In this document: one piece after another, positions 1 through 64,000 of the stretch
Layout: every line of letters begins with the position of its first letter
Numbering within the stretch: position 1 is the stretch's first letter
Source of the DNA: Escherichia coli
GTDB taxonomy: Bacteria > Pseudomonadota > Gammaproteobacteria > Enterobacterales > Enterobacteriaceae
Direction: 5' to 3' (one strand)
NCBI RefSeq assembly: GCF_003991155.1
Contig: NZ_CP031293.1
DNA length: 64,000 nucleotides
Made by a program: the position numbers and the translations under genes
Notes under the pieces: generated by a model
What the model was told of the DNA's origin: nothing
What the model saw: the letters and a program-made list of their open reading frames with translations, nothing else
Databases searched by the model: none

Positions 1-567
1 AGCACTTTTTCTGATCCAAAGAACTAGTAAAACTGGTAACAGGCCTATAAAAAAAGAGTTTCTCCATCCATATACTTCAGCAAACTGAGGGATTATTTGT
101 GCCGCAATAATATTTCCAACAGAAAAACCACTTACCAAAAAAGCACTAGCTTTAGATTGAAGATTTTTAGGCCAACTTTCTACTGCATAAGTTGAAGCAC
201 ATGCATATTCACCAGACATCCCTAAGCCAACAATAAAACGGCAAACTGCGAGCATATATAAGTTTGTAGCAATACCGCTAAGGCCTGTTCCGACTGAGTA
301 AATGATAATTGCCCACATCATCATTGGCTTACGCCCATATTTATCAGCCATGGCACCAAAAAAACCGCCCCCAATAGGTCTGGCTATGAAGGCCACTGTC
401 CCTATTAAAGTGGCCTGAATATCCGTAATGCCAAGATCTGCTTTTATAATATGAAGAATGTAAAATATCATCATAAAATCAAAGCCATCAAATACATATC
501 CAAGCCATGCAGAAAAAAGAGCTTTCCGTTGTGGTGGATTAACTTGTTTATACCATACTGTTGCCAT
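1..567 (-). CDS. yjhB: MFS transporter, NanT paralogue (YjhB/NanX-like sialic acid family); N-terminal 189 codons only, gene runs off the window start
   Basis: Reverse-strand ORF starting ATG at 565-567 (MATVWYKQVNPPQRKALFSAWLGYVFDGFDFMMIF...); RBS AGGAAAC upstream; closely resembles the NanT/YjhB N-terminus; NanR operator upstream. Confidence 0.75.
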   Translation of the reverse strand, partial: MATVWYKQVNPPQRKALFSAWLGYVFDGFDFMMIFYILHIIKADLGITDIQATLIGTVAFIARPIGGGFFGAMADKYGRKPMMMWAIIIYSVGTGLSGIATNLYMLAVCRFIVGLGMSGEYACASTYAVESWPKNLQSKASAFLVSGFSVGNIIAAQIIPQFAEVYGWRNSFFIGLLPVLLVLWIRKSA

Positions 568-977
568 ATTTGTTTCCTGTGTTATTCTAATACAGCCCTT
601 AAAGTAAATATTAGGGAGCCTCAACAATATCCAGCAATAATTATATTGTCTTCAAATACGCCAGTACTATTAATTGTTATCAATACCTAATCAGTACAAT
701 CTTTTTCTCCATTTCTTCTTAACATATTTCACGCTATGAAAGATAAAACTGATACCCACCTTCAGTTTTGGGTCACCATCAAAAAAAATGTTCGCCAGAT
801 ATTCCACCACTGGCACAGTTCAACCCTGCTTCAAAAATTGACTTATTCATTGTGCTCATTTTCGTAGTCCGTTCAGGTTGAATAAAACTCCCTTAGTCAA
901 ATGAGGAAAGACTGAGAGGTTATTACTTTAGCTTACGTTATAGCTGTTTTCCTTTGCAGTATTTCTTTGCTTTTCTG

Positions 978-1000
978 TATACCTTTATACCTGTTATACC
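978..1000 (-). promoter_or_regulatory. NanR operator: three GGTATA repeats (GGTATAACAGGTATAAAGGTATA on the minus strand)
   Basis: Plus strand reads TATACCTTTATACCTGTTATACC, the exact reverse complement of the nan operator; lies about 410 bp upstream of the transporter start. Confidence 0.7.
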
Positions 1001-1596
1001 AGATCAAAAAACAAGCAATCCACATAACAAAACGCGTTTTGTTACTGATGTCACAAATTGAGCATATTTTTGTATCTGATAGTTTGTTACAAACACCACA
1101 ACCAAGATGCCTATTTCGTTTCAGCATCAACTGTTAAATTATCTGGTTGCCAACGAGAATACTGAGCTTTTTTGTCCCTAAGACTGACCGTCAACGCAAC
1201 AATCTTTGACTGTTTGACATTGTCATGCCCGCAGGCCAGCGGATCTAAAGACATCAGACTGCTTGCATCAGCCAGTTGCGTATCTGGCTATGTCCCTTAA
1301 TTGGTAAGGGTTCGAGGAACTCAACATTAACGCATTTTTCAGCGCATCACCGACAGTGTATATGAACGATTGCACTCTGACGATGGTTGATTTATTTGGT
1401 TGCATAGGGGCTAGCTAGTCTGGTACCGGAGGCTGGATCTGAAGTACTGACCCTAGGAATAACGCCGGGCTGACTCATATTCTGACCCATTGTCAGCCCG
1501 CGTGTTTACTGCTCTAGCTCATTTCCTGTTGTCAGGCATTCAATTCCCAACTGCAGGTTATGGCCCGGTGAGCGAACACCTGACGGCAGGTATCAC

Positions 1597-1770
1597 TCAC
1601 CCGGAGAAGGTAAATCCCTCAAGGGGCAGCAACTCTGCCAGTCGCTCCTCCGGCCACTCCGGCAGACGTGTCAGGACGTCTGTCAGCCAGGCATGTGGCT
1701 CCAGACCGTTGCGTTTCGCGGTTTCCAGCAAGCTCATTATTTGCGCAGCGCGTTCTCCCGCCATACGACA
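1597..1770 (-). pseudogene. IS66-family transposase (TnpC) C-terminal remnant
   Basis: Minus-strand translation ...AGERAAQIMSLLETAKRNGLEPHAWLTDVLTRLPEWPEERLAELLPLEGFTFSG* matches the TnpC C-terminus (compare the intact copy at 13952..15523); no upstream portion present. Confidence 0.6.
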
Positions 1771-1779
1771 GCCGTCAGA

Positions 1780-3642
1780 GCAGTGCGTCAGCGGGCGGCA
1801 GTTTTACCTGGGGTGCTGGCAGAGGTGGTTATGGCAGCGCCAGCCGCGATAATATCCACAGCAACTATGATTCCGTTAATGAGCAGAGCGGTATTTTCGC
1901 AGGCCGGGGTTATTTTGATATCACTGTGGGGAATCACACTCAGCTCGATGGTGCGGTGATTGCTTCGACAGCACCTGCCGACAGGAACTCGCTGGACACC
2001 GGTACTCTGGGCTGGTCGGATATCCATAACCAGGCAGACTATAAAGCCAGCTATACCGGAATCAGTTTATCGGGTGGCTCAGGGATGTCAGCCAGCCAGA
2101 TGGTGGCCTCAAATGCAATAGCCGGTGCGGCGAACGCACTTACCGGTATGTCCGGCAGCAGTGGACATGCTGAAGGTACCACGTCATCCGCCATCAGCGG
2201 CGGAAATCTCATTATCCGTGATAAGGAGAGTCAGAAGCAGGATATTGCCGGGCTCAGCCGGGACCCGGAAAACGCCAACGGCAGCATTGCACCGATATTT
2301 GACAAGGAGAAAGAACAGAAGCGTCTGCAGGAAGCGCAGGTTATCAGCCAGATTAGCGGTCAGATGAGTAATATCGTAATGACGTATGGCGAAACTGAAG
2401 CGATGAAAGCAGCCTGGAAAGAGCATCCTGGCATGAGCGATGCACAGTTGCGGGAGACTCCGGAATACAGAGAGGTCATGAAAGGCTACGGTACGGGCAG
2501 TTCGCCGCAGATGGTGGTACAGGCCATCACGGGCGTGCTGGGCGGACTGAATGCAGGGAACCCGGGGCAGGTATTGGCGGGCGGTCTGAATCCGGCAGTG
2601 GCACAGCTTATAAAACAGTCCACCGGCGATAACCGGGAAGCAAACCTGATGGCTCACGCAGTCTGGGGTGCACTTGCCGCACAACTGGGCGGAAACAATG
2701 CGGCTTCCGGTGCTGCTGGGGCATTCAGTGGTGAACTTGCAGCCTGGTATATCATTGATAACTACTACGGTGGTCGTACCGATAACCTGAGTGAACAGGA
2801 ACGTCAGCAAATCAGCATGCTGGCCACCATTGCCTCTGGTATTGCGGGGGGACTTGCAGGCAACAGTACGGCGTCTGCCGGTACGGGTGCACAGGCAGGA
2901 ACTCGGCTGAAAACAATATGCTGAACGTGATAGCCACTGAAACAGCAGCTAATACGGCAGCAGCAATAGCTGGTGCTACAGGTAATGCCAGTAAGGATAC
3001 CGGGAATGATAATAGCTGGGATACCGGTGGTGTTACGCTGGCTACGGGAACAGTGTGCTGTACGTGATCCGAGTCGCGATGGCACCCGAGGACCGGGGCA
3101 TGTGCTGAATGGCGACAATACAGACGGAAACAAACAGCCGAATCTGGGCAAAGACGTAGCGAGCGCAACGGATAAGGATAAAGCTGAGCTTGGTGGTGCA
3201 GGTGCTGGAATACCGGGGGGGATGGGGACCGGATAATGAAGAAAAAGCCCGTCATCAGGAGGTTCAGCAACAACGATTTGATGAACTGAGTAAAATATAT
3301 GATAAAAGTCACCCGGCCGGAGAGTTAACGGTGGATGGGCAGACTATCAGGCAGAGTTCGGTAAGTAACCGTTATGGTACGACGAAAGTGTTTGAAAGCC
3401 AGACTTTGACGGATAAACAGATCCACAATTACGCACAGCAACTGGCAGGCGATACACCGCTGAAAGAGGTAAAATCGGGAATCTACACGTCTAAACTATC
3501 AGATGGTTCGGTAATAACACTTAGAAACATATCTACATCAGAAGGTCAGACAGGCGCTCGTTGGACTATAGATATTCGTAATAACCAAAAGCTTACTGAA
3601 CTGGGGAATAAATATTCACGTGTGGAGATTAAGTTCAAATGA
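1780..3642 (+). pseudogene. cdiA: Orphan cdiA-CT module 1: 5-prime-truncated CdiA fragment with C-terminal toxin domain, interrupted by at least two frameshifts
   Basis: ORF 1668..2924 encodes a Gly/Ala-rich CdiA pretoxin region; (A)ENN motif at 2906..2917 is in a different frame; toxin ORF 3190..3642 in a third frame; homopolymer G7 at 3214..3220; left end abuts the IS66 remnant. Confidence 0.7.
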
Positions 3643-3995
3643 TTACTGAGTTAAGTGAAAGAGAATACAAGGAGTTGACAGACGCTGCAGAGGGACAGAC
3701 TCTTGATGCTATTTTGTGTTATTCAGTTCCTGATATTCACCCTGCAGAGTTTAGTTTTGCAGATAGAAGAGAAATCTTTTTTTGGGCATTAACCCGTCTT
3801 CTGAAAGAAGGGCGTATCAAACTCGCCAAGCACGGTAAGTTTTTGGAAGGAAGTGTTGACGAGCAGGTTGAGCGTTTTCGACAGGCATTTCCGAAAACAG
3901 AAGAAGAGATGGAAGACGGTATCTGGTTTTTTGATGAGAGTTGTCCGGGGGGGGCTGTTTGGGTGCTTGAAGATGGCTCTCTCGAATGGACCTGA
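3639..3995 (+). CDS. cdiI: CdiI-type immunity protein for module 1 (118 aa, intact)
   Basis: Start overlaps the toxin stop (ATGA at 3639-3642); small acidic AT-rich ORF immediately 3-prime of a CdiA-CT domain. Confidence 0.65.
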
Positions 3996-5112
3996 TAACC
4001 CCTTCACAGCGCAGGATGCGGCGCAGCGAGCGTATAACAACGATATGGCGGCCTCAGTTTTTGGTACCGGAGGGAACGATACAGGCTACAACGGCAGCGG
4101 TACAGGGACTGGCCGGCGGTAATCTGAGTGCAGCCCTGGCAGGTGGTGCAGCACCGTATCTGGCCGAAGTGGTGAAAACCATGACCACAGACCCGGTTAC
4201 CGGTGAGGTGAATAAGGCTGCAAATGTGGCTGCTCATGCCGTGGTGAATGCCGCACTGGCTGTGGCACAGGGAAATAACGCTCTTGCCGGTGCTGTAGGT
4301 GCAGCCACCGGCGAGGTGGTGGGAATGATAGCCACACAGATGTACGGTAAGCCGGTGAGTGAACTGAGCGAGACAGAGAAGCAGACGGTCTCGACACTGG
4401 CAACGGTTGCTGCTGGCCTGGCCGGTGGTCTGGTGGGCGACTCGGGGCTTCAGCGGTAGCCGGCGCACAGTCAGGTAAGACGACTGTTGAGAATAATTTA
4501 CTTGGCGGTAGTGAAGATGCTCAGGCTGCGTGGATACGCCAGCATGGTATCGACATGGCAACATGTGCAGAAAACCCTTCTGGTGCCGCCTGCCAGAAAG
4601 CAATGAATGAGAGGGATGCTGTAGGGCTGGCTCTGGCAACAGGTACAGTGGCACTACTCCCCGGTAGTGCTCAGGCTGTGTGGGGACTGGGAGCAAGTGC
4701 GAATGCTGGTATCAGTTATCTGGCTGATGGTACTGTAGATCCGACAAACGCAGCCATTGCAGGCTGGGTGAATGTGTTCAGCATGGGTAATGGCCTGGCG
4801 GGGACTGTGGGCTGGAATGCGGCAGGTGGTGCGCTGGGTAACTGGATTGACAACAAAGATCCTCTGTCTGGTGCAATTTCAAATGGTATCGGTTCTGCTG
4901 CCGGGTATGGTATCGGTAAAGGTATTACTTGGGGGACAGATAATATTACGAATGCTGTAGGAAAATGGGTGACAAATGGCTGGGATCCTAAGTACGATCC
5001 AACATGGATAAAATATGCTGAAGTAAATCGTAACGATATCATTCGAGAAGGCATGAAACCGAGCAATGTTCTTGGAACTGCTGGAGATATTGGCGGTTCT
5101 ATAGGATCCTAG
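3986..5112 (+). pseudogene. cdiA: Orphan cdiA-CT module 2: CdiA pretoxin fragment, VENN motif, Gly-rich C-terminal toxin domain; frameshifted; no immunity ORF downstream
   Basis: ORF 3986..4459 (..[10 protein letters not shown]..) then frame change; GKTTVENNLLGG at 4474..4506 (VENN 4486..4497) in frame with ORF 4555..5112; nothing coding in 5113..5230. Confidence 0.7.
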
Positions 5113-5230
5113 CTAGGTGGAAAAGTAACTTAGTCTGCAAGGATCAGGAGTTACAGACGGCATTGGCTTTACGCTTACCGTTTTTTTACGCGCCAGAACA
5201 AGACTATGATAGCGTTGCCCTTATAGACGA

Positions 5231-5644
5231 TCACATTATCGTCCACTCCGACTTTGCGCAACTACTGTAGAGTGGTGTACTCCGCGGCTTCTTTGAGGAT
5301 CTCAACTTCCATGTTTTTTTACCCAGCAAGGGCTGTAACTCTTTTATTTTTATAGCGGCAGCCAGTTCTGAGGCAGGAACAACATCCTCTCCGGTAGTAA
5401 CAGCAGCGAGACTTCCTTCCAGGTATTGTTTTTTCCACTTAAACAACAGACTGGGCTGAATACCATGCAAATGCGCCACATGGGACACCCTCATGCCAGG
5501 CTCCGTTGTCTGCTGAATAATGGCAATTTTTTCCTGAGGAGTTTTACGTTTACGAAGCTCCTGCCCCAGCAAAGTTCCAGTTATCTCAAAATTAGAACTA
5601 GTGTTAGACATATATCCAAGCCTATCTCTTATTTTAAGATACAT
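5231..5644 (-). mobile_element. IS transposase OrfA-like HTH protein (IS66/IS3-type accessory protein), solitary, with a frame change at an A7 run
   Basis: ..[78 protein letters not shown] then out of frame; a -1 shift at the A7 run (plus-strand T7 at 5315..5321) restores the conserved ending [16 protein letters not shown]; no cognate transposase ORF adjacent. Confidence 0.6.
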
Positions 5645-5671
5645 CCACTGTCTGGCGTTTCAAGGGGCGCT

Positions 5672-6049
5672 TCAAGTTTTTTCAGACAGTTGAACTAGTA
5701 TACCAATACATTCTTGTTCAGCATCAATGATACATGCTTGGTATGTCGGGAAAAAAACAGAGGTTTCTTTTACAATATATCCACAATCATAACATTGATA
5801 CCATTTCCAGCCTTTTTCCTGAATATAGGAAATATGTAGAAAAAGTGGCAAGACCGATTCGTCTGAGTATCCCTGTTTTTTAGCATTTTCAATGCATAAC
5901 AATTGCGAATTATATGCGTTATCTGATTGAGACAAAAGATATCCATTTTTCTCATGACAATACCATCTCCATTTATTGTCATCAGTCTTATAAAATTTCC
6001 ATATTAATCTCTGATTTCCAGATATCTTATAAATCATAATATACTCCAC
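5672..6049 (-). CDS. Hypothetical protein (125 aa), AT-rich; weak resemblance to DUF1508/YegP-type repeat
   Basis: Intact ORF; sequence KFYKTDDNKWRWYCHEKNGYLLSQSDNAYNSQLLCIENAKKQG loosely resembles the YegP-family motif; no function assignable. Confidence 0.4.
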   Translation of the reverse strand: MEYIMIYKISGNQRLIWKFYKTDDNKWRWYCHEKNGYLLSQSDNAYNSQLLCIENAKKQGYSDESVLPLFLHISYIQEKGWKWYQCYDCGYIVKETSVFFPTYQACIIDAEQECIGILVQLSEKT

Positions 6050-6079
6050 TCCCCAAGGAGACGGCCCTGGGGAAGGTAA

Positions 6080-7444
6080 TCAGTGTTCTTTTATATATGC
6101 GGCTCTGTGACGTTCAAGTTCAATTGCACCACGATGTGATAACCAGCAGAAAATGATGCAACAAATAATACCGCAGCCAAGAAGATAAAATCCGCCATGC
6201 CAGCCAATATGATCGACCATAATACCAAACAGGCTGGTGCCCAGAGACGCACCGAAGATATAGCTCATAAAACCGCGTAAGCCTACTGCAGAACCAACAG
6301 CAAAGCTGGGAACGATCTCCATAGTCTGAACGGAAGCCAGAAATTGTGGAACGTAAATCAGGCAACCAACAATGGCAGCAAAAATTGTCACCATAAACAG
6401 CGATTCACTTTTCCAGTAGCCAATCAGGCAAATGAAAATCAGCGCCATACAAATCATCGCCAATGGCATACGACGCCCTTTAAACAGTTTGTCTGACAAC
6501 CAACCGGCAAGTAGCGTGGAAGGGATTGCGGCCCATTCAAAAAATAAAAACGCGACGCTCATTTGTTCTTTAGAAAAATGTTTCACCGTCAGCAGATAAA
6601 TAGGCAACCAGCTAATCATCCCGAAGCGTACCATGTATACAAATACGTCAACCAGTGAGACATACCAGGCATTTTTATTGCGTAATACATAAGTGCAGAA
6701 AATCTGAAAGGCACTCATGTTTTCTGGTGCTTTTACCGTCTGTCGGGTATTCAGGACGACTTTTTCTTCCGGCATCATCTCTTCCAGAGAGGGTAGACCT
6801 TCCTGACGTGGGGAACCTTTACCGAGAATCAGCACAATTACCGCAAAAACGATGGCCACGCAGGCCGGAACGATATAGCTCGCACTTTGCCAGTGCTCGC
6901 TGCCGAGTAGGGCAAAAGCGGCACCAACAATGGGTGCAACAATACCACCACCGACGTTATGAGAGATATTCCAGAAAGCACCAACCCGACCACGCTCCCG
7001 GCGAGGGAACCAGTTAGCAATAGTGATGAAAGAAGGACCAACGCCCATTCCCTGGAAAAGACCATTCAGAATAACCAATACCGCAAAAATCCAGAATGCG
7101 GTGCTGAATCCCAGGCCAACGTTAACGATGGCACATAACACCAGCCCACACGCCATAAAGACTTTCGGACTGGCTTTATCGGCAAGGCTACTCATCACTC
7201 CTTTGCTGATACCATAGGCGATAAGCATACAGCTACTCAGTACGCCAATTTGTGTGGCGCTGAGATCTAATTGCTCTTTAAGATAAGGCGTCGATAAGGT
7301 GAAATTATTACGCACGATATAGTATGCAAGATACCCCAGAAATACACTAAGTAACGCCTGCATACGATAGCGACGATATGTCACCTGAATTTTCTCCGCC
7401 GGAACACTATCCGCCGCTTGCCCCGTTTTAAATATTGATAACAT
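6080..7444 (-). CDS. pgtP: Phosphoglycerate transporter PgtP (organophosphate:phosphate antiporter, UhpT/GlpT family)
   Basis: 454-aa ORF with 12-TM MFS features and close match to remembered Salmonella PgtP; divergent from pgtCBA. Confidence 0.85.
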   Translation of the reverse strand: MLSIFKTGQAADSVPAEKIQVTYRRYRMQALLSVFLGYLAYYIVRNNFTLSTPYLKEQLDLSATQIGVLSSCMLIAYGISKGVMSSLADKASPKVFMACGLVLCAIVNVGLGFSTAFWIFAVLVILNGLFQGMGVGPSFITIANWFPRRERGRVGAFWNISHNVGGGIVAPIVGAAFALLGSEHWQSASYIVPACVAIVFAVIVLILGKGSPRQEGLPSLEEMMPEEKVVLNTRQTVKAPENMSAFQIFCTYVLRNKNAWYVSLVDVFVYMVRFGMISWLPIYLLTVKHFSKEQMSVAFLFFEWAAIPSTLLAGWLSDKLFKGRRMPLAMICMALIFICLIGYWKSESLFMVTIFAAIVGCLIYVPQFLASVQTMEIVPSFAVGSAVGLRGFMSYIFGASLGTSLFGIMVDHIGWHGGFYLLGCGIICCIIFCWLSHRGAIELERHRAAYIKEH

Positions 7445-7535
7445 GTCTTCACCTGTATTTTATATTGATATGAACACTTGGAGTATTCTGACAATGAGAG
7501 TTATATAATTGAGATGAAACATCAAACTGAAAAAA

Positions 7536-7553
7536 TGTGTCACAATTGACACA
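7536..7553. promoter_or_regulatory. Perfect inverted repeat TGTGTCA-caat-TGACACA in the pgtP/pgtC divergent intergenic region (candidate operator)
   Basis: Read directly from sequence; 7-bp arms, 4-bp spacer. Confidence 0.3.
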
Positions 7554-7842
7554 AATTAATAAAATCAAAGCCTGTTTTTGACCCATTTTATTGATGCATA
7601 GACAGGGTAGATTTATGCTTTATCTGTTTTATTGTTAGCATGTGCGGATATTAACAAATCTCATGCTGATTATCGGGTAATCACTGATTAATATATTAAC
7701 GCTCTCTTTGAGCAGATGTGTTATCAGACGAAGTGTCTGAAACGGGTAATTTTTGTCTCAATGCGATTTTTGCGGTGTATTAATATTTATGACCTGGATC
7801 ACAAACCGATTTTTTAGCTGGTGCGAAATCGGCATCAAAACC

Positions 7843-9060
7843 ATGATTCTTTTACTGTTGTTGATGGATACCGGGGCCGTCAGGGCTCAACGAAATGAAC
7901 TGGTGATGGCCACCACATTCTCACCCGGAGCTACCGCGTGGATAATACAGCGCTGGCAAACAGAGCCTGAGTCGGTAATGATCCGTACGCTTAACCGCAC
8001 CAGTGCCTCACTGGAACAGTTGCTTGATACGGCCAACGTAGAAAACGTCGATCTGATCCTGACTTCATCACCAATGCTGCTCCAGCACCTTCAGGAGCAC
8101 CAGAAACTTGCCCCGTTTGATGATGCACCCGCAGAAAGCCAAAATCTGGTGCCGGAGTCGATCCGTGCAACCTCCGTTGCAGTAGCAATATCAGGTTTTG
8201 GTCTGCTCATTAATCGTCCGGCGCTTTCTGTAAAACACCTTCCTGCCCCTGCTGACTGGGACGATCTTGCTTTGCCGATCTATCAGGACGCTTTATTGAT
8301 GAGTAGTCCGTCGCGTTCAGATACTAACCATTTAATGGTTGAGTCATTACTACAGCAAAAAGGCTGGGTGAAAGGATGGGAAACGTTGCTGACAAGTGCA
8401 GGAAACCTGGTGACAATCTCCTCCCGCAGTTTTGGCGTAGCCGATAAAATAAAAAGCGGACTCGGCGTTGCCGGCCCCGTTATCGATAACTATGCTAATT
8501 TACTGTTAAATGACCCCCATCTCTCTTTTACCTATTTCCCCCGGTCTGCGGTATCTCCCACCTACGTTGCAATTCTCAAGAAAAGCCCACACGCCGATGC
8601 AGCCCGTCGCTTTATTCACTACCTGTTAAGTCCGAAAGGACAGCGTATTCTGGCCGATGCCAATACAGGAAAATATCCGGTGACACCACTTGCCGCAGAC
8701 AACCCGCGGGCAACGCAACAACAGCTCCTGATGAATCAACCCCCGCTGAATTATCACCTTATCCTGAAACGTCAGCGTCTGGTGCAGCGCTTGTTTGATA
8801 CGGCAATTAGCTTTCGGTTAGCACAGCTAAAAGATGCCTGGCGAGCGCTGCACAGTACCGAGGCACGCCTGAAGAAACCATTACCAGAAATACGTGCACT
8901 GTTAACACAAGTGCCCGTTGCAGCGGCCAGCAGTGAAGATCCCTTCTGGCTGGCACAGTTCGATAACAAAAGCTTTGCCGAGCAGCAAATGATGGAATGG
9001 CAACTCTGGTTTCTGAATAACCAGCGCCTGGCGATAAAAAAACTGGAAGAGCTGAAATGA
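7843..9060 (+). CDS. pgtC: PgtC, phosphoglycerate transport regulatory protein (periplasmic-binding-protein-like)
   Basis: ORF 7753..9060; likely start at internal Met 7843 before a signal-peptide-like segment (MILLLLLMDTGAVRA); stop overlaps pgtB start; start uncertain. Confidence 0.7.
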   Translation: MILLLLLMDTGAVRAQRNELVMATTFSPGATAWIIQRWQTEPESVMIRTLNRTSASLEQLLDTANVENVDLILTSSPMLLQHLQEHQKLAPFDDAPAESQNLVPESIRATSVAVAISGFGLLINRPALSVKHLPAPADWDDLALPIYQDALLMSSPSRSDTNHLMVESLLQQKGWVKGWETLLTSAGNLVTISSRSFGVADKIKSGLGVAGPVIDNYANLLLNDPHLSFTYFPRSAVSPTYVAILKKSPHADAARRFIHYLLSPKGQRILADANTGKYPVTPLAADNPRATQQQLLMNQPPLNYHLILKRQRLVQRLFDTAISFRLAQLKDAWRALHSTEARLKKPLPEIRALLTQVPVAAASSEDPFWLAQFDNKSFAEQQMMEWQLWFLNNQRLAIKKLEELK

Positions 9061-11066
9061 AAAACATAACGCTGTGGCAGCGTTTAAGACAGGTCAGTAT
9101 CAGTACCAGCTTACGTTGCGCATTTCTGATGGGGGCACTACTGACCCTGATTGTCAGTAGTGTCAGTCTGTATTCATGGCATGAACAAAGCTCACAAATT
9201 CGTTACTCGCTGGATGAGTATTTTCCCCGTATTCACTCTGCTTTCCTTATTGAAGGGAACCTGAATCTGGTGGTAGACCAGCTAAATGAATTTTTGCAGG
9301 CTCCCAACACCACGGTGCGATTGCAACTTCGTACCCAGATTATTCAGCATCTCGACACCATAGAACGGCTTAGTCGGGGGCTGTCATCCCGGGAACGCCA
9401 ACAACTGACGGTCATTTTGCAGGACAGTCGATCACTGTTATCCGAGTTGGATCGTGCGCTTTACAACATGTTTTTACTACGGGAAAAGGTGAGTGAGCTA
9501 TCAGCGAGGATTGACTGGTTACACGATGATTTTACTACCGAGCTTAATTCTTTAGTGCAGGATTTCACCTGGCAGCAGGGAACGCTGCTGGATCAAATCG
9601 CCTCCCGACAGGGCGATACGGCGCAATACCTGAAGCGATCTCGTGAAGTGCAAAATGAACAGCAGCAGGTTTATACCCTGGCACGCATTGAAAATCAGAT
9701 TGTTGACGATCTGCGTGACAGACTCAATGAACTCAAATCAGGACGTGATGACGACACACAGGTGGAAACTCATCTCCGTTATTTTGAAAATCTGAAAAAA
9801 ACGGCAGATGAAAATATACGTATGCTGGATGACTGGCCTGGCACCATTACCCTGAGGCAGACTATCGATGAATTGCTGGATATGGGAATCGTAAAAAACA
9901 AAATGCCGGATACGATGCGTGAATATGTCGCCGCCCAAAAAGCCTTAGAGGATGCCAGTCGCACCAGGGAAGCGACACTGGGTCTCTTCAGAACGTTACT
10001 GGAAGCGCAGCTTGGCAGTACTCATCAACAAATGCAGATGTTTAATCAACGAATGGAACAAATTGTTCGCGTTAGCGGTGGGCTGATCCTAGTGGCGACA
10101 GCACTGGCGTTACTGCTGGCATGGGTATTCAACCATTATTTTATCCGCTCACGGTTGGTGAAACGCTTTACCCTACTGAATCAGGCCGTTGTGCAAATTG
10201 GTCTGGGAGGCACGGAAACGACTATTCCTGTTTATGGGAATGATGAACTGGGGAGAATTGCAGGATTATTACGCCATACTCTCGGGCAGCTCAATGTGCA
10301 AAAACAGCAACTTGAACAAGAAATTACCGATCGAAAGGTGATAGAAGCCGATCTGCGTGCCGCCCAGGACGAACTGATTCAGACAGCGAAGTTGGCGGTA
10401 GTCGGGCAAACGATGACCACGCTGGCCCACGAGATCAATCAGCCGCTAAATGCGCTGTCGATGTATCTGTTTACAGCCCGCAGGGCCATTGAACAGACCC
10501 AGATAGAACAGGCCTGCATGATGCTTGGTAAAGCCGAAGGGGTGATTAGTCGCATTGACGCCATTATCCGTTCACTACGGCAGTTTACCCGGCGCGCCGA
10601 ACTGGAAATATCACTCCATGCCATTGATTTAGCAAAGATGTTCAGTGCGGCCTGGGAACTTCTGGCCATGCGTCATCGCCCTTTGCAAGCTACGCTTGTT
10701 CTGCCACAAGGTACAGCCACAGTTTCAGGCGATGAGGTCAGAACCCAGCAGGTACTGGTTAACGTACTGGCGAATGCGCTTGATGTTTGTGGGCAAGGCG
10801 CTGTCATTACCGTTAACTGGCAAATGCAGGGTAAAACGCTGAACGTATTCATTGGCGATAATGGCCCGGGCTGGCCTGAGGCATTGTTGCCTTCGTTATT
10901 GAAGCCGTTTACCACCAGTAAAGAAATAGGACTGGGTATTGGTCTTTCAATTTGTGTGTCGTTAATGGAGCAAATGAAAGGGGAATTACGGCTGGCATCA
11001 ACGATGACCAGGAATGCCTGTGTGGTACTGCAATTCAGACTAACGGATGTGGAAGATGCTAAGTAG
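9057..11066 (+). CDS. pgtB: PgtB sensor histidine kinase
   Basis: 669-aa ORF with N-terminal TM/sensor region, H-box (LAHEINQPLNAL) and ATPase G-boxes (GDNGPGW, GLGIGLS); 4-bp overlap with pgtC. Confidence 0.85.
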   Translation: MKNITLWQRLRQVSISTSLRCAFLMGALLTLIVSSVSLYSWHEQSSQIRYSLDEYFPRIHSAFLIEGNLNLVVDQLNEFLQAPNTTVRLQLRTQIIQHLDTIERLSRGLSSRERQQLTVILQDSRSLLSELDRALYNMFLLREKVSELSARIDWLHDDFTTELNSLVQDFTWQQGTLLDQIASRQGDTAQYLKRSREVQNEQQQVYTLARIENQIVDDLRDRLNELKSGRDDDTQVETHLRYFENLKKTADENIRMLDDWPGTITLRQTIDELLDMGIVKNKMPDTMREYVAAQKALEDASRTREATLGLFRTLLEAQLGSTHQQMQMFNQRMEQIVRVSGGLILVATALALLLAWVFNHYFIRSRLVKRFTLLNQAVVQIGLGGTETTIPVYGNDELGRIAGLLRHTLGQLNVQKQQLEQEITDRKVIEADLRAAQDELIQTAKLAVVGQTMTTLAHEINQPLNALSMYLFTARRAIEQTQIEQACMMLGKAEGVISRIDAIIRSLRQFTRRAELEISLHAIDLAKMFSAAWELLAMRHRPLQATLVLPQGTATVSGDEVRTQQVLVNVLANALDVCGQGAVITVNWQMQGKTLNVFIGDNGPGWPEALLPSLLKPFTTSKEIGLGIGLSICVSLMEQMKGELRLASTMTRNACVVLQFRLTDVEDAK

Positions 11067-12303
11067 TGAATATTCGATTCTGCTGATTGATGATGATGCA
11101 GATGTGCTGGACGCCTACACACAGTTACTTGAACAGTCAGGCTATCGGGTTTTTGCCTGTAACAATCCTTTTGAGGCGCAGGCGTGGATACAACCAGACT
11201 GGCCAGGCATTGTGCTAAGTGATGTGTGTATGCCTGGCTGCTCTGGTATCGATTTGATGATGTTATTCCACCAGGATGATCAACAGATCCCCATTCTGCT
11301 TATCACCGGGCACGGCGACGTGCCAATGGCAGTTGATGCGGTAAAAAAAGGCGCGTGGGATTTTTTGCAAAAACCGGTTGATCCCGGCAAATTGCTTTCT
11401 CTGGTTGAAGAGGCGCTACGCCAGCGTCAATCAATCATTGCGCGTCGTCAGTATTGCCAACAGACATTGCAGGTGGAGTTGATAGGGAGAAGTGAATGGA
11501 TAAATCAGTATCGGCGACGTTTACAGCAGTTGTCTGAGACAGATATTGCCGTCTGGCTCTACGGTGCCCCTGGCACAGGACGGATGACCGGTGCACGTTA
11601 TCTGCACCAATTTGGACGTAATGCACAAGGCGAATTTGTCTACCGCGAGCTGACACCAGACAATGCACCACAGCTTAATGATTTCATTGCGCTGGCTCAG
11701 GGGGGAACATTAGTGCTCAGCCATCCTGAACACCTGACGCGTGAACAGCAGTACCATCTGGTTCAGTTACAAAGCCAGGAACACAGACCTTTTCGCCTGA
11801 TTGGTATTGGAGACACCTCGCTGGTCGAGCTGGCCGCCAGCAACCATATCATCGCGGAGCTCTATTACTGCTTTGCAATGACACAAATCGCTTGCCTGCC
11901 ATTAACTCAACGCCCCGACGATATTGAACCACTGTTTCGCCACTACCTTTGTAAGGCATGTCAACGGCTTAACCATCCTGTTCCGGAAGTGGGAAAAGAG
12001 ATGCTCAAAGAGATGATGCGCCGCATGTGGCCAAATAATGTGCGAGAGCTGGCCAATGCAGCAGAACTGTTTACTGTAGGAATATTACCGCTGGCAGAAA
12101 CAGCAAACCCGTTGATGCACGTCGGAACCCCGGCACCGCTTGACAGGCGAGTGGAGGACGCTGAGCGACAGATAATCACAGAGGCGCTTAATATCCATCA
12201 GGGGCGTATCAATGAGGTTGCTGAATATTTACAAATCCCACGGAAAAAACTCTATCTCAGAATGAAAAAATACGGTCTTAGTAAGGAGCATTATAAAATT
12301 TAA
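11047..12303 (+). CDS. pgtA: PgtA, NtrC-family (sigma-54-dependent type) response regulator
   Basis: Receiver domain (LLIDDD...D), AAA+ central domain (GAPGTGR), C-terminal HTH; overlaps pgtB by 20 nt. Confidence 0.85.
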   Translation: MWKMLSSEYSILLIDDDADVLDAYTQLLEQSGYRVFACNNPFEAQAWIQPDWPGIVLSDVCMPGCSGIDLMMLFHQDDQQIPILLITGHGDVPMAVDAVKKGAWDFLQKPVDPGKLLSLVEEALRQRQSIIARRQYCQQTLQVELIGRSEWINQYRRRLQQLSETDIAVWLYGAPGTGRMTGARYLHQFGRNAQGEFVYRELTPDNAPQLNDFIALAQGGTLVLSHPEHLTREQQYHLVQLQSQEHRPFRLIGIGDTSLVELAASNHIIAELYYCFAMTQIACLPLTQRPDDIEPLFRHYLCKACQRLNHPVPEVGKEMLKEMMRRMWPNNVRELANAAELFTVGILPLAETANPLMHVGTPAPLDRRVEDAERQIITEALNIHQGRINEVAEYLQIPRKKLYLRMKKYGLSKEHYKI

Positions 12304-12324
12304 CCATCAGACTTGTGAGCTTGT

Positions 12325-12552
12325 TCATAATGTTATGTCATTTGTGTGATTCATAGACATCGTTTCAATTTTCTCAGCAAGTTCAAAGTAGTGTTCCATC
12401 GGAGTTTTACCGTTGTGAGCGCTATGAGGACGTTCCCAGTTATAGTAATGCTGCCATTCTGCCAGCAGTTCCTTCAGGTCATCAGCAGAAAGATCTACGG
12501 TAGCGTAAAACTCAGCTTTGTTCACGATCACCAACATCGTAAATGGCTCCAC
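12325..12552 (-). pseudogene. Transposase C-terminal fragment (rve/integrase-core type, IS3-like)
   Basis: 75-aa ORF containing ...HYYNWERPHSAHNGKTPMEHY..., the conserved C-terminal motif of DDE integrase-core transposases; no N-terminal part. Confidence 0.55.
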
Positions 12553-12854
12553 CTCGATACCTGCCAGTTCATGAGATTAGTCGAATCCGATGTTCCCCGC
12601 GTTATGTGCCCGAAGCGTTGTTGCCAGCCCCTGCCTGTAGCATGGACTGGTCCGGCAGCCGGTACTCGCTGCTGTTCGAATTGTTCGTGCTCTCATGGCT
12701 AAAAATCAGCACCGTTGATGCCGTCAGGAAACAACTTAAAATTAGCTGGAATGCCGTTGACGGCATTATGACTCGTGTGGTTAAGCGCGGTCTGTCCCGG
12801 ATGAAAAAGCCTTTATTAGCACGTCATATGAATGTAGACGAAGTCGCCTTTAAA
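12543..12854 (+). pseudogene. Transposase N-terminal fragment (family uncertain) disrupted by the IS66-family insertion
   Basis: ORF 12543..12908 runs into the IS66 left inverted repeat; after removing the IS the frame ends ...DEVAFKKV*. Confidence 0.4.
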
Positions 12855-12907
12855 GTAAGCGCCTCATCTGAACCGTCTGGTCTGTTTCCTCCGGCTCCAC
12901 AAAAATA

Positions 12908-13585
12908 ATGTCCATCATTTTTAATGGACACTATCGTATGGAATACCGGACCTGGATCACCGAAGCTTTACGTCTTCACTTTGAAGAACATTTACCACGG
13001 ATTGTGGCCGGACGTCGCCTGGGCGTACCAAAATCAACAGTTTGTGGTATGTTCGTGCGCTTCCGCAAAGCTGGCCTTTCATGGCCTCTGCCCGCAGGTA
13101 TGTCGGAGCGGGAACTTGATGCCCGTCTTTACGGGAGTGCCTCCACAGTACCTGTCGTACTTACTGAAAACACCGTTATGTCCGAAGTCCCGGTGGTAAA
13201 AAAACGTCCCCGGCGGCCTAATTTTCCTTATGAGTTTAAAATCGCCTTAGTGGAGCAGTCACTGCAGCCCGGAGCCTGTGTGGCGCAGATCGCCCGTGAA
13301 AACGGAATCAACGATAACCTGCTCTTCAACTGGCGCCATCAATACCGGAAAGGTGGCCTGCTGCCTTCCGGAAAAAATATGCCTGCACTGCTTCCCGTGA
13401 CGTTAACGCCGGAGCCGGATAATAAAATCCCGGCTCCGGCACAGGAACCAGAGCAGATAAATACACCGTCCGACAGTCTGTGCTGTGAGCTGGTTCTGCC
13501 GGCCGGAACTCTCAGGCTGAAAGGTGAACTGACACCGGCGTTATTACAGACACTTATCCGCGAAATGAAAGGGAGCAGCCACTGA
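12908..13585 (+). CDS. tnpA: IS66-family accessory protein TnpA (ORF as tracked; true start may be internal)
   Basis: Contains ..FPYEFKIALVEQSLQPGACVAQIARENGINDNLLFNWRHQYRKGG.. typical of IS66 OrfA. Confidence 0.7.
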   Translation: MSIIFNGHYRMEYRTWITEALRLHFEEHLPRIVAGRRLGVPKSTVCGMFVRFRKAGLSWPLPAGMSERELDARLYGSASTVPVVLTENTVMSEVPVVKKRPRRPNFPYEFKIALVEQSLQPGACVAQIARENGINDNLLFNWRHQYRKGGLLPSGKNMPALLPVTLTPEPDNKIPAPAQEPEQINTPSDSLCCELVLPAGTLRLKGELTPALLQTLIREMKGSSH

Positions 13586-13932
13586 TGATATCTCTCCCTG
13601 CAGGTTCGCGTATCTGGCTGGTTGCCGGTATCACCGACATGCGAAATGGCTTTAACGGCCTGGCCTCAAAAGTTCAGAACGTCCTGAAGGATGACCCGTT
13701 CTCCGGACACCTGTTCATCTTCCGCGGACGCCGGGGTGACCAGATAAAAGTGTTGTGGGCTGACAGCGACGGACTGTGCCTCTTCACCAAACGCCTGGAG
13801 CGGGGCCGCTTCGTCTGGCCGGTCACCCGTGACGGCAAGGTGCACCTTACTCCGGCCCAGTTATCCATGCTTCTTGAGGGCATCGACTGGAAACATCCAA
13901 AACGAACGGAACGCACTGGCATCCGCATATAA
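13585..13932 (+). CDS. tnpB: IS66-family TnpB
   Basis: MISLPAGSRIWLVAGITDMRNGFNGLA... is the canonical IS66 OrfB start; ATGA overlap with tnpA. Confidence 0.85.
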   Translation: MISLPAGSRIWLVAGITDMRNGFNGLASKVQNVLKDDPFSGHLFIFRGRRGDQIKVLWADSDGLCLFTKRLERGRFVWPVTRDGKVHLTPAQLSMLLEGIDWKHPKRTERTGIRI

Positions 13933-13951
13933 CCCGTTGTAAAGTGAGGAT

Positions 13952-15523
13952 ATGGACACCTCACTTGCTCATGAGAACGCCCGCCTGCGGGCACTGTTGC
14001 AGGCGCAACAGGACACCATCCGCCAGATGGCCGAATACAATTGCCTGCTCTCACAGCGGGTGGCGGCTTATGCTTCTGAAATCAACCGGCTGAAGGCGCT
14101 GGTTGCAAAACTGCAGCGCATGCAGTTCGGTAAAAGCTCAGAAAAACTTCGCGCAAAAACCGAACGACAGATACAGGAAGCACAGGAGCGAATCAGCGCA
14201 CTTCAGGAAGAAATGGCGGAAACACTGGGTGAGCAATATGACCCGGCACTGCCATCTTCCCTGCGCCAGTCTTCAGCCCGTAAACCGTTACCGGCTGCAC
14301 TTCCCCGTGAATCCCGGGTTATCCGGCCGGAAGAGGAATGCTGCCCGGCTTGTGGTGGCGAACTCAGTTCTCTGGGATGTGATGTGTCAGAGCAACTGGA
14401 GCTTATCAGCAGCGCCTTTAAGGTTATCGAAACACAACGTCCGAAACTGGCCTGTTGCCGGTGCGACCATATCGTGCAGGCACCAGTACCTTCAAAACCC
14501 ATTGCACGCAGTTATGCCGGAGCGGGGCTTCTGGCTCATATCGTCACCGGGAAGTATGCAGACCATCTGCCGTTATACCGCCAGTCAGAAATATACCGTC
14601 GTCAGGGCGTGGAACTGAGCCGCGCCACGCTGGGGCGCTGGACCAGTGCCGTTGCTGAACTGCTGGAGCCGCTGTATGACGTGCTGCGCCAGTATGTGCT
14701 GATGCCCGGTAAAGTCCATGCGGATGATATCCCCGTTCCGGTCCAGGAGCCGGGCAGTGGTAAAACAAGAACTGCCCGGCTGTGGGTTTACGTCCGTGAT
14801 GACCGTAACGCCGGTTCACAGATGCCCCCGGCGGTCTGGTTCGCGTACAGCCCGGACCGGAAAGGTATCCATCCACAGAATCACCTGGCCGGTTACAGCG
14901 GTGTGCTTCAGGCCGATGCTTACGGTGGTTACCGGGCGTTATACGAATCCGGCAGAATAACGGAAGCCGCGTGTATGGCCCATGCCCGGAGAAAAATCCA
15001 CGATGTGCATGCAAGAGCGCCTACCGATATCACCACGGAAGCCCTGCAGCGTATCGGTGAACTGTATGCAATCGAGGCAGAGGTCCGGGGATGTTCAGCA
15101 GAACAGCGTCTGGCGGCAAGAAAAGCCAGAGCTGCGCCACTGATGCAGTCGTTGTACGACTGGATACAGACTCAGATGAAAACACTGTCGCGTCACTCGG
15201 ATACGGCAAAAGCGTTCGCATACCTGCTGAAACAGTGGGGTGGCCTGAACGTGTACTGCAGTAATGGCTGGGTGGAAATCGACAACAACATCGCAGAGAA
15301 CGCCTTACGGGGAGTAGCCGTAGGCCGGAAAAACTGGCTGTTCGCAGGTTCCGACAGCGGTGGTGAACATGCGGCGGTGTTGTACTCGCTGATCGGCACA
15401 TGTCGTCTGAACAATGTGGAGCTAGAAAAGTGGCTGCGCTACGTCATTGAGCATATCCAGGACTGGCCGGCAAACCGGGTACGCGATCTGTTGCCCTGGA
15501 AAGTTGATCTGAGCTCTCAGTAA
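13952..15523 (+). CDS. tnpC: IS66-family transposase TnpC
   Basis: 523-aa ORF with N-terminal leucine zipper, CxxC zinc ribbon (CPACGG) and DDE domain. Confidence 0.85.
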
Positions 15524-15873
15524 ATATCAATACGGTTCTGACGAGCCGCTTACCCTTTAAAAAGGTATAGGTATATAACAGTAATATCTGATCGTAACGG
15601 ACGGACGCTGGAATTAACCGATGACCGCAGCACAGAGAGTAGGGGATGCGGACGGTCAAAGATCGCGGCGTTGGATTTTATAAATCTGTCTCCAGTAGTA
15701 GATGAACTGAATACAAAGTTGCCAGAGAGTGGTCTGTCAGGCAGGGAATCAGAAACTGGATATTATTGACTGGTACATTGTGTCGGGCTGTGTACGTTCT
15801 CCCCGGACAGACAGTCTCAGTTCGTAGAATCTATAAATTACTGCTACTGATGCTGCCGGGGAAAGGCGTAACG

Positions 15874-15910
15874 AAAAAACAGCCTCCGTTACCGGACAGC
15901 AAGGAGGCTG
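15874..15910 (-). terminator. Intrinsic terminator-like hairpin (CAGCCTCC / GGAGGCTG stem followed by T6 on the minus strand), about 190 bp downstream of papI
   Basis: Inverted repeat and U-tract read from sequence. Confidence 0.4.
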
Positions 15911-16101
15911 AATGGAGTTTACAGGATTTGCTTTTTTATAATGTCTGGCCATGCAGTAAAACCGGACAGGTTTTATTATCATGTGAGGTATTCTGACATA
16001 AAATGCTGGATTTTTATTTTGTGACGAATGCTGCAAAATTGAATCTGCACTCTGATGTAACTTTTATCTGTTTCAGTGAAGCATGCCCACAAATTGAGTT
16101 A

Positions 16102-16335
16102 TTAAGTTGTGGAAGAACAGTTTTGTCCCGCCTGCATCTCTCCTTTCAAAAACCAGTATGTTGCCATGCCTCGCCTTAATGGAGAGCGCTGAACCACACC
16201 TTCTTTTTCCAGTAATAACAGGTAATAGCGTGCCTGATAATCCGTTACCGCCAGCGCCTCCGCAATTTCTGCGGTTTTCCCTCCATTATGCCTGTTCAGA
16301 AATTCCAGTATTTCATTCTTCATATATTCACTCAT
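16102..16335 (-). CDS. papI: PapI, pap phase-variation regulator
   Basis: 77-aa [65 protein letters not shown]... matches PapI; divergent from papB. Confidence 0.95.
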
Positions 16336-16528
16336 CTCACTGTAACAAAGTTTCTTCGAATAATAAAAATCATGCTCTCTGTTATCAACGGAAAGGTATT
16401 TTTATTCTCTATGTTTGCTTTATTTGTGAAATTTAGTGAATTTGCTTTTTGTTGGCTTTATTTGATGTGTATCACATTTTGTGTGTTATTTTTCTGTGAA
16501 AAGAAAGTCCGTAAAAATGCATTTAGAC

Positions 16529-16634
16529 GATCTTTTATGCTGTAAATTCAATTCACCATGATGTTTTTATCTGAGTGTATTCTTGTTGTTGGTGTTTTAT
16601 TCTGGTTTGATTTTGTTTTGTGGGTTAAAAGATC
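16529..16634. promoter_or_regulatory. pap phase-variation switch: distal GATC (16529..16532) and proximal GATC (16631..16634), 102 bp apart, in the papI/papB intergenic region
   Basis: Two GATC sites in the expected contexts (GACGATCTTTTA and AAAGATCGTTTA) at the canonical spacing. Confidence 0.85.
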
Positions 16635-16739
16635 GTTTAAATCAATATTTACAACATAAAAAACTAAATTTAACTTATTGCGTGAAGAGTATTTCAGGGC
16701 CGGAAGCATATATCCAGGGGCCCGACAGAAGGGGGAAAC

Positions 16740-17054
16740 ATGGCGCATCATGAAGTCATCAGTCGGTCAGGAAATGCGTTTTTGCTGAATATACGCGAGA
16801 GCGTACTGTTGCCCGGCTCTATGTCTGAAATGCATTTTTTTTTACTGATAGGTATTTCTTCTATTCACAGTGACAGGGTCATTCTGGCTATGAAGGACTA
16901 TCTGGTAGGTGGGCACTCCCGTAAGGAGGTCTGCGAGAAATACCAGATGAATAATGGGTATTTCAGTACAACACTGGGGAGACTTATACGGCTGAATGCT
17001 CTTGCAGCAAGGCTTGCACCTTATTATACAGATGAGTCGTCGGCATTTGACTAA
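16740..17054 (+). CDS. papB: PapB transcriptional regulator
   Basis: 104-aa ORF MAHHEVISRSGNAFLLNIRESVLLPGS... matches PapB. Confidence 0.95.
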   Translation: MAHHEVISRSGNAFLLNIRESVLLPGSMSEMHFFLLIGISSIHSDRVILAMKDYLVGGHSRKEVCEKYQMNNGYFSTTLGRLIRLNALAARLAPYYTDESSAFD

Positions 17055-17261
17055 ATTATGGCATTCCGGAGTTTCTGGAAGATAAAAAAAGAAGTCCTTA
17101 TCAGAAAGCAGACAGGTTATATCAGTATTCTGTCGATAAATAACCTGCCCTGAAAATACGAGAATATTATTTGTATTGATCTGGTTATTAAAGGTAATCG
17201 GGTCATTTTAAATTGCCAGATATCTCTGGTGTGTTCAGTAATGAAAAAGAGGTTGTTATTT

Positions 17262-17810
17262 ATGATTAAGTCGGTTATTGCCGGTGCGGTAGCTATGGCA
17301 GTGGTGTCTTTTGGTGTAAATGCTGCTCCAACTACTCCACAGGGGCAGGGTAGAGTAACCTTTAACGGAACTGTTGTTGATGCTCCATGCAGCATTTCTC
17401 AGAAATCAGCTGATCAGTCTATTGATTTTGGACAGCTTTCAAAAAGCTTCCTTGAGGCAGGAGGTACATCCAAGCCAATGGATTTAGATATTGAGTTAGT
17501 AAATTGCGATATTACAGCTTTTAAACAAGGTCAACCAGCTAAAAACGGTAAGGTTCAATTATCTTTTACTGGGCCACAAGTAACGGGGCAGACTGAAGAA
17601 TTAGCAACTAACGGCGGTACGGGCACAGCTATTGTAGTTCAGGCTGCAGGCAAAAACGTTTCTTTCGATGGGACTGCAGGTGACGCTTATCCCCTGAAAG
17701 ATGGTGATAATGTTCTTCATTATACAGCTCTTGTGAAAAAAGCGAATGGCGGTACTGTTTCTGAAGGTGCTTTTTCTGCAGTTGCAACCTTTAATTTAAG
17801 TTACCAGTAA
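17262..17810 (+). CDS. papA: PapA major P-pilus subunit
   Basis: Start at MIKSVIAGAVAMAVVSFGVNA (signal peptide); pilin C-terminal motif; ORF track start 17229 is probably an upstream in-frame Met. Confidence 0.9.
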   Translation: MIKSVIAGAVAMAVVSFGVNAAPTTPQGQGRVTFNGTVVDAPCSISQKSADQSIDFGQLSKSFLEAGGTSKPMDLDIELVNCDITAFKQGQPAKNGKVQLSFTGPQVTGQTEELATNGGTGTAIVVQAAGKNVSFDGTAGDAYPLKDGDNVLHYTALVKKANGGTVSEGAFSAVATFNLSYQ

Positions 17811-17872
17811 TTCATCTGATTTTTACAGGGTGAGGCAAGACCCACCCTGTGTCTGACAACGACATTTAAGGT

Positions 17873-18460
17873 ATGAAGAATTTTTGTGTTCTGTTTGTGA
17901 TGTATTTCTGGAGTACATTACTTCATGCTGTATCTTCAGAGCCATTTCCTCCGCCCGGCATGTCCCTTCCTGAATACTGGGGAGAAGAACACGTATGGTG
18001 GGATGGCAGGGCTACTTTTCATGGTGAGGTTGTCAGACCTGCCTGTACTCTGGCGATGGAAGACGCCTGGCAGATTATTGATATGGGGGAAACCCCGGTA
18101 CGGGATTTACAGAATGGTTTCTCCGGACCTGAAAGAAAATTCAGCCTCCGGCTCAGGAATTGTGAATTTAACAGTCAGGGTGGGAACCTTTTCTCTGATT
18201 CCCGGATAAGGGTGACTTTCGATGGCGTCCGGGGTGAAACGCCGGATAAGTTTAATTTATCCGGTCAGGCAAAAGGAATTAATCTGCAGATAGCTGATGC
18301 CAGGGGAAATATTGCCCGGGCAGGGAAAGTAATGCCTGCAATACCATTGACGGGTAATGAAGAAGCGCTGGATTACACCCTCAGAATTGTGAGAAACGGA
18401 AAAAAACTTGAAGCCGGAAATTATTTTGCTGTGCTGGGATTCCGGGTCGATTATGAGTGA
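17873..18460 (+). CDS. papH: PapH pilus terminator/anchor subunit
   Basis: 195-aa ORF matching PapH (..PFPPPGMSLPEYWGEEHVWWDGRA..). Confidence 0.9.
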   Translation: MKNFCVLFVMYFWSTLLHAVSSEPFPPPGMSLPEYWGEEHVWWDGRATFHGEVVRPACTLAMEDAWQIIDMGETPVRDLQNGFSGPERKFSLRLRNCEFNSQGGNLFSDSRIRVTFDGVRGETPDKFNLSGQAKGINLQIADARGNIARAGKVMPAIPLTGNEEALDYTLRIVRNGKKLEAGNYFAVLGFRVDYE

Positions 18461-18518
18461 GTCACTCCGGTGAGATGTCCGGTTATTTATCTTTTTTGTG
18501 AATCTGGTGATGCGTGGA

Positions 18519-28898: not shown

Positions 28899-28950
28899 GA
28901 TAATTGCGTATATTCTGTAATTAAGATAATTGCATATCTTCTGCAATTAA
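28899..28950 (+). repeat. Two tandem imperfect 26-bp direct repeats (GATAATTGCGTATATTCTGTAATTAA / GATAATTGCATATCTTCTGCAATTAA)
   Basis: Read directly from sequence immediately 3-prime of the outer-membrane protein gene; 3 mismatches between copies. Confidence 0.6.
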
Positions 28951-28959
28951 ACAGAAATA

Positions 28960-28995
28960 CCCTGCAGTCTATTACTGCAGGGTTGTCTTTTATCT
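28960..28995 (+). terminator. Intrinsic terminator (CCCTGCAG / CTGCAGGG stem, T-rich tail)
   Basis: Inverted repeat followed by TTGTCTTTTATCTGTTTT. Confidence 0.6.
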
Positions 28996-29062
28996 GTTTT
29001 ACAGATAATTTCTGATTTTTATTATCCTGTTCTCTTCATAATAATGTTGTCGATATACTCCG

Positions 29063-30565
29063 ATGAATATCAGAAAACTGTTTTGTCCGGGCAACACCCC
29101 CCGGATTTTATTGTTTTTATTCTTTTTTGTTGTTTCTGCAATAACCACAATTGCATGCGGATACACTGAGAAGAATGCAACAGGAAATGTGCTGCTTCTG
29201 TTTCTCCTTCTGCTCCTTGCATACAGAAATACCCTCACATCCATTACAGCGCTGTTATTTCTGTTCTGTTGTGCACTGTATGCGCCTGCCGGTATGACGT
29301 ACGGTAAAATCAACAACAGTTTTATTGTCGCGTTGTTGCAGACCACAACTGATGAGGCAGCGGAGTTTACCGGGATGATTCCTGTTTATCATTTTCTGGT
29401 CAGTGCCGCGATTCTGGTATTCATGGTGATTTTCTGGCGAACACACCACCGCGGTCACCGTAACTGGCTGGCACTGCTGCTGTTCGTATTATGCTCAGTA
29501 AACAGCTGGCCGTTGCGGATGGTTAAAGGAACTGTTGTGGGGACAACTGACACATTGCGTGAAATGCAACATTATAAACAACTGAGTCAGCACGGGGCTG
29601 ACAACTGGAAAATCCTGCCGGGAACACCGTTATATGACACAATTGTTATTGTCACTGGTGAGAGTGTGCGCAGGGATTATATGTCGGTATATGGCTATCC
29701 CGTGCCAACCACGCCGTGGCTGAATACAGCTCCCGGTTTATTTATTGACGGCTATACATCGGCAGCAGCCAGTACCGTACCTTCCCTGAGCCGGACACTG
29801 ATTTATGACTATGAGCAGAACCCTGACTCCGGCAACAACATGGTGGCGCTGGCAGCAAAAGCAGGATACAGCACATGGTGGATATCCAATCAGGGAAAGC
29901 TGGGGGAGCATGATACACGCATCTCTGTTATTGCTTCTGATGCGGAGCATACCGTTTTCCTCAAGAAAGGCAGCTTTGCTTCCCGTAAAACGGATGACAT
30001 GTTGTTGTTACAGGAAACAGAACGTGCACTGGCGGATAAATCCTCTCCGAAGGTGATATTCCTGCACATGATGGGGTCTCATCCGAACCCGTGTGACCGG
30101 CTTCACTCCTGGCCGAATCATTACCTGGAGCAGTATCCCCGAAAGGTTGCCTGTTACCTCGCCAGCATCAGTAAACTGGATAACTTTCTCGGTCAGCTTG
30201 ATGGTATCCTTCGCCGGCATTCCCGTCATTTCGTCATGCTTTACTTTTCTGACCATGGGCTGTCGGTCAGCGACAGTGCTAATCCTGTTCATCATGATGG
30301 TCATGTGCAGGGAGGCTACAGCGTTCCCCTGATTATTACCGCCAGTGACATCACGTCTCATCAGTCCGTCAGCAGAAAAATCAGTGCCCGTCATTTCGCA
30401 GGTATTTTTCAGTGGCTGACCGGCATTCGTACTGAAAATATACCGCCATTCAATCTACTGACAGACGAAGATAATGAACCCATTATGGTTTTTAACGGAG
30501 AGAGGAATGTACCGGCAGACAGTCTGAAACCGCAGCCTCTGATTCTTCCGGTCAAGGGAAAATAA
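29063..30565 (+). CDS. Sulfatase-family phosphoethanolamine transferase (EptA/YhbX/OpgE-like), 500 aa
   Basis: N-terminal multi-TM region followed by a periplasmic alkaline-phosphatase-superfamily domain (..IVIVTGESVRRDYMSVYGY.., ..HMMGSHPNP.., ..YFSDHG..). Confidence 0.7.
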   Translation: MNIRKLFCPGNTPRILLFLFFFVVSAITTIACGYTEKNATGNVLLLFLLLLLAYRNTLTSITALLFLFCCALYAPAGMTYGKINNSFIVALLQTTTDEAAEFTGMIPVYHFLVSAAILVFMVIFWRTHHRGHRNWLALLLFVLCSVNSWPLRMVKGTVVGTTDTLREMQHYKQLSQHGADNWKILPGTPLYDTIVIVTGESVRRDYMSVYGYPVPTTPWLNTAPGLFIDGYTSAAASTVPSLSRTLIYDYEQNPDSGNNMVALAAKAGYSTWWISNQGKLGEHDTRISVIASDAEHTVFLKKGSFASRKTDDMLLLQETERALADKSSPKVIFLHMMGSHPNPCDRLHSWPNHYLEQYPRKVACYLASISKLDNFLGQLDGILRRHSRHFVMLYFSDHGLSVSDSANPVHHDGHVQGGYSVPLIITASDITSHQSVSRKISARHFAGIFQWLTGIRTENIPPFNLLTDEDNEPIMVFNGERNVPADSLKPQPLILPVKGK

Positions 30566-30924
30566 GCGTAATGTTCATCACCAGATTATGTACGATGAGT
30601 TTTCCACTGTTTATAGCAATTATCTTGCTAATAACCAGACAGGAGTAACCAGACCAACCGAAAACACCGGGGAGGTGATTACCCGCTGGCAGAGGAAATC
30701 CGGTTTTTTTTGATGTCAGCCATAACGTGTTTGACAATAAAACATTATGAAAGGGTGTTAATGAGTCCATGGGATAATTCATAAAAATAATTTATTGTGT
30801 TATCCTTTTCAAAAGAAATATTCAGAAGATAACCCCTGGCTGACAACCAGGGGAAGGGGACATTAACAGTGTTATTATTGGTGGATAAATTATTACTTGT
30901 GTGCAGGATACACTAATGCAATAT

Positions 30925-31998
30925 CTACTGATACTGTATGCCAGTATGTTTCATGCCTGCCGCTGAAAACGGCAATATCCAGGGCCAGACATATTCACCA
31001 TTCATATTTCTGCATTTCTGTACAATTTTCTCAGAAAGCGTCTCATCAATTCTTTCACGCAACTTCTCCTGCTGTCTTAAAATACTTTCGCATATTTCGA
31101 AATCATCTTCCTGCATCAGCATTTCGGCGCATTTAATGATTTCTGCCCGTTCATGCAGCACAGAGGAATGATTATAGAGCCAGTTTACAAACAGCAATGC
31201 TTCCGGATATTGCCCCCATAACGGGTGGTATGTGGCATAATAATCTTCGGCAGTATCCGGACCGCCTGAAAAGTTATGCCATACAGCAAGTGGAAATGGA
31301 TGCAGATTTCCGCACAGTATTTCTGCGATGTAAGTATTTGCCGCAAAGCCGCGACGAAATGCAGTTGCAGCTTTTACCAGTTCCCCATTAAGAAAATGCA
31401 GAAGGCCGAGTTCATACCAGTAAGGTGAAAATTCATCTGCATGTTCCTGCAGTATATGGCGTGCCTGTTCATGAGCGCCAGTGCGTAACAGTTCCGGTCC
31501 CAGTAGCCAGCGTGCACCATGATTATCTTCGGGATTGTAATCCAGTATTTTTTCAATGAGCATGATGGCATCCTGATGACGCCGTAAATGTGCATTTGCC
31601 AGGATTGCCGCATAGAGGGCACGAAGAAAAGGTCGGTTGTCAGGATGTATCCAGATGATTCTGCCACTGAAACCTTCAGGGATAAGACGATTGCCAACTG
31701 CCAGTCCTTTAAGGGCAGCATTCAGCGCCTTACGCGGGGCATTCTGCTCCAGAAATACGTATGCCAAGTGAGCGTGTACATCAATAAAGTCATTCTCCTG
31801 TCGGGCAAGGCGCCTGAGTTTGTTGATGTAACTTGTTTCGCTGATTTCATCCGCATCGTATGCATCAATCAGTTCTTCAAACTCATCCAGCAACGAGCCA
31901 AACCAGGTTTCCGGAAATATGAAACAGCCCTGGTTATCGTTCACTTCAAAGCGTAATTTGCCAGTCATATTCTGAACCTGTAAAAAAGGATGGACCAT
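30925..31998 (-). CDS. Hypothetical protein (357 aa), predicted all-helical/TPR-like; start may be Met 31968
   Basis: Long intact ORF adjacent to the integrase; no family recognised. Confidence 0.5.
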   Translation of the reverse strand: MVHPFLQVQNMTGKLRFEVNDNQGCFIFPETWFGSLLDEFEELIDAYDADEISETSYINKLRRLARQENDFIDVHAHLAYVFLEQNAPRKALNAALKGLAVGNRLIPEGFSGRIIWIHPDNRPFLRALYAAILANAHLRRHQDAIMLIEKILDYNPEDNHGARWLLGPELLRTGAHEQARHILQEHADEFSPYWYELGLLHFLNGELVKAATAFRRGFAANTYIAEILCGNLHPFPLAVWHNFSGGPDTAEDYYATYHPLWGQYPEALLFVNWLYNHSSVLHERAEIIKCAEMLMQEDDFEICESILRQQEKLRERIDETLSEKIVQKCRNMNGEYVWPWILPFSAAGMKHTGIQYQ

Positions 31999-32223
31999 AA
32001 TCTGCAGGCTATAAAAATTGTGATGCCTGGCATCGGTGTCCTTTTATTGTCCGGGATTAACGTTGCCCATGATAATACAGTGAATCCTGTTCTGTGGTAA
32101 GACGTTGAGTTATTGAATGAGAACCTCAGCCTGGCTGATGGTTCCGCCGGCATAAAAAAGAAATTGATTGAGGCGGGTGCTCTTCCCCTTAAGAGGAAGA
32201 GCATGTGTGTAAATGGTGTTCAG

Positions 32224-33489
32224 TCACCTTTTCAGTGGATTGTTAACTTTTGCATATTCAAACGGACTGATACCCTTATCTCTGTTTGCATCCAGAAAAT
32301 CTGCCCACCATTGCAGCATAAGCCGACGTTCTTCCAGATGTTCTGCTTTATGAATATACGCGGCACGTACTCCGTTGCGCTCCTGATGACTCATCTGACG
32401 TTCAACCGCATCTCTTGACCATAAACCGGATTCAATCAATGCACTGCACGCCATCGCCCGGAATCCATGGCCACAGACTTCCTTGGTTGTGTCATACCCC
32501 ATCACTCTGAGGGCCTTATTTACGGTATTTTCACTGATTGGTTTACGCGGGTCATGTGCTCCCGTAAAGATCAGACCATTTTCACCAGCCCATGTCTGAA
32601 GTTCTGTCAGTATGGCTACAGCCTGTTTGCTGAGTGGCACAAGATGTGGTGTTCGCATCTTGGAGCCCCGGTGTGAGAATTTTACCCCTGGCAGAGGTTT
32701 GCGTTCGGCTGGAATAGTCCACATGGCATTGTCAATATCAATTTCAGACCAGCGGGCGTATCTGAGTTCACTGGAACGAATAAAAACCAGTAAATTCAGC
32801 ATAACGGCAAGCCGGGTGACAGGCTGACCTTTATAACTGTTAATACGCGACAGAAGTTCAGGCAGACGTGAAAGATCAAGAGCGGGGCGATGCTGGCGTT
32901 TTACCGTAGTCAATGCGCCAGCCATATCCAGAGCAGGATTATATCTGATGATGCCAGACTGTACGGCATAACGCATTACGGCAGATATTCTTTGCTGCAG
33001 ACGACTGGCGATTTCATAAATTTGTTTAGCTTCTGCAGCACGAACAGGGATAAGCAGATCCGGGGTATTGAGTGTTGTGATATCCCGGTTGCCGATAAAG
33101 GGGAAAACGTGTGTTTCGAGGCTTTTGAGTACTTTATCGCTGTGTGATTGTGCCCATTGTTTATTACTGGCATGCCAGCGTCGTGCAATATGTTCAAAAG
33201 AGAGCTGTAAATCAGGGACTACTTTTTTAGCTCTTTTCTGTTCGCAAGGGTCAATCCCCTCCGAAATCAGTTTTCGGGCCTCATCCCGTTTTGTACGAGC
33301 TTCGGAGAGAGAAACTTCTGGATACACACCAAGTGCCAGAGTCTTCTCCTTACCCAGAATACGATAACGGAGACGCCAGTAACGGGAACCATTAGGATGT
33401 ACCAGCAGGAACATGCCAGCCCCGTCAGTGAGTTTATAAGCCTTGTCAGTGGGCTTTGCAGCCCGGATTTTTGCGTCAGTCAGTGCCAT
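32224..33489 (-). CDS. P4-type (CP4-57-like) tyrosine integrase
   Basis: 421-aa ORF MALTDAKIRAAKPTDKAYKLTDGAGMFLLVHPNGSRYWRLRYR... with C-terminal catalytic region; immediately downstream of tRNA-Phe in the same orientation. Confidence 0.92.
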   Translation of the reverse strand: MALTDAKIRAAKPTDKAYKLTDGAGMFLLVHPNGSRYWRLRYRILGKEKTLALGVYPEVSLSEARTKRDEARKLISEGIDPCEQKRAKKVVPDLQLSFEHIARRWHASNKQWAQSHSDKVLKSLETHVFPFIGNRDITTLNTPDLLIPVRAAEAKQIYEIASRLQQRISAVMRYAVQSGIIRYNPALDMAGALTTVKRQHRPALDLSRLPELLSRINSYKGQPVTRLAVMLNLLVFIRSSELRYARWSEIDIDNAMWTIPAERKPLPGVKFSHRGSKMRTPHLVPLSKQAVAILTELQTWAGENGLIFTGAHDPRKPISENTVNKALRVMGYDTTKEVCGHGFRAMACSALIESGLWSRDAVERQMSHQERNGVRAAYIHKAEHLEERRLMLQWWADFLDANRDKGISPFEYAKVNNPLKR

Positions 33490-33652
33490 AGTTCAGCCTT
33501 CTGAATGCGTTAAAGAGGGTACAAATTCTGTCGAACTGGGGTATACCCGCAATTATACCCACACAATGGGGTTGATGTGGGGGGAATCTGGTTGAGTTCG
33601 GTAGAATTGATTTGTAGGCAGAACGCTTAAATCGTGGTGTTCTGAAACGAAA

Positions 33653-33680
33653 AACGGACCTCCGTGGAGGTCCGTTTATA
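33653..33680 (-). terminator. Intrinsic terminator just 3-prime of tRNA-Phe
   Basis: Minus-strand CGGACCTCC-acg-GAGGTCCG hairpin followed by TTTTT. Confidence 0.6.
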
Positions 33681-33686
33681 TGAATT

Positions 33687-33762
33687 TGGTGCCCGGACTC
33701 GGAATCGAACCAAGGACACGGGGATTTTCAATCCCCTGCTCTACCGACTGAGCTATCCGGGC
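33687..33762 (-). tRNA. pheV: tRNA-Phe (GAA anticodon), 76 nt including CCA
   Basis: Reverse complement reads GCCCGGATAGCTCAGTCGGTAGAGCAGGGGATTGAAAATCCCCGTGTCCTTGGTTCGATTCCGAGTCCGGGCACCA; locus assigned as pheV from flanking yqgA/speC. Confidence 0.95.
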
Positions 33763-33867
33763 AACGGGGCGCATTAAACCTGATTCGCCTCGTCTCGTCA
33801 ATCAAATTTCTTCAATTTACTGCAGACTGCACAATCTATCATCACTTTGCCGCTATTGCACGCATTG

Positions 33868-34575
33868 TCAGGCAAACCAGGCGGTCCAGGCGGCGGAAAG
33901 CGGCATTGCCAGAAGGAGTGCTGGAAGCATGTTGACCACCGGGAACATTTTAATGCCACAGATGCGTAATCCGGTTGCCAGCAGCAATAAACCGCCTACG
34001 GCGCTGAAGTCTGCCATCATCGACGGTGTGGTCAGCGGTAATATCAGCGCGGCAGCCCACGCCAGTGTTAACTGGATGATCAGTAATGGAATGCTAATCA
34101 CCGACACCGCAATACCCAGCGAGCAGGCGAAGATCATCGCCGTAAAGAAATCAAGAAATGACTTGGCGATTAAAATACTCGGATCGCCGGTCATCCCTTC
34201 GTTCATCGCCCCGAAGATTCCGGTGCCGCTGGCGCAAAACAGGACAATAATCGCGACAAAATTCTGAATAAAAGATTCATGCGCTGGCTTCTTACGCGAG
34301 TGGTGAAACAGATTATGCGCTTTGGCGACCACTGTATTGACGCCTTTTTCCAGCAGACAAATTTCGCCGATTAATGCTCCGAGTAAGGTTGCTAAAACCA
34401 TCGCCGGAAGGTTGGCGCATTTCACCACCAGTAAAATACCAATCCCCAGCGATGCCAGACCAAAAATTGATGTCATGGAGACGCGGATACGTTCCGGTAA
34501 GCGTTGGCTAAGGAGTGCGCCGAAAACGCCACCCAGTAAGACTGCACTTGCGTTGATAAAAGGGCCGATGACCAC
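33868..34575 (-). CDS. yqgA: YqgA, DUF554 inner-membrane protein
   Basis: 235-aa hydrophobic ORF; synteny with the K-12 pheV region. Confidence 0.85.
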
Positions 34576-34982
34576 AAGAGTTCCTGTTAGCTGTATTGTT
34601 TGATTTTCTTATTATGAACTTTTGGCGCCGTCGATGGCTTGTTTGTTCGCAAAGTCCTGGCTTGCACGCTTTAGCGAAAGGTGCCATGATTGCGCGAATT
34701 TTCTCCTCTCTGTACGGAGTTTGCCCGATGCACGCCACCTCCTTACATTCTCTCGCTTATCGCCGTTTCGCGCGAAACTCTTCTCTTTTTATGCTACTGC
34801 TCATGCGGTGAAGTTAACGCACGCTCACTGCAGGACAACAGTAAAATCAGAGCGTTTCTGCTTTTACTGATGTCTGGTGGTCGGAGCTGGTGACCAGTTT
34901 GCCCCATATCTCATGGGGCAGGGTTTTCCACCTTGTCCGGTATTCTTACTTCCCCTAAACGGGTTTTGCGCTTACGAAATCA

Positions 34983-37109
34983 ATGAATATTGCCGCCAGT
35001 AGTGAACTGGTATCCCGACTTTCTACTCATCGCCGCGTGGTGGCGTTGGGAGATACTGATTTTACGGACGTCGCGGCAGTCGTCATTACCGCTGCGGATA
35101 GTCGCAGTGGCATTCTTGCGTTGCTTAAGCGCACCGGTTTTCATCTACCGGTGTTTTTGTATTCCGAACATACTGTTGAATTACCTGCGGGCGTTACGGC
35201 GGTAATCAACGGCAACGAGCAGCAGTGGCTGGAGCTGGAATCCGCAGCCTGTCAGTATGAAGAGAATTTGCTGCCACCGTTTTATGACACGCTGACGCAG
35301 TACGTTGAGATGGGTAATAGCACCTTTGCTTGCCCTGGACATCAACATGGTGCGTTCTTTAAAAAGCATCCTGCCGGACGCCATTTTTACGATTTCTTTG
35401 GCGAGAACATCTTTCGCGCCGATATGTGTAACGCTGACGTAAAATTGGGCGATCTGCTTATTCATGAAGGATCGGCGAAAGATGCGCAGAAATTTGCAGC
35501 CAAAGTCTTTCATGCCGATAAAACCTATTTTGTGCTGAACGGCACATCGGCAGCGAATAAAGTGGTGACGAATGCGCTGTTAACGCGTGGCGATCTGGTG
35601 CTCTTCGACCGTAACAACCATAAGTCGAATCATCACGGCGCGTTGATTCAGGCGGGGGCGACGCCGGTCTATCTGGAAGCTTCACGTAACCCGTTTGGTT
35701 TCATTGGCGGTATTGATGCGCACTGTTTTAATGAAGAGTATCTGCGCCAGCAAATTCGCGACGTTGCGCCAGAAAAAGCCGACCTGCCGCGCCCGTTTCG
35801 CCTGGCGATTATTCAGCTGGGAACCTATGACGGCACTGTCTATAACGCCCGTCAGGTGATCGATACCGTTGGGCATCTGTGTGATTACATTCTGTTTGAT
35901 TCCGCGTGGGTCGGTTACGAACAGTTTATCCCGATGATGGCGGATAGCTCGCCGCTGCTGTTAGAACTTAACGAAAACGATCCGGGGATCTTTGTGACCC
36001 AGTCGGTGCACAAACAGCAGGCGGGATTCTCACAGACGTCGCAGATCCATAAAAAAGATAACCATATCCGTGGACAGGCGCGTTTTTGCCCGCATAAGCG
36101 TTTGAATAATGCCTTTATGCTCCATGCTTCTACCAGCCCGTTCTATCCGCTGTTCGCCGCCCTGGACGTTAACGCCAAAATTCATGAAGGGGAGAGTGGG
36201 CGTCGGCTGTGGGCTGAGTGCGTTGAGTTGGGTATTGAGTCGCGCAAGGCTATTCTTGCGCGCTGTAAGCTGTTCCGCCCGTTTATCCCGCCTGTTGTTG
36301 ATGGCAAATTGTGGCAGGATTATCCGACGTCAGTGTTAGCCAGCGACCGCCGTTTTTTCAGTTTTGAGCCGGGGGCGAAGTGGCACGGCTTTGAAGGATA
36401 TGCCGCGGATCAGTATTTTGTTGATCCGTGCAAGCTGTTACTCACCACGCCGGGTATCGATGCCGAAACCGGCGAATATAGCGATTTTGGCGTTCCAGCG
36501 ACGATTCTGGCGCACTATCTGCGTGAGAACGGCATTGTGCCGGAGAAGTGCGATCTCAACTCCATTCTGTTCTTATTAACTCCGGCGGAAAGCCACGAGA
36601 AGCTGGCACAACTGGTGGCGATGCTGGTGCAGTTTGAACAGCATATTGAGGATGATTCGCCGCTGGCTGAGGTGTTGCCGAGCGTTTATAACAAATATCC
36701 GGTGCGCTATCGCGACTACACCCTGCGCCAGTTGTGTCAGGAGATGCACGATTTGTATGTCAGTTTCGACGTCAAAGACCTACAAAAAGCGATGTTCCGC
36801 CAGCAGAGTTTCCCGTCAGTGGTGATGAATCCCCAGGATGCGCATAGCGCTTATATTCGCGGTGAAGTGGAGTTGGTGCGGATTCGTGATGCCGAAGGGC
36901 GAATTGCGGCAGAAGGGGCGTTGCCTTATCCACCTGGCGTGCTTTGCGTGGTACCCGGGGAAGTCTGGGGTGGGGCGGTTCAACGTTATTTCCTTGCGCT
37001 GGAAGAAGGCGTGAATTTGTTGCCGGGATTTTCGCCGGAGTTGCAAGGTGTCTATAGCGAAACCGATGCGAATGGCATGAAACGGTTGTACGGTTATGTG
37101 TTGAAGTAA
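34983..37109 (+). CDS. speC: Ornithine decarboxylase, constitutive (SpeC)
   Basis: 708-aa ORF matching the SpeC fold-type I PLP decarboxylase; the K-12 annotation may begin a few codons upstream. Confidence 0.92.
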   Translation: MNIAASSELVSRLSTHRRVVALGDTDFTDVAAVVITAADSRSGILALLKRTGFHLPVFLYSEHTVELPAGVTAVINGNEQQWLELESAACQYEENLLPPFYDTLTQYVEMGNSTFACPGHQHGAFFKKHPAGRHFYDFFGENIFRADMCNADVKLGDLLIHEGSAKDAQKFAAKVFHADKTYFVLNGTSAANKVVTNALLTRGDLVLFDRNNHKSNHHGALIQAGATPVYLEASRNPFGFIGGIDAHCFNEEYLRQQIRDVAPEKADLPRPFRLAIIQLGTYDGTVYNARQVIDTVGHLCDYILFDSAWVGYEQFIPMMADSSPLLLELNENDPGIFVTQSVHKQQAGFSQTSQIHKKDNHIRGQARFCPHKRLNNAFMLHASTSPFYPLFAALDVNAKIHEGESGRRLWAECVELGIESRKAILARCKLFRPFIPPVVDGKLWQDYPTSVLASDRRFFSFEPGAKWHGFEGYAADQYFVDPCKLLLTTPGIDAETGEYSDFGVPATILAHYLRENGIVPEKCDLNSILFLLTPAESHEKLAQLVAMLVQFEQHIEDDSPLAEVLPSVYNKYPVRYRDYTLRQLCQEMHDLYVSFDVKDLQKAMFRQQSFPSVVMNPQDAHSAYIRGEVELVRIRDAEGRIAAEGALPYPPGVLCVVPGEVWGGAVQRYFLALEEGVNLLPGFSPELQGVYSETDANGMKRLYGYVLK

Positions 37110-37111
37110 GA

Positions 37112-37148
37112 ATAAAAAAACGGGTCACCTTCTGGCGACCCGTTTTTC
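37112..37148. terminator. Bidirectional intrinsic terminator between speC and nupG
   Basis: A7 run, CGGGTCACC..GGCGACCCG hairpin, T5 run. Confidence 0.7.
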
Positions 37149-37157
37149 TTTGCGTAA

Positions 37158-38414
37158 TTAGTGGCTAACCGTCTGTGTACCTGTCGGGACACGAACGTGT
37201 TTATATTTGAACATCGCCATGAACGCGAAGGCCAGAACCACGGAGTAACCTGCGAAAATCAGCCATACGGTCTGCCAGTCGGTAATGCCGTTTTGGGTGT
37301 ACATCTCAACCACTTTACCGCTCACGATGCCGCCGAGGATACAGCCGAAGCCGTTGGTCATCATCAGGAACATCCCCTGCGCGCTGGCGCGAATTGCCGG
37401 GCTAACTTCTTTTTCGACAAACACCGAACCAGAGATGTTGAAGAAGTCGAATGCGCAACCGTAAACGATCATCGACAGTACCAGCAGTACAGTACCGAAC
37501 GGAGTCGGGTCGCCGTAAGCAAACAGAGCAAAACGCAGGATCCACGCCACAATACTGATCATCATTACGTTCTTAATACCGTAGCGGCTTAAGAAGAACG
37601 GGATGGTCAGAATGAACAGGGTTTCAGAGATCTGCGAAATCGACATGATGATTGACGCATGCTGCACGATGAAGCTGCTGGCAAACATCGGATCTTTGTC
37701 GAAGCTGTGCAGGAAGGTATTACCGAACATGTTGGTAATCTGCAGTTCCGCGCCCAGCAGCATTGAGAAGATGAAGAAGATTGCCATACGCTTGTTTTTA
37801 AACAGAGCGAATGCATCGAGGCCCAGCAGGGTTGTCCAGCTCTGATTCGCTTGCTGTTTAGCAACCGGAATATGCGGCAGAGTCAGGGTAAACAGAACCA
37901 GAATGGCGGAAAGCGCTGCGCCAATATACAGCTGCATGTGGCTTAATTCGAAGCCGGACAGGCTCACCACCCACATTGCCATGATAAAGCCGATGGTGCC
38001 CCAGATACGGATTGGCGGGAAGTCAGTAACGATATCCATCCCGGCATTTTGCAGGCGATAGTAAGAGATGGTGTTGATTAACCCAAGCGTTGGCATATAA
38101 GCAAACGAGTTAATCAATATCACAAGGAACATCGCCTCCGGCGTAGTGACCTCTGCCGCCATGAACAGCGTGATAGCGCCAATGGTGTGGCAAATGGCAT
38201 AGACCCATTTCGCACTTAACCATTTGTCGGCCACAATCCCCAGCAGCGCAGGCATAAAGACCGCGGCGATACCCAGTGAACTATAAACTGCGCCAATAGA
38301 AGCACCGTCAAACTTCAGGGTAACAAACATATAGGAGCCGAGGGTCGTCAGCCAACTTCCCCACAGACAGAACTGCAGAAAAGAGAGGATTTTCAGCTGC
38401 AGCTTAAGATTCAT
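37158..38414 (-). CDS. nupG: Nucleoside permease NupG
   Basis: 418 aa from MNLKLQLKILSFLQF...; ORF track start lies upstream in frame. Confidence 0.92.
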   Translation of the reverse strand: MNLKLQLKILSFLQFCLWGSWLTTLGSYMFVTLKFDGASIGAVYSSLGIAAVFMPALLGIVADKWLSAKWVYAICHTIGAITLFMAAEVTTPEAMFLVILINSFAYMPTLGLINTISYYRLQNAGMDIVTDFPPIRIWGTIGFIMAMWVVSLSGFELSHMQLYIGAALSAILVLFTLTLPHIPVAKQQANQSWTTLLGLDAFALFKNKRMAIFFIFSMLLGAELQITNMFGNTFLHSFDKDPMFASSFIVQHASIIMSISQISETLFILTIPFFLSRYGIKNVMMISIVAWILRFALFAYGDPTPFGTVLLVLSMIVYGCAFDFFNISGSVFVEKEVSPAIRASAQGMFLMMTNGFGCILGGIVSGKVVEMYTQNGITDWQTVWLIFAGYSVVLAFAFMAMFKYKHVRVPTGTQTVSH

Positions 38415-38615
38415 GTTAATTTCCTCACATCGTGATGCGGATGAGTGTTTGAAAAAGCACATTTGACCGTGCGAGATGATGGGATTCTATCAACTTCGCG
38501 GACTGGTTTTTTGTTACCTGTGGCAAATAATTGCAAACATTCCCAATTTGCAAAACGAAATTGTGATGTGGATAACATTTTTGCCCCTGAGCATCGTCAG
38601 GGGCGGTTAGTGGAA

Positions 38616-39722
<1,107 letters not shown>

Positions 39723-39759
39723 TTATGCAAGTTGCCGGAGGCGTGCTCCGGCACTGTTT

Positions 39760-40038
<279 letters not shown>

Positions 40039-40062
40039 TCATCCTCTTTATCGACTCACGCG

Positions 40063-41115
40063 CTAAACCGGCGCGCCAGTGCGTAACTGCTGTAACAAAC
40101 GCTCCACGGGAGCCGCCAGGCCAACTGACGGCGGTTGCGCTAAGTTATACCAGAGCGCATTGTCTTCATCCATGCAGCCGGTGAATGACGACACGGGAAG
40201 CCACATAGGCACAATATCTAAGTGGAAATGGCTGAAGGTATGCCGAAACGCGGTCAGCTGCGTCAGGTTATCGGCAGCAATCTGTCGTTGCGCCAGCCAC
40301 TGCCGCAAACTTTCTTCATCGGCAAACTGCGGGAAACAGTATAAACCGCCCCACAATCCACTCGGCGGACGCTGCGCCAGCAATACTTCATCTTCGTGCT
40401 GTAACAGCAAAAAGTAGCCGGTGCGCTCTGGCAGCGTCTGTTTCGGTTTTTTGCCCGGATAAAGCGACCAGCTATTGTTGGCGGCGGCAATACATCCGTT
40501 TTGTAGCGGACAGAGCGAACATTTCGGCTTAGAGCGCGTACAAATCATCGCGCCCAAATCCATCATCGCCTGATTAAACCGTTCCACGCCAACCGCGGGC
40601 GTCACCTGCTCGCTCAAACTCCATAGTTTATTCTCGACCTCTTTTTTCCCAGGCCAGCCGCTTACAGCATAGCAGCGCGCCAGCACGCGTTTGACGTTAC
40701 CGTCGAGAATCGGAAAGTGCTTACCCAGAGAAAGCGAGAGAATCGCGCCTGCGGTGGAACGCCCGACGCCCGGCAGTGCTGCAACTTCCTCAAAGGTTTC
40801 CGGGAATTTACCGCCGTGTAGGGCCGCCACTTGTTGTGCCGCTTTATGTAGGTTGCGCGCGCGGGCGTAATAGCCAAGCCCGGTCCACAAGTGGAGAACT
40901 TCGTCGAGCGGCGCATTGGCGAGATCGGTCACCGTTGGGAAGCGCGCCATAAAGCGTTCAAAATAGGGGATAACGGTCGCAACCTGAGTTTGTTGCAACA
41001 TCACTTCTGAGAGCCATACTTTGTAGGGCGTCTTGTCAATTTGCCAGGGCAGCGTTTTCCGCCCGTATTTATCGTACCAGTCCAGAACCTGGGCTGAAAA
41101 TTGCGACGCTTGCAT
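40063..41115 (-). CDS. mutY: Adenine DNA glycosylase MutY
   Basis: 350 aa from [25 protein letters not shown]...; HhH-GPD and C-terminal 4Fe-4S cysteines. Confidence 0.92.
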
Positions 41116-41275
41116 GGTCACCGAATTCACTGTTGTTGGGGGCAAGATTGCAGCACAGCGACGGCAGGGTGTAAACCGGAACTTTCCGCAGCCACGGCCT
41201 TATCATGCTTGCATCCGGCAACTAACTTTGGATAATGCCCGTTTTCAGAACACTTTCACAAGCGACTAAATCTTT

Positions 41276-41995
41276 ATGAAAAACGACGTCATCTCACCGG
41301 AATTTGATGAAAACGGCCGCCCGCTGCGCCGTATCCGTAGTTTTGTGCGCCGCCAGGGGCGACTGACCAAAGGCCAGGAACATGCGCTGGAAAACTACTG
41401 GCCGGTGATGGGCGTTGAGTTCAGCGAAGATATGCTGGATTTCCCTGCGCTTTTTGGCCGTGAAGCGCCGGTGACGCTTGAGATTGGTTTTGGCATGGGC
41501 GCGTCGCTGGTGGCAATGGCTAAAGATCGCCCCGAGCAGGACTTCCTCGGCATTGAAGTGCATTCACCGGGTGTTGGTGCGTGCCTGTCTTCTGCGCATG
41601 AAGAGGGCTTAAGCAACCTGCGCGTGATGTGTCACGATGCGGTTGAAGTGCTGCATAAAATGATTCCTGACAATTCATTGCGCATGGTGCAGCTCTTTTT
41701 CCCTGACCCGTGGCACAAAGCGCGCCATAATAAACGCCGTATCGTTCAGGTGCCGTTTGCCGAGCTGGTAAAAAGCAAACTGCAGCTGGGGGGCATATTC
41801 CATATGGCGACCGACTGGGAACCTTATGCGGAACATATGCTTGAAGTGATGTCTTCTATTGACGGTTATAAAAACCTGTCAGAGAGCAATGATTACGTAC
41901 CGCGTCCGGCATCACGTCCGGTGACGAAATTTGAACAACGTGGTCATCGTCTTGGTCACGGAGTATGGGACTTAATGTTCGAGAGGGTGAAATAA
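41276..41995 (+). CDS. trmB: tRNA (guanine-N7)-methyltransferase TrmB
   Basis: 239-aa ORF with SAM-binding motif. Confidence 0.92.
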
Positions 41996-42321
41996 TGGCA
42001 AAGAACCGTAGCCGTCGTCTGCGTAAAAAAATGCACATCGACGAATTCCAGGAATTAGGATTTTCGGTGGCATGGCGATTCCCGGAAGGTACATCGGAAG
42101 AACAGATTGATAAAACCGTTGATGACTTTATTAACGAGGTTATCGAACCGAACAAACTGGCCTTTGACGGCAGCGGATATCTGGCCTGGGAAGGTTTGAT
42201 CTGCATGCAGGAAATCGGCAAATGCACCGAAGAGCATCAGGCGGTTGTGCGTAAGTGGCTGGAAGAACGCAAACTGGAAGAGGTACGCACCAGCGAACTT
42301 TTCGACGTTTGGTGGGACTAA
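41995..42321 (+). CDS. yggL: YggL (DUF469) protein
   Basis: 108 aa from [23 protein letters not shown]...; overlaps the trmB stop. Confidence 0.88.
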   Translation: MAKNRSRRLRKKMHIDEFQELGFSVAWRFPEGTSEEQIDKTVDDFINEVIEPNKLAFDGSGYLAWEGLICMQEIGKCTEEHQAVVRKWLEERKLEEVRTSELFDVWWD

Positions 42322-42352
42322 GAAAGCATACGGGCGATGACAAATGCAAAAC

Positions 42353-42436
42353 TGCCTGATGTGCTACGCTTATCAGGCCTATAAAGATGCACGATCGAGT
42401 AGGCTGGATAAGGCGTTTACGCCGCATCCGGCATGG
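42353..42436. repeat. REP/BIME element (two REP-like palindromic units)
   Basis: GCCTGATGTGCTACGCTTATCAGGCCTA and GTAGGCTGGATAAGGCGTTTACGCCGCATCCGGCA. Confidence 0.8.
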
Positions 42437-42504
42437 AAAACGCGCACTTTGTTATCAATCTGGGGCCAGCAAATGCTGGCCTGATTTGTTCTTGAGGGAA
42501 GACT

Positions 42505-43224
42505 ATGATGCGCAAAATGCTGCTGGCGGCAGCACTTTCAGTGACGGCAATGACCGCTCACGCCGACTACCAGTGCAGCGTCACGCCGCGTGACGATGTG
42601 ATTGTCAGCCCGCAAACCGTGCAGGTGGAGGGCGAAAACGGCAATCTGGTGATCACGCCAGACGGCAACGTGATGTATAACGGTAAGCAATATTCCCTGA
42701 ATGCCGCCCAGCGCGAGCAGGCGAAGGATTATCAGGCTGAACTACGTAGCACCCTGCCGTGGATTGATGAAGGCGCGAAAAGCCGCGTCGAGAAAGCCCG
42801 TATTGCGCTGGATAAAATTATCGTTCAGGAGATGGGCGAAAGCAGCAAAATGCGCAGCCGTCTGACCAAACTTGATGCGCAGCTGAAAGAGCAGATGAAC
42901 CGCATTATCGAAACGCGCAGCGATGGCCTGACGTTTCACTATAAAGCCATTGATCAGGTTCGTGCCGAAGGCCAGCAATTAGTGAATCAGGCAATGGGCG
43001 GAATTTTACAGGACAGCATTAATGAAATGGGCGCGAAAGCGGTGCTGAAAAGCGGCGGTAACCCATTACAGAACGTGCTGGGAAGCCTGGGCGGTCTGCA
43101 ATCCTCAATCCAAACCGAGTGGAAAAAGCAGGAAAAAGATTTCCAGCAGTTTGGCAAAGATGTTTGTAGCCGCGTTGTGACTCTGGAAGATAGCCGCAAA
43201 GCCCTGGTCGGGAATTTAAAATAA
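42505..43224 (+). CDS. yggN: YggN (DUF2884) periplasmic protein
   Basis: 239-aa ORF with signal peptide; synteny. Confidence 0.88.
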   Translation: MMRKMLLAAALSVTAMTAHADYQCSVTPRDDVIVSPQTVQVEGENGNLVITPDGNVMYNGKQYSLNAAQREQAKDYQAELRSTLPWIDEGAKSRVEKARIALDKIIVQEMGESSKMRSRLTKLDAQLKEQMNRIIETRSDGLTFHYKAIDQVRAEGQQLVNQAMGGILQDSINEMGAKAVLKSGGNPLQNVLGSLGGLQSSIQTEWKKQEKDFQQFGKDVCSRVVTLEDSRKALVGNLK

Positions 43225-43399
43225 TCCTCTATTTTAAGACGGCATAATACTTTTTTATGCCGTTTAATTCTTCGTTTTGTTACCTGCCTCTAACTTTGTA
43301 GATCTCCAAAATATATTCACGTTGTAAATTGTTTAACGTCAAATTTCCCATGCAAAGCTAAGGGATAATGCGTAGCGTTCACGTAACTGGAGGAATGAA

Positions 43400-44446
43400 A
43401 TGGAGTTTTTCAAAAAGACGGCACTTGCCGCACTGGTTATGGGTTTTAGTGGTGCAGCATTGGCATTACCCAATATCACCATTTTAGCAACCGGCGGGAC
43501 CATTGCCGGTGGTGGTGACTCCGCAACCAAATCTAACTACACAGCGGGTAAAGTTGGCGTAGAAAATCTGGTTAATGCGGTGCCGCAACTGAAGGACATT
43601 GCGAACGTTAAAGGCGAGCAGGTAGTGAATATTGGCTCCCAGGACATGAACGATGATGTCTGGCTGACACTGGCGAAAAAAATTAACACCGACTGCGATA
43701 AAACTGACGGCTTCGTCATTACCCACGGTACCGACACGATGGAAGAAACCGCTTACTTCCTCGACCTGACGGTGAAATGCGACAAACCGGTGGTGATGGT
43801 CGGTGCAATGCGCCCGTCCACGTCTATGAGCGCAGACGGTCCATTCAACCTGTATAACGCGGTAGTGACCGCAGCTGATAAAGCCTCCGCTAATCGTGGC
43901 GTACTGGTAGTGATGAACGACACCGTGCTTGATGGCCGTGATGTCACCAAAACCAACACCACCGATGTAGCGACCTTCAAGTCTGTTAACTACGGTCCTC
44001 TGGGTTACATTCACAACGGTAAGATTGACTACCAACGTACCCCGGCACGTAAGCACACCAGCGACACGCCGTTCGATGTCTCTAAGCTGAATGAACTGCC
44101 GAAAGTCGGCATTGTTTATAACTACGCTAACGCATCCGATCTTCCGGCTAAAGCACTGGTAGATGCGGGCTATGATGGCATCGTTAGCGCTGGCGTGGGT
44201 AACGGCAACCTGTATAAAACCGTATTTGACACCCTTGCAACCGCTGCGAAAAACGGCACTGCAGTAGTGCGTTCTTCCCGCGTACCGACGGGCGCTACCA
44301 CTCAGGATGCCGAAGTGGATGATGCGAAATACGGCTTCGTCGCCTCTGGCACGTTGAACCCGCAAAAAGCGCGCGTTCTGCTGCAACTGGCTCTGACGCA
44401 AACTAAAGATCCGCAGCAGATCCAGCAGATCTTCAATCAGTACTAA
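43400..44446 (+). CDS. ansB: L-asparaginase 2 (periplasmic)
   Basis: 348-aa ORF with signal peptide and TGGTIAGG active-site motif. Confidence 0.95.
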   Translation: MEFFKKTALAALVMGFSGAALALPNITILATGGTIAGGGDSATKSNYTAGKVGVENLVNAVPQLKDIANVKGEQVVNIGSQDMNDDVWLTLAKKINTDCDKTDGFVITHGTDTMEETAYFLDLTVKCDKPVVMVGAMRPSTSMSADGPFNLYNAVVTAADKASANRGVLVVMNDTVLDGRDVTKTNTTDVATFKSVNYGPLGYIHNGKIDYQRTPARKHTSDTPFDVSKLNELPKVGIVYNYANASDLPAKALVDAGYDGIVSAGVGNGNLYKTVFDTLATAAKNGTAVVRSSRVPTGATTQDAEVDDAKYGFVASGTLNPQKARVLLQLALTQTKDPQQIQQIFNQY

Positions 44447-44452
44447 TCACTT

Positions 44453-44480
44453 CGCCCCGGTATCGTGCCGGGGCTTATTC
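44453..44480 (+). terminator. Probable intrinsic terminator after ansB
   Basis: GCCCCGG-tatcgt-GCCGGGGC hairpin followed by a weak T-rich tail. Confidence 0.4.
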
Positions 44481-44562
44481 ACTTCAGACTCACGTCCATT
44501 GCCAATTTTTATTACCCTAATGATAATCACCGGAATAAATTATTCCGCGCGAGGGTTTTCGG

Positions 44563-45570
44563 GTGAAAAAGCAATGGATTGTTGGTACGGCGCTGCTTAT
44601 GTTGATGACTGGTAATGTCCGGGCAGATGGTGAACCGCCAACTGAAAATATCTTAAAAGATCAATTCAAAAAGCAGTATCACGGCATTCTCAAGCTTGAT
44701 GCCATCACCTTAAAAAATCTTGATGCTAAGGGTAATCAGGCCACCTGGTCAGCGGAAGGCGATGTCTCTTCCAGTGACGATCTCTATACCTGGGTCGGTC
44801 AGTTGGCAGATTACGAGCTGCTCGAACAGACCTGGACGAAAGATAAACCGGTGAAATTCTCGGCGATGTTAACCAGTAAAGGAACGCCCGCGTCTGGCTG
44901 GTCGGTGAACTTTTACTCTTTTCAGGCGGCAGCCAGCGATCGTGGGCGGGTGGTTGACGATATCAAAACCAATAATAAATATCTGATCGTGAATAGCGAA
45001 GATTTCAATTATCGCTTTAGTCAGCTTGAGTCTGCATTGAATAACCAGAATAACTCGATTCCTGCACTGAAAAAGGATGTAAAAGCGCTTGATAAGCAAA
45101 TGGTGGCGGCGCAGAAAGCAGCGGATGCATATTGGGGAAAAGATGCAAACGGTAAGCAAATGACCCGCGAAGACGCCTTTAAAAAAATTCACCAACAGCG
45201 TGATGATTTTAATAAACAGAACGATAGCGAGGCGTTCGCGGTTAAATATGACAAAGAGGTTTATCAACCGGCGATTGCGGCATGTCATAAACAGAGTGAA
45301 GAGTGTTATGAAGTGCCGATTCAGCAGAAGCGAGATTTCGATATCAACGAACAACGGCGACAGACTTTTCTGCAATCACAAAAACTTAGCCGTAAATTGC
45401 AGGATGACTGGATAACGCTCGAGAAAGGGCAATATCCGTTAACGATGAAAGTTTCAGAAATAAACAGTAAAAAAGTCGCGATTTTGATGAAAATTGACGA
45501 TATCAACCAGGCTAATGAACGCTGGAAAAAAGATACCGAACAACTGCGGCGCAATGGGGTGATTAAGTAA
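44563..45570 (+). CDS. yggM: YggM (DUF1202) periplasmic protein
   Basis: 335-aa ORF with signal peptide; synteny. Confidence 0.85.
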   Translation: MKKQWIVGTALLMLMTGNVRADGEPPTENILKDQFKKQYHGILKLDAITLKNLDAKGNQATWSAEGDVSSSDDLYTWVGQLADYELLEQTWTKDKPVKFSAMLTSKGTPASGWSVNFYSFQAAASDRGRVVDDIKTNNKYLIVNSEDFNYRFSQLESALNNQNNSIPALKKDVKALDKQMVAAQKAADAYWGKDANGKQMTREDAFKKIHQQRDDFNKQNDSEAFAVKYDKEVYQPAIAACHKQSEECYEVPIQQKRDFDINEQRRQTFLQSQKLSRKLQDDWITLEKGQYPLTMKVSEINSKKVAILMKIDDINQANERWKKDTEQLRRNGVIK

Positions 45571-45590
45571 TTTTTGCGATGACGCAAGAG

Positions 45591-45630
45591 TTGTAGCCGG
45601 ATGTTGCGTACACGCCGCATCCGGCAATAC
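45591..45630. repeat. REP element
   Basis: GTAGCCGGATGTTGCGTACACGCCGCATCCGGCAATAC. Confidence 0.75.
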
Positions 45631-45634
45631 AAAT

Positions 45635-46771
45635 TTACTCAGCCAGAAAAAGCTCCAGCAGCGAATTTAAAAACAACTTCCCATGTTCCGTTATCTGCCA
45701 GTAATCCGCACATTCTGTGAGATAACCCTGAGCGATAGCCTCGTCTAACTGTGGGCGAATAACCTCTTCTGAAAGGCCAGTATACTGGCTAAACTCCACG
45801 CGCGGCGCAGGTTCCAGCAAACGGAAGCGATTCATAAAGAACTCAAATGGTTTATCTGCGGCTTCGACATCACGCTGGCTTTCCAGATACCGCCCCTGCA
45901 TAAAACCACGTGGATGACGCGTTTTGGTGGTACGCAGAATGCGCCCATCCGGGAAGGTCACTTTGCCATGCGCGCCGCAGCCAATACCGATGTAGTCACC
46001 AAAGCGCCAGTAGTTGAGATTGTGCTGGCACTGATAACCGGGTTTGGCGTAAGCGGAAGTTTCATATTGCTGATAACCCGCTGCGGTTAATAACTGATGC
46101 CCCTGTTCGAAAATGTCCCACAGCGCGTCATCGTCCGGCAGTACAGGAGGGCGCGAGCCAAACAGCGTATTGGGTTCGATGGTCAGTTGATACCAGGAAA
46201 GATGCGGCGGATTCAGTTCAATAGCCTGGCGCAGATCGCCTAGCGCCTCTTCCAGTGATTGATCCGGCAGCCCATGCATCAAATCGAGGTTAAAGCTACG
46301 TAACCCTAAACCGCTCGCCAGATTTGCCGCTCGTTTCGCTTCTTGCGGGCCATGAATGCGCCCAAGTCGTTTCAGCTTTTCTTCGCTAAAACTCTGTACG
46401 CCAATGGAGATGCGGTTCACACCAGCACGCTGATAATCAACAAAGCGATCGGCTTCAACCGTACCAGGATTCGCTTCCATCGTAATTTCTGCATCCGCTG
46501 CCAGCGGCAAACGCGCACGTACGCCGTCCAGCAGCGTTTGCATCGCCGGGCCGGAAAGCAGGCTCGGCGTACCACCGCCAATAAAGATTGTCTTTACTTC
46601 ACGGCCCTGAGCGTAAGCCACATCGTTGTTCAGATCGTTAAGCAGATGCTGAACATAATCGTCGTGCGGCACTTCTCCTTTCAACGCGTGAGAGTTGAAA
46701 TCGCAGTACGGGCATTTCTGCACGCACCACGGGATGTGAATGTAGAGACTCAGCGGCGGTAATTTAACCAT
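45635..46771 (-). CDS. hemW: Radical-SAM heme chaperone HemW (YggW)
   Basis: 378-aa ORF with CxxxCxxC radical-SAM motif ([10 protein letters not shown]). Confidence 0.9.
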
Positions 46772-47357
46772 TACGTAAAGCGTCCAGCAGCAGTTTCAAC
46801 GCCTGACCACGGTGGGAAATGGCGCTCTTTTCTTCGCGAGTCAGTTCGGCAGCGGTTTTCCCTTCGGAAGGTACGAAGAAGATTGGATCATAACCAAAGC
46901 CGCCAGTACCCGCAGGTTCACGAGTAATCACGCCTGGCCAGCTACCGTGGCACACCAGCGGAGTCGGATCTTCCGCGTGACGCAGATATACCAGCACGCA
47001 GTGGAAACGCGCCTGACGTTGGTCGTCCGGTACGTCTTTCATTGTTTCCAGCAGTTTTTGCAGATTCTTTTGATCGGTCGCGTCTTCACCGGAATAACGC
47101 GCGGAGTAAATACCCGGCGCGCCACCCAGCGCATCTACCGCCAGACCGGAGTCGTCGGCAATTGCCGGTAAACCGGTCACTTTTGCCGCATGGCGCGCTT
47201 TCAGAATCGCGTTTTCGATAAAGGTCAGGCCGGTTTCTTCAGCGGAATCTACGCCGAGGTCTGTTTGGGCAACGATATCAAGACCGAAGTCGCTAAGCAG
47301 CGACGCCAGCTCACGCACTTTACCGGCATTGCCGGTTGCGAGGACAACTTTTTGCAT
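46764..47357 (-). CDS. rdgB: dITP/XTP pyrophosphatase RdgB
   Basis: 197-aa ORF, Ham1 family; 8-nt overlap with hemW. Confidence 0.92.
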
Positions 47358-47364
47358 AGGATAC

Positions 47365-47655
47365 CTAATTAATTAACGCCGCGATTTCTGGCGGGATTTG
47401 TTGCGGATTAATGATTTTAATTTGTTTGTGGCGGCCAAGTTCGCCTTTTTCAATCACCACCTGGCTTTTGGCAACCCGGAATTGCTTACCGAGAAACTTC
47501 ACCAGATGGCTGTTGGCCTGGCCGTCAACCGGCGGCGCGGTAATGGCGACTTTTACCTCGTCGCCATGTAAACCGACAATAGAATCACGGCTGGCTTTCG
47601 GCTGAATATAGAGCCGTAAAACCAGACCGTCATCATTAACTGTTACGGCACTCAT
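47365..47655 (-). CDS. yggU: YggU (DUF167) protein
   Basis: 96 aa from [24 protein letters not shown]... Confidence 0.85.
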
Positions 47656-48218
47656 AACGCCATCCACAGCCCCGGCAGCAGCATATTTCCGGTCGCCTGC
47701 AAGACTTCTGCGACACCCATATTGATGACATACAGCAGCAGAACGAGGATCATCGGCGAGAAATCAATCCCACCCATTGCCGGTAGCAAGCGGCGAATCG
47801 GGCGCAGCAGCGGATCGGCCAGCTGAATCAGCACGTATTCAATCGGGCTACGACCCTGGCTTACCCAGCTCATAATCGCCATCACCAGCAGGACCCAGAA
47901 AATCAGCAGGCCGATGGTTTTCAGCAGAATCAATAAACCGGCAATCCAAATGATTGGCAGGAAGGTCACCACTTTAAACAGCACGATGGCTTTAATGAAA
48001 CTGAGAATATAGGCAACCAGCAGCGAGGCGCTATCAATGGGGCCCATTGCCGGAATAACGCGGCGCAGTGGCCCGATAATCGGCTGCGTTACCTTCACTA
48101 CAAACTGTGAGAAGGGGTTGTAAAAATCACAATGAGCCCACTGCATCCAGATGCGTAATAACAGCACCATGGTATACAGCTCAATGACCGTTGAAAGCAG
48201 GAAAGTCAACGTATTCAT
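47652..48218 (-). CDS. yggT: YggT family inner-membrane protein
   Basis: 188-aa hydrophobic ORF; overlaps the yggU start. Confidence 0.88.
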
Positions 48219-48235
48219 GGCGTTCCTTTAATTCC

Positions 48236-48940
48236 TTATTTTTTAGAGTAACCACGCGCACCAAAAATTGCAGTGCCGATACGAACCATCGTGCTACCTG
48301 CCGCAATGGCGGCTTCCATATCGTCCGACATTCCCAGAGAGAGCGTGTCGATATGCGGGTAGCGCGTTTTCAGTCCGGCAAATGCTACAGCCATTTGGCG
48401 TGCAACTTCAAACTGCCTTACATATTCTGACTCAGGCGCAGGGATTGCCATCAGCCCGCGCAGACGTAAACGCGGTAGTTCAGCGACCGCAGCTGCCAGC
48501 TCGTCCAGTTCAGCCAGTTGAATCCCGGACTTACTGTTTTCATCACTAATGTTAATTTGAATCAGTACGTTAAGAGGGGGAAGTTCTGCCGGGCGCTGGT
48601 CGTTCAGGCGGGTAGCGATGCGCAAACGGTCGATGGTATGACACCAGTCGAAATGCTCTGCCACCAGGCGGCTTTTATTAGACTGCAACGGGCCAATAAA
48701 ATGCCATTCTAATCCTGTTACGCTCAGTTCCTGAAAGTGGCGAATTTTATCTACCCCTTCCTGAACGTAGTTTTCACCAAATTGACGCTGCCCGGCATCA
48801 ATGGCTTCTGCGATGGCGCTCGCAGGTTTTGTTTTACTGACTGCAAGCAGCGTAATTTCTTCTGGAGAACGGCCGCAACGCGTTGCAGCCGCTGAGATTT
48901 TGTCCCGGACCTGTGCCAGGTTATGCGCAATATCGTTCAT
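48236..48940 (-). CDS. yggS: PLP-homeostasis protein YggS
   Basis: 234-aa ORF, alanine-racemase-N-like fold; lysine in ..LLAVSKTK.. Confidence 0.92.
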   Translation of the reverse strand: MNDIAHNLAQVRDKISAAATRCGRSPEEITLLAVSKTKPASAIAEAIDAGQRQFGENYVQEGVDKIRHFQELSVTGLEWHFIGPLQSNKSRLVAEHFDWCHTIDRLRIATRLNDQRPAELPPLNVLIQINISDENSKSGIQLAELDELAAAVAELPRLRLRGLMAIPAPESEYVRQFEVARQMAVAFAGLKTRYPHIDTLSLGMSDDMEAAIAAGSTMVRIGTAIFGARGYSKK

Positions 48941-48957
48941 TTTCCGAGGATCTTAGT

Positions 48958-49938
48958 ATGAATATGGAAGAAATTGTGGCCCTTAGTGTAAAGCATAACG
49001 TCTCGGATCTACACCTGTGCAGCGCCTGGCCCGCACGATGGCGTATTCGCGGGAGAATGGAAGCTGCGCCGTTTGACGCGCCGGACGTCGAAGAGCTACT
49101 GCGGGAGTGGCTGGATGACGATCAGCGGGCAATATTGCTGGAGAATGGTCAGCTGGATTTTGCTGTGTCGCTGGCGGAAAACCAGCGATTGCGCGGCAGT
49201 GCGTTCGCACAACGGCAAGGTATTTCTCTGGCGTTACGGCTGTTACCTTCGCACTGCCCGCAGCTCGAACAGCTTGGCGCACCACCGGTATTGCCGGAAT
49301 TACTCAAGAGCGAGAATGGCCTGATTCTGGTGACGGGGGCGACGGGGAGCGGCAAATCTACCACGCTGGCGGCGATGGTTGGCTATCTCAATCAACATGC
49401 CGATGCGCATATTCTGACGCTGGAAGATCCTGTGGAATATCTCTATACCAGTCAGCGATGTTTGATCCAGCAGCGGGAGATTGGTTTGCACTGTATGACT
49501 TTCGCATCGGGATTGCGGGCTGCATTGCGGGAAGATCCTGATATGATTTTGCTCGGAGAGCTGCGTGATAGCGAGACAATCCGTCTGGCGCTGACGGCGG
49601 CAGAAACCGGGCATCTGGTGCTGGCGACATTACACACGCGCGGCGCAGCGCAGGCAGTTGAGCGACTGGTGGATTCATTTCCTGCGCAGGAAAAAGATCC
49701 CGTGCGTAATCAACTGGCAGGGAGTTTACGGGCAGTGTTGTCACAAAAACTGGAAGTGGATAAACAGGAAGGACGCGTGGCGCTGTTTGAATTACTGATT
49801 AACACACCCGCGGTGGGGAATTTGATTCGTGAAGGGAAAACCCACCAGTTACCGCATGTTATTCAAACCGGGCAGCAGGTGGGGATGATAACGTTTCAGC
49901 AGAGTTATCAGCAGCGGGTGGGGGAAGGGCGTTTGTGA
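48958..49938 (+). CDS. yggR: PilT-like type IV pilus retraction ATPase homologue YggR
   Basis: 326 aa from MNMEEIVALSVKHNVSDLHL...; Walker A GATGSGKST. Confidence 0.9.
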   Translation: MNMEEIVALSVKHNVSDLHLCSAWPARWRIRGRMEAAPFDAPDVEELLREWLDDDQRAILLENGQLDFAVSLAENQRLRGSAFAQRQGISLALRLLPSHCPQLEQLGAPPVLPELLKSENGLILVTGATGSGKSTTLAAMVGYLNQHADAHILTLEDPVEYLYTSQRCLIQQREIGLHCMTFASGLRAALREDPDMILLGELRDSETIRLALTAAETGHLVLATLHTRGAAQAVERLVDSFPAQEKDPVRNQLAGSLRAVLSQKLEVDKQEGRVALFELLINTPAVGNLIREGKTHQLPHVIQTGQQVGMITFQQSYQQRVGEGRL

Positions 49939-49968
49939 CGTTGCTGTGTCTGATACGAATTGTAAATA

Positions 49969-50067
49969 TGCCCGATGCGCAAGCTTATCGGGCCTACAAG
50001 GGAAGCGTAACTTTGAATTCGCACTCACTGTAGGTTGGATAAGGCGTTTACGCCGCATCCAACATGA
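49969..50067. repeat. REP/BIME element (two REP-like units)
   Basis: TGCCCGATGCGCAAGCTTATCGGGCCTACAAGG and TGTAGGTTGGATAAGGCGTTTACGCCGCATCCAACATG. Confidence 0.8.
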
Positions 50068-50111
50068 AACAACGAGCACATTGTCAGAAATCTGTGCGCT
50101 AGTAAATCGCC

Positions 50112-50528
50112 TTAATATCCCTGCTCGAAATAGCTTTCGAGAATAATAACCGCAGAGGCAGAGTCGACTTTGCCTTTGTTGAGCGCCCGATAGCCGCCCT
50201 GTTCAAACAGACCGGAACGTGCCTCCACGGTGCTAAGACGCTCGTCATGGAGCTTTACTTCAACACCGAAACGACCATGAATACGGTTGGCAAATTTACG
50301 CGCTCTGGCGGTTAACGGCTGTTCGGTGCCGTCCATATTCAGCGGCAAACCGACGATGATTTCGTCCGGCTGCCACTCTTTCAGTAAACGCTCGATAATG
50401 TTCCAGTCCGGCGTACCGTCCTGCGCTTTAATTGCAGGCAAAGGGCGAGCGGTGCCGGTAATGCGTTGGCCGACCGCTACGCCAATGCTTTTGGTGCCGA
50501 AGTCGAAGGCGAGTAAGGTTCCACTCAT
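50112..50528 (-). CDS. ruvX: Putative pre-16S rRNA nuclease / Holliday-junction-resolvase-like RuvX (YqgF)
   Basis: 138 aa from [21 protein letters not shown]...; ORF track start lies upstream in frame. Confidence 0.9.
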
Positions 50529-51091
50529 CAGGCGTGTCCTGCCACACCAGGCATGGTGAGAATATCCACACCAATCAGTTTTGCCGCCTCGCGCCAGCGG
50601 TCCGCAATCGGCGTTTTGAACAGAATATTCAGATCTGCCGGGGCCGTTAGCCACGCGTTATCGAGAATTTCTTGTTCCAGTTGACCTTTCTCCCAGGAGG
50701 CATAACCCAGAGCCACCAATACGTCAGACGGTTGTTTATCGGTGCCGAGCGTTTCCAGCACATCGCGGGAAGTGGTCATCACTGTGTTGTCTGAAATGCG
50801 AATGCTGGAAGCAAAATTGGAGGGCGGAGTATGCAAAATAAACCCGCGATCTTCAGCCAGCGGACCGCCGAGCATAACCGGTTTATCCAGACGGATTGAT
50901 TCATCACGCGGCTCCGGCGTGATCTTCAGCTTTTCCAGAATCCCTTCAATTTTGAGATTTTCCAGCGGCTTGTTGACGATGATCCCCATTGCACCATTGG
51001 TATTATGTTCGCAAATGTAGACCACGGAACGACGGAAAATCGGATCCTGGAGAGCAGGCATGGCAATAAGAAAGTGATGCTGTAAATTCAT
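50528..51091 (-). CDS. yqgE: YqgE (UPF0301) protein
   Basis: 187 aa from [30 protein letters not shown]... Confidence 0.9.
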
Positions 51092-51199
51092 TGTCAGAGG
51101 TTCTGTTTCCTGGTTCAAAAAAGCAACAGCGCCCAGTATGCGTGGAAAGAAGGGCGCTGTCACTCAGAGTCTCAACGAGATCCTTCTCGCTAAGGTGGG

Positions 51200-52150
51200 T
51201 TACTGCTGCTGTAAACGTGCTTCGATGGCATCCATTAACATTCCGGTAATCGACACCGGAAACTCTGCTTCAATCTCACGAATACAGGTTGGGCTGGTGA
51301 CGTTAATTTCAGTCAGACGGTCGCCGATGATATCCAGACCAACAAAAATCAGCCCTTTTTCTTTCAGCGTCGGCCCAATCTGACGGGCGATTTTCCAGTC
51401 ACTTTCCGTCAGCGGACGAGGTTCACCGCGACCACCGGCAGCCAGATTGCCACGGGTTTCGCCCCCCTGCGGAATACGCGCCAGGCAATACGGCACCGGC
51501 TCGCCATCCACTACCAGCACGCGTTTGTCGCCATCTTTAATGGCTGGCAGGTAATTTTGCGCCATGCAGTAGCGAGTGCCATGCTCAGTCAGGGTTTCGG
51601 CAATCACGCCGAGGTTTGGATCACCTTCTTTCACGCGGAAAATCGACGCGCCGCCCATACCGTCCAGCGGCTTAAGAATGATGTCGCTGTGTTTTTCCCA
51701 GAAAGCTTTTAGCTGCGCTTTATTGCGTGTGACCAGCGTTTCTGGTGTTAAGTCAGAGAACCAGGCAGTGAACAGTTTTTCGTTACAATCGCGCAGGCTC
51801 TGCGGCTTGTTAACGATCAGCGTCCCTTTATCTTCGGCACGTTCCAGAATATAGGTCGCGTAGATAAACTCGGTATCAAACGGCGGGTCTTTACGCATCA
51901 GGATCACATCGAGATCGGCCAGCGGCAGATCCTGCTCACCCGTGAACTCGTACCATTTATCGTAGTTCTGTTCGACGCTCAAAGTACGGGTACGAGCGCG
52001 AGCCTCACCATTGATCAAATAGAGATCGGCCATCTCCATATAGTGAAGTTCGTAACCACGACGCTGTGCTTCCAGCAACATAGCGAAACTGGAATCTTTC
52101 TTGATGTTGATGTTTGCGATGGGGTCCATCACGATGCCGAGCTTGATCAT
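51200..52150 (-). CDS. gshB: Glutathione synthetase
   Basis: 316-aa ORF MIKLGIVMDPIANINIKKDSSFAMLLEAQRRGYE...; ATP-grasp. Confidence 0.95.
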   Translation of the reverse strand: MIKLGIVMDPIANINIKKDSSFAMLLEAQRRGYELHYMEMADLYLINGEARARTRTLSVEQNYDKWYEFTGEQDLPLADLDVILMRKDPPFDTEFIYATYILERAEDKGTLIVNKPQSLRDCNEKLFTAWFSDLTPETLVTRNKAQLKAFWEKHSDIILKPLDGMGGASIFRVKEGDPNLGVIAETLTEHGTRYCMAQNYLPAIKDGDKRVLVVDGEPVPYCLARIPQGGETRGNLAAGGRGEPRPLTESDWKIARQIGPTLKEKGLIFVGLDIIGDRLTEINVTSPTCIREIEAEFPVSITGMLMDAIEARLQQQ

Positions 52151-52162
52151 TATTCTTCTCCG

Positions 52163-52894
52163 TTAGCCCAAATCGCCAAAACGCACTTGTAGCGCGGTAA
52201 TGGCGGTGAGCGCAGTTGTCTCAGTACGCAAAACGCGAGGTCCCAACAGGATATCAGTAAATTGATAGCGGGCAGTCATGGCAATTTCATCTGCCGATAA
52301 ACCGCCTTCCGGGCCAATCAGCAGGCGGACGCGTTCGACCGGTAACGGCAACGTATTGATGCTGTTACTGGCGCGCGGGTGAAGATTCAGTTTCAGTCCT
52401 TCATCCTGCTCTGCACACCAGGCTTCCAGATCCATCGCTGGACGGATTTCCGGCACCCGGTTACGGCCACACTGCTCACAGGCAGCAATTGCAATCTTCT
52501 GCCACTGCTGGAGCTTCTTGTTCAGACGTTCACTATCCAGTTTAACGCCGCAGCGCTCAGAAAAAAGTGGCGTAATGAGGCTTACACCGAGTTCGATCGA
52601 TTTCTGGATAGTAAATTCCATTTTTTCACCACGCGACATCACCTGACCGAGGTGAATATGCAGCGGAGATTCGCGATCGTCGATCTGGCCTTCCAGCACC
52701 TTCACTTCCACGCTTTTTTTGCTGGCGCTGGTAATTTCGGCGTCAAAGACCTGGTTGCTGCCGTCAAACAATTGCAGCGCCTGTCCCGGCCCCATACGCA
52801 GTACGCGCCCGATATGGTTGGCGGCATCTTCGCAAAGCGCGATGTGAGAATGGCTGGTCAGTGGTTCAGGATGATAAATGCGGGGGATACGCAT
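52163..52894 (-). CDS. rsmE: 16S rRNA (uracil1498-N3)-methyltransferase RsmE
   Basis: 243 aa from [12 protein letters not shown]... Confidence 0.9.
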
Positions 52895-52973
52895 AGTTAA
52901 AAATCCGCGTCGTCTCCCCACGCGGTTGTACGCGTGGGGTAGGGGTTAACAAAAAGAATCCCGCTAGTGTAGG

Positions 52974-53681
52974 TTAGCTCTTTCGCGCCTGGCAAGCGCG
53001 TTGCACATACGGGTTATGATTGCCCTGCACCTTCGCGATGCGTTCATCACGCTCGCACTCCCAGTCGGTAACTGGATACATCTTGTCCCATGCGTTGAAC
53101 AGCTGCGTTTGCTGACGAGAGAGTGTCAGGTTGTATTGGTCACGCATATAGAAGTAGGTGCGCGCAATGGCACCGCGTGCACGCGCTGGTGGCTCGGCAA
53201 CTTTTTCTTTGAAATCGACCTTCATGGCGCATTGACCGTACTGGCCTTCACCGCCATTCCACTGGCTGTACATAAAGTTGCCGCGATCGCCATTCACCTC
53301 ACCGACTGACGGCTGCAGGTTATGCATATCGCTTTCCATCTTGCGATAGACCGGATCTTTGGCGCAATTTTTACGTCCACCGTCCTGCCAGCACTGGCGC
53401 TGGTGACCGAATTGCCAGGCAGGAACGACGTGTTCCCACTCTACGCGGCTGGCACGGTTTTCATTTTTTCGCACCTGATAGCCGCACGATTGCAGATCAA
53501 CAACGCCTTTTTTGCCCTGCCAGTTAATTTTACATCCGCAATAAAACGTACCGGGCGCGTCAGCGTGGACTTTTACCGCCGCGGCTTTCGCTTGAGAAAA
53601 ACTATTGATACCTTCGGCCAATGCCGGGCCGGAAAATGCTGCGCTCAGTACCACCGCAGCAATAGACAAATAACGGTACAT
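52974..53681 (-). CDS. endA: Periplasmic endonuclease I
   Basis: 235 aa from [22 protein letters not shown] (signal peptide). Confidence 0.92.
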
Positions 53682-53775
53682 CACTTACTCCGTGTTAAAA
53701 CGAGCCAGCAACGTAGCGAAAGTTGTTTTGGTATGCAATCAGCCAGATCAGGAAAGTTCCTGATAGTTCAGGTGG

Positions 53776-54273
53776 TTATTTCGCAACCAGCTGTTCGCCG
53801 CAGTGAACACAGCGATAGACGGCTTCGCCACGAACTACGCGATTATGACGGCGTACGGTAAGCTGATGCTCCTGGCACTTGCAGCGGTAGGGGAAGGTGT
53901 TGCGGCGCACGGATTGCAGTTCGAACTGATGCGTACGGCGGGCGGGAACGCCCAGCACGCTTTCCATCATCCACTTCCACTCTTTGCCATGTGGCGCTAC
54001 GCGGCCGAAATGTTTCCATACCAGCAAATGTGCCAGTTCGTGCGGCACCACTTCTTCAATAAAGGCTTCACTGTTTTCCAACAGCAAAACGGGATTGAGA
54101 CGAATTTCATAGCTTTCCAGCCAGGCTGTTCCGGCAGAGGTTCCGCGCTGGGTGTAAGAGAGTTTTGGCTCCGGGTAGTTACGCCCTAGCTTCAGGTTGG
54201 CCTGGGCGAGTTTTTCCCGCAGGCGACGCATAACGGCCTGTTGGATGGCGATAGGGAGACGGGATGTTTTCAT
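53776..54273 (-). CDS. sprT: SprT (YggI) zinc-metalloprotease-like protein
   Basis: 165 aa from [23 protein letters not shown]...; HExxH (HELAH) and C-terminal zinc-ribbon cysteines. Confidence 0.9.
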
Positions 54274-54315
54274 AGCGGCAGAGGATAGAGCGAAGAAAAG
54301 ATGACTGCAAGAGGT

Positions 54316-54341
54316 GGCTTCCTCCATGATGGGAGGAAGCC
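54316..54341 (-). terminator. Hairpin between galP and sprT (probable galP terminator)
   Basis: GGCTTCCTCC-catgat-GGGAGGAAGCC inverted repeat; T-rich tract on the minus strand. Confidence 0.5.
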
Positions 54342-54349
54342 TGAGGAGA

Positions 54350-55744
54350 TTAATCGTGAGCGCCGATTTCGCGCAGTTTACGACCTTTCATCAGATTACG
54401 TTCAATATGTTCCAGCGAAACGTGTTTGGTTTCCGGTACCAGCCACAATGTCAGCAGGATAAACAGTACGTTCAGAGCAGCATACACCCAGAAGGTGTTG
54501 GCGTTACCCAGCGTGTTGAGCATGGTCAGGAACGTTGCGCCAACGATCATGTTGGCAATCCAGTTGGTGGCAGTGGAGCAGGTGATGCCAAAATCGCGGC
54601 CTTTCAGCGGCTGAATTTCGGAGCACAGTACCCAAATCAGCGGACCGGCACTCATGGCAAAACCGACAATAAACATCAGCAGCATGGCGATGGCGAAATA
54701 CTGCGCCGACGAAGAGTGGATACCGATATGCATCATTGTACCGAGTACGCCCATACCAGCAGCCATCACCAGGAAGCCCAGCGTTAGCGTTGGTTTACGT
54801 CCCCAGCGGTCAACAAGGCCGATTGCGATAAAGGTGGCAAGTACGTTGGTCAGGCCGACAATCACTGTCCCCCACATTTGCTCGGTGGTGTTGGTATAAC
54901 CCGCCAGTTCGAAGATTTTCGGCGCGTAATACATGATGACGTTCATCCCGGTGAATTGCTGCATTACCTGCAATAGTACGCCAAGGAACACCGCGCGGCG
55001 GAAGTTGCTGTTCTCTTTAAACAGCGCCCAGCCACTCTGTTTAACCTGCAAACTTTCACGGATTTCATCCAGTTCGCGTTTCGCTTCCGCGCTGGTGTCA
55101 CGCAGGCGTAGCAGCACGCGTTCGGCATCAACAAAACGGCGTTTGGCGGCAAACCAACGTGGGCTGTCTGGCAGGAAGAAGACACCAATCAGCAGCAAAA
55201 TTGCCGGGATGATAATCACACCCAGCATCCAGCGCCATGCACCGGTGTAGCTGAAGGCGGTATCAGAAAGATAAGCGCCGAGGATCCCGATAGTGATCAT
55301 CAACTGATACATCGAGATCATACTGCCGCGAATTTTTTCCGGCGCAATTTCAGAGAGGTACAGCGGTGCGGTATAAGAGGCCACACCCACCGCCAGCCCC
55401 AGCAGAACGCGGGAAAGAATCAGTACTTCAACGTTTGGCGCAGCCGCAGAGAACAGTGAACCGGCAACAAACAGGATTGCGCCGATCATCAGGCTCTTTT
55501 TGCGCCCGAGTTTAAAGGAGAGCCAGCCGCTGCCCACCGCACCGACTGCCGCACCGAACATCATGGAGCTTACGACCCATTCTTGCGTGTGCGAAGTAAT
55601 CTGGAATTCATCTGCAATAAACGGCAGTGCGCCAGCAATTACACCGATATCCAGGCCAAAGAGTAATCCCGCCAGAGCGGCAAGGAAGCAGACGAAAAAC
55701 GTCATTGCCTTGTTTGACCGCCCCTGTTTTTTAGCGTCAGGCAT
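54350..55744 (-). CDS. galP: Galactose:H+ symporter GalP
   Basis: 464 aa from [42 protein letters not shown]...; sugar-porter MFS. Confidence 0.95.
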
Positions 55745-56134
55745 GATGCCCTCCAATATGGTTATTTTTTATTGTGAATTAAGATAGGTGAGTACGACGT
55801 AAAAAGATGTGAAGCAAATCACATCAGTGTAATCGCTTACACTAACATTTATCTTAGTTATGATTTAAGTGCATGAAAATAATTGAGTTATATCATCATA
55901 GATTAAAGGTTGTTATCTGCAATTAAGACTTTACTGAAAAGAAATGTAACAACTGTGAAGGCTGAATAATAATATGAAAATATTACAAATATTTGGCTGG
56001 CGTGGTTGGTGTAATCGGTTTCAGTAGTGATGATAATTTGCGGTAAAACGTGTTGAGGAAGAATGATGTTATTGTGCGGTCGGTTTTTTTGCCGGATGCG
56101 GCGTGAATGCCTGTCCACCGCGGTGAGGTAAAAG

Positions 56135-56158
56135 AAAAAGGCCAGCGCGAGGCTGGCC
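56135..56158 (-). terminator. metK intrinsic terminator
   Basis: Minus-strand GGCCAGCC-tcgc-GCTGGCC hairpin followed by TTTTT. Confidence 0.7.
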
Positions 56159-56180
56159 TTTGAAAGCAGGTGAAGAAAGA

Positions 56181-57335
56181 TTACTTCAGACCGGCAGCAT
56201 CACGCAGCAGCTGCGCTTTGTCGGTTTTTTCCCACGGGAAATGTTCACGACCAAAGTGACCGTATGCTGCGGTTTCTTTGTAGATCGGGTGCAGCAGATC
56301 CAGCATCTGAATCAGACCGTATGGGCGCAGGTCGAAGAATTCACGTACCAGCAGAGTCAGTTGTTCAGAAGGCACTTTCTCAGTACCGAAAGTTTCTACC
56401 ATGATGGAAGTCGGTTCAGCCACGCCGATTGCGTAGGAAACCTGAATTTCACAACGATCGGCCAGGCCAGCAGCAACAATGTTTTTCGCGACATAACGTG
56501 CTGCGTAGGCTGCGGAACGGTCCACTTTTGATGGATCTTTACCAGAGAATGCACCGCCACCGTGACGCGCCATGCCGCCGTAGGTATCAACGATGATTTT
56601 ACGACCAGTCAGACCGCAGTCACCCATCGGGCCACCGATAACGAAACGACCGGTCGGGTTGATGAAGAATTTGGTGGCAGAAGTCAGCCATTCAGCGGGC
56701 AGAATCGGCTTGATGATCTCTTCCATTACCGCTTCTTGCAGCGATTTCTGGTCGATCTCTTCAGAGTGCTGAGTGGAAAGCACGACAGCATCAATGCCAA
56801 CGATTTTGCCGTCGTCATACTGGAAAGTCACCTGGCTTTTCGCGTCCGGGCGCAGCCACGGCAGAGTGCCGTTTTTACGCACTTCAGCCTGACGCTGTAC
56901 CAGACGGTGTGCATAAGTGATAGGTGCTGGCATCAGCACGTCGGTTTCATTAGTTGCGTAGCCAAACATCAGACCCTGGTCACCTGCGCCCTGTTCCAGC
57001 GGATCGGCACGGTCAACGCCCTGGTTGATGTCAGGAGACTGTTTACCGATGGCGCTCAGAACCGCACAGGAGTTAGCGTCAAAGCCCATGTCGGAATGCA
57101 CATAGCCAATTTCGCGAACGGTATTACGGGTGATCTCTTCGATGTCTACCCAGGCGCTGGTGGTGATTTCGCCGCCAACTAAAACCATGCCGGTTTTTAC
57201 GTAGGTTTCGCAAGCAACGCGTGCTTTCGGATCCTGTTCGAGGATCGCGTCTAAAACGGCATCAGAGATTTGGTCAGCAATTTTGTCAGGATGCCCTTCA
57301 GAGACGGACTCGGACGTAAAAAGGTGTTTTGCCAT
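56181..57335 (-). CDS. metK: S-adenosylmethionine synthetase
   Basis: 384 aa from [30 protein letters not shown]... Confidence 0.97.
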
Positions 57336-57375
57336 ATTTAATATCACCTAAAGAGAATTTGGTTAGCTCAAACTG

Positions 57376-57642
57376 TTGTGTGGATTTTCTGTGGTAGCGG
57401 ATCCTACCACGACTCTGCAGGTTAAAAACACTGGCAGTCTGAGTGTTAATCGGTATGGATGGATTAACATCTGGATGGCTATTTTAGGTCAGTTCTTCAC
57501 CCAATTTCCACTTTTTTTTGAATCGTGTCTCATTCTGTTAAAAACGTGGCTGGAAATTTTTCCTGACAATGCTGGCATTCTGCGTATTTATCTTTTGCAA
57601 TTTTCTGCCATTGTGGGGTATAAAACGCGGCGCGCGGCTTAA
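57376..57642 (+). CDS. yqgD: Small ORF in the position of K-12 yqgD (uncertain)
   Basis: 88-aa ORF; assigned only by position, orientation and approximate length relative to the K-12 map. Confidence 0.3.
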
Positions 57643-57854
57643 ATAAAAAGCACACGACGTTTCTTTCGTGTTGCCACTTCCAGCCGGGTTGAAAACAGAG
57701 TTTTGGCTTGTGGGTTCGTCTTAACAGGCGGCCGTGGAGGTGATACGAAATAATGAACCGTTGTCTGCTGCTTAACCTGTCTCACCGTTCTGGTGAAGAT
57801 TCGTTCCCCGCACTCTGCATCTCTGCTTTGCATACCTGCCGATGTTATACCCAT
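57639..57854 (-). CDS. yqgC: Small ORF in the position of K-12 yqgC (uncertain)
   Basis: 71-aa ORF; assigned by position, orientation and length only. Confidence 0.3.
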
Positions 57855-57989
57855 CTCGGCGCTTCTCAGGATTCAAGAGCTGGTTACAGCTACTGAGGAC
57901 TGAACAAGGGCGCTCTTGTAAAAACAAGAGTTTTCTCGTGGTTTCGCCGAACTGTCACACTTACGTTCGGTTATGTGCTTAATAATGTT

Positions 57990-58121
57990 ATGAAAAAGAA
58001 ACCGGTTGCGCAGTTGGAGCGTCAGCATTCACTGCTGGAAAATCCATGTGCTTATGGGTTGTTATCGCAGTTCCAGGCTGCGATAGTCGTTAACTGTTTT
58101 ACACTTAATAAAATAATTTGA
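57990..58121 (+). CDS. yqgB: YqgB small protein (43 aa)
   Basis: [43 protein letters not shown]; immediately upstream of speA. Confidence 0.7.
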
Positions 58122-58129
58122 GGTTCGCT

Positions 58130-60106
58130 ATGTCTGACGACATGTCTATGGGTTTGCCTTCGTCAGCGGGCGAACACGGTGTACTACGCTCCATGCAGGA
58201 GGTTGCAATGAGCTCCCAGGAAGCCAGCAAGATGCTGCGTACTTACAATATTGCCTGGTGGGGCAATAACTACTATGACGTTAACGAGCTGGGCCACATC
58301 AGCGTGTGCCCGGACCCGGACGTCCCGGAAGCTCGCGTCGATCTCGCGCAGTTAGTGAAAACTCGCGAAGCACAGGGTCAGCGTCTGCCTGCACTGTTCT
58401 GTTTCCCACAGATCCTGCAGCACCGTTTGCGTTCCATTAACGCCGCGTTCAAACGAGCGCGGGAATCCTACGGCTATAACGGCGATTACTTCCTCGTTTA
58501 TCCGATCAAAGTTAACCAGCACCGCCGCGTGATTGAGTCCCTGATTCATTCGGGCGAACCGCTGGGCCTGGAAGCCGGTTCCAAAGCCGAGTTGATGGCG
58601 GTGCTGGCACATGCTGGCATGACCCGTAGCGTCATCGTCTGCAACGGTTATAAGGACCGCGAATATATCCGCCTGGCATTAATTGGCGAGAAGATGGGCC
58701 ACAAGGTCTATCTGGTCATTGAGAAGATGTCAGAAATTGCCATTGTGCTGGATGAAGCAGAACGTCTGAATGTCGTTCCTCGTCTGGGCGTGCGTGCACG
58801 TCTGGCGTCGCAAGGCTCGGGTAAATGGCAGTCCTCCGGCGGGGAAAAATCGAAGTTTGGCCTGGCGGCGACTCAAGTACTGCAACTGGTTGAAACGCTG
58901 CGTGAAGCCGGGCGTCTCGACAGCCTGCAACTGCTGCACTTCCACCTCGGTTCGCAGATGGCGAATATTCGCGATATCGCGACAGGCGTTCGTGAATCCG
59001 CGCGTTTCTATGTGGAACTGCACAAGCTGGGCGTCAATATTCAGTGCTTCGACGTCGGCGGCGGTCTGGGCGTGGACTATGAAGGCACCCGTTCTCAGTC
59101 TGACTGCTCCGTAAACTACGGCCTCAATGAATACGCCAACAACATCATCTGGGCGATTGGTGATGCGTGTGAAGAAAATGGTCTGCCACATCCGACGGTA
59201 ATCACCGAATCGGGTCGTGCGGTGACTGCGCATCACACCGTGCTGGTGTCGAATATCATCGGCGTGGAACGTAACGAATACACGGTGCCGACCGCGCCTG
59301 CAGAAGATGCACCGCGCGCCCTGCAAAGCATGTGGGAAACCTGGCAGGAAATGCACGAACCGGGAACTCGCCGTTCTCTGCGTGAATGGTTACACGACAG
59401 CCAGATGGATCTGCACGACATTCATATCGGCTACTCTTCCGGCACCTTTAGCCTGCAAGAACGCGCATGGGCTGAGCAGCTTTATTTGAGCATGTGCCAT
59501 GAAGTGCAAAAGCAGCTGGATCCGCAAAACCGTGCTCATCGTCCGATTATCGACGAGCTGCAGGAACGTATGGCGGACAAAATGTACGTCAACTTCTCGC
59601 TGTTCCAGTCGATGCCGGATGCGTGGGGGATCGACCAGTTGTTCCCGGTTCTGCCGCTGGAAGGGCTGGATCAAGTGCCGGAACGCCGCGCTGTGCTGCT
59701 GGATATTACCTGTGACTCAGACGGTGCTATCGACCACTATATTGATGGTGACGGTATTGCCACGACAATGCCTATGCCGGAGTACGATCCGGAGAATCCG
59801 CCGATGCTCGGTTTCTTTATGGTCGGCGCATATCAGGAGATCCTCGGCAACATGCACAACCTGTTCGGTGATACCGAAGCGGTTGACGTGTTCGTCTTCC
59901 CTGATGGTAGCGTAGAGGTAGAACTGTCTGACGAAGGCGATACCGTGGCGGACATGCTGCAATATGTGCAGCTCGATCCGAAAACGCTGTTAACCCAGTT
60001 CCGCGATCAGGTGAAGAAAACCGATCTTGATGCTGAACTGCAACAACAGTTCCTTGAAGAGTTCGAGGCAGGTTTGTACGGTTATACCTATCTTGAAGAT
60101 GAATAA
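58130..60106 (+). CDS. speA: Biosynthetic arginine decarboxylase
   Basis: 658 aa from [49 protein letters not shown]...; ORF track start at 58118 is an upstream TTG. Confidence 0.97.
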
Positions 60107-60120
60107 TTAAGATTATTCCG

Positions 60121-60165
60121 CTGGCGGGGCGATTTATTTACGTAAATCGGCCCGCTTTTTTTTTA
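60121..60165 (+). terminator. Intrinsic terminator after speA
   Basis: GCGGGGCGATTTA..TAAATCGGCCCGC hairpin followed by T9. Confidence 0.75.
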
Positions 60166-60251
60166 TATATTCTTAAAAATAATTTAGCTGCTTTTCTTAT
60201 TAAATAATCTCCCTACAATCGCTGCATTAATTAAATGCAGAGGGAACGGTT

Positions 60252-60983
60252 ATGAAAAAATGGAAAGTACGTAACGCGTTGATAGCATTAGCCGTGCTGC
60301 TGGCCGGTTGTTCCAGTAATGCGCAGTATAATAGCAGTGCATCGGGTAATGTCGGCACCGCCTGGGGTGGGGATGTGCACTCAACGGTTCAGGGCGTATC
60401 TGCTGAACGAGCCTGGCGCGATCCGGCAGAGATGATCGTTATTAGTTATTCGACTAATGTTCCTTCCGGCTACGACCGCGTTTATAGCATTCGTATTAAC
60501 GAACTGGAATATGCTATTCGCGATGGTAATTTTAAATCTCTACCAATTACGCGGGTTTATGATTCATCCAATAATGAACCACGCTATATTGTCCATGCCA
60601 GAGTCGGAATGAATTATCAATTATATGTCCGTAATTACAGTCGTAACACCAACTACGAGATCGTTGCTACGGTTGATGGCCTGGATGTGCTGAACGGCAA
60701 GCAAGGTTCGCTGAATAACAACGGTTATATTGTGAATGCCGGAGATTCGTTAGCGATTAAAGGATTCCGCAAAGATAAACATACCGAAGCGGCTTTTCAG
60801 TTCGCCAACGTTGCTGATTCCTACGCAGCCAATTCGGCGCAAGGCGATGTGCGTAATACCGGTGTAATCGGCTTTGCCGCCTTTGAATTACAAGGCCCGG
60901 CGAAAAACGCGCTGCCGCCGTGCTCTGGACAAGCCTTTCCGGCAGATAACAATGGCTATGCGCCGCCACCGTGTCGGAAATAG
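60252..60983 (+). CDS. Predicted lipoprotein of unknown function (243 aa) between speA and speB
   Basis: Signal peptide with lipobox LLAGC; RBS AGGGAA; own upstream AT-rich region and downstream terminator. Confidence 0.7.
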   Translation: MKKWKVRNALIALAVLLAGCSSNAQYNSSASGNVGTAWGGDVHSTVQGVSAERAWRDPAEMIVISYSTNVPSGYDRVYSIRINELEYAIRDGNFKSLPITRVYDSSNNEPRYIVHARVGMNYQLYVRNYSRNTNYEIVATVDGLDVLNGKQGSLNNNGYIVNAGDSLAIKGFRKDKHTEAAFQFANVADSYAANSAQGDVRNTGVIGFAAFELQGPAKNALPPCSGQAFPADNNGYAPPPCRK

Positions 60984-61050
60984 CAACCTCGCTTGATGCC
61001 TCGCCCATTTAAGGCGATAATTAGCACAAACTTGTGTTTCGCAAATCCAA

Positions 61051-61091
61051 CCCTTCCTCGTCGGGCCTAACGACGCGGAAGGGTTTTTTTA
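61051..61091 (+). terminator. Intrinsic terminator after the lipoprotein gene
   Basis: CCCTTCC..GGAAGGG stem followed by T7. Confidence 0.7.
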
Positions 61092-61118
61092 TATCGACTT
61101 TGTAATAGGAGTCCATCC

Positions 61119-62039
61119 ATGAGCACCTTAGGTCATCAATACGATAACTCACTGGTTTCCAACGCCTTTGGTTTTTTACGCCTGCCGATGAACTTCCAGC
61201 CGTATGACAGCGATGCTGACTGGGTGATTACTGGCGTGCCGTTCGATATGGCCACTTCTGGCCGTGCGGGGGGGCGCCACGGTCCGGCAGCGATCCGTCA
61301 GGTTTCGACGAATCTGGCCTGGGAACACAATCGCTTCCCGTGGAATTTCGACATGCGTGAGCGCCTGAACGTCGTGGACTGCGGCGATCTGGTATATGCC
61401 TTCGGAGATGCCCGTGAGATGAGCGAGAAGCTGCAGGCGCACGCCGAGAAGCTGCTGGCTGCCGGTAAGCGTATGCTCTCCTTCGGTGGTGACCACTTTG
61501 TGACGCTGCCACTGCTGCGCGCTCATGCGAAGCATTTCGGCAAAATGGCGTTGGTACACTTTGATGCCCACACCGATACCTATGCGAACGGTTGTGAATT
61601 TGACCACGGCACCATGTTCTATACCGCGCCGAAAGAAGGTCTGATCGACCCGAATCATTCTGTGCAGATTGGTATTCGTACCGAGTTTGATAAAGACAAC
61701 GGCTTTACCGTGCTGGACGCCTGCCAGGTGAACGATCGCAGCGTGGATGACATTATCGCCCAGGTGAAACAGATTGTGGGTGATATGCCGGTTTACCTGA
61801 CCTTTGATATCGACTGCCTGGATCCTGCTTTTGCACCAGGCACCGGTACGCCGGTAATTGGCGGCCTGACCTCCGATCGCGCCATTAAACTGGTACGCGG
61901 CTTGAAAGATCTCAACATCGTTGGGATGGACGTAGTGGAGGTGGCTCCGGCATACGATCAGTCGGAAATCACCGCTCTGGCTGCGGCGACGCTGGCGCTG
62001 GAGATGCTGTATATCCAGGCGGCGAAAAAGGGCGAGTAA
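61119..62039 (+). CDS. speB: Agmatinase
   Basis: 306-aa [46 protein letters not shown]...; arginase-family metal-binding motifs. Confidence 0.97.
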
Positions 62040-62074
62040 GCGCCAGATAAGAGGCGCGCGGGTGATGTGCCATT

Positions 62075-62113
<39 letters not shown>

Positions 62114-62129
62114 TCGGCACTACCTGGCT

Positions 62130-62888
62130 TTACTTAACTCCATCCGCGCTCATACGATCGCGAATATGCTGGGCGCGTTCGGCGGATGCAGGATGGTCGT
62201 CAAACATTGAGCTTTGGCGGCCTTCTTCTAGTTTCGCCAGTTTTTCAAAGCTGGTGGCAAGACCTGCCGGGCTGATACCGCGTTGGCGCAGCAAATCGTA
62301 GGAGTAATCATCGGCCTCTGATTCCTGACGTTGGGTAAATTGCGAATTGACTAGCTTTTCGCCCAGGTCTCCCAGTTGTGATTGTGACAAACTGCCGACA
62401 ATTCCGCCTGCAGAGGCCGCCGCAACGCGAATTGCGTTTGTACCAAGTGCTACCTGCATTCCTTTCTTCACATGGCCTAATGCCACGTGCCCCATTTCGT
62501 GACCGAGCACCGCTTCGACTTCGTTATCCGTCATCATATCCATCAGCCCGCTATAGACGCGGATACAGCCGTTAGCCATTGCAAAGGCGTTCACATTCTT
62601 CGCCATATACACTTTGTAATTCACCGGCTGACCGTTGATGTTATCGCCTAACGCGCGAGAAATTGTCGTCAGACGTCTAGCATATTCGCTATTGGCTGGC
62701 GCAATCGTCGCTTTGCTGTCCATCTCCTGGCATGCCTGATCGCTCAGTTTTTTCACCTGCGCATCACTCAAACTGTAAGCCTGAAAAGCTTCCGCTCCTG
62801 ATGAGAGCAGTCCACTGGAGTCCATATTCTGGCAACCGGTCAGCACCGTAGCCACGCTCATTGCTACCAATAAGGCGCGAATTTTCAT
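62130..62888 (-). CDS. loiP: Outer-membrane metalloprotease LoiP (YggG), M48 family
   Basis: 252 aa from MKIRALLVAMSVATVLTGC (lipobox); HEMGH zinc motif. Confidence 0.92.
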   Translation of the reverse strand: MKIRALLVAMSVATVLTGCQNMDSSGLLSSGAEAFQAYSLSDAQVKKLSDQACQEMDSKATIAPANSEYARRLTTISRALGDNINGQPVNYKVYMAKNVNAFAMANGCIRVYSGLMDMMTDNEVEAVLGHEMGHVALGHVKKGMQVALGTNAIRVAAASAGGIVGSLSQSQLGDLGEKLVNSQFTQRQESEADDYSYDLLRQRGISPAGLATSFEKLAKLEEGRQSSMFDDHPASAERAQHIRDRMSADGVK

Positions 62889-63165
62889 GTTTTCTCTTCC
62901 GCACAAGGTCAGGATTATTCTAAAAATGCGCCGTTTGCAGGTGAATCGACGCTCAGTCTCAGTATAAGGAAAAGCGCAGCGGACGGGCGAGTGGATTGCG
63001 CAACATGCGAGCATGATCCAGAGATTTCTGAAGCGGCAAAAGGATGTTCCATGTACATGACGAGCGGCTTGCGGTAAATTGTTGGCAAATTTTCCGGCGT
63101 AGCCCAAAACGCGCTGTCGTCAAGTCGTTAAGGGCGTGCCCTTCATCATCCGATCTGGAGTCAAA

Positions 63166-64000: not shown

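Follow-up and report, generated by a model that had tools for sequence, protein, structure and literature searches.

The accessory DNA next to a tRNA-Phe gene in this Escherichia coli genome raises the question of whether it is a new kind of island or a known one, and of how its parts came together. Within the window (the whole stretch of 64,000 nucleotides that was analyzed) only the integrase-proximal portion is visible, and its modules are listed in Table 1. The island, carried by a uropathogenic-type strain, is real but ordinary: it belongs to the already catalogued GI-pheV islands and represents no new kind. We regard it as very likely that this is a GI-pheV island of about 79.7 kb, of a kind common in phylogroup B2 ExPEC and here in its ST127/ST969 version, which arose by P4/CP4-like integration at pheV and then grew by modular accretion.

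Table 1. Features of the pheV island and its core border, with window coordinates.
Feature	Position	Strand	Evidence
nanX (yjhB-like MFS transporter), 5' part, cut by window edge	1-567	-	annotation of near-identical genome
Orphan cdiA-CT/cdiI module 1	1668-3995	+	Pfam PT-VENN (6.9e-12), translations, annotation
Orphan cdiA-CT module 2	4000-5112	+	three-frame translation, pseudogene annotation
Transposase remnant	5182-5584	-	
Phosphoglycerate transport module (pgt)	5672-12303	both	annotation
Hypothetical gene of pgt module	5672-6037	-	
pgtP	6080-7444	-	
pgtC-pgtB-pgtA	7843-12303	+	
IS/integrase-core remnants at pgt-pap junction	12370-12854	.	pseudogene annotation
IS66-family element (tnpA, tnpB, tnpC), 2,699 bp	12855-15553	+	
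Complete P-fimbrial operon, papI to papX	16102-25990	+ except papI	all genes annotated intact
papI	16102-16335	-	
CobW-like GTP-binding protein pseudogene	26475-26821	-	RefSeq annotation of near-identical genome
Tia/Hek-like outer-membrane beta-barrel protein	28141-28881	+	annotated outer membrane protein
Intact phosphoethanolamine-transferase-family protein, 500 aa	29063-30565	+	NCBIfam
Conserved hypothetical protein, "TPR protein" in other genomes	30925-31968	-	annotation
Intact P4-type tyrosine integrase (intP4), 421 aa	32224-33489	-	Pfam, phrog_1
Island-borne hairpin and T-run just past tRNA	33652-33677	-	letters cggacctccacggaggtccgttttt, inverted self-match
attL, last 23 nt of pheV	33687-33709		
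pheV tRNA-Phe(GAA)	33687-33762	-	ARAGORN, Rfam tRNA (68.3 bits); yqgA/speC flank as at K-12 pheV
yqgA, first core gene on conserved side of pheV	33868-34575	-	annotation; 97.8% identity to K-12

A single tRNA-Phe(GAA) gene was called by both ARAGORN and Rfam. On its core side yqgA, yqgH, speC, nupG, mltC, yggX, and mutY follow the gene order of K-12 MG1655, and this flank of 6.45 kb, from yqgA to mutY, has 97.8% identity to K-12. Because yqgA, speC, nupG, and mltC form this flank, the gene is pheV as judged from its sequence context; pheU, with flanks yjdC/cadC, was ruled out. Homology to K-12 ends at position 33679. In MG1655 yghD lies 148 bp after pheV and the site is unoccupied, so positions 1-33678 of the window are all accessory DNA at pheV. 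The first-pass annotation had described a tRNA-Phe (pheV)-integrated island with only accessory DNA to the left of the tRNA and K-12 synteny resuming at yqgA/speC, and this description stands: the tRNA gene, the adjacent integrase and the pheV flanks are all present, and the corresponding K-12 site is empty. The GC content is 47.1% in the island part and 51.7% in the core part, and individual modules range from 42.5 to 55.4%.

The window differs from the genome of E. coli FDAARGOS_1284 (ST969, phylogroup B2) by 2 mismatches in 64 kb, and attR together with about 46 kb to the left of the window was read in that genome (NZ_CP070170.1). There, an attR, TTCGATTCCGAGTCCGG-CACCA (710738-710759), which has the same orientation as the end of pheV, marks the far end of the island, about 46 kb to the left of the window. 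The expectations that the left boundary lies outside the window and that the far end carries a direct repeat of the tRNA-Phe 3' end were thus borne out in this near-identical genome. This attR carries a 1-nt deletion relative to the pheV 3' end and is of the 23-bp(-1) type; because of the deletion, a 24-nt pattern of the tRNA 3' end, with a tolerance of 3 mismatches, had no match to the left of the window, and the site was located by blastn-short through a 17-nt exact core. It is identical letter for letter to the published attR of 536, APEC O1, S88, ED1a, and others (PMC11537424, Table 1), and the same study discusses that the deletion may lower excision frequency. In FDAARGOS_1284 coordinates the repeat-bounded island measures about 79.7 kb, of which positions 1-33686 of the window are the integrase-proximal 42%.

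Directly past attR come 48 nt of the K-12 pheV-downstream terminator. In the FDAARGOS_1284 genome the native terminator is therefore found beside attR and not beside the tRNA gene, where the island-borne hairpin lies; from its letters we infer that this hairpin functions as a terminator and stands in for the displaced one. The kps capsule locus is situated beyond attR, outside the island. As kps is clearly a separate accessory segment, and as the integrase-proximal end is CFT073-like while the attR end is 536-like, one might picture two or more independent tandem integrations at pheV instead of one island with later accretion. We consider this very unlikely, since about 125 kb contain one integrase and one attR-like repeat, blastn-short (word size 7) shows no second copy of the tRNA 3' end, and the module junctions fall at IS remnants or repeats and not at att sites. 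A single island with later accretion is much the better reading.

The integrase open reading frame starts 198 nt beyond the 3' end of the tRNA gene, and the P4-type integrase that the first-pass annotation placed directly downstream of tRNA-Phe is indeed there and intact. Its product has an Arm-DNA-bind_3, Phage_int_M, and Phage_integrase architecture (Pfam), matches the phrog_1 integrase (8.5e-64), and shows the motifs RSSEL, HGFR, and AAY in translation. Compared with five published GI-pheV integrases, the gene shows 94-98% nucleotide identity, with 97.9% for CFT073 vs. 94.3-94.7% for 536, APEC O1, 55989, and Sakai. Its 3' third resembles CFT073, and nt 451-600 match Sakai without a difference. 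On nucleotide identity, the nearest allele is CFT073 intP4.1, and the gene is mildly mosaic; its divergence from that allele is 2.1%, compared to a published within-allele divergence of <1% (PMC11537424), so it does not fall cleanly into the intP4.1 allele.

Next to the integrase, the putative TPR protein shares 99.4% amino acid identity with the CFT073 neighbor of int; it has a weak TPR match in NCBIfam and no match in PADLOC. The phosphoethanolamine transferase matches CptA/EptA/MCR-family models of NCBIfam, all far under the curated cut-offs, and is 97% identical in amino acids to its APEC O1 homologue; the CFT073 copy is truncated beside an IS66. For the outer membrane protein, an NCBIfam "adhesin Adr" match (1.5e-27) was under cut-off, and amino acid identity to the APEC O1 protein annotated as Tia was 63.7%. 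Between these genes and pap extends a low-GC (42.5%) junk region (25991-28140) that holds the CobW-like pseudogene. A hypothetical gene at 27555-27923 had no family match in NCBIfam or PADLOC.

After papI, the P-fimbrial operon has the order papB-A-H-C-D-J-K-E-F-G (class III), followed by papX. Positions 16060-24199 are 98.2% identical to the pap operon of APEC O1 (papI to papF), whereas papG is divergent and shows 99.7-99.8% identity to papG-III of UTI89 and Rb-3. Both mismatches that distinguish the window from FDAARGOS_1284 over 64 kb fall in the part of papG-III that encodes the lectin domain, where they are nonsynonymous, reciprocal, and private. The apparent substitutions are R106K and D162N.

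The pgt module is 98.5% identical to that of the 536 GI-pheV and 98.1% to that of the APEC O1 GI-pheV, and homology to both breaks at 12313-12342; the hypothetical gene at its other edge had no family match in NCBIfam or PADLOC. Between pgt and pap, the IS66-family element has a target-site duplication of 8 bp, CCTTTAAA, at 12847-12854 and 15554-15561, and its terminal inverted repeats, GTAAGCG, could be read directly. Strain Rb-3 represents the empty site, with an 8-bp overlap. Most sister genomes lack the element; they align to the query as two pieces, with 89% coverage.

At the left edge of the window, orphan module 1 opens with a pretoxin fragment that has a PT-VENN domain and is frameshifted at its AENN motif (2906). 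A toxin-like remnant of 149 aa (3193-3642) comes next, and the last part is an intact open reading frame of the DUF596 family (3639-3995), probably the immunity gene of the module. Orphan module 2 is a frameshifted pretoxin whose VENN motif lies at 4486 and whose C-terminal domain is rich in glycine, and translation revealed no evident immunity open reading frame after it. The orphan toxin domains had no match in PDB sequences, NCBIfam, or PADLOC. The near-identical genome has a full cdiBAI locus on the same strand, immediately beyond the left edge of the window. The fragments thus show the sequence features of orphan cdiA-CT/cdiI modules: they contain VENN without the cdiA N-terminus and lie co-oriented downstream of cdiBAI, with a small open reading frame after module 1 only. 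The cdi pieces, taken as orphans from the window, are true orphans, but the island does have a complete cdi system of its own. Module 1 is 64% identical in nucleotides to the resident cdiA pretoxin region. Redeployment of the orphans through recombination with the resident cdiA appears unlikely because identity to this region is 64-70% and frameshifts are present.

The transposase remnant that follows includes one copy (5182-5349) of a direct repeat of 169 bp; the other copy is about 20.7 kb left of the window (91.1% identity over 169 bp by self-BLAST). Between the two copies lies a 25.8 kb PTS-cdiBAI-nanXY-orphan block. In 536 the repeat occurs only once, and the fucP and pgt modules adjoin each other. 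Altogether, annotation and domain searches recovered every adhesin, transport, toxin/immunity, and IS module named in the first-pass annotation, including pap, pgt, orphan cdi, and the yjhB-like nanX. Its description of the cargo as mosaic is likewise correct, as modules are 98% identical to different reference islands (CFT073, APEC O1, and 536).

The anatomy of the island suggests how it could have formed. A P4/CP4-like integrative element would have entered via its tyrosine integrase, by recombination between attP and the last 23 nt of pheV. Integration would have restored the tRNA 3' end (attL), with the imperfect attR and the native pheV terminator ending up on the opposite side of the element. 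Phage functions would then have been lost, and cargo gained through IS activity and homologous recombination with other tRNA-Phe islands. The products of this last phase would be the CFT073-like int-TPR-phosphoethanolamine transferase end, an APEC O1-like pap operon with class III papG, a 536/APEC O1-like pgt module, the repeat-bracketed PTS-cdiBAI-nanXY-orphan block, a 536-like distal backbone with fucP/rbsK, Ag43, and yee (CP4-44-like), and the recent IS66 insertion. The module comparisons with 536, APEC O1, and CFT073 are compatible with more than one order and direction of these gains and losses.

Could the element still move by itself, as an ICE or an intact P4-like satellite prophage? 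In favor of this are the P4-type integrase, a candidate AlpA-like excisionase encoded in the portion of the island beyond the window (phrog_66, 9e-10), inovirus Gp2-like/CP4-44-like genes, and a helicase resembling YfjI (phrog_2373). However, the annotation of the 79.7 kb island contains no relaxase or T4SS genes and no capsid-size or primase/replication set, IS remnants and pseudogenes are numerous across it, and attR is imperfect, which makes self-mobility extremely unlikely. An ICE or intact prophage was rejected, as no conjugation or structural genes are annotated. Given an intact integrase, the AlpA-like candidate, and both att sites, the accreted island could at most be capable of excision, and a helper element would be needed for transfer. 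PAI V of 536 is reported to excise (Hochhut 2006, as cited in PMC7545054).

The first-pass annotation matched this combination of modules gene for gene to no single island, a view that does not hold: about 20 complete RefSeq genomes carry the whole arrangement collinearly at ≥98.4% identity. The five sister genomes looked up were all ST127, and FDAARGOS_1284 is ST969; these six are all of phylogroup B2. FDAARGOS_1284 was counted as GI-pheV positive in a 2024 survey, in which GI-pheV is modular with intP4 as its only conserved gene, and which reports pap with pgt on the GI-pheV of APEC O1/S88 and pix with pgt on that of 536 (PMC11537424). Islands at pheV with cdi loci and orphan modules were described in 2016 (PMC4927057). 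Every element of the GI-pheV definition (Nhu et al., 2024) was found, namely pheV with yqgA, intP4 3' of the tRNA, attR (seen in NZ_CP070170.1), and an empty K-12 site. Of the classical pathogenicity-island features of Hacker, virulence or fitness genes (pap, Ag43, cdiBAI), mobility genes (integrase, IS), a tRNA, direct repeats, and GC deviation are also present; for genetic instability, the evidence is the published excision of the sibling island in 536 (PMC7545054).

The value of the analysis is mainly one of bookkeeping: the region can confidently be labeled as the GI-pheV of ST127-complex ExPEC, its boundaries are exact, and its modules are mapped. The island is also a clean textbook case of tRNA-linked island evolution by module exchange, in which CFT073, APEC O1, and 536 each match one 98%-identical piece, IS-derived repeats enclose the 25.8 kb block, and comparison with sister genomes allows the IS66 insertion to be dated. 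It is possible, although doubtful, that the island is a recombinant of an intP4.1-like (CFT073-type) integrase end with 536/APEC O1-type cargo and a 23-bp(-1) attR, which would break the reported association of integrase type and cargo and perhaps mismatch integrase and attR, and, equally tentatively, that the PapG-III lectin changes reflect very recent receptor-binding selection as opposed to sequencing error. No new question is opened, beyond modest ones on a surface-modification role of the intact phosphoethanolamine transferase/outer membrane protein pair and on PapG-III substitutions and receptor binding.

Among named islands, PAI I of CFT073 (intP4.1_GI-pheV; CFT073, EC958) has the closest integrase (98.1% in amino acids), and its int-TPR-phosphoethanolamine transferase end is collinear with the present one at 97.8% over 4.2 kb. 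However, its imperfect attR is of the 19-bp type (TTTCATTCCGATTCCGGGCACCA) in contrast to the 23-bp(-1) type found here. The sat/iha/iuc/flu cargo of the intP4.1 type is not matched either, as no sat, iha, or iuc is annotated in the present island, nor are the hly and iutA of CFT073.

PAI I of APEC O1 (intP4.3_GI-pheV; APEC O1, S88) combines pap and pgt on a pheV island as here, both at 98% identity, and has the same attR and a close phosphoethanolamine transferase. It differs in carrying papG-II and not papG-III, in the relative order and orientation of pgt and pap, in its integrase (94.7% nucleotide identity), and in having no cdi block. Further genes of the APEC O1 island are tia, a large AAA-domain gene, ireA, and ibr; the present island has neither of the last two, and its outer membrane protein shares only the 63.7% amino acid identity with Tia noted above. 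The present island is therefore not of the intP4.3 type.

PAI V536, or 536_GI-pheV (UPEC 536, ST127; Schneider, 2004; Nhu et al., 2024, PMC11537424), occupies the same site with an identical attR, is followed by the same IS110 remnant and kps locus, and belongs to the clonal group of the sister genomes checked. Besides pgt, it shares the fucP/rbsK/DeoR module (98%) and a collinear distal Ag43 and yee (CP4-44-like) backbone (87-92%). However, it has pix fimbriae where the present island has pap (usher/chaperone genes 67-74% identical in nucleotides), a different integrase allele (94.4%), and neither the 25.8 kb block nor the outer membrane protein, phosphoethanolamine transferase, and TPR genes, and it measures 48.8 kb. 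A 536-type pgt is thus present here without the pix cluster or the 536 integrase allele.

Finally, in published cdi-bearing pheV islands (Poole et al., 2011, PMC3150448; Ruhe et al., 2016, PMC4927057) cdiBAI is followed by co-oriented, displaced VENN toxin/immunity fragments among transposase remnants, and the present island shares this layout, with the differences that nanY/nanX and IS remnants part cdiI from the orphans and that both orphan toxins are frameshifted and diverged from the resident cdiA pretoxin region.

The only tRNA in the window is a tRNA-Phe(GAA) (33687-33762, minus strand; ARAGORN, with Rfam concordant). Across it from the integrase lie yqgA, yqgH, speC, nupG, mltC, yggX and mutY, arranged and oriented as in K-12 MG1655. 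This core flank matches K-12 by BLAST with 97.8% identity over 6.45 kb, and the match stops at 33679, 8 nt beyond the end of the tRNA. The next gene after pheV in MG1655 is yghD, 148 bp away. This K-12-type flank on the yqgA/speC side, together with the pheV-yghD spacing, identifies the tRNA as pheV and rules out pheU, and the same comparison makes 1-33678 accessory DNA at the pheV site throughout. GC content is 47.1% in the island part and 51.7% in the core part; individual modules lie between 42.5% and 55.4%.

The first-pass annotation had placed a P4-type integrase directly beside the tRNA, with pheV synteny resuming at yqgA/speC, and both statements hold. The integrase carries Arm-DNA-bind_3, Phage_int_M and Phage_integrase domains, matches a PHROG integrase family at 8.5e-64, and has, in its translation, RSSEL, HGFR and AAY motifs, as expected for a tyrosine recombinase. 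It is mildly mosaic: nt 1051-1266, in the 3' third, are CFT073-like (5 mismatches, versus 31-37 to other alleles), and nt 451-600 equal the Sakai allele (0 mismatches; 6 to CFT073).

The window differs from E. coli FDAARGOS_1284 (NZ_CP070170.1, from position 756751) by 2 mismatches in 64,000 nt, and that genome was used as a stand-in for the sequence to the left, where attR and the left anatomy were read. A pattern search for a repeat of the tRNA 3' end, allowing up to 3 mismatches, returned no match; with blastn-short, a 17-nt exact core was located in FDAARGOS_1284 in the same orientation (record 710743-710759). The left boundary thus lies outside the window, as had been proposed, and the predicted direct repeat is present at the far end. 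This attR reads TTCGATTCCGAGTCCGG-CACCA, which is the last 23 nt of pheV (attL, 33687-33709) minus one base. Directly after it come 48 nt of K-12 pheV-downstream sequence including the terminator hairpin, for an overall match of 71 nt at 95.8%. Such an arrangement is the classical mark left by site-specific integration into a tRNA 3' end. In FDAARGOS_1284 the island spans 79,775 bp, taking the first base of the tRNA and the last base of attR as its limits. The native K-12 pheV terminator (NZ_CP070170.1 710691-710737) is displaced by about 79.7 kb.

Past attR, FDAARGOS_1284 carries a remnant of IS110 and about 16 kb of group-2 kps capsule genes before yghD/gsp/sslE/glc are reached. The capsule locus is therefore accessory DNA in its own right and not part of the island bounded by the repeats. 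Lying between attR and yghD (NZ_CP070170.1 695632-709548), it runs from kpsMT through a region 2 (galE, a LipB/KpsS-family gene, a CatB-like O-acetyltransferase) to kpsSCUDEF. The neighboring gspC-M (T2SS-beta) cluster (NZ_CP070170.1 684115-694576) is complete; K-12 keeps only yghD/yghE/yghF/yghG of it, an internal deletion taking its homology from record 693074 straight to 685073.

Features of the pheV island, leftward from the tRNA (FDAARGOS_1284 annotation, re-checked on the window sequence; window positions unless stated)
Feature	Position	Remarks
Island-borne hairpin + T-run	33652-33677	Adjoins tRNA 3' end; differs from native pheV terminator
Integrase ORF	32224-33489 (-)	Intact, 421 aa; start 198 nt beyond tRNA 3' end
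TPR-like hypothetical protein	30925-31968	Conserved; 99.4% aa identity to CFT073 counterpart
Phosphoethanolamine (PEA)-transferase-family gene	29063-30565	Intact, 500 aa; beside Tia/Hek-like protein, near integrase
Tia/Hek-like outer-membrane protein	28141-28881	63.7% aa identity to APEC O1 Tia
Low-GC stretch		Between outer-membrane protein gene and pap operon; contains GTPase pseudogene
pap operon, papI to papG-III, + papX	16102-25990	Complete
papG-III	24169-25176	Differs from FDAARGOS_1284 at 24485, 24652
IS66 element	12855-15553	GTAAGCG terminal repeats; perfect 8-bp target duplication CCTTTAAA (element + duplication 12847-15561)
IS remnants		Left of IS66, before pgt module
pgtA-B-C / pgtP + linked hypothetical gene	5672-12303
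Transposase remnant		Between pgt and orphan cdiA-CT modules
169-bp repeat, two copies	5182-5349; NZ_CP070170.1 ~735964-736132	Second copy ~20.7 kb left of window
Two orphan cdiA-CT modules	1668-5112
nanX start		At left window edge

The IS66 site is empty in strain Rb-3, and the element is also missing from most of about 20 sister genomes, so that its arrival between the pgt and pap modules is recent. Between its right end and papI lies an Rfam match to AS-pc02 (RF02876, "antisense to pHK01_099"; 15773-15949, minus strand; 53.2 bits, above the gathering score), which suggests that a fragment of plasmid origin sits at this junction. The PEA-transferase gene is only weakly similar to CptA, EptA and MCR models, far under cut-off. 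Its CFT073 copy is truncated beside an IS66, whereas the one here is intact, and K-12-type genomes carry a copy of ~91% nucleotide identity at ~4.49 Mb.

Both differences from FDAARGOS_1284 are nonsynonymous, fall in the PapG-III lectin domain and are reciprocally private. At codon 106 the window has the R of UTI89, Rb-3 and ECONIH2, and K is private to FDAARGOS_1284; at codon 162, N is private to the window and D is found in all others compared. This exact papG was found in no complete genome. The differences could reflect very recent micro-evolution of the adhesin, or sequencing error.

In the first orphan cdiA-CT module, a PT-VENN pretoxin is frameshifted at AENN (2906) and reads on into a toxin-like remnant of 149 aa; the intact DUF596 ORF behind it is plausibly the immunity gene. 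The second, whose pretoxin is also frameshifted, has VENN at 4486 and a C-terminal domain rich in glycine (4486-5112), with no obvious immunity ORF before the transposase remnant. This domain resembles a membrane-active toxin; no homologue was detected in PDB, NCBIfam or PADLOC.

Left of the window, the FDAARGOS_1284 annotation shows nanX/nanY, IS remnants and a complete cdiB-cdiA-cdiI locus, with CdiA labeled a tRNA nuclease. It also gives PTS genes and a LacI regulator, a sugar module (fucP/rbsK/DeoR), and genes for YfjI-like helicase, AlpA-like and inovirus Gp2-like proteins. The distal end consists of Ag43 and a CP4-44-like yee/cbtA block reaching attR. Among PHROGs, the AlpA-like protein hits excisionase families (9e-10), and the annotation contains no relaxase or conjugation genes. 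Judged by family membership, the cargo would provide P-fimbrial adhesion with a class III PapG (pap), phosphoglycerate uptake under PgtABC control (pgt), contact-dependent inhibition (cdi), uptake of sialic-acid derivatives and sugars (nan and sugar modules) and autoaggregation (Ag43).

Beyond what is read directly (att structure, empty site, intact integrase, module identities, IS66 target duplication and bracketing repeat), we infer that a P4-type integrase inserted an element at the pheV 3' end, that phage functions decayed afterwards, and that modules accreted and were exchanged through IS activity and homologous recombination. With int, an AlpA-like RDF, attL and attR present, the island may still be able to excise, but probably not to transfer itself. 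PAI V536 is reported to excise (Hochhut 2006, as cited in PMC7545054).

The first-pass annotation had regarded the module combination as matching no single known island gene for gene, and this part does not stand. In about 20 complete genomes, at least 89% of positions 1-25000 is present at 98.4% identity or more, the absent 11% being IS66 in most of them, and in the same genomes the left-hand cdi/PTS block abuts the window part directly. Positions 20000-40000, spanning the pheV junction, are covered by 69 genomes. ECONIH2, K-15KW01, Combat2C1, FDAARGOS_1256 and FDAARGOS_1257 are ST127 and FDAARGOS_1284 is ST969; all six belong to phylogroup B2 and were scored GI-pheV positive (S1 table, PMC11537424). 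As strain 536 is also ST127 (PMC11537424), PAI V536 is a shorter sibling of the present island.

The proposed mosaic nature of the cargo was borne out by comparison with three GI-pheV islands from the literature (coordinates: Nhu et al., 2024, Table 1; PMC11537424), to which different modules are ~98% identical. The 536 island shares the pgt (98.5%) and fucP (98%) modules and an Ag43/yee backbone (87-92%), but carries pix, only 67-74% identical to pap here, and its integrase is 94.4% identical. APEC O1 shares papI-papF (98.2%) and pgt (98.1%), but has class II instead of class III papG and a 94.7% identical integrase. CFT073 shares the integrase (97.9%) and the whole 4.2 kb int-TPR-PEA-transferase end (97.8%). 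The fucP and pgt modules are adjacent in 536, whereas here they lie 25.8 kb apart, separated by PTS, LacI, cdiBAI, nanY/nanX and the orphan cdi modules. A transposase fragment of 169 bp, repeated in direct orientation (91% identity), flanks this block on both sides; 536 has one copy of it. This points to gain or loss of the block via IS activity. The island is thus pieced together from modules that circulate among tRNA-Phe islands, with IS remnants at the joins.

The reading as a pheV-integrated mosaic island is thus supported, and the observation behind it confirmed. GI-pheV is known to be modular, with intP4 as its sole conserved gene and an attR of 23 or 19 bp; intP4.3 islands carry pap and pgt (plus tia, ireA, ibr) and 536 carries pix and pgtABCP, with exceptions in which integrase type is uncoupled from cargo (PMC11537424). 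The present island does not fall cleanly into any one named type of the 2024 scheme, its integrase being intP4.1-like, its attR of 536/APEC-O1 type and its cargo mixed. Displaced orphan toxin/immunity modules with intervening transposases are known from cdi loci on pheV islands (Ruhe et al., 2016; PMC4927057), and the pheV PAIs of 536, CFT073, APEC O1 and others have been reviewed (PMC7545054). Since these accounts and the GI-pheV survey already describe every element of the finding, the island is a real but ordinary, catalogued feature.

What the first reader, a model, noticed from the sequence alone, without database searches (positions are those of the whole stretch)
978..1000. Exact NanR operator (three GGTATA repeats) on an island-borne sialic-acid-type transporter
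The sequence GGTATAACAGGTATAAAGGTATA (minus strand) is identical to the characterised nan operator, which places the NanT paralogue at 1..567 under sialic acid/NanR control. The operator lies about 410 bp from the start codon, implying a long leader or an unannotated upstream element; a 27-codon ORF (MSTMNKSIFEAGLNCASGGISGEHFF) sits in that leader.
Basis: partly seen in the sequence, partly recalled or inferred. Interest (0 to 1): 0.4.

Follow-up and report, generated by a model that had tools for sequence, protein, structure and literature searches.

The report
Known NanR operator of nanXY operon
This is the well-known binding site of the sialic-acid repressor NanR in front of the E. coli nanX-nanY (yjhBC) genes, so the finding is correct but already known; the long stretch between site and gene is a drifting copy of the leader of the sister operon nanCMS.

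Summary
GGTATAACAGGTATAAAGGTATA lies at 978-1000 on the minus strand, with none expected by chance. It is identical to the K-12 nanA operator and to the K-12 nanX (yjhB) operator.

The gene at 1-567 is nanX, the 2,7-anhydro-Neu5Ac transporter, 35% identical to NanT. NanR control of yjhBC/nanXY has been published since 2013 and is used in a PnanX biosensor. The core claim is therefore right but already known.

The 410-bp gap is real and also present in K-12. A conserved CRP-like site and an extended -10 (TGgTATAAC) inside repeat 1 put the inferred start near 986. That gives a leader of about 419 nt. No mapped start site could be retrieved.

New here: the nanX leader is paralogous to the roughly 420-nt nanC leader. 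Close relatives carry one contiguous nanC-nanM-nanX-nanY cluster behind a single operator. The leader diverges about as fast as third codon positions, has no Rfam match and no unusual fold. One relative has lost 160 nt of it.

The 26-aa ORF is specific to this allele: it is 43 aa in the majority K-12-type allele. It is probably not a gene.

Verdict: ordinary, low interest.

The parts
978..1000 (-). NanR operator: three GGTATA hexamers with spacers ACA and AA
   Evidence: Exact unique match. Identical to the K-12 nanA and nanX operators. The (GGTATA)3 operator binds three NanR dimers (PMC8012715).
993..1001 (-). Inferred extended -10 element TGgTATAAC, overlapping repeat 1
   Evidence: Top-scoring sigma-70-like site upstream of nanX, nanC and nanA alike. 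Inference only; no start-site data.
984..988 (-). Inferred transcription start, about position 986, between repeats 2 and 3
   Evidence: About 7 nt downstream of the -10 and 61.5 nt from the centre of the CRP-like site. Inference, not mapped.
1002..1005 (-). GATC (Dam) site directly upstream of repeat 1
   Evidence: Sequence. Conserved at nanA, nanC and nanX. Methylation changes at the GATC sites next to NanR sites of nanA, nanC and yjhB are reported in PMC5155068.
1040..1055 (-). CRP-like site TGTGAcatcagTAACA, centre 1047.5
   Evidence: Sequence. A TGTGA half-site sits 55 nt before repeat 1 in nanX, nanC K-12, L007, L008 and L014, and 54 nt in nanA. CRP binding was not tested here.
568..985 (-). 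Long AT-rich 5' leader of nanX (about 419 nt, 34% GC), paralogous to the nanC leader
   Evidence: Global alignment score -14 against -65.6 +/- 8.9 for shuffles; local 26 against 12 +/- 1.6. Alignments A1 and A2. Fold z-score +1.33. No Rfam match.
779..859 (-).
   Evidence: Listed. It is 43 aa in K-12 because of a 1-nt indel and TGA>TGT. Its distal part is deleted in L007. The Shine-Dalgarno match is weak (GGA only).
781..814 (-). Weak hairpin GCCAG/CTGGC (814-810 / 798-794) followed by a run of 8 T (788-781)
   Evidence: Sequence. Not called by the terminator scan. The T-run is the site of the length polymorphism against K-12.
624..652 (-). Promoter-like AAGACA-17-TATTGT (with TATAAT at 645-640): candidate proximal promoter
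   Evidence: My scan. The same hexamers are listed for yjhB under an RpoD-holoenzyme SELEX peak in PMC3946193. Function unproven.
1..567 (-). 5' part of nanX (yjhB), MFS transporter of 2,7-anhydro-Neu5Ac
   Evidence: RefSeq annotation of the 100% identical strain PSUO2 and of K-12. Function from PMC7535918.
1100..1108 (.). Point where IS4 (insG) is inserted in K-12; uninterrupted in this window
   Evidence: K-12 homology runs from window 1 to 1108 on one side of IS4 and resumes at 1100-1706 on the other side at 96% identity.

Best explanation
Window 978-1000 is the NanR operator of the nanX-nanY (yjhBC) operon. It lies inside a CRP-assisted sigma-70 promoter built like the nanA and nanC promoters.

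The elements in order are a CRP-like site (1055-1040), a GATC site (1005-1002) and an extended -10 TGgTATAAC that is itself part of repeat 1. The inferred start is about position 986, within the operator.

Without sialic acid, three NanR dimers occupy the repeats and exclude or block RNA polymerase. Neu5Ac releases NanR, and nanXY is then transcribed with a leader of about 419 nt.

The long leader is inherited baggage rather than a dedicated device. It is a diverged copy of the nanC leader. It probably arose when nanXY was separated from an ancestral nanC-nanM-nanX-nanY cluster and kept, or received, a copy of that cluster's promoter-leader module. The 26-codon ORF is a chance or decayed reading frame.

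Shown here: sequence identity, paralogy, gene orders in relatives and the ORF polymorphism. From the literature: NanR binding and Neu5Ac induction. Inferred: start site, CRP role and direction of the rearrangement.
For: Operator identity:
- The 23-mer is unique in the window and identical to the K-12 nanA and nanX operators.
- The gene is nanX, followed by nanY, in the 100% identical genome.

Literature on regulation:
- yjhBC/nanXY is one of three NanR-controlled operons carrying a (GGTATA)3 operator (PMC8012715; PMC3658417; PMC7535918).
- A single-copy PnanX-mVenus fusion gave low background and the best Neu5Ac induction. It spans the equivalent of window 1104 to the ATG, that is the CRP site, the operator and the whole leader.

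Promoter architecture:
- The highest-scoring sigma-70-like site upstream of nanX, nanC and nanA is the same TGgTATAAC in repeat 1.
- The TGTGA half-site spacing is conserved at 54-55 nt.

Leader origin:
- The leaders are paralogous (alignments).
- L008/L009 and L010/L011 have a contiguous nanC-nanM-nanX-nanY cluster. In each the only operator-type repeat lies upstream of nanC. In L010/L011 its second repeat is GGTCTA.

Leader under weak constraint:
- Leader identity is 60-73% against 53-68% at third codon positions.
- L007 has a 160-nt deletion.
- Fold z-score is +1.33, the consensus fold is weak and Rfam finds nothing.
Against: - No mapped start site for nanX could be retrieved. Kalivoda 2003 and 2013 and Condemine 2005 are not held, and three start-site supplements had no entry.
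- An RpoD-holoenzyme SELEX study lists a predicted proximal promoter AAGACA-17-TATTGT for yjhB.
- NanR genomic SELEX retained only nanC/fimB when Neu5Ac was present.
- NanR binding and nanR presence were not checked for this particular strain.
- The direction of the split-versus-fusion event is not resolved by three lineages.
Confidence: 0.9

Rival explanations
1. The leader is a functional post-initiation regulatory module. Translation of the upstream ORF, which is 12 codons in nanC leaders and extended to 26 codons here, would control premature termination (hairpin plus T8, or Rho) or downstream translation. That would add a second control layer to NanR.
For: - A 12-codon ORF with a good Shine-Dalgarno sequence (AAGGA or AAGGAG) sits at the same place in nanC leaders of K-12, L014 and L008, with the same length despite about 50% nucleotide divergence.
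- The nanX ORF starts at the homologous ATG.
- In this window the ORF runs through a small hairpin and ends right after a T8 run.
- Both paralogous leaders have kept a length of about 420 nt.
Against: - The nanX ORF changes length, 26 against 43 aa, between the two E. coli alleles through an indel in the T-run.
- It has only a GGA Shine-Dalgarno core.
- It is truncated in L007, which lacks 160 nt of leader.
- The hairpin has 5 bp, an 11-nt loop and a 5-nt spacer, and is not called as a terminator.
- No covariation-supported structure was found, and the fold is no better than shuffles.
- The leader diverges at about the third-position rate.
- Polymorphism within the nanC ORF shows no depletion: 2 variable columns in 39 nt against about 3 expected.
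Confidence: 0.07
2. nanX is mainly transcribed from a proximal promoter in the leader (AAGACA-17-TATTGT, or TATAAT at 645-640). The distal operator would be a relic that no longer controls nanX.
For: Promoter-like hexamers lie at 652-624. The same pair is listed for yjhB under an RNA polymerase holoenzyme SELEX peak. The operator is 410 bp from the ATG.
Against: - yjhBC is de-repressed in nanR mutants and induced by Neu5Ac according to the literature.
- The full fragment has low uninduced output and strong Neu5Ac induction.
- The operator is perfectly conserved while the leader drifts.
- The SELEX-chip peak cannot separate sites a few hundred bp apart, and the hexamers there are a sequence prediction.
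Confidence: 0.03

Closest known systems
nanXY (yjhBC) promoter/operator of E. coli K-12 (the orthologue)
   Same: The 23-bp operator, GATC site, CRP-like site and RBS are identical. The leader is 97.8% identical and the operator-to-ATG distance is the same (411 against 410 nt).
   Different: K-12 has IS4 inserted about 100 bp upstream of the operator, at window-equivalent 1100-1108; this window is uninterrupted. One extra base in the T-run and TGA>TGT make the small ORF 43 aa in K-12 and 26 aa here. The flanking island content differs.
nanATEK-yhcH (nanA) operator/promoter of E. coli
   Same: The 23-mer GGTATAACAGGTATAAAGGTATA is identical and is preceded by TTGATCT. A CRP-like half-site lies 54 nt (here 55 nt) upstream of repeat 1. 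The extended -10 sits within repeat 1.
   Different: The nanA ATG follows the operator by 35 nt, giving an inferred leader of about 43 nt. Here the gap is 410 nt and the inferred leader about 419 nt. There is no similarity downstream of the operator.
nanCMS (nanC) promoter-leader of E. coli
   Same: The promoter has the same layout and is about 84% identical over about 80 bp. The operator-to-ATG gap is about 418 nt. The leader is significantly similar beyond the operator, and an upstream ATG lies at the homologous place.
   Different: The third repeat is degenerate in nanC (GGTGCA). The nanC upstream ORF is 12 codons with a better Shine-Dalgarno sequence. nanC shares its upstream region with fimB regulation. 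nanC is in 5080 of 5426 complete genomes, the nanX leader in 1150.

Membership tests
NanR (GGTATA)3 operator of the E. coli sialoregulon | Three direct GGTATA hexamers with 3-nt and 2-nt spacers | tested here: met
   Exact GGTATA-ACA-GGTATA-AA-GGTATA at 978-1000 on the minus strand. Identical to the nanA operator.
NanR (GGTATA)3 operator of the E. coli sialoregulon | Lies in the promoter region, overlapping -10/+1, of a sialic-acid utilisation operon and oriented toward it | tested here: inconclusive
   The orientation and the downstream genes nanX-nanY are met. The overlap with an extended -10 and the start site is inferred from conserved architecture. No mapped start site was available.
NanR (GGTATA)3 operator of the E. 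coli sialoregulon | Bound by NanR; the operon is de-repressed by Neu5Ac or in a nanR mutant | not testable with these tools
   Reported for the identical K-12 site and operon and for a PnanX reporter. Not tested for this strain.
NanR (GGTATA)3 operator of the E. coli sialoregulon | GATC (Dam) site within about 5 bp of the operator | tested here: met
   GATC at 1005-1002, one base from repeat 1. The same holds at nanA and nanC. Literature.
NanR (GGTATA)3 operator of the E. coli sialoregulon | A nanR gene is present in the same genome | not tested
   nanR is outside the window. nanRATEK-yhcH is reported in more than 99% of E. coli isolates (PMC10088187).
Leader-peptide transcription attenuator | Conserved, translatable leader ORF coupled to a terminator/antiterminator structure | tested here: not met
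   ORF length and C-terminus differ between alleles, and the ORF is truncated in L007. The Shine-Dalgarno match is weak. No terminator was called on the minus strand in the leader. No conserved structure was found.
Known cis-regulatory RNA (riboswitch, thermometer or similar in Rfam 15) | Match to a curated covariance model | tested here: not met
   No match with E up to 1 in window 1-2000 on either strand. The leader folds no better than shuffles (z +1.33).

The most novel reading that the evidence does not exclude
The roughly 420-nt leaders of nanC and nanX could be two copies of one still-functional regulatory module. A short upstream ORF (12 codons in nanC, extended here) would tune Rho-dependent or intrinsic premature termination, or translation, of the accessory sialic-acid operons. 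That would be a second control layer beneath NanR that has not been described.
Probability: 0.07. Interest if true: 0.4.

Novelty: already known. Interest (0 to 1): 0.12.

Why it matters
The site itself adds nothing new. NanR control of yjhBC/nanXY is textbook E. coli regulation and is already exploited as a sialic-acid biosensor promoter.

The modest added value is evolutionary. The nanXY promoter-leader is a paralogue of the nanCMS one, and relatives keep all four genes (nanC-nanM-nanX-nanY) behind one operator. That explains why a simple repressor-controlled transporter operon carries an odd 0.4-kb leader. It also suggests how the three-operon sialoregulon was assembled by duplicating one promoter module.

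For annotation, the small ORF should not be called a gene.

Tried and rejected
- Papers with the mapped start sites are not held: Kalivoda 2003 and 2013, Condemine 2005, Sohanpal 2004.
- Supplements of three genome-wide start-site studies had no yjhB, nanC or coordinate hits. A text search for yjhB with UTR and start-site terms was unproductive.
- The related-loci scan of genome contigs with NanX returned only one Vibrio locus, which has no (GGTATA)3 array upstream of its nanX homologue.
- Rfam found nothing.
- Whole-leader folding showed no excess stability.
- RNAalifold on five nanX/nanC leaders gave a weak consensus of -11.4 kcal/mol with an unfavourable covariation term.
- tblastn of NanC and NanM against the leader gave no coding remnant; the best E-value was 0.05 on the wrong strand. 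The idea that the leader is a decayed nanC/nanM gene was rejected.
- The nanM-nanX spacer of L008 and L010 resembles the nanX leader only in the last 40 nt or so around the RBS.
- The polymorphism test on the nanC upstream ORF lacked power.
- More distant NanX and NanC homologues have no (GGTATA)3 array upstream, so they could not inform leader conservation.

Full report
**1. Observation**

The 23-mer GGTATAACAGGTATAAAGGTATA occurs once in the window, at 978-1000 on the minus strand. No other site is within 3 mismatches, and none appeared in 100 dinucleotide shuffles.

The minus-strand ORF that runs off the window start begins at 567 with MATVWYKQVNPPQRKALF. The operator ends 410 nt upstream of that ATG. 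All stated facts are correct.

**2. Identity of the locus**

Window 1-1500 is 100% identical to E. coli strain PSUO2, an avian isolate. There the gene is annotated nanX (MFS transporter) and is followed by nanY (2,7-anhydro-N-acetylneuraminate hydratase).

In K-12 MG1655 the same genes are nanX/nanY, formerly yjhB/yjhC. NanX is 35% identical to NanT and lacks its central insert.

The surroundings match a genomic island:
- an IS66 remnant;
- orphan CdiA-CT/immunity modules;
- pgtPCBA;
- a type I secretion system with a giant Ig-like protein;
- many IS fragments and an integrase;
- low GC content of 34-38%.

**3. It is the known NanR operator**

The K-12 nanA operator (L003 5613-5635) and the K-12 nanX operator (L005 5625-5647) are the identical 23-mer. 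The nanC operator differs only in the third repeat, GGTGCA.

Published work supports the function:
- The (GGTATA)3 operator occurs in three operons: nanATEK-yhcH, nanCMS and yjhBC. Three NanR dimers bind it cooperatively and Neu5Ac weakens binding (PMC8012715).
- yjhBC is co-regulated by NanR (PMC3658417).
- nanXY encodes the uptake and conversion of 2,7-anhydro-Neu5Ac and is 'the final NanR-regulated operon' (PMC7535918).
- The GATC next to the operator, here at 1005-1002, is one of three NanR-adjacent Dam sites with changing methylation at nanA, nanC and yjhB (PMC5155068).
- A recent preprint cloned PnanX with primers that correspond to window 1104-1090 and to the ATG. The fragment therefore holds the CRP-like site, the operator and the whole leader. 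It had low background and the highest Neu5Ac induction among the native NanR promoters tested.

The core interpretation is therefore right and already known.

**4. Promoter and leader**

I could not retrieve a mapped nanX start site. The position is inferred from two lines of evidence.
- Upstream of nanX, nanC and nanA the best sigma-70-like element is the same extended -10, TGgTATAAC, formed by the T before repeat 1 and repeat 1 itself.
- A TGTGA half-site of a CRP-like site lies 55 nt (nanX, nanC and relatives) or 54 nt (nanA) before repeat 1.

Both place the start at about window 986, inside the operator. That is 61.5 nt from the CRP-site centre. This is consistent with the statement that the operator lies within the promoter region and blocks RNA polymerase. 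It implies a leader of about 419 nt, the same as in K-12.

A proximal promoter-like pair, AAGACA-17-TATTGT at 652-624, exists. It is listed as a prediction under an RNA polymerase SELEX peak. The low uninduced output of the complete PnanX fragment argues against a strong NanR-independent promoter.

**5. Why the leader is long**

nanC has a comparable gap of about 418 nt between operator and ATG. The two leaders are similar well beyond the operator (alignments):

| Alignment of the sequence between operator and ATG | Observed score | Shuffles |
|---|---|---|
| Global | -14 | -65.6 +/- 8.9 |
| Local | 26 | 12 +/- 1.6 (maximum 19 of 300) |

Context of NanX homologues:

| Locus | NanX identity | Arrangement |
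|---|---|---|
| L008/L009 | 88% | nanC-nanM-nanX-nanY contiguous; one operator, upstream of nanC |
| L010/L011 (Salmonella-type) | 76% | nanC-nanM-nanX-nanY contiguous; one operator, upstream of nanC, with its second repeat GGTCTA |
| L007 | 91% | nanXY has its own operator, with a leader of only about 250 nt |

No complete E. coli genome has the contiguous arrangement. More distant homologues have no (GGTATA)3 array.

The simplest reading is that the nanXY promoter-leader is a copy of the nanC one. It would have been acquired when nanXY became a separate unit. The direction of this event is an inference.

**6. Is the leader functional?**

Several results point to weak constraint:
- Rfam finds nothing.
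- The leader RNA folds no better than shuffles (z +1.33).
- The consensus fold of five leaders is weak and gains nothing from covariation.
- There is no coding remnant of NanC or NanM.
- Leader identity is close to third-codon-position identity in both comparisons, and there are many indels:

| Comparison | Leader identity (gaps excluded) | Third codon position identity |
|---|---|---|
| nanC, K-12 vs L008 | 60-70% | 64% (nanC), 53% (nanM) |
| nanX, K-12 vs L007 | 73% | 68% |

- The promoter/operator block is better conserved, and the operator itself is nearly invariant.

The leader therefore appears to evolve close to neutrally.

**7. The small ORF**

The nanX leader occurs in 1150 of 5426 complete E. 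coli genomes. It comes in two alleles:
- the window type, at 99% identity or more in 68 genomes;
- the K-12 type, at 97.8% identity in about 1080 genomes.

Nothing is annotated under it in the records listed.

The alleles differ by one base in the T-run and by TGA>TGT. The ORF is 26 aa here and 43 aa in K-12. In L007 the deletion removes its distal part. Its Shine-Dalgarno match is only GGA.

Its first 12 codons align with a 12-codon ORF in nanC leaders: MRSTD[I/T]LFYDSG* in E. coli and MKFLCKAFFSSG* in L008. Those have good Shine-Dalgarno sequences. However, polymorphism within the nanC ORF shows no depletion.

I regard the nanX ORF as non-coding. A real upstream ORF in nanC remains an untested possibility.

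**8. Verdict**

What is added here:
- the inferred promoter anatomy;
- the paralogy of the nanX and nanC leaders;
- the contiguous nanCMXY arrangement in relatives;
- the finding that the small ORF is allele-specific.

Interest is low.

Noticed in passing
window 568-985 (-) compared with K-12 nanC leader (L004 3503-3920, -): The roughly 420-nt leaders of nanX and nanC are paralogous beyond the shared promoter/operator. I found no mention of this in the papers I could read.
   Followed up: yes
L008 and L009 (Logan SRR30544095, SRR7444192); L010 and L011 (GCA_040796605.1, ERR9516243): Relatives carry nanC-nanM-nanX-nanY as one contiguous cluster with a single (GGTATA)3-type operator upstream of nanC. 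No complete E. coli genome has this order.
   Followed up: partly
K-12 nanC leader L004 3733-3771 (-); L008 311-349; L014 600-638: A 12-codon upstream ORF with a good Shine-Dalgarno sequence is kept at the same place and length in nanC leaders (MRSTDILFYDSG*, MKFLCKAFFSSG*). It is intact in 8 E. coli-type alleles. There is no statistical signal of selection.
   Followed up: partly
window 1100-1108: This is the site where K-12 carries IS4 (insG). A 9-bp overlap of the two K-12 homology blocks looks like the target duplication. The window shows the uninterrupted state, so in K-12 IS4 sits only about 50 bp upstream of the CRP-like site of the nanX promoter.
   Followed up: partly
window 781-814 (-): A small hairpin GCCAG/CTGGC is followed by T8. 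The T-run differs between the window allele and the K-12 allele (TTTTTTTT against TTGTTTTTT).
   Followed up: partly
window 624-652 (-): Promoter-like AAGACA-17-TATTGT and a perfect TATAAT (645-640) lie about 60-80 nt upstream of the nanX ATG. The first pair is the one predicted for yjhB in an RNA polymerase SELEX study.
   Followed up: partly
window 1181-1773 and 1926-5111: An IS66-family transposase remnant is followed by orphan CdiA-CT (VENN pre-toxin) fragments with small putative immunity genes and a DUF596 pseudogene. This looks like an array of contact-dependent-inhibition toxin/immunity cassettes next to nanX.
   Followed up: no
window 6079-12302; 19408-23178; 28208-40989; 49718 onward: The island also carries pgtP/pgtCBA (phosphoglycerate transport), a disrupted autotransporter, a TolC/ABC/HlyD type I secretion system with a 2642-aa Ig-like repeat protein, two PapB/FocB-family regulators, many IS fragments and a tyrosine integrase.
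   Followed up: no
L019 (strain SCEC020001): nanC is annotated as a pseudogene (internal stop) in this strain although its promoter and leader are intact.
   Followed up: no

Follow-up and report, generated by a model that had tools for sequence, protein, structure and literature searches.

Orphan cdiA-CT/cdiI modules have been described in EC93, EC869 and Y. pseudotuberculosis (Poole et al. 2011, PMC3150448), and in EC93 the orphan pair is functional. Displaced orphans have also been described in the pheV cdi islands that carry NC101-type CdiA-CTs (Ruhe et al. 2016, PMC4927057, Fig 1B family). A model in which such orphans form a reserve has been proposed (PMC4927057), and work cited in that paper has demonstrated it with the Rhs orphans of Salmonella. 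Here we describe a 64,000-nucleotide stretch of Escherichia coli DNA, referred to as the window, in which two modules of this type occupy region 1597-5112. We read the region, with a probability of roughly 0.88, as a decaying orphan cdiA-CT/cdiI array in a tRNA-Phe genomic island that has an intact cdiBAI just to the left of the window. This is a kind of genomic fossil that is already known and annotated, and an ordinary one, consisting of two broken leftover CDI toxin cassettes. The parts of the array and its flanks are collected in Table 1.

Table 1. Features of the orphan array and its flanking insertion sequence fragments, in window coordinates.
Feature	Position	Strand	Description
IS66-family terminal fragment	1422..1764	-	last 55 codons of tnpC (1597-1764); cut internally at 1764
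Module 1 pre-toxin region	1765..2905	+	3' part of former full-length cdiA; without start codon, TPS domain or FHA repeats
Frameshift 1	2892..2899	+	CAGG tandem repeat shorter by one unit; immediately 5' of AENN
AENN junction motif, module 1	2906..2917	+	GCT GAA AAC AAT, read from sequence
CdiA-CT 1 (CT1)	2918..3641	+	low-complexity N-terminal/linker part from 2918 to ~3230; C-terminal toxin domain of ~140 residues, ~3231-3641
cdiI-o1 (DUF596)	3639..3995	+	intact, 118 codons; ATGA overlap with CT1 stop
Module 2 pre-toxin fragment	3996..4485	+	directly after cdiI-o1 stop; two frameshifts
VENN junction, module 2	4486..4497	+	GTT GAG AAT AAT; also cassette-exchange breakpoint
CdiA-CT 2 (CT2)	4498..5129	+	glycine-rich; nonsense codon TAG 5110-5112; cut off at 5129
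Short IS-associated repeats	5130-5277		repeated pieces at 5126-5230 recur in many genomes
IS3-family (IS2-like) fragment	5278..5680	-	degraded orfA (ORF 5231-5644); right boundary of array

The array has most of the marks of the orphans of Poole et al. (PMC3150448). Both modules are cdiA fragments without the 5' part and initiation codon that keep the pre-toxin region and VENN; the sequences that follow the VENN are unrelated between the modules and match the CTs of other strains; homology blocks are bounded precisely at the VENN; and IS remnants and the orientation of an upstream cdiBAI are also as in those orphans. A small immunity ORF right after the CT is likewise found in module 1 (the DUF596 ORF 3639-3995), but in module 2 it has been lost. 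The initial annotation had proposed such a tandem pair, with AENN and VENN each standing after a CdiA pre-toxin and before an unrelated CT, and the homology searches agree. Pfam PT-VENN matches the translation of 1770-2899 with E 8.6e-11 and the sequence just before the second VENN with E 3.6e-4. In tblastn, the pre-toxin of module 1 matches residues 2610-3030 of NC101-type CdiA (51% identity, E 6e-94), and that of module 2 matches residues 2903-3019 (E 2.6e-23). CT1 and CT2 have no mutual similarity, and their sets of homologs are distinct.

Neither region 1597-5112 nor the whole window contains a complete CDI system, that is, CdiB, a CdiA with TPS domain and FHA repeats, and the cognate CdiI in one operon. 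Full CdiA in tblastn matches the window only at 1671-2900 (E 6e-94) and 4079-4617 (E 2.6e-23). These intervals overlap 1800..2900 and 3986..4459, whose translations had been expected to resemble CdiA, and correspond to CdiA residues 2610-3077 only. Neither CdiB nor the main CdiI matches any part of the 64 kb. The earlier observation that the window holds no cdiB or full-length cdiA is therefore correct, but the accompanying description of the modules as detached from any cdiB/cdiA is not; it arose from where the window starts. Two segments of the window were tested against the genome of E. coli FDAARGOS_1284 (NZ_CP070170.1), and both match at 100% and with the same offset. This genome has an intact cdiB, a 3,288-codon cdiA and a cdiI in the orientation of module 1; they end 3.0 kb before window position 1 and 4.8 kb upstream of module 1. 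The same strand and distance, and the same arrangement of cdiBAI and array, are found in strain Rb-3 (NZ_AP025675.1). The segment linking the two is covered to at least 80% in 63 complete genomes, to which 30 of the 30 array-bearing genomes among the matches listed belong; in one genome, ECE170, array and linking segment are at distant coordinates. The position of the modules downstream of cdiBAI in the same orientation is thus a property of the genome that is not visible within the window, and absence of cdiB and cdiA from a window should not be taken for absence from the genome.

The CT of the upstream CdiA matches PDB 5i4q, the NC101 toxin, a tRNase, and the CT and CdiI of this complete system differ from those of the array. 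Strain NC101 itself carries exactly the same array, and a tRNA-Phe gene lies at 33687-33762. There is no essential difference from the pheV islands of Ruhe et al. (PMC4927057), which are the same tRNA-Phe island: besides a cdiBAI encoding the NC101 tRNase CT, they carry accessory genes, fimbrial ones among them, and further downstream lie broken cdiA-CT/cdiI pairs together with remnants of transposases. The accessible part of that paper does not itemize the two modules or their lesions. Unlike the orphans of Poole et al., the array is 4.8 kb away from cdiI, behind IS fragments and nanXY, and since nanXY lies in between on the opposite strand, read-through from cdiBAI into the array is unlikely. 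The gap, with the unrelated genes in it, exceeds that of textbook orphan arrays, which directly follow cdiI.

On the left, the array abuts a remnant of IS66 TnpC, as had been noted initially. NCBIfam transpos_IS66 matches the ORF 1597-1764 at model positions 355-387 of 387 (E 4.5e-8), and PGAP labels the fragment 'transposase domain-containing protein, missing N-terminus'. Plasmid copies of IS66 match the window from 1422 or 1440 and end exactly at 1764; homology to cdiA begins at 1764/1765. What is left of the element is the last ~33 TnpC model positions and about 170 nt of its end, where a full IS66 has a TnpC DDE transposase, tnpA, tnpB and terminal repeats. The junction links the interior of tnpC to the interior of cdiA, which marks it as a deletion scar rather than a simple insertion. 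On the right, the NCBIfam IS2 repressor TnpA model matches with E 1e-34, and plasmid IS3-family copies match 5278-5680 at 93-94%. The array's right end, next to this fragment, is truncated as well. We also considered that the two flanking fragments might be halves of one IS66 split by the array, and rejected this since the right one is IS3/IS2-like.

By alignment, module 1 corresponds to the last 1.9 kb, at the 3' end, of a formerly complete cdiA, a gene that strain SMBL (NZ_CP061914.1) still has in intact form. The SMBL locus has the same pre-toxin, AENN, CT1, DUF596 cdiI and head of the next orphan in collinear order, so that window 1764-4336 aligns at 93% from cdiA through cdiI into the first SMBL orphan, with 99.8% identity in the toxin domain. 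Over 1765..2905, the identity is 92% to the intact SMBL cdiA (L002 10866 onwards) and 99.7% to strain C10. The full-length SMBL CdiA, which has CT1 as its CT, reads ...GAQAGRNSAENNMLNV... at the junction. SMBL differs in having an intact 3,167-codon cdiA, cdiB upstream, a long orphan array after it and another genomic neighborhood, whereas the window retains just the last 1.9 kb of cdiA in frameshifted form.

The frame changes were placed by alignment to intact relatives. In a three-way alignment, the CAGG unit is present in three copies in SMBL and in two in both C10 and the window; the loss is common to the latter two and is therefore older than the other lesions. CT1 has three indels of 1 nt, namely, -1 at ~3032, -1 at ~3044 and +1 G in the G-run 3215-3221. 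The pre-toxin of module 2, which PGAP labels 'VENN motif pre-toxin domain-containing protein; frameshifted; incomplete', has lost 11 nt at ~4077 and one G in the run 4444-4447 by alignment to C10, in which the frame is continuous. The breakpoints of homology in the array coincide exactly with the VENN: homology to C10 stops exactly at 4497, after which C10 has an Ntox25-type CT, and homology to the CFT073 orphan begins exactly at 4486. Two further lesions of module 2 had not been mentioned previously. The TAG codon in CT2 is GAG in intact copies and in CFT073, and where CT2 homology ends, its last ~12 codons and the entire cognate cdiI are missing.

Several of these frame changes are in homopolymer runs, and we asked whether they are assembly or sequencing errors in modules that are really intact. 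Two are in G-runs (3215-3221 and 4444-4447), a typical error site on some platforms. However, more than 20 complete genomes, assembled independently in different laboratories and from different hosts and countries, have the 3.9 kb array with every lesion at 100% identity, so the frameshifts are not sequencing errors; coverage of the array is 80% or higher in 56 genomes. Among the other lesions, one 4-nt repeat unit is missing, 11 nt are deleted, a substitution has created a stop codon and the 3' end is cut off, and repair of the modules would still leave them without a start codon and secretion part. Error is effectively refuted as an explanation. The frame changes are slippage lesions, to which are added a nonsense codon and the truncation at the 3' end, with which the module 2 immunity gene was lost. 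The earlier statement that neither module can be expressed as an intact protein is upheld. Having no start codon, no TPS/FHA part, no linked cdiB and broken frames, neither toxin is predicted to be makeable or exportable, and both are multiply inactivated in contrast to the functional orphan pair of EC93 (PMC3150448).

By its reading frame, the only intact gene in the array is the DUF596 immunity gene, cdiI-o1. It matches Pfam DUF596 (PF04591) over model positions 1-69 of 69 (E 2.8e-17) and stands right after a polymorphic toxin CT, in the same layout as behind the intact SMBL cdiA. The match to PDB 2o5h is weak. The protein differs by 1 amino acid from the SMBL CdiI and by 3 from that of C10. 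This gene is the only part of the array that could still be working. Nonetheless, nothing in 1597-5112 need be expressed or selected, and cdiI-o1 may simply be a short ORF that has not yet been hit, to which we give somewhat less than an even chance. Promoter-like sites in 1200-5700 number 7 compared with 4.1 +/- 2.2 in shuffled sequence, which is no excess, and a scan for promoters and terminators found nothing above the shuffled expectation. The same genomes have no cognate toxin elsewhere, CT1 being found in one place per record in most records; a full-length cdiA with CT1 appears to be rare in complete E. coli genomes, SMBL being the only one among the matches listed; and 357 nt is a small mutational target next to 2.6 kb of toxin sequence with seven lesions. 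On the other hand, cdiI-o1 is intact in every carrier, a GGAG precedes its ATG by ~12 nt, and expression of an orphan cdiI is documented in EC93 (PMC3150448). The comparison to C10 gives 10 synonymous and 3 non-synonymous substitutions (pN/pS 0.08), but the low ratio may predate capture and is therefore no proof of present selection. If transcribed, cdiI-o1 would bind and neutralize CT1-type toxins from rare neighbors with an SMBL-type CdiA. That CT1 and its DUF596 partner are a widespread uncharacterized toxin/immunity family, with cdiI-o1 acting as a working stand-alone immunity gene in the B2-type island lineage, is a tentative proposal that we consider rather unlikely.

CT1/DUF596 is found at the C-termini of CdiA/FHA proteins, of Xylella DUF769 proteins, of a protein with a T7SS signal and of a PKD-domain protein. 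The profile and structure searches suggested in the initial annotation gave no functional match for CT1. Pfam, run on the single sequence and on 31 family members, had nothing informative for function; NCBIfam and PDB, the latter queried with both the sequence and a profile, likewise gave no clue to function; and Foldseek against AFDB50 returned uncharacterized toxin C-termini only. A BECR-type RNase was considered from motifs and dropped when no BECR structure scored. The CT1/DUF596 pair is without a solved structural relative.

For the decaying orphan array, we infer the following order of events. The array would have begun as a 3' block captured from a second cdi locus, of the kind that SMBL keeps intact, and made up of the last 1.9 kb of cdiA (pre-toxin, AENN and CT1), the gene for the DUF596 immunity protein and the beginning of the following orphan's pre-toxin. 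A deletion that ended on one side within an IS66 element would have taken out cdiB and ~8 kb of cdiA. A CT swap after the second VENN would then have given CT2 in the window and Ntox25 in C10. Finally, slippage, a single nonsense codon and the IS-associated loss of the 3' end would have killed both toxins and removed the CT2 immunity gene. C10 has the window's IS66 junction and CAGG deletion, and CT1 and the module 2 pre-toxin are continuous in it.

The orphans might instead be silent cassettes, which homologous recombination could fuse to the upstream cdiA and thereby provide it with a new toxin to deploy. A reserve model for orphans exists (PMC4927057), array and upstream cdiA are in the same orientation, and the VENN-precise breakpoints indicate past cassette exchange in the array. 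Against this, several lesions break both CTs, CT2 lacks an immunity gene, and fusion would delete the resident cdiI and nanXY too. The initial annotation had raised the possibility that 1800..2900 would recombine with a full cdiBAI elsewhere in the genome; that locus does exist upstream, but the region is a poor substrate. Region 1765-2917 has 64% nucleotide identity to the upstream cdiA over ~600 nt (53% in amino acids) and a longest exact match of 23 nt. Near the VENN, identity to the upstream cdiA is ~69%; the longest exact matches of the array to it are 23 and 13 nt. Such low homology to the resident cdiA is another departure from the Poole orphans. We regard the silent-cassette explanation as very improbable. 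As a decaying array, the locus matters little beyond annotation hygiene, but the 'fossil record' model of cdi loci can be followed clearly in it, with a displaced former cdiA 3' end, VENN-precise cassette exchange, IS-mediated truncation, stepwise slippage decay and an immunity gene outlasting its toxin.

Possible by-products for specialists are the CT1/DUF596 toxin family with its uncharacterized activity and CT2, which is probably a membrane-acting toxin. In our searches, CT2 was met mostly in orphan copies, its relatives being orphans in CFT073 and in L005, where an intact 311-aa CT2 orphan is followed by an 85-aa, two-TM CdiI. Pfam matches nothing in CT2 except PT-VENN, and its AF2 model is unreliable (pLDDT 42.6), well below the quality that a comparison to the five-helix bundle of known ionophore groups requires. 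A first, strong hhalign match of CT2 to the group-3 ionophore toxin family (probability 98.8%) stemmed from shared pre-toxin/VENN columns; once these were trimmed, the match fell to 24.6% (E 8e-4), weak and collinear. BLASTP of CT2 against the group-3 toxin gave E 0.9, that for the group-3 CdiI was also negative, and the CT2 and CdiI peptide strings were not found in the text-form supplementary files of Halvorsen et al. 2024 (PMC11630599). Like the CDI ionophore toxins described there, CT2 has glycine-zipper motifs (G-x3-G-x3-G at residues 136, 142 and 203). The ionophore CdiI proteins are 72-100 residues long, two-helix and very hydrophobic (PMC11630599). The CT2 cognate, the gene for which is absent from the window, can be judged from L005; its 85 residues contain two hydrophobic helices with a Kyte-Doolittle maximum of 2.82, so CT2 presents both the glycine zipper and the small hydrophobic two-helix CdiI that are described for the ionophore family.

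The two CdiA C-terminal (CT) modules form a degenerate orphan cdiA-CT/cdiI array belonging to a known island family, observed correctly in the initial annotation and ordinary. RefSeq already labels its pieces "VENN motif pre-toxin domain-containing protein", "DUF596 domain-containing protein" and transposase pseudogenes. Read directly, AENN is coded at 2906-2917 and VENN at 4486-4497, as annotated, and CdiA pre-toxin sequence precedes both. The Pfam PT-VENN profile matches translated 1770-2899 (E 8.6e-11) and the stretch ahead of the second VENN (E 3.6e-4). The proposed similarity of both pre-toxin stretches to CdiA also held in tblastn, where complete CdiA matched the whole window solely at 1671-2900 (E 6e-94) and 4079-4617 (E 2.6e-23). 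Neither CdiB nor the main CdiI matches anywhere across the 64 kb, and the window has no cdiA-sized ORF. The IS66 TnpC remnant noted at the left end is confirmed (see table), with cdiA homology beginning at 1764/1765. Since an internal point of tnpC is fused there to an internal point of cdiA, the junction bears the mark of a deletion, not a simple insertion.

Coordinates of array-associated features (window positions unless an accession is given)
Feature	Position	Strand	Remark
cdiB	NZ_CP070170.1 741753-743525	array's strand	intact
cdiA, 3,288 codons	NZ_CP070170.1 743538-753404	array's strand	intact
cdiI	NZ_CP070170.1 753418-753738	array's strand	intact
cdiI-to-module 1 gap			IS4 fragment, integrase fragment, ythA, nanY, nanX, IS66 fragment
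IS66-like DNA	~1422 to exactly 1764		right end adjoins cdiA homology
IS66 TnpC C-terminal tip	ORF 1597-1764	minus	NCBIfam E 4.5e-8
Lesion vs SMBL	2892-2899		one CAGG unit of CAGG repeat missing
Lesion vs SMBL	~3032		-1 base
Lesion vs SMBL	~3044		-1 base
Lesion vs SMBL	G run 3215-3221		+1 G
Lesion vs C10, module 2 pre-toxin	~4077		11-nt deletion
Lesion vs C10, module 2 pre-toxin	run 4444-4447		one G missing
IS3/IS2-like fragment	5278-5680		right flank of array
tRNA-Phe (GAA)	33687-33762	minus	

More than 20 complete E. coli genomes carry the segment 1400-5300 at 100% identity, and its coverage reaches at least 80% in 56 genomes. Two separate segments of the window match FDAARGOS_1284 (NZ_CP070170.1) at 100% and share a single consistent offset, which places window position 1 at 756751 of that genome. 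There, as in strain Rb-3 (NZ_AP025675.1), cdiB, cdiA and cdiI lie upstream; in FDAARGOS_1284, 3.0 kb separate the end of cdiI from the left edge of the window, and 4.8 kb separate it from module 1. In the gap, nanY and nanX lie on the opposite strand to the array, and the window starts inside nanX. A query reaching from the cdiA 3' end into the beginning of module 1 has coverage of at least 80% in 63 genomes, including 30 of the 30 array carriers among the matches listed. The upstream CdiA-CT matches PDB 5i4q, the NC101 tRNase toxin, and Ruhe et al. 2016 (PMC4927057) described cdi islands at pheV that combine NC101-type toxins with displaced orphan modules and the debris of transposases. Given the intact upstream cdiBAI, its linkage and these described islands, the array is not detached from any cdiB/cdiA, as had been claimed; the apparent detachment is an effect of the window boundary. 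The tRNA-Phe gene probably marks the integration site and the end of the island bearing the cdi locus and the array. A tyrosine recombinase is annotated near it in matching genomes. ECE170 (NZ_CP196906.1) has the array at 6052-9952 and the linking segment at 1614354-1621754, which points to rearrangement, or to duplication of a segment, in that one genome.

Module 1 (1765-3995) falls within 1764-4336, which is collinear at 93% identity with the cdi locus of E. coli SMBL (NZ_CP061914.1). In SMBL this sequence closes an intact cdiA of 3,167 codons, after which come a DUF596 gene and the beginning of the first orphan; on this collinearity, module 1 is the final 1.9 kb of a once full-length cdiA. 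Strain C10 has the IS66 junction and the CAGG loss in common with the window and lacks the three later indels, which suggests that the truncation and first frameshift are older and that the other module 1 lesions arose in the window's lineage. At 3639-3995, the immunity gene cdiI-o1 is intact. Its product matches Pfam DUF596 (E 2.8e-17) and differs from SMBL CdiI by one residue; against C10 there are 10 synonymous and 3 non-synonymous differences (pN/pS 0.08).

Module 2 (3996-5129) directly abuts the cdiI-o1 stop codon. Homology to C10 runs precisely to the final base of VENN (4497), beyond which C10 carries an Ntox25-type toxin, and homology to a CFT073 orphan starts exactly at 4486. These breakpoints are those of the cassette exchange at VENN that Poole et al. 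2011 (PMC3150448) described. Besides the Ntox25-type toxin, C10 carries more orphan fragments and a putative immunity gene after the second VENN (7119-10929 of its locus), so array content downstream of 4497 differs among lineages. At the right end, CT2 homology stops at 5129, and where the window has the TAG stop at 5110-5112, both CFT073 and an intact copy have GAG. Judged by an intact 311-residue CT2 orphan that lies downstream of another E. coli cdiA and has an 85-codon gene after it, the window has lost the last ~12 CT2 codons and the whole cognate cdiI. In CFT073 (2010-9235 of its locus) cdiB/cdiA are degraded, and the first orphan is CT2, starting exactly at VENN. It is inactivated by another lesion, TGG to TAG, and its immunity gene copy looks shortened (51 vs 85 codons). 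A long orphan array also trails the SMBL cdi locus (13107-20115); it includes a CT2 relative at 14208-15089, a toxin whose CdiI (WP_001222075.1) is a listed group-3 ionophore immunity protein, a DNA/RNA non-specific endonuclease and a TNT-like toxin with Imm63.

The array modules have no start codon and no TPS or FHA part, their frames are broken at four places in module 1 and two in module 2, and there are also one nonsense codon and one truncation; from these features, neither CT1 nor CT2 toxin is predicted to be producible or exportable, in agreement with the earlier view that neither module is expressible as an intact protein. Sequencing error as the source of the frame changes is excluded, since the same lesions occur identically in many independent assemblies. 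It had been proposed that the pre-toxin region could be a recombination substrate. A role of the array as a reserve for such recombination is unlikely, since the pre-toxin of module 1 matches the resident cdiA poorly (64% identity in nucleotides, 53% in amino acids), exact matches reach no more than 23 nt for module 1 and 13 nt for module 2, and any fusion would give a dead toxin. For the degenerate array we infer a single candidate function, orphan immunity conferred by cdiI-o1 against rare SMBL-type inhibitors. Promoter-like sites in the array are at chance level only, and CT1 has no intact copy in the array-carrying genomes, most of whose records show it at a single place.

The sole leads worth noting are the two uncharacterised toxin families. 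CT2 is glycine-rich with glycine-zipper motifs, and its cognate CdiI, from the copy elsewhere, has 85 residues and two hydrophobic helices, a pairing consistent with the CDI ionophores of Halvorsen et al. 2024 (PMC11630599). With the shared VENN region removed, hhalign gave CT2 a probability of 24.6% against a group-3 ionophore family, which does not establish homology, and the CT2 structure model was unusable. A membrane-acting toxin is the likeliest activity, at roughly even odds. Nearly every database homolog listed for CT1 and CT2 is a short protein of 80-390 aa rather than a full-length CdiA. Both types appear to exist mostly as orphan or fragmentary copies, though gene-calling bias on pseudogenes or hit-list bias could also produce this pattern.

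To the right, a hypothetical gene of 125 codons (WP_000639469.1, 5672-6049, minus strand) lies between the IS3-like fragment and pgtP; its product has two similar KW-rich half-repeats, and HVO_2922 is the sole family that it matches, and then faintly (E 0.008). By the RefSeq annotation of identical genomes, the phosphoglycerate transport system directly right of the array (6080-12303; pgtP minus, pgtC, pgtB and pgtA plus) is an accessory module within the island. Farther right, the Rb-3 stretch identical to ~13300-23300 is annotated as a complete P-fimbrial (pap) operon that includes papX and the papG-III allele of the adhesin, which is consistent with a uropathogenic, B2-type pathogenicity island.

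Follow-up and report, generated by a model that had tools for sequence, protein, structure and literature searches.

A decayed orphan cdiA-CT module in Escherichia coli, most probably the remnant of a CDI alpha-helical ionophore toxin that has lost its immunity gene

The window analysed here, a 64,000-nt stretch of the Escherichia coli contig NZ_CP031293.1 (assembly GCF_003991155.1), contains a VENN motif followed by a glycine-rich toxin region (CdiA-CT, hereafter CT) with no immunity gene beside it, raising the question of what kind of toxin the region encodes, whether it still forms a working module and whether its immunity gene was lost or never there. The locus is flanked by nanXY and pgtP, an interval occupied by cdiA-CT remnants in a short array that lacks both cdiB and the N-terminus of cdiA. 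It opens with an N-terminally truncated pre-toxin (PT-VENN) region (3986..4485; features are on the plus strand unless stated otherwise), which is annotated by PGAP and shows one indel in its alignment to STEC1587 cdiA; the corresponding Pfam match (PF04829) ends at VENN and is weak, with an independent E of 0.035 against a cut-off of 0.001. The VENN motif, identified by translation (4486..4497), marks the start of the CT, and the toxin region follows it directly, with pre-toxin sequence upstream, as the position of a CDI ionophore requires. From VENN the reading frame runs for 208 codons to a TAG at 5110-5112. RefSeq describes 3986-4502 as a frameshifted and incomplete 'VENN motif pre-toxin domain-containing protein', and 4555-5112, where an ATG start is kept, as a hypothetical protein of 185 aa (WP_001335046.1). 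We put at about 0.9 the probability that 4486-5129 is the decayed remnant of an orphan cdiA-CT module encoding a CDI alpha-helical ionophore, closest to group 6 of that family.

The family in question, described by Halvorsen et al. 2024 (PMC11630599), is large and very diverse, its members exploiting an inner-membrane protein through an N-terminal entry domain and depolarising the cell with a C-terminal bundle of five helices. Its only common sequence element is a GxxxGxxxG zipper in helix a4, and the cognate CdiI proteins are very hydrophobic and 72-100 residues long (PMC11630599). One member, CT-M15, has been shown to depolarise cells in a DtpA/DtpB-dependent manner (PMC11630599). We fixed the CT-M15 locus on the M15 chromosome by exact match of four published primers, covering the 3′ end of cdiA and the start of cdiI, and BLASTP aligned all 208 residues of the window CT with CT-M15 (APL26259.1) at 51% identity (E 3e-66).

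A second, more distant connection leads to CT-EC93, whose sequence was rebuilt from the ePISA residue table in PMC11630599 and confirmed at 100% on plasmid pCP127. The family profile A2 scored 27.8 bits against CT-EC93 (E 9e-11 as a single comparison), the best of 1000 shuffles reaching 6.1 bits, and hhalign of the window CT family against CT-EC93 gave 85.5%; the clear signal needs this broadened profile, the narrow profile A1 barely detecting CT-EC93 (E 0.003-0.008 in a one-sequence search). The zipper is in place as well: G136-xxx-G140-xxx-G144 in helix a4 (4891..4917) aligns with G168/G172/G176 of EC93, and in the 54-sequence alignment A2 of diverse relatives G140 never varies, while conservation of G144 is at least 90%. 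Since both CT-M15 and CT-EC93 have been measured as depolarising toxins, this homology identifies the CT as an ionophore and assigns it to the CDI alpha-helical ionophores (E. coli CdiA-CT type 10), with group 6 as the nearest group. From its 51% identity to CT-M15, we infer that the intact form of this CT dissipates membrane potential.

Searching 1.84 billion representatives with the window family profile extended this neighbourhood to a group 5-type CT (P0241, E 5e-17) and to two group 4-type CTs (P0288 and P0290, E ~1e-11), with the ionophore domain nearly always at the extreme C-terminus of the matched protein. Groups 4, 5 and 6 were tied to these matches through the primer table of PMC11630599, which gives a CT start of VENN-LLGGSEW, an entry-domain end of ...ATGSVALL58 and a CT end of ...EAGK for M15 (group 6), and entry-domain ends of ...AFITNAVNN142 for E. 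ictaluri (group 4) and ...GTVMSGGIL60 for TMC005 (group 5). Membership of group 4 was considered and rejected, the published E. ictaluri entry domain being of the 142-residue type found in P0288 and P0290, unlike that of the window CT. In a large protein collection we found 232 relatives, the best 120 of which are VENN-type fragments of at most 362 aa from Enterobacterales. The reading that CTs of this family are found solely as orphan modules, which those 120 matches invite, was also discarded, because large cdiA ORFs of M15, STEC1587 and 2014C-4587 carry one at their 3′ end.

The architecture of the CT was examined on an AF2 model of its intact parent, which is all-helical, with 2 + 5 main helices. 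An initial AF2 run on a shallow alignment (pLDDT 42.7) was discarded, and the model retained, being of moderate confidence (mean pLDDT 60, with 70-78 over CT residues 31-110 and less than 50 in a5), was used for secondary structure only. Its helices are in register with those of the published EC93 model. The putative entry domain (CT residues 5-58, 4498..4659) consists of two predicted helices, 10-25 and 34-57, flanking a C27...C36 pair; residues 1-60 are identical to CT-M15 at 35 of 60 positions with the Cys pair conserved, and the boundary at L58 is taken from the published chimera primer M15-L58, which matches the M15 genome exactly. An entry-domain identity to M15 of 54-58% suggests that the intact CT probably used DtpA/DtpB as its receptor, and DtpA/DtpB are reported to be used even by group 6 variants whose entry sequences are distinct (O91:H8; PMC11630599). 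The ionophore domain (residues 59-208, 4660..5109), delimited by profile A2 against CT-EC93 and by the AF2 helices, comprises predicted helices a1 (60-81), a2 (86-99), a3 (104-121) and a4 (126-163), and in the window it is truncated, retaining the first 10 residues of a5 and lacking the second half of that helix.

What the window has lost can be read from intact copies of the same toxin. The cdiA 3′ ends of STEC1587 and 2014C-4587 encode the same CT in intact form, 224 aa from VENN, and L002-L004 carry it with cdiI as an orphan module (P0002). Nucleotide identity of window positions 4387-5129 to the intact copies in STEC1587, 2014C-4587 and L002 is 97-98%; blastn aligns 4472-5129 with 6248-6905 of L002 at 98%, and 4387-5129 also matches 2401-3144 of L010. 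The intact CT continues for 16 codons beyond the window stop, ending ...GDIGGSIGS-ELGGKVTDKVSEELKK, and all intact relatives likewise run past that point (ELGGK...KK, with a similar S-E...K-rich tail). The tail that is absent from the window CT is the counterpart of helix a5, which is predicted to contact CdiI together with two other helices (PMC11630599). Further upstream of its intact CT, the 2014C-4587 cdi locus is itself broken.

Base-by-base comparison with STEC1587 as the reference reveals a series of lesions in the window copy. The frame is shifted ~40 nt before VENN by the loss of 1 nt at about 4443-4450, the sole indel relative to STEC1587. Five amino-acid substitutions separate the window CT from that of STEC1587, among them P196L (CCT to CTT, 5071..5073, from a difference at 5072), which alters a residue invariant in alignment A2. 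The premature stop E209* (GAG to TAG, 5110..5112, from differences at 5109-5110) falls on a residue at least 90% conserved. Past this stop, residual CT codons (L-G-G-K-V-T) can be followed over 5113..5129, where homology to intact copies ends; the break at 5129/5130 lies 31 nt short of the natural stop and leaves the copy without its last 10 codons and without any of cdiI. The copies in STEC1587, 2014C-4587 and L002-L004 have no frameshift, keep P196 and E209, and retain both the tail and an 85-aa cdiI. The original prediction had missed that the toxin itself is incomplete: the natural CT has 224 residues, not 208, and the window holds a truncated pseudogene. The circumstance that it had named as telling against it, a domain continuing in related strains into the IS-disrupted region, is what the intact copies display, with E209* followed by the loss of 10 codons.

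The module in the window is thus dead, with no cdiB or cdiA N-terminus, a frameshift, P196L, an E209* that cuts a5, and a 3′ deletion that takes in cdiI; in place of a functional orphan cdiA-CT/cdiI module it offers a frameshifted, prematurely stopped and 3′-deleted toxin gene with no partner. It might nevertheless be asked whether the product of 4555-5112 retains a function, as a residual ionophore, as a dominant-negative or decoy protein interfering with related toxins that enter the cell, or as a recombination reservoir for a cdiA elsewhere. The ORF is intact from its ATG and annotated by PGAP as a protein, and 55 complete E. coli genomes (MS 200-1, NGF1, M-17 and NC101 among them) match window positions 4000-5700 at 99.9-100% identity, a conservation that is explained by clonal descent of B2-type strains such as NC101 and MS 200-1. 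A reservoir could draw on the about 500 nt of pre-toxin homology left upstream, and upstream pre-toxin homology of orphan modules could permit recombination; against this, a CT recombined into a live cdiA with no immunity gene would be suicidal or useless. Cytosolic toxicity of CDI ionophores needs a precisely processed N-terminus (PMC11630599), and the 185-aa ORF starts at CT residue 24 and so lacks entry-domain residues 1-23, which argues against residual activity, as do P196L and E209* at invariant or nearly invariant positions and the loss of half of a5. We therefore regard a surviving function as very unlikely, and WP_001335046.1 as a leftover reading frame and not as a protein that takes part in competition. 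We give long odds to two further conjectures, namely that toxin and immunity gene decay repeatedly after loss of delivery through selection against leaky self-intoxication by ionophores active from the cytosol, or that the 185-aa fragment acts as a dominant-negative decoy against related ionophores from outside and so confers immunity in the absence of cdiI.

The composition of the CT had been the starting point for its assignment to the membrane, and here the picture is mixed. The description of the CT as glycine-rich is borne out: its 208 residues contain 16.8% Gly, 14.9% Ala, 8.7% Asn and 4.3% Trp, and the core (residues 49-150) contains 21.6% Gly and 18.6% Ala, only 6 of its 102 residues being charged. 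Its description as hydrophobic was overstated, the CT having a GRAVY of -0.14 and a best 19-residue Kyte-Doolittle window of 1.27, below the usual transmembrane threshold of 1.6; the verified ionophore CT-EC93 is similar (GRAVY -0.10, best window 1.76). Nor does the supposed enrichment in GxxxG-type motifs stand out from composition-matched shuffles. The window CT contains 7 GxxxG motifs, against 5.6 +/- 2.0 in the shuffles (32% of which reach 7, so that the excess is not significant), and 34 small-xxx-small motifs against 28.4 +/- 3.4 (7% reach 34, a marginal difference). The density of GxxxG and small-residue motifs is a consequence of composition, and G136xxxG140xxxG144 is the sole conserved family feature among them.

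If that richness in Gly and Ala were incidental, the CT could be an enzymatic toxin (a nuclease, deaminase or NADase), as most E. coli CdiA-CTs are nucleases (Table 2, PMC11630599) and PGAP names the M15 and EC93 cdiA genes 'effector tRNA nuclease'; that name, however, is given to cdiA generically and is incorrect for EC93, the ionophore with which the family was founded. Searches of Pfam, NCBIfam and PDB sequences with the CT returned no nuclease, deaminase or other catalytic-domain match, and a Pfam-A scan of the CT recovered PT-VENN only, leaving the colicin pore and Ntox25 profiles unmatched. The PDB sequence search also produced chance matches to AmtB (E about 0.2). Foldseek found nothing in the PDB with E <3 for the CT model, and in AFDB it found VENN/CdiA relatives only, which are sequence relatives and do not constitute independent evidence of fold. 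Together with the direct homology of the CT to toxins measured as depolarising, these results make an enzymatic activity exceedingly unlikely. The original prediction of a membrane ionophore without obvious catalytic residues, and not a nuclease, is in this respect upheld by the homology to CT-M15 and, through the profile, to CT-EC93, and the nuclease or deaminase fold that would speak against it was sought in the PDB and did not appear (Foldseek E >3).

The fate of the immunity gene follows from the DNA downstream of the CT. In the intact copies, the CT stop codon is overlapped by 4 nt by an 85-aa ORF, WP_000877779.1 (sequence MKYSSRVVIGKFIICSSILLLCFIGMILAAIITKLTFVALAWFQSGIFEVLWSDIVYAAQLGGLGGGILGFCWVLLYLFRAKGFS), with a GRAVY of 1.34 and two strongly hydrophobic, two-TM-like stretches. 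By position, size and hydropathy, this ORF is a candidate CdiI; BLASTP of the STEC1587-type CdiI against CdiI-M15 yielded no significant similarity (E 0.75), as expected because the immunity proteins of the family are highly polymorphic. A small hydrophobic ORF directly downstream of the toxin is thus present in the 97-98% identical copies and absent from the window. There the CT breakpoint is abutted by a 53-nt fragment of the end of an IS66-family element (5126..5178, strand not assigned), 94% identical to positions 2501-2553 of L006, which adjoin the tnpA of an ISEc43-family element. This is followed on the minus strand by the 5′ portion of an IS3-family (IS2-like) element (5179..5665), identified through NCBIfam and PGAP, which matches IS3-family transposases in other genomes and contains a truncated tnpA ORF (5231-5644; NCBIfam IS2 repressor TnpA, E 1e-34, partial); RefSeq annotates 5277-5584 on the minus strand as a frameshifted and incomplete transposase. 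IS-derived DNA therefore starts at about 5126-5130, and not after 5230, where the original prediction had placed it, and the CT is followed by this IS scar in each of the 55 complete E. coli genomes that carry the allele of the window.

No immunity-like ORF was found in 5113-5230, in agreement with the original prediction, this segment containing only a 35-aa TTG ORF (5163-5270, plus strand) and a 28-aa ORF (5175-5261, minus strand), both non-hydrophobic and inside IS debris. The search for such an ORF elsewhere, also proposed there, was carried out with blastn and tblastn and detected no relative of the cognate cdiI across the 64-kb window. When a Nissle-type CT+cdiI query was compared with five sampled genomes that carry the window allele, its best match was confined to the CT part, which suggests that these five genomes have no second cdiI-bearing copy. 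Of the two fates that had been offered for the immunity gene, deleted or never present, the first stands, since near-identical copies carry cdiI and homology stops abruptly at the IS debris. The absence of cdiI from the window accordingly reflects a deletion and not a difference of kind, the last 10 toxin codons and cdiI having been deleted in an IS-associated rearrangement. That the module instead arose as a solitary toxin fragment, to which no immunity gene was ever tied, agrees with the lack of an immunity-like ORF downstream or in the window but is scarcely credible given that the 97-98% identical copies have cdiI overlapping the CT stop, that homology breaks off sharply at 5129, still within the CT, where it meets IS debris, and that the Nissle 1917-type copy keeps both genes, each with its own nonsense codon.

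On the reading of the locus as a decayed ionophore module, the ancestral CT would have been delivered by CdiB/CdiA into the periplasm of a neighbouring cell, as its family membership implies. There, the 58-residue two-helix entry domain would dock on an inner-membrane transporter, probably DtpA/DtpB, and the five-helix Gly/Ala-rich domain would insert into the membrane and dissipate its potential, unless the two-TM CdiI, of 85 aa, were to bind helices a1, a4 and a5 and block the toxin.

The toxin type is already known, having been published in 2024, and the window copy is an ordinary pseudogene, not a new system. Its significance is mostly one of annotation. The 'hypothetical protein' WP_001335046.1, present in NC101-like B2 E. 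coli, is what is left of a known CDI ionophore toxin, and at the nanXY-pgtP locus these strains lack both the active toxin and the matching immunity gene. The ionophore domain has no Pfam or NCBIfam model, so that remnants of this kind stay unlabelled, and the parent cdiA genes of M15 and EC93 are mislabelled in RefSeq as tRNA nucleases. The double decay in B2 strains adds a small data point on the erosion of orphan CDI modules.

Among known systems, the colicin pore domains (A, B, E1, Ia, K, N), Ntox25 and Tse4 likewise depolarise cells and are neutralised by small integral-membrane immunity proteins, and none of them has a sequence or profile match to the window CT. Colicin pore domains fold as globules of 10 helices, need no receptor for insertion and act as cation channels. 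For Ntox25 and Tse4 a beta-barrel fold is predicted (PMC11630599), unlike that of the window CT family, the model of which is all-alpha. CT-EC93 (AAZ57198.1), the founding CDI ionophore, is a group 1, AcrB-dependent toxin. It shares with the window CT a homologous ionophore domain from a1 to a4, with the zipper in register, and its S-x-x-S-E...K-rich C-terminal helix resembles that of the intact relatives; CdiI-EC93, with 79 aa and two hydrophobic segments, is similar to the 85-aa CdiI of the intact copies. In contrast to the window CT, EC93 has an unrelated entry domain of 87 residues and lacks the ~40-residue a4-a5 insert, and the aligned core is ~26% identical.

The closest characterized relative is CT-M15, with which the window CT family shares the VENN motif, an entry domain of ~58 residues with a Cys...Cys pair, a Gly/Ala-rich domain, a GYGxG zipper and a Lys-rich tail, and the intact parent, like M15, has a small hydrophobic immunity gene overlapping its stop codon. 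The entry domain of the window CT is ~54-58% identical to that of CT-M15, so the receptor may differ, and the a4-a5 linker and tail of its family represent a different variant. Unlike the M15 locus, the window copy is truncated, mutated and devoid of an immunity gene. A counterpart closer in sequence is found in B2-type strains, in which the copy of Nissle 1917, CFT073, ABU 83972 and ATCC 25922 (256 genomes in all) has a CT 97% identical to that of the window and is also decayed. This copy occupies another locus, where it forms the end of a frameshifted cdiA, and keeps both the tail and cdiI, although in Nissle 1917 the CT and cdiI are interrupted by separate W->* nonsense codons. Because the window and Nissle 1917 copies carry different lesions, the same toxin-immunity pair has decayed independently at least two times.

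The first module of the array (window 1668-3995), like the second, seems to have decayed. Its upstream ORF, for a CdiA fragment (1668-2924), ends ...GAQAGTRLKTIC*, the AENN motif of the module lies at 2906 in a different frame from that ORF, and the toxin region (CT) following AENN runs on in a third frame into an ORF at 3190-3642, after which comes a DUF596 immunity-like ORF (3639-3995).

Intact relatives indicate how such modules are joined. In the orphan-module locus L002 (7185-7690) and in E. coli M15 (L013, about 1140-1300), the stretch that encodes (A/V)ENN in the subsequent orphan CT directly follows, or overlaps, the stop codon of the immunity gene cdiI, so that successive modules meet exactly at the VENN-coding sequence and the pre-toxin region is reduced almost to nil. 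Several modules can occupy a single cdi locus: an E. coli-like metagenome scaffold (L008, 1-3908) carries three ionophore toxin/immunity pairs in succession, comprising the main CdiA CT followed by a 71-aa CdiI, an orphan of group 3 U124 type whose CdiI start (MRILWNYL) matches a published primer, and lastly an orphan of group 6 M15 type with a 77-aa CdiI (groups and primer from Halvorsen et al. 2024, PMC11630599).

In E. coli Nissle 1917 (L011, 4001-4936), a frameshifted cdiA ends with a 97% identical copy of the second-module CT together with its cdiI; here the CT and cdiI each bear a tryptophan-to-stop mutation, independent of each other. The same CT and cdiI copy is present in CFT073, ABU 83972 and ATCC 25922, and 256 complete genomes share this locus arrangement. 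Certain other relatives are predicted fusion proteins. In P0004 and P0014 (Tenebrionicola larvae and Mixta calida), VVENN and the ionophore CT come straight after a lipoprotein-like signal peptide (…LSGAVAC…), and in P0068 (Edwardsiella ictaluri) the next orphan CT is fused in frame to a two-TM CdiI-like N-terminus; these fusions could be artefacts of gene calling or real alternative contexts.

Window positions 5126-5665 constitute a nested IS scar, made up of a 53-nt IS66-family end fragment and the 5′ ~490 nt of an IS2-like element. Numerous other E. coli genomes carry a 172-nt segment of this scar (5179-5349), unannotated, beside ISEc23 (for instance, at 4001-4172 of locus L005). Next to the scar, on the minus strand (5672-6049), is a 125-aa ORF annotated as hypothetical (WP_000639469.1), with two similar halves that each contain W(K/R)W(Y); it returned no significant match in NCBIfam, and we take it to resemble YegP/DUF1508.

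Neither Pfam nor NCBIfam holds a model for the ionophore domain of the EC93 (plasmid pCP127, L007) and M15 CTs. RefSeq labels both cdiA genes 'contact-dependent inhibition effector tRNA nuclease', contrary to the ionophore CTs, verified by experiment, that they carry.

Follow-up and report, generated by a model that had tools for sequence, protein, structure and literature searches.

A truncated ISEc48-like orfA carrying an A7 run in a pheV-anchored island of Escherichia coli is very probably a decayed relic

Related elements and genomic setting

In IS2, orfA encodes the repressor InsA/TnpA, and a −1 frameshift at A_AAA_AAG, close to where orfA ends, joins it to orfB as OrfAB. For ISEc48, which proved to be closer to the sequence studied here, the literature search yielded incidental mentions only. 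Programmed −1 frameshifting follows in-phase motif rules that involve an X_XXZ_ZZN heptamer or a Z_ZZN tetramer, combined with a stimulator (an SD-like sequence upstream or a structure downstream), and in E. coli tetramers lacking a stimulator give about 0.15% frameshifting against a background of 0.11% (PMC4066793). Runs at which transcriptional slippage is under selection or put to use have 9, sometimes 8, bases, and in the insertion sequences that rely on it the run is conserved in functional copies and lies at the overlap of two ORFs (PMC1088944). The A7 run of a solitary orfA-like ORF was compared with these systems in the window, by which we mean the whole 64-kb stretch of E. coli DNA that was analysed. 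The ORF is very probably a dead relic of an ISEc48-like element of the IS3 family (IS2 group) that underwent ordinary decay, the run having no decoding role.

RefSeq annotation was read from E. coli FDAARGOS_1284, which is identical to the window (record position = 756750 + window position). The locus is part of a pheV-anchored pathogenicity island full of IS debris, which is anchored at tRNA-Phe (33687..33762), adjoins yqgA and speC and, besides the features in Table 1, carries a pap operon with papG-III, an integrase and several further IS pseudogenes. The stump of the element is an ordinary IS pseudogene and already stands in RefSeq as 'transposase; frameshifted; incomplete; partial in the middle of a contig; missing C-terminus'. 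The cdiA region beside it consists of a row of orphan CdiA-CT (VENN-motif) toxin fragments with small putative immunity genes (DUF596); the full cdiA lies upstream of these fragments and ends just before the window starts. In strain 95-3322 an IS100 sits among the orphan CdiA-CT fragments.

Table 1. Coordinates of the stump, its lesions and the neighbouring features in the window
Feature	Position	Strand	Basis or remark
cdiA region with orphan VENN toxin modules	1926..5112	+	island annotation
Isolated IS66-family terminal repeat (GTAAGCGTAAAGCCAATGCC...)	5130..5178	-	same end in L004
Decayed 5′ uhpA-like response-regulator fragment and upstream region	5179..5277	+	~87% identity to uhpA over 5181..5267
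Longest zero-frame ORF, 137 aa	5231..5644	-	ORF translation
Tail in the −1 frame, 17 residues	5262..5315	-	conserved only to EY at 5278
PGAP pseudogene I6K14_RS03610	5277..5584		RefSeq annotation
Right breakpoint inside orfA	5277..5278		after GAGTA; IS homology stops
ISEc48-like IS3-family (IS2-group) remnant: left end and first ~85% of orfA	5278..5674	-	DNA identity
orfA pseudogene (IS2 TnpA/InsA-like HTH protein)	5278..5611	-	PF01527, PRK09413
Frameshift lesion, allele A7C (A7 at 5320..5314, then C at 5313)	5313..5320	-	alignments
Second lesion, 3-bp in-frame deletion (ATAAAACAAAT to ATAAAAAT)	5347..5351	-	Gln lost in AAIKQIK
Left terminal inverted repeat (IRL), TGAAGCGCCCCTTGAAACGCCAGACAGTGGATGTATCTTAA	5634..5674	-	alignments with intact copies
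Flanking hypothetical gene WP_000639469, 121 aa, downstream of pgtP	5672..6037	-	
pgtP-pgtCBA	6080..12303		island annotation
IS66-family element, intact	12908..15523		island annotation

Identity and anatomy of the stump

The solitary OrfA-type ORF of the preliminary description is indeed present on the minus strand, and its 137-aa product contains an HTH_Tnp_1 domain (PF01527, E=1e-13). The best NCBIfam match of this product was 'IS2 repressor TnpA' (PRK09413), at 120 bits over profile positions 4-93 of 121 in the zero frame and 141 bits over positions 4-104 of 121 after frame correction. Both scores are below the cut-off of 229 bits because the window protein is truncated and diverged; the 131-aa OrfA of an intact relative reached 202 bits over positions 4-121. 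The OrfB of intact relatives likewise matched 'IS2 transposase TnpB' best (PRK09409), with 412 bits against a cut-off of 597, and the gene layout is that of IS2. With scores under the IS2 cut-offs for both proteins, these elements are relatives of IS2 and not IS2 itself. Judged by profile matches and DNA identity, the ORF represents the 5′ ~85% of the orfA of an ISEc48-like element of the IS3 family, IS2 group. Its start codon is likely the ATG at 5611 (MSNTSS...), which matches the 131-aa database proteins, while the ATG at 5644 falls within the terminal repeat. An IS66 accessory TnpA, first suggested by the motif 'GKKTME..LKEA', was ruled out by NCBIfam scores (the IS66 TnpA models gave 42-44 bits, where 74 and 150 are required) as well as by the 94% identity that the DNA shows with copies of the IS3 family. 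Neither tnpB nor tnpC adjoins the ORF, and the intact IS66-family element further along the window is unrelated to it.

Two copies served as references: an intact relative on E. coli plasmid NZ_CP027324 (L002), ~1.34 kb long with a 131-aa orfA and an orfB with an rve domain, which PGAP names 'IS3 family transposase', and ISEc48 on plasmid p3R-3 (L007), named 'IS3-like element ISEc48 family transposase' and annotated 'programmed frameshift'. The stump is 93.9% identical in DNA to L002 over 395 bp (L002 IS positions 8-402), continuously across the A7 site, and 85.3% identical to ISEc48. With ISEc48 and its sister lineage (L002 and a further intact copy, L027) it shares the same orfA and an IRL of the type TGA.C..GCCCC.TGAAA..CCAGACAG..GATGTATCTTAA. 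By these identities the relic belongs to a sister sub-lineage of ISEc48 with intact copies in E. coli chromosomes and plasmids. Unlike them, it retains only 397 bp of the ~1340 bp, lacks orfB, the right repeat and the native frameshift site, and carries a mutated IRL tip, a 3-bp deletion and a frameshift.

The left boundary of the stump is a true IS end, since an IS-free site (L017; pgtP followed by a 123-aa ORF) can be aligned with the window as far as ...CTGAAAAAAC, and the similarity ends exactly where IS homology starts, at TGAAGCGCCCC... This empty site fixes the left boundary only, the right end and right flank of the element having been deleted. The insertion lies at the extreme 3′ end of the gene for WP_000639469, whose last two codons were replaced (..EKTVI-stop to ..EKT-stop) and whose stop codon is now formed by the first three IS bases, TGA. 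Of the two terminal repeats of the 5′-TG ... CA-3′ type, only the IRL was found, and its tip is mutated relative to TGAACCGGCCCC of intact copies by one lost and one substituted base. A promoter-like site was found by scanning within the IRL (5663..5636, minus strand), from which the stump could be transcribed.

At its other side the stump ends after codon Tyr-112 of orfA (Tyr-113 in intact OrfA), and the sequence past GAG TA had no similarity to any part of the IS. Because this breakpoint lies within the IS, it is the junction of a deletion or rearrangement and not a transposition end. The gene orfA is short of its final 19 codons here (GQSRKWIAHAPLLPTDKE, plus the remainder of the Tyr codon), and the element has also lost the orfA/orfB overlap, orfB and the right repeat. 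Within that overlap intact copies have CGA_AAA_T as their sole in-phase motif, ~14 nt past the window's breakpoint and in a segment deleted here; going partly by what is known of IS2, it probably sits at the place of A_AAA_AAG, from which it differs. When the intact IS was compared with the whole 64-kb window by BLAST, only positions 8-402 matched, apart from the unrelated scrap described below, and neither orfB, with its DDE/rve transposase domain, nor the right end of the element was present. The earlier statement that no partner transposase is adjacent and that the element cannot be autonomous was thus borne out, and agrees with the RefSeq pseudogene. An unannotated scrap of ~190 bp at 26930..27117 is ~70% identical to the orfB 3′ region of an ISEc48-like element; it is debris of another, unrelated IS3-family element and not the partner of the stump.

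Beyond the breakpoint, 10 bases of filler (5268..5277) are followed by ~87 bp (5181..5267) that are ~87% identical to the 5′ end of E. coli uhpA. This fragment is itself frameshifted, and its translation is one that we take to resemble the UhpA N-terminus. Against it abuts the outer end of an IS66-type repeat of ~50 bp (GTAAGCGTAAAGCC...), the rest of that element being gone; in L004 (plasmid pLAO40) an element that starts with the same IS66 end splits a related IS. The repeat was rejected as a part of the intact IS66-family element of the island, as its 29-mer is unique in the window even at 3 mismatches. The idea that 5277..5113 might be the right end of the same IS, as in a MITE-like internal deletion, was also rejected, the uhpA-like fragment and the IS66-type end being found there instead. 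The last gene of the cdiA orphan region (ORF 4555..5112) stops within ~20 bp of the IS66-type repeat and may have been cut short by the same event as the IS66 element.

The A7 run and its alleles

The A7 run is real, although its plus-strand T7 lies at 5314..5320, one base off the 5315..5321 first given. The last 25 codons of the 137-aa ORF (WKLRSS...TIM-stop) are out-of-frame or foreign sequence, and the zero-frame tail is non-conserved as had been described. The further claim, that a −1 shift restores the conserved ending of the family, stood in part: homology does resume in the −1 frame, in which 12 conserved residues are regained, but the TTLQ and stop codon (5264..5262) that close this frame are not the family ending. 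They are read from foreign DNA, antisense of the decayed uhpA-like fragment, whereas intact OrfA continues past the conserved stretch with ...EYGQSRKWIAHAPLLPTDKE. A slip within the run would moreover yield GKKNMEVE; the GKKTMEVE first proposed requires a shift on the ACA codon.

Where intact copies have GGT AAG AAA ACC ATG GAA (GKKTME), the window has GGT AAA AAA A-C ATG G. Relative to the intact allele, AAGAAAACC, the window thus has one substitution and one base fewer, the lost base being either G or C, which the alignment cannot tell apart (G lost and C to A, or G to A and C lost). Comparison of A-run length with intact copies had been proposed as a check; the runs do differ, by a substitution and a lost base and not by a simple change of length. 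Since the tract of functional copies is interrupted, the A7 run is not a shortened form of a functional run. Intact homologues reading through the same A7 run in the zero frame had been named as the observation that would speak against a shift; the run is missing altogether from functional copies, of which those in L002, L007, L004 and L027 read AAG AAA ACC in the zero frame. The L027 copy is intact, is annotated, like that of L002, 'IS3 family transposase, programmed frameshift' and carries AAGAAAACC.

An allele census of copies with matching flanks in complete E. coli genomes gave ~111 records with AAGAAAACC, two with A8C and one with A7C; a second −1 allele, A6CC, was found in L009 and L010. 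A8C (L012 199..209, L025 and L026) reads in frame, GGT AAA AAA AAC ATG, with GKKN instead of GKKT, and in L012 gives GKKNMEVE. The allele would fit either a +1 slip in an A7C copy or a role as the forerunner of A7C. It was not supported as a common active ancestor, occurring in 2/5426 complete E. coli genomes with both copies truncated. The notion that A7C is the norm of the sub-lineage, entertained when only L002 seemed to be in frame, was due to sampling bias, given the many records with AAGAAAACC and the same flanks. Among database proteins intact tails predominate and frameshift tails (...[FL]RSS) form small clusters. At least eight OrfA proteins of the family (P0063, P0074, P0079, P0081, P0083, P0087, P0092 and P0093) turn unrelated just past ...LLGKK, so that breakage, or insertion of other elements, may favour the A-rich tract, which may also be an indel hotspot.

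A7C, the same two-change allele, recurs in no fewer than five unrelated settings: the present locus, a plasmid of Shigella dysenteriae (L003), the chromosomal L006, L018/L019, where the copy adjoins a HORMA/AAA locus, and L021-L024, where the copies adjoin a Tn3-family transposase. All other A7C copies examined are defective, being truncated or broken by additional indels or stops. Such recurrence is not easily had from purely independent decay and counts against simple decay. Candidate explanations are gene conversion between IS copies, spread of a frameshifted copy by transposase acting in trans, and one-step contraction of a rare in-frame long run. At 1..1920 of L018/L019 the neighbouring genes have matches to bacterial HORMA, AAA-ATPase and RNase_T-like domains, and this neighbourhood may be a CBASS-type defence locus.

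Order of events and competing explanations

At the same locus ~140 genomes have a remnant, which is either of the window type, having the IS66 end and an arrangement that is identical in 55 complete genomes, or of a type in which pgtP, the flanking ORF and the remnant are followed by an aldose-epimerase gene (L015/L016 type; 86 genomes). In place of the 3-bp deletion of the window, L015 and L016 have a 2-bp deletion, and L016 also has +1 in an A6 run. The products of the sampled remnants are 126, 117, 97 and 57 aa long, the shortest (L016) losing its frame near codon 28, where the HTH domain begins. With different indels breaking the frame, no reading frame or protein is conserved among the remnants.

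The junction GAGTAC / ACCACTCTAC is common to the window, L005, L011, L015 and L016, and is therefore a single old event that was later moved about with different neighbouring modules; the junction of stump and uhpA-like fragment is an old, widely shared rearrangement scar. L005-type loci (>1000 records), in which no more than ~90 bp of the IS survive, read in frame here (AAG AAA ACA), and L011, a metagenome contig, shares flank, mutated IRL tip and breakpoint with the window, yet reads AAG AAA ACC and lacks the 3-bp deletion. As both carry the junction and yet are in frame, these alignments suggest that the stump was in frame when truncated and was frameshifted later. L011 was initially taken as firm proof of this order and then downgraded, no counterpart at >=99% being found among 5426 complete genomes. 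Between L005 and the window the IS part has diverged by ~12% and the uhpA-like part by ~4%, and gene conversion by other IS copies may have blurred the order of events. The conclusion of decay is independent of that order. The IS66 end is missing from the L011, L015, L016 and L005 versions of the locus, which places its insertion, and the coming of the cdiA orphan modules, last in the history of the window's lineage. The L005 junction itself adjoins a sugar island (aldose-epimerase/fucP/rbsK), with an ilvN fragment nearby.

The course of events accordingly begins with transposition of the element into the 3′ end of the small gene downstream of pgtP, as the comparison with the empty site shows. 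A deletion or rearrangement, of which the junction is seen and the mechanism is presumed, would then have removed everything 3′ of orfA codon 112 together with flanking DNA, fusing the stump to the decayed uhpA-like fragment and leaving it immobile both in cis and in trans. Neutral mutations, mainly indels at A-rich tracts, would have followed in an order that is presumptive: the change from AAGAAAACC to AAAAAAAC created the A7 run and the frameshift together, and the 3-bp deletion arose 30 bp upstream. Finally, in the lineage of the window, an IS66-family element inserted 99 bp past the junction and was almost wholly deleted, which put the cdiA orphan toxin modules alongside.

The preliminary description had left open whether the run was a slippery site or a sign of decay. 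It is highly improbable that it works as a recoding site at which a −1 ribosomal slip, or an A added by RNA polymerase, gives a functional repressor like InsA of IS2. The 12 residues regained in the −1 frame would fit such a site, as would an in-phase A_AA.A tetramer (motif definition in PMC4066793) and the A8 allele of L012, by which the run slips at the DNA level. The phase GGT_AAA_AAA_ACA, however, contains no X_XXZ_ZZN heptamer and that tetramer only, and no stimulatory structure or known recoding element accompanies it: the 89 nt downstream fold at -18.5 kcal/mol (z=+0.41), no better than shuffled sequences, and the Rfam search matched no recoding element. Tetramers that lack a stimulator stay close to background (PMC4066793). 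The run resembles those of slippage-using elements in that a one-base change restores a transposase-related frame, but its seven bases fall short of the 8-9 used there (PMC1088944), it is not conserved and it has no downstream transposase ORF. The intact, annotated-functional copies do without the run, the sister remnants are frame-broken elsewhere, even at the start of the HTH, and a fully corrected product would still lack the last 19 family residues and end in the foreign TTLQ. Rfam, folding and promoter/terminator scans gave nothing that pointed to a function. The slippery-site option was not supported, and the decay option was upheld by the truncation, the further lesions and the RefSeq entry as a frameshifted, incomplete pseudogene. 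The A7 run is without decoding function, a mutational scar and not a recoding signal, and at most it permits trace adventitious slippage, which would lead to a truncated product with a foreign end. Nor do we give more than slight credence to a domesticated stump whose zero-frame product, an HTH with a novel tail, would act as a regulator for host or island or would repress related IS copies in trans. Residues 20-80 of the window product do form an intact HTH region, the IRL has kept its native promoter-like site, 55 complete genomes have the identical arrangement, and NCBIfam names IS2 OrfA a repressor; but the identity among those genomes reflects recent common ancestry of the island and not selection, the 86 genomes of the other type are broken differently, with 97-aa and 57-aa products, and PGAP treats the locus as a pseudogene.

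There is a negligible chance that the gene is really in frame and that a homopolymer error in sequencing or assembly made it look frameshifted. Homopolymers are error-prone on some platforms, but over a region of 661 bp at least 15 complete genomes, each sequenced independently, agree at 100%, 55 records match at >=99%, and A7C also occurs in L015, L016, L003, L006 and L018-L024, which come from unrelated projects. The recurrence of A7C raises an alternative of another sort, which we regard as improbable: the A-tract would be a hypermutable on/off point in one ISEc48-like sub-lineage, and the window copy an 'off' relic of it. On that account an in-frame A8C, or a hypothetical A7CC, would lose one base in a single step. 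If true, it would explain both the recurring A7C and the A6CC allele in its two copies, with transposase supply toggled by run-length mutation or rescued at a low level by slippage. Ordinary decay of an ISEc48-like relic is the reading retained here, and it carries little weight beyond annotation hygiene. The lesson is that an apparently slippery A7 can be a by-product of decay, and that such a run should be compared with functional copies and not judged by counting its length. The common breakpoint and the nested IS scars (stump, uhpA-like fragment and IS66 end) are markers of the shuffling of pgt, sugar-utilisation and cdiA modules in E. coli islands.

Two further observations concern related insertions. 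E. coli JCM 20135 (L008 1590..1913) has a paralogue of the flanking ORF with the identical junction between ORF and IS end (..CTGAAAAAACT / TGA..), from which the repeat runs on into the 3′ end of orfB, so that the body of the IS is turned the other way round; the terminal repeats (~40 bp) may have mediated an in-situ inversion, or a second insertion may have hit a hotspot. Target duplications of the IS3 family are only 3-5 bp long, and the 14-17 bp direct repeat, (ACA)CTGATATGAATAAT, that flanks the intact IS in NZ_CP027324 (L002 2506..2521 and 3859..3875) is therefore unusually long.

Follow-up and report, generated by a model that had tools for sequence, protein, structure and literature searches.

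The segment between positions 6,080 and 12,303 of the 64,000-nucleotide stretch of Escherichia coli DNA analysed here (the window) carries an intact phosphoglycerate transport system, made up of the transporter gene pgtP and the regulators pgtC, pgtB and pgtA, and had been correctly recognised as such in the initial annotation. The locus is horizontally mobile cargo of a pheV pathogenicity island in extra-intestinal-type E. coli. We consider it very probable that this intact, mobile Pgt system also works by the mechanism that its orthology with the Salmonella system suggests. It is an ordinary locus in the sense that annotation and literature already cover it: RefSeq names its genes, the module has been published from pheV islands, and the PDB contains part of PgtA.

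The pgt locus and its proposed mechanism

The open reading frames lie at 6080-7444 (minus strand) and, on the plus strand, at 7753-9060, 9057-11066 and 11047-12303, exactly as claimed for a complete four-gene locus in which the transporter gene diverges from pgtC-pgtB-pgtA. All four proteins are full length when compared with profiles and orthologues. PgtP, PgtB and PgtA each exceed their NCBI equivalog cut-offs, with family assignments far beyond chance, while the NCBIfam profile search returned no PgtC model among its matches. The gene named pgtC by RefSeq lies directly upstream of pgtB, and the two share the sequence ATGA, an overlap of 4 nt that had been noted before and that points to translational coupling. 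PgtC is 78-87% identical to the product of the same-position gene in 25 loci.

The Hong laboratory reportedly worked on the pgtP-pgtCBA phosphoglycerate transport system of Salmonella enterica from the 1980s to 1995. The pgt locus of that species agrees with the E. coli locus in its four genes and their divergent layout, in the coupled overlaps of 4 nt and 11 nt, and in the control-region blocks. We compared the two directly, taking S. enterica subsp. diarizonae rather than serovar Typhimurium LT2 as the reference. The loci are collinear, with about 74% nucleotide identity and protein identities of 91% for PgtP, 85% for PgtC, 82% for PgtB and 80% for PgtA. The E. coli copy differs in that it is carried by an island, flanked by IS sequences and accompanied by an additional small open reading frame.

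From the orthology with the Salmonella system, we propose a mechanism in four steps. PgtC and the periplasmic domain of PgtB, about 305 residues long, would detect external 2-phosphoglycerate (2-PG), 3-phosphoglycerate (3-PG) or PEP. PgtB would then phosphorylate itself on His458 and hand the phosphate on to PgtA at its receiver Asp, and phosphorylated PgtA would bind the divergent control region and switch on pgtP. Finally PgtP, a member of the GlpT/UhpT family, would take in three-carbon phosphoesters against phosphate and so supply carbon and phosphorus. Exchange of phosphate for 2-PG, 3-PG and PEP, with induction by external phosphoglycerate, is extrapolated here from Salmonella experiments.

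Salmonella pgtP mutants are unable to use 2-PG, 3-PG or PEP for carbon, and they show attenuation both in macrophages and in mice (PMC7873081). Growth with PGA or PEP as the only source of phosphorus likewise requires pgtP, whose transcription is under the control of a dedicated two-component system (PMC10715179). The Salmonella pgtP promoter has an additional regulator, VrpA, which is under CRP. Could the main benefit in E. coli then be the scavenging of phosphorus from organophosphates, rather than carbon from host glycolytic intermediates? We regard this as conceivable but rather unlikely. The phosphorus requirement in Salmonella is compatible with it, but glucose rescues the virulence defect of the Salmonella pgtP mutants, which indicates a carbon role (PMC7873081). 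Both roles can coexist, and the sequence does not discriminate between them. Through pgt, a subset of extra-intestinal, adherent-invasive and entero-invasive-type E. coli may gain access to glycolytic intermediates of the host (2-PG, 3-PG, PEP), an access that K-12-type strains do not have. In Salmonella the phosphoglycerate/PEP route matters for growth in macrophages, and the fitness role suggested for E. coli is carried over from such experiments on proteins with 80-91% identity.

Conservation among genera and spread within E. coli

Gene order and orientation are the same in 24 of 24 full-length loci from Klebsiella, Citrobacter, Pseudocitrobacter, Enterobacter, Cedecea and Salmonella. Across these loci from other genera the proteins are 75-92% identical to those in the window, PgtP being 88-92% identical to its orthologues. 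At the DNA level the identity to all sampled genera is approximately 71-79% and the synonymous sites are saturated. The values of pN (0.05-0.12) are far below that of pS (approximately 0.7) in the comparison with other genera, and the system has therefore been under strong purifying selection.

A recent donor, be it Salmonella, Klebsiella or Citrobacter, was considered and rejected, given the uniform DNA identity of 71-79% and the saturation of synonymous sites. A recent import from Salmonella in particular is excluded because the copies of the Klebsiella oxytoca group and of Citrobacter are as close or closer. The description “Salmonella-type” thus holds for orthology and fails as a statement of recent origin. 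There is no flanking synteny with other genera, because DNA homology, also that with Salmonella, extends no further than the four genes themselves.

On the left side, a small open reading frame of 121 amino acids (5672-6037, minus strand), annotated in RefSeq as a hypothetical protein, has a GGAG Shine-Dalgarno sequence and lies 42 nt downstream of pgtP. It falls outside the homology with other genera and accompanies the pgt module solely in E. coli, inside a 98%-identical block that is common to strains EV36 and C8. A Pfam search of this frame with E-values as high as 10 produced no family, only noise below threshold. Next to it RefSeq annotates a frameshifted transposase remnant (5277-5584, minus strand), partly common to strain C8. 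Further left, orphan CdiA C-terminal toxin and immunity-like modules (1926-5112, plus strand) show matches to DUF596 and to a PT-VENN pre-toxin domain; in RefSeq they appear as VENN-motif proteins, situated downstream of a complete cdiBAI locus. On the right side, the stretch homologous to the pgt contexts of other E. coli stops at 12310-12342, and RefSeq annotates transposase and integrase-core remnants at 12370-12854. These are followed by a complete IS66-family element (12908-15523, plus strand) with tnpA, tnpB and tnpC, seen both by RefSeq and by Pfam (HTH_Tnp_1, TnpB_IS66, DDE_Tnp_IS66). The location between toxin modules and IS elements, as first described, is thereby borne out on both sides.

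The attachment end of the island is found at 32224-33762 (minus strand), where RefSeq annotates a tyrosine recombinase as integrase next to tRNA-Phe (pheV). ARAGORN places the tRNA-Phe gene at 33687-33762, beyond which lie the core genes yqgA and speC. The pgt locus is thus situated approximately 21 kb inside a pheV-integrated island on the E. coli chromosome, with a pap operon adjoining. The window covers this end of the island, whose far end and direct repeat fall outside it. Besides pgt the cargo comprises cdi, pap and IS66, a mosaic of virulence genes and IS elements.

The proposal that pgt is island cargo gains from its distribution, as the 98%-identical module recurs on plasmids and in further island contexts. 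Among 5,426 complete E. coli genomes, 464 (8.6%) gave a pgt match, and matches also occur on large plasmids; 430 of the 464 carrier genomes hold at least 80% of the locus at 98-100% identity. In RefSeq, many complete E. coli genomes have pgtP, pgtC, pgtB and pgtA annotations that are 100% identical to those here. As a module of pheV islands, pgtABCP had already been published for PAI V of UPEC 536, and E. coli islands bearing it have been described as GI-pheV types (PMC11537424) and as AIEC PAI-IV variants (bioRxiv 10.1101/2024.09.04.611154). The E. coli GI-pheV islands share with ours the species, the pheV tRNA-Phe site and the module, which often adjoins pap or pix fimbrial operons. In PAI V of strain 536, pgt adjoins pix and K15 capsule genes, whereas here it lies between cdiBAI-derived orphan toxin modules and IS66/pap (papG-III). 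The contrast to strain 536 concerns the island mosaic and not the system.

The IS debris around the locus, together with E. coli copies that are truncated or disrupted by IS elements, could also mean that pgt is silent or decaying cargo, for example with host-specific regulatory inputs missing, and our literature search found no experiment on the E. coli pgt locus. This reading is improbable. Four full-length open reading frames retain intact catalytic motifs, the large majority of carriers (430 of 464) keep most of the locus at near-identity, and strong purifying selection against the other genera is accompanied by conservation of the control-region blocks.

Transporter and sensor proteins

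PgtP (6080-7444, minus strand) is a 454-residue organophosphate:phosphate antiporter of the MFS class, identified as a phosphoglycerate/PEP transporter. The PgtP equivalog NF047787 (NCBIfam) gives 885.8 bits against a cut-off of 750 and aligns over positions 1-448 of its 451; the protein has approximately 12 hydrophobic segments and is matched by Pfam MFS_1. In the alignment with the structure of GlpT (PDB-code: 1PW4; E-value of 1.4e-91), the motifs YYIVRNNF, GISKGV, WNISHNVGGG and VYMVRFG of PgtP correspond to R45, K80, H165 and R269 of GlpT, which we take to be the Arg pair and the Lys and His of the substrate site as known for that structure. All of these positions are kept in PgtP.

A closer match to UhpABC/UhpT had been named as the observation that would speak against a Pgt identity. 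A mislabelled Uhp-like (hexose-phosphate) or GlpT-like (glycerol-3-phosphate) system can be dismissed: although PgtP belongs to the same antiporter family and aligns well with the GlpT structure, its scores of 370 bits with the GlpT models (cut-offs 632-748), 271.3 with UhpT (cut-off 497) and 238.5 with UhpC (cut-off 564) are far below what these models demand and below the 885.8 bits of the PgtP model, the regulators are of other types, and the locus is collinear with Salmonella pgt. UhpABC-UhpT of E. coli does share the logic of the Pgt system, namely an externally induced organophosphate:phosphate antiporter combined with a dedicated two-component system and a third sensing protein (PMC10715179). 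In the Uhp system this third protein, UhpC, is an MFS paralogue that acts as sensor, whereas PgtC has the fold of a periplasmic binding protein; the regulator classes differ as well, since PgtA shows a REC-AAA+-HTH_8 architecture, which is not of the UhpA type.

PgtC (7789-9060, plus strand) is a co-sensor resembling periplasmic solute-binding proteins, matched in Pfam by SBP_bac_6 (4.2e-29) and also by SBP_bac_11. Its N-terminus contains a hydrophobic, signal-like segment, and its distant relatives in the PDB are the iron- and PLP-binding proteins SfuA, YfuA and P5PA. PgtB (9057-11066, plus strand), whose start overlaps the pgtC stop, is a sensor histidine kinase of 669 residues with HAMP, HisKA and HATPase_c domains and scores 1068.5 bits with the equivalog NF047794 (cut-off 1000). 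Two hydrophobic segments, 15-33 and 339-357, flank the predicted periplasmic domain, and the phosphorylatable residue proposed above belongs to the H-box.

PgtA, the control region and the start codons

PgtA (11056-12303, plus strand) is a response regulator of 415 residues composed of a receiver domain (REC), a degenerate AAA+ domain and HTH_8, and reaches 726.2 bits with the equivalog NF047793 (cut-off 650). Pfam recognises Response_reg, Sigma54_activ_2, AAA_lid_14 and HTH_8, an NtrC-like architecture in common with NtrC, NtrC1, ZraR and NtrX. Its best full-length match in the PDB is an atypical NtrC relative, NtrX (PDB-code: 5M7N; E-value of 1.2e-29). Residues 140-284 are 100% identical to PDB entry 3N70, which is the central domain of the same PgtA. 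The sequence VLSDVCMP around the receiver Asp is invariant in the orthologues.

Compared with sigma-54 enhancer-binding proteins, the AAA+ domain is approximately 50 residues shorter. Its Walker A motif reads GAPGTGR, with Arg in place of Lys (GxxGTGR in 25 of 25 orthologues), the Walker B region reads SHPEH, and none of 25 PgtA orthologues has a GAFTGA-like motif. Pfam Sigma54_activat covers PgtA at positions 1-55 of its 168 only, and alignments with NtrC-family structures break off at around residue 195. Because PgtA has neither GAFTGA nor the Walker A lysine, it probably does not act through sigma-54; as both the loop that contacts sigma-54 and key residues for ATPase activity are lost, activation of pgtP most likely takes place at a sigma-70 promoter by a protein that descends from NtrC-type activators. 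The label “NtrC-type” is therefore apt for the architecture and probably misleading if it implies sigma-54 dependence, and we suggest that PgtA should not be counted among the sigma-54 activators. PgtA does not occur in two papers on the Salmonella sigma-54 regulon, and a literature search pairing PgtA with GAFTGA, which did not reach the older work on Salmonella regulation, found no match.

The control region points the same way, as a sigma-54 promoter is lacking near the pgt locus. No -24/-12 element (TGGCAC-N5-TTGCW) with up to two mismatches is present in 7445-7842, and a sigma-54 promoter was accordingly rejected for the pgt control region. Across the whole window such matches number 39 against 43.6 expected, i.e. 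no more than chance. A generic sigma-70 scan of 5600-12800 gave 13 promoter-like sites against 11.9 in shuffled sequence, and we assigned no promoter from it because the counts were no richer than in the shuffles; the same was true of terminator-like sites over this range (10 against 7.4).

An alignment of 17 sequences reveals blocks that are conserved across genera within the otherwise diverged spacer between pgtP and pgtC (7445-7788). An inverted repeat, TGTGTCA-N4-TGACACA, is located at 7536-7553, approximately 100 nt upstream of the pgtP ATG, and is kept across the aligned genera as TG(T/G)GTCA-N4-TGAC(T/A)CA. A third conserved half-site, TTTTTGAC(C/T)CA (7575-7585, plus strand), may be a further regulator half-site and pairs with the arm at 7532-7545. 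The repeat and this neighbouring half-site are the best candidate for the binding site of a PgtA dimer, judging from their conservation; the proposed sigma-70 dependence is likewise suggested by conservation and by the loss of motifs in PgtA. The strongest-conserved non-coding block of the alignment is TGTGCGGATATTAACAAAT (7641-7659). Upstream of pgtC lies the block AAACGGGTAAnTTTTGTCTCAA (7740-7761, plus strand), whose TTGTCT could serve as a -35 element and is followed, at a distance of 17 nt, by a TAT-containing hexamer in every species examined.

For the Pgt family generally, we lean towards a picture in which PgtA, an activator of NtrC descent, would neither couple to sigma-54 nor hydrolyse ATP any longer and would instead be switched by phosphorylation to activate sigma-70 transcription from the conserved TGTGTCA-N4-TGACACA repeat, and in which pgtC would be read from an invariant ATG that lacks a Shine-Dalgarno sequence, is possibly leaderless, and has been overlooked by current annotation.

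Along with the reclassification of PgtA, two likely corrections of start codons are a small but useful residue of the analysis. The start of pgtC is most likely the conserved ATG at 7789, giving 423 residues. It is invariant in 17 of 17 aligned sequences, the following 18 nt are near-invariant, and the indels downstream are multiples of 3; no Shine-Dalgarno sequence precedes it. RefSeq places the start at 7843 (405 residues), while the TTG at 7753 is merely the start of the longest open reading frame and has no support. For pgtA, the overlap of 20 nt with pgtB that had been proposed needs the ATG at 11047, which in most other species runs immediately into TAA. The ATG at 11056 is conserved, is the choice of RefSeq and is most likely the true start, so that the overlap shrinks to 11 nt; the NF047793 profile aligns from residue 4 of the 418-residue version.

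Gene identity and translation starts

We compared the proteins of the locus with curated family profiles, since the initial annotation had proposed a phosphoglycerate transport (pgt) system and named UhpABC/UhpT as the alternative match. The open reading frame list returns exactly the same four frames that had been described there: pgtP (6080-7444, minus strand), pgtC (7753-9060, plus strand, longest-ORF extent), pgtB (9057-11066, plus strand) and pgtA (11047-12303, plus strand, longest-ORF extent). PgtP, PgtB and PgtA reach 885.8, 1068.5 and 726.2 bits against equivalog cut-offs of 750, 1000 and 650, respectively, in the NCBI curated models, and their profile alignments run almost full-length, end to end. 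PgtC carries periplasmic solute-binding-protein domains (Pfam, SBP_bac_6 at 4.2e-29), PgtB has HAMP, HisKA and HATPase_c domains, and PgtA has receiver, AAA+-type and HTH_8 domains. For PgtP the next-best model is GlpT at 370 bits, while UhpT scores 271 bits, each far under its own cut-off. Because the three proteins exceed their equivalog cut-offs, UhpT and GlpT fall far below theirs and the domains fit, the locus is Pgt rather than Uhp, with no closer match to the latter.

The coupled overlaps described for the operon were half right. The 4-nt ATGA overlap between pgtC and pgtB is real. The 20-nt overlap between pgtB and pgtA requires the ATG at 11047, which is directly followed by TAA in most other species. 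The conserved pgtA start is ATG 11056, which is also the RefSeq start and is implied by the PgtA profile alignment opening at residue 4; the overlap is therefore most likely 11 nt.

The TTG at 7753, initially taken as the pgtC start, is merely the start of the longest ORF, and the RefSeq start, ATG 7843, is not conserved in other genera. A 17-sequence alignment shows almost no variation at any codon position of ATG 7789 or the 18 nt after it, and all indels downstream of this ATG are multiples of three. Because, in addition, the extension from 7789 encodes the charged N-region of a signal peptide, we prefer ATG 7789 over 7843 and 7753 as the probable pgtC start, which would place the RefSeq start 54 nt too far downstream. 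No Shine-Dalgarno sequence is present at ATG 7789. This, together with the near-invariance at every codon position, suggests a constraint at the RNA or DNA level in 7789-7842, possibly reflecting a leaderless or very short-leader mRNA.

Predicted function and control of pgtP

In Salmonella, cells need pgtP to grow in macrophages and to use 2-PG, 3-PG or PEP as carbon source (PMC7873081). The gene is also required for the use of PGA or PEP as phosphorus source, and a dedicated two-component system governs its transcription (PMC10715179). By orthology, Salmonella genetics and physiology support phosphoglycerate uptake as the function of the locus. PgtP aligns to the GlpT crystal structure and keeps the Arg, Lys and His positions of the substrate site. 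PgtC has a secreted binding-protein fold whose distant relatives bind iron and pyridoxal-phosphate. In PgtB, two membrane segments enclose a periplasmic domain of ~305 residues, and the H-box lies at His-458; in PgtA, the context of the receiver Asp is invariant. Combining these features with the Salmonella data, external phosphoglycerate would be sensed by PgtC together with PgtB, phosphotransfer would carry the signal to PgtA, PgtA would activate pgtP, and PgtP would exchange the phosphoester for phosphate. Candidate cis-elements kept across genera in the divergent spacer are an inverted repeat TGTGTCA-N4-TGACACA (7536-7553), a third half-site (7575-7585) and two further blocks (7641-7659 and 7740-7761).

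The description of PgtA as NtrC-type holds for architecture and descent, but probably not for mechanism, given the absent GAFTGA motif and the Walker A Lys to Arg exchange. Compared with bona fide enhancer-binding proteins, its central domain (residues 140-284, 100% identical to PDB 3N70) is shorter and contains no GAFTGA motif; SHPEH occupies the expected Walker B position, and the Pfam model Sigma54_activat matches over no more than the first 55 of the model's 168 positions. GAFTGA is missing and Arg replaces the Walker A lysine in all 25 PgtA orthologues (AAA+ residues ~140-284). The pgtP/pgtC control region has no -24/-12 element, and PgtA is absent from the text of two papers on the sigma-54 regulon of Salmonella. 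We infer that activation of pgtP by PgtA would be sigma-70-dependent. PgtA homologues on some plasmid records are still annotated as "sigma-54 dependent transcriptional regulator" (H69, H70).

Orthologues in other genera

A scan of one genome per species found 25 loci in Klebsiella (oxytoca group), Citrobacter, Pseudocitrobacter, Enterobacter, Cedecea and Salmonella enterica subsp. diarizonae; one additional record is labeled Serratia. Every full-length locus has the identical layout, with pgtP divergent from pgtC-pgtB-pgtA, and its proteins share 88-92% (PgtP), 78-87% (PgtC), 77-84% (PgtB) and 75-85% (PgtA) identity with those of the window. For subsp. diarizonae the respective values are 91%, 85%, 82% and 80%. 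DNA homology with other genera (71-79%) extends from about 6110 to 12300, stopping where the outer genes end, with no common flank homology in the DNA comparison. Synonymous differences have reached saturation (pS ~0.7), against values of 0.05-0.12 for non-synonymous ones (pN). Taken together, the diverged DNA, the lack of a shared flank, the saturated pS and the low pN show, at the level of sequence comparison, strong purifying selection on the pgt genes and no recent import of the E. coli copy from any sampled genus. "Salmonella-type" is thus apt as a statement of orthology (collinear, 80-91% identical) and not as one of recent import.

The locus of Citrobacter koseri NCTC10786 appears disrupted: the PgtP alignment does not begin until residue 93 and that of PgtB until residue 280, and PgtA ends at 366 aa, which could reflect pseudogenisation or assembly errors.

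Island setting and mobility

Many complete E. coli chromosomes match the 7.2 kb around the locus at 100% identity, and RefSeq already annotates pgtP, pgtC, pgtB and pgtA in them. In strain FDAARGOS_1284 the surroundings of the locus agree with those in the window: upstream come a full cdiBAI locus and then orphan VENN-motif toxin fragments, while downstream come transposase debris, a complete IS66 and the pap operon with papG-III, followed by a tyrosine integrase, tRNA-Phe (33687-33762 in the window, ARAGORN) and the core genes yqgA and speC. Pfam confirms PT-VENN and DUF596 modules and IS66 genes in the window. From these surroundings, the pgt locus, between toxin modules and IS elements as originally noted, is cargo of a pheV-integrated island whose attachment end is ~21 kb away.

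The original observation is confirmed and its interpretation supported, with minor corrections, and the presence of pgt on E. coli pheV islands is already known. A putative phosphoglycerate transport system was described in PAI V of strain 536, GI-pheV types including that of 536 carry pgt/pgtABCP as a module (PMC11537424), and adherent-invasive strains are reported to carry pgtP-pgtCBA as a variable part of their pheV island (bioRxiv 10.1101/2024.09.04.611154). Mouse-colonising clinical strains are likewise reported to carry pgtABCP (PMC10731797), and among genome-scale metabolic models of phylogroup B2, >30% reportedly include pgtP (PMC5996543).

Elsewhere on the island, 1926-5112 holds an array of orphan cdiA C-terminal toxin/immunity-like modules (PT-VENN, DUF596 and several hypothetical ORFs), with the full cdiBAI locus upstream of it positioned just outside the window. 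The segment that separates the pap operon from the integrase (~28141-30565) carries genes for an outer-membrane protein and a phosphoethanolamine transferase. Judging from positions in the matching RefSeq record, the window starts inside nanX (1-567); since nanX and nanY serve the uptake of sialic-acid derivatives, the island carries them as a second module of metabolic cargo.

The 6.2-kb locus is matched in 464 of 5,426 complete E. coli genomes, at least 80% of it being covered in 430 of these at 98.3-100% identity, and a few copies are broken up or cut short by IS elements. Its neighbours vary from strain to strain: pap and ireA in EV36, genes for sugar utilisation plus a haemagglutinin locus in strain C8, of bovine origin, and on a plasmid a pgtCBA truncated by ISKpn26. 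The block common to these contexts extends from about 5179/5634 to 12310/12342 and includes a 121-aa ORF (5672-6037, minus strand) that has GGAG as its ribosome-binding site and lies 42 nt beyond the end of pgtP, past a small hairpin. This ORF, which matches no known Pfam family, accompanies the module in EV36 and C8 and is missing beside pgt in other genera.

Large conjugative IncF plasmids (260-295 kb, from E. coli of human stool) carry the same allele at 98.2-98.3% identity, which means that the module moves between plasmids and islands of the chromosome. On the 294-kb plasmid pCFSAN029787_01 it lies at 219529-225752, flanked by IS600 and IS66, and on plasmid pCUPF09A ISKpn26 occupies the place of pgtP, leaving pgtCBA as an orphan regulatory operon.

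Follow-up and report, generated by a model that had tools for sequence, protein, structure and literature searches.

At glnAp2, NtrC binds enhancer sites of the consensus TGCACCA-N3-TGGTGCA. From more than 100 bp upstream, these sites act on a sigma-54 -24/-12 promoter via DNA looping and ATP hydrolysis. NtrX of Brucella (PDB 5m7n), NtrC of Rhodobacter capsulatus and TyrR of E. coli are built, like PgtA, of a receiver, an AAA+-like domain and a Fis-type HTH, and have lost GAFTGA. They bind dyad-symmetric sites and activate sigma-70 promoters without sigma-54. The UhpA/uhpT system is similar to pgt in its logic: a membrane sensor pair detects an external organophosphate, the response regulator acts just upstream of a weak sigma-70 -35 element, and the regulated gene, uhpT, encodes a sister organophosphate:phosphate antiporter of the MFS type. 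However, UhpA is a NarL/LuxR-type protein that is unrelated to PgtA and uses a different DNA motif. The parallel between UhpA/uhpT and pgt has been noted before (PMC10715179).

For the pgt system itself, it is established by genetics that sensing through PgtC and PgtB leads to phosphorylation of PgtA and that PgtA is the activator of pgtP (PMC11077982). A reporter carrying positions -435 to -25 of Salmonella pgtP was sufficient for the response to 3PG, and this response required functional PgtA (PMC11077982). The orthologous position of the palindrome described here is covered by that Salmonella fragment.

The palindrome upstream of pgtP in E. coli is probably a promoter-proximal operator bound by PgtA, the response regulator encoded at the locus, and placed at an activator-dependent pgtP promoter of the sigma-70 type. 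Like the NtrC sites at glnAp2, which are of 17-18 bp, it consists of two 7-mers starting with TG and ending with CA; binding by a Fis-type HTH dimer and the pairing of sites on one helix face, as at glnAp2, are predicted for PgtA. Unlike the NtrC sites, the dyad abuts a putative sigma-70 -35 hexamer and is not accompanied by a -24/-12 element. Compared with NtrX, R. capsulatus NtrC and TyrR, the PgtA family alone has the TGnGTCA half-site and a rigid distance of 10-11 nt to the -35 hexamer; PgtA also lacks the Walker B acidic pair, and its signal comes from a three-part PgtC/PgtB sensor.

The whole stretch of DNA analysed, here called the window, was 64 kb in length. RefSeq annotates all four pgt genes in it, and the naming of pgtP and pgtC in the original prediction proved correct, as pgtP, pgtB and pgtA reach NCBIfam equivalog cut-offs and pgtC carries its RefSeq annotation. 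The regulated gene pgtP, encoding the phosphoglycerate transporter, is located on the minus strand (6080..7444; equivalog NF047787, 885.8 bits against a cut-off of 750). On the plus strand are pgtC, for a periplasmic-binding-protein-like signal modulator (7789..9060), pgtB, for the sensor histidine kinase (9057..11066; equivalog NF047794, 1068.5 bits against a cut-off of 1000), and pgtA, for the response regulator proposed to bind the palindrome (11056..12303; above its NCBIfam equivalog cut-off). RefSeq starts pgtC at 7843. An in-frame extension of pgtC reading M-x-x-I-T-N-x-F (window 7789-7845, plus strand) is kept in Klebsiella, Citrobacter, Salmonella, Serratia and Mixta, and a start at 7789 gives pgtC a more typical signal peptide. 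The true start of pgtC is probably the ATG at 7789 and not the one at 7843. A 9/10 CRP-like match at 7788-7803 was discarded because it overlaps this probable start codon and the conserved first codons that follow it.

A second conserved block, TGTGCGGATATTAACA, was observed in the same intergenic region at window 7641-7656 (plus strand), 100-104 bp beyond the palindrome. It was present with 0-3 mismatches in 24 loci of the Escherichia, Citrobacter, Klebsiella, Salmonella and Mixta clade and absent from Providencia, Morganella, Edwardsiella and Raoultella. The block, which agrees with the CRP core at 8/10 positions, may serve as a class II CRP site or may belong to the pgtC promoter as its -35 region.

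The pgt locus is accessory in E. coli, being present in 446 of 5426 complete genomes. On both sides of it (window ~1-6050 and 12300-16000) we observed an island with transposase (IS) remnants, VENN-motif pre-toxin fragments, a DUF596 gene and the pap (P fimbria) operon. The island setting of the cassette fits horizontal acquisition.

The palindrome occupies window positions 7536-7553 (TGTGTCACAATTGACACA) and consists of two perfectly complementary 7-bp arms, TGTGTCA and TGACACA, separated by the non-palindromic spacer CAAT. The sequence predicted earlier was exact at these positions, and it matched only once across the 64-kb window. The palindrome had been described as lying roughly midway between pgtP and pgtC, which was not the case: it is close to pgtP, with its near edge 91 bp from the pgtP ATG (7444) and its far edge 289 bp from the RefSeq pgtC ATG (7843), or 235 bp from the likelier ATG at 7789. 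Measured from its centre, the distances are ~100 bp to the pgtP ATG and 245-300 bp to the pgtC ATG.

A perfect 7-bp inverted repeat, taken alone, is within chance expectation. In the window there is one such repeat, with a spacer of 0-8 nt, for every 719 bp; when the intergenic region was shuffled, 27% of the copies contained one with perfect 7-bp arms, and the exact pattern, allowing up to 2 mismatches, was seen in 21 of 100 window shuffles. The significance of the dyad comes from its being conserved and not from its being palindromic. These frequencies favour the view that the palindrome is a functionless chance feature of AT-rich intergenic DNA, but in 47 orthologous and 4 paralogous loci the core does not change and keeps its place in the promoter, whereas the bases around it vary freely, and we give this view practically no credence.

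Conservation was assessed in a scan with one genome per species, which returned 78 loci, about 50 of them encoding PgtP orthologues with at least 79% identity. A comparison within E. coli (97% identity) was too shallow to speak on conservation. In nearly all orthologous loci the dyad was located 107-132 bp upstream of the pgtP ATG. The initial comparison of orthologues showed departures from the E. coli dyad confined to positions 3 and 16 and the spacer. After the loci had been anchored, the pattern TGnGTCA-N4-TGACnCA was common to 47 distinct orthologous loci, with 12 invariant core positions; the spacer, positions 3 and 16 and the flanks varied freely. In the 611 kb scanned this pattern matched 47 times, each time upstream of a pgtP orthologue, against 0.03 matches expected. 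The genera with the core belong to the Enterobacterales and include Escherichia, Citrobacter, Klebsiella, Salmonella, Serratia, Raoultella, Edwardsiella, Providencia and Morganella, among others. Absence of the palindrome from orthologous pgt promoters had been named as evidence that would speak against a function, and the palindrome was found in essentially all of them.

Positions 3 and 16 were complementary in 18 of the 47 loci and non-complementary in the other 29. Perfect 7-bp arms are thus peculiar to a few lineages, and the conserved unit, as judged from the alignment, is TG-n-GTCA / TGAC-n-CA. Since these two positions are complementary in 18 of 47 loci only, selection acts on sequence and not on base pairing, which points to recognition by a protein. 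The same comparison bears on the proposal that the palindrome works as a hairpin, either as an intrinsic terminator reading towards pgtP or as a cruciform. On the minus strand the E. coli sequence is indeed terminator-like, with a 7-bp stem, a 4-nt loop and then TTTTTTCAGT, and its hairpin energy is -7.3 kcal/mol. However, the arms are conserved in sequence and not merely in complementarity, and the uncompensated variation at positions 3 and 16 leaves a 4-bp stem (~-3 kcal/mol) in many species. The mean hairpin energy of the dyad was -4.9 kcal/mol. The T-run is not conserved, being confined to some clades, with A-rich tails in Providencia, Raoultella and Morganella, and there is no upstream gene on the minus strand to terminate. 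The element is also located upstream of the putative -35 hexamer and so would not be part of the pgtP transcript. The terminator-like score on the minus strand is a peculiarity of E. coli, and a hairpin function is highly improbable.

A few loci departed from the general picture. In Ventosimonas (L051) and in one Serratia locus (L042), pgtP is at a contig end and the upstream sequence is missing. The sole locus with pgtC and pgtB and without the dyad came from an uncultured Cedecea (L023). Here the 5' end of pgtP and the whole promoter/operator region (L023 2797-3010) have been swapped for unrelated sequence, with a frame problem, and the locus may be either decayed or an assembly artefact. 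In Salmonella enterica subsp. arizonae (L055 1341-2545), pgtC residues 12-110 run straight into pgtA residues 110-415; pgtB is deleted and the operator is still intact. This system is probably dead.

In every motif-bearing orthologous locus with sufficient upstream sequence (46 of 47, L018 being a short contig), divergent pgtC-pgtB or their remnants were found. PgtC, PgtB and PgtA were the sole regulators consistently linked to the motif. The same dyad was present in four paralogous cassettes (L082, L086, L087 and L088), whose PgtA-like regulators are 51-56% identical to PgtA. In Escherichia, a second pgt-like cassette is located between metJ and rpmE (L082 2631-9281, also L083); it encodes a binding protein and a kinase that resemble PgtC and PgtB, together with an MFS transporter and a regulator that share 75% identity with PgtP and 53% with PgtA, respectively. 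Its transporter gene is preceded at ~138 bp by a perfect TGAGTCAAAATTGACTCA, the single match in 17 kb at L082, and cross-talk of this cassette with pgt is possible. In Pectobacterium (L088) a perfect dyad match was accompanied by a half-site ~33 bp upstream, in Yersinia (L087) two dyads with one mismatch each against the consensus were 33 bp apart, and in Budvicia (L086) the dyad had one mismatch. A PgtCBA-like paralogue of Citrobacter portucalensis (L084 4126-4793), whose regulator falls in the same identity range, lies divergent from an EAL-domain gene and is without a transporter gene next to it. Three copies of the motif were seen there, two of them 32 bp apart (4247 and 4279) and the last at 4364. 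The converse was found in Megasphaera paucivorans (L047 16-4401), where a PgtP homologue of 64% identity lacks such a dyad. In place of PgtCBA, the genes before it encode a phosphonate-binding protein, a HisKA_3 kinase and a response regulator of the LuxR type. In Megasphaera the same transporter is wired to a different sensing system. Across these arrangements the motif goes with the regulator and not with the transporter.

This distribution is relevant to the alternative that the dyad binds a global or accessory regulator encoded by the host, such as CRP, PhoB, the Salmonella protein VrpA or another factor, instead of PgtA. The original prediction had named a CRP-like site as one candidate. 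The dyad and the CRP operator (TGTGA-N6-TCACA) share dyad symmetry, TGTG/CACA ends and a place at the promoter of a carbon-source transporter, the E. coli sequence matches 8/10 positions of the CRP core, and a crp mutation lowers pgtP mRNA in Salmonella. The resemblance did not hold on closer comparison. The 8/10 matches are in registers 1 bp off the dyad centre, and with TGAGTCA, the orthologue consensus, 7/10 remain. What is conserved is a 7-N4-7 symmetry and not 5-N6-5, and the right half has G in place of the C of TCACA. This C, position 16 of the CRP consensus, is critical. The CRP-like bases are not the conserved ones, and the candidate was dropped. A CRP site has been mapped at uhpT, but the pgtP dyad is no such site.

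VrpA (STM2748) shifts pgt promoter DNA in Salmonella, but it is described as absent from E. coli, while the site is kept in E. coli, Providencia, Edwardsiella and others; VrpA therefore cannot explain a site that occurs throughout the Enterobacterales. For PhoB, TGTCA resembles part of the Pho box, but a Pho box is a pair of direct 7-bp repeats with a period of 11 bp, unlike the inverted pair seen here, and deleting phoB leaves pgtP transcription in Salmonella unaffected (PMC10715179). Against host regulators in general, the paralogous loci with the motif share only a PgtA-like linked regulator, and the Megasphaera locus is without the motif. A host-encoded binder is unlikely. Given a mobile cassette, with the restricted distribution and the island with IS remnants described above, a self-encoded binder is the most economical explanation.

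The promoter of pgtP was then delineated by alignment of 51 loci (the 47 orthologous loci, L006 and three of the paralogues). In all 51, TTGnnn followed the dyad after 10-11 nt and was separated by 17 bp from a hexamer whose second base is A and whose sixth is T (nAnnnT). The spacing of dyad, -35 and -10 was fixed even though the distance from the dyad to the ATG ranged from 88 to 208 nt. In E. coli the putative -35 hexamer is TTGATG (7520..7525, minus strand), which starts 10 nt downstream of the palindrome, and the putative -10 hexamer, after a 17-bp spacer, is AACTCT (7497..7502, minus strand). Other forms of the -10 hexamer in the family were CACTCT, CATGAT, CATTAT and CACAAT. From the position of the -10 hexamer, transcription of pgtP would start at 7488..7492 (minus strand), 5-9 nt downstream of it, and the predicted proximal operator (7536..7553, no strand assigned; an 18-bp dyad of the consensus TGnGTCA-N4-TGACnCA) would be centred at about -54.5. 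The E. coli -10 hexamer has 2/6 matches to TATAAT and is very poor. A generic sigma-70 scan of the region gave three matches (2.2 expected), all on the wrong strand for pgtP, and it missed the proposed promoter because of these 2/6 matches. pgtP is not listed in the Klebsiella genome-wide TSS supplements.

A distal half-site, TGGGTCA followed by an A-tract, was located at 7579..7585 on the minus strand, 31-32 bp (~3 helical turns) upstream of the proximal dyad. The strict TGnGTCA was present at offset -31/-32 in 30 of the 47 orthologous loci, and the GTCAAAA core was kept in the remainder. In Providencia the distal position is a full 7-N3-7 dyad. Paired sites three helical turns apart on one helix face, beside a weak promoter, are the usual layout for a cooperative activator.

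PgtA consists of a receiver domain, a degenerate AAA+ domain and a Fis-type HTH_8. As a member of the NtrC family it is often annotated as sigma-54-dependent, and the dyad could on this basis be a PgtA site that acts as a classical sigma-54 enhancer, with ATP-driven open complex formation at a -24/-12 promoter. The protein argues against such a role. No GAFTGA-like motif was found in PgtA or in 12 relatives (13 family members compared). The Walker A motif of PgtA is GAPGTGR (residues 170-176), its Lys being replaced by Arg across the family, so that Walker A ends in R in the 12 relatives as well. The Walker B position of PgtA reads LVLSHPE without a DE acidic pair, and the relatives have SH or similar in place of DE. 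The Pfam Sigma54_activat profile (PF00158) aligns with PgtA over profile positions 1-55 of 168 only. The best full-length solved relative of PgtA is NtrX (the 5m7n structure). PDB entry 3n70, named 'Transport activator', is identical to the PgtA central domain (residues 140-284; window 11473-11907), so the structure of the degenerate AAA+ module has been solved. Within the PgtA family, identity is 71-98% in the HTH_8 region compared with 52-85% overall, and PRKKLYLRM in the HTH is invariant in the 13 proteins. This invariant recognition helix parallels the invariance of the half-sites.

The DNA also argues against a sigma-54 enhancer. No sigma-54 -24/-12 element (TGGCAC-N5-TTGCW, up to 3 mismatches) was found between window positions 7032 and 8165, and none was found between the palindrome and the ATG in the 51 loci. 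The dyad is instead 10-11 nt from the conserved -35/-10 pair, and pgt was never mentioned in a study of the Salmonella sigma-54 regulon. A recent paper gave a sigma-54-based explanation for the inactivating G173D change in S. Typhi PgtA, but G173 falls inside the degenerate Walker A motif GAPGTGR. A role as a classical sigma-54 enhancer is very unlikely. Taken with the lack of sigma-54 hallmarks, the conservation of a -35/-10 pair speaks for sigma-70 polymerase being activated from about -55, and the PgtA family looks sigma-54-independent, against the common annotation.

A PgtA-binding upstream activator sequence had been the other candidate of the original prediction. The PgtA part of it gained strong support from the comparison, as the motif follows PgtA-family regulators, is missing where the regulator is different, and is matched by an invariant recognition helix. 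The part concerning an upstream activator sequence of the sigma-54 type was not sustained, as the site abuts a sigma-70 -35 hexamer and PgtA has no GAFTGA. In the searchable literature, which does not cover the original 1988 Salmonella promoter paper, we found no PgtA EMSA, footprint or ChIP on the dyad and no mapped PgtA site; the 1988 paper may have noted the dyad already. The start site, as well as the physical binding of PgtA to the dyad, its cooperative use of the distal half-site and its contact with sigma-70 polymerase, is what we infer from sequence comparison.

With the palindrome as an operator for PgtA, the following course of activation can be proposed. External 2- or 3-phosphoglycerate or PEP is sensed via PgtC and PgtB, and PgtB phosphorylates the PgtA receiver at Asp56, which is the step established by genetics. 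A PgtA dimer would then set its two Fis-type HTH motifs on the half-sites TGnGTCA/TGACnCA, the centres of which are 11 bp apart. A further PgtA subunit or dimer may occupy the half-site 31-32 bp upstream on the same helix face, and the degenerate AAA+ domain would probably mediate oligomerisation of PgtA. The complex, centred at about -54.5 and one helical turn upstream of the -35 hexamer, is predicted to recruit or stabilise sigma-70 RNA polymerase at the very weak -10 hexamer; this step is deduced from the rigid module of palindrome, -35 and -10. PgtA would not remodel a sigma-54 holoenzyme by ATP hydrolysis.

Our judgement inclines slightly towards a wider view of the family, in which PgtA and its relatives would form a distinct NtrC-type clade that does not use sigma-54. 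Their AAA+ domain would have decayed to an oligomerisation scaffold, their operator throughout the family would be TGnGTCA-N4-TGACnCA with a helper half-site three turns upstream, and they would activate sigma-70 polymerase from about -55. If this is true, the 'sigma-54-dependent' label on many PgtA-type proteins is wrong, and so is the account of the S. Typhi PgtA G173D defect that rests on sigma-54; the cassette between metJ and rpmE would be a cross-talking or an insulated twin on the same operator.

A response-regulator site beside its own target promoter is an ordinary kind of element, and this one is now well defined. It offers an 18-bp target, set in a rigid promoter module, for work by mutagenesis or EMSA and for the engineering of biosensors, the pgtP promoter also serving as a 3PG biosensor. 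The comparison gives evidence that PgtA-type proteins have been mis-annotated as sigma-54 dependent, and the position of G173D in a degenerate Walker A motif offers a different explanation for the inactivating change in S. Typhi. The operator shared with the second Escherichia cassette raises the question of cross-talk. Through pgtP, the gene predicted to be controlled from this site, host 3-phosphoglycerate and PEP become a food source for Salmonella and some pathogenic E. coli.
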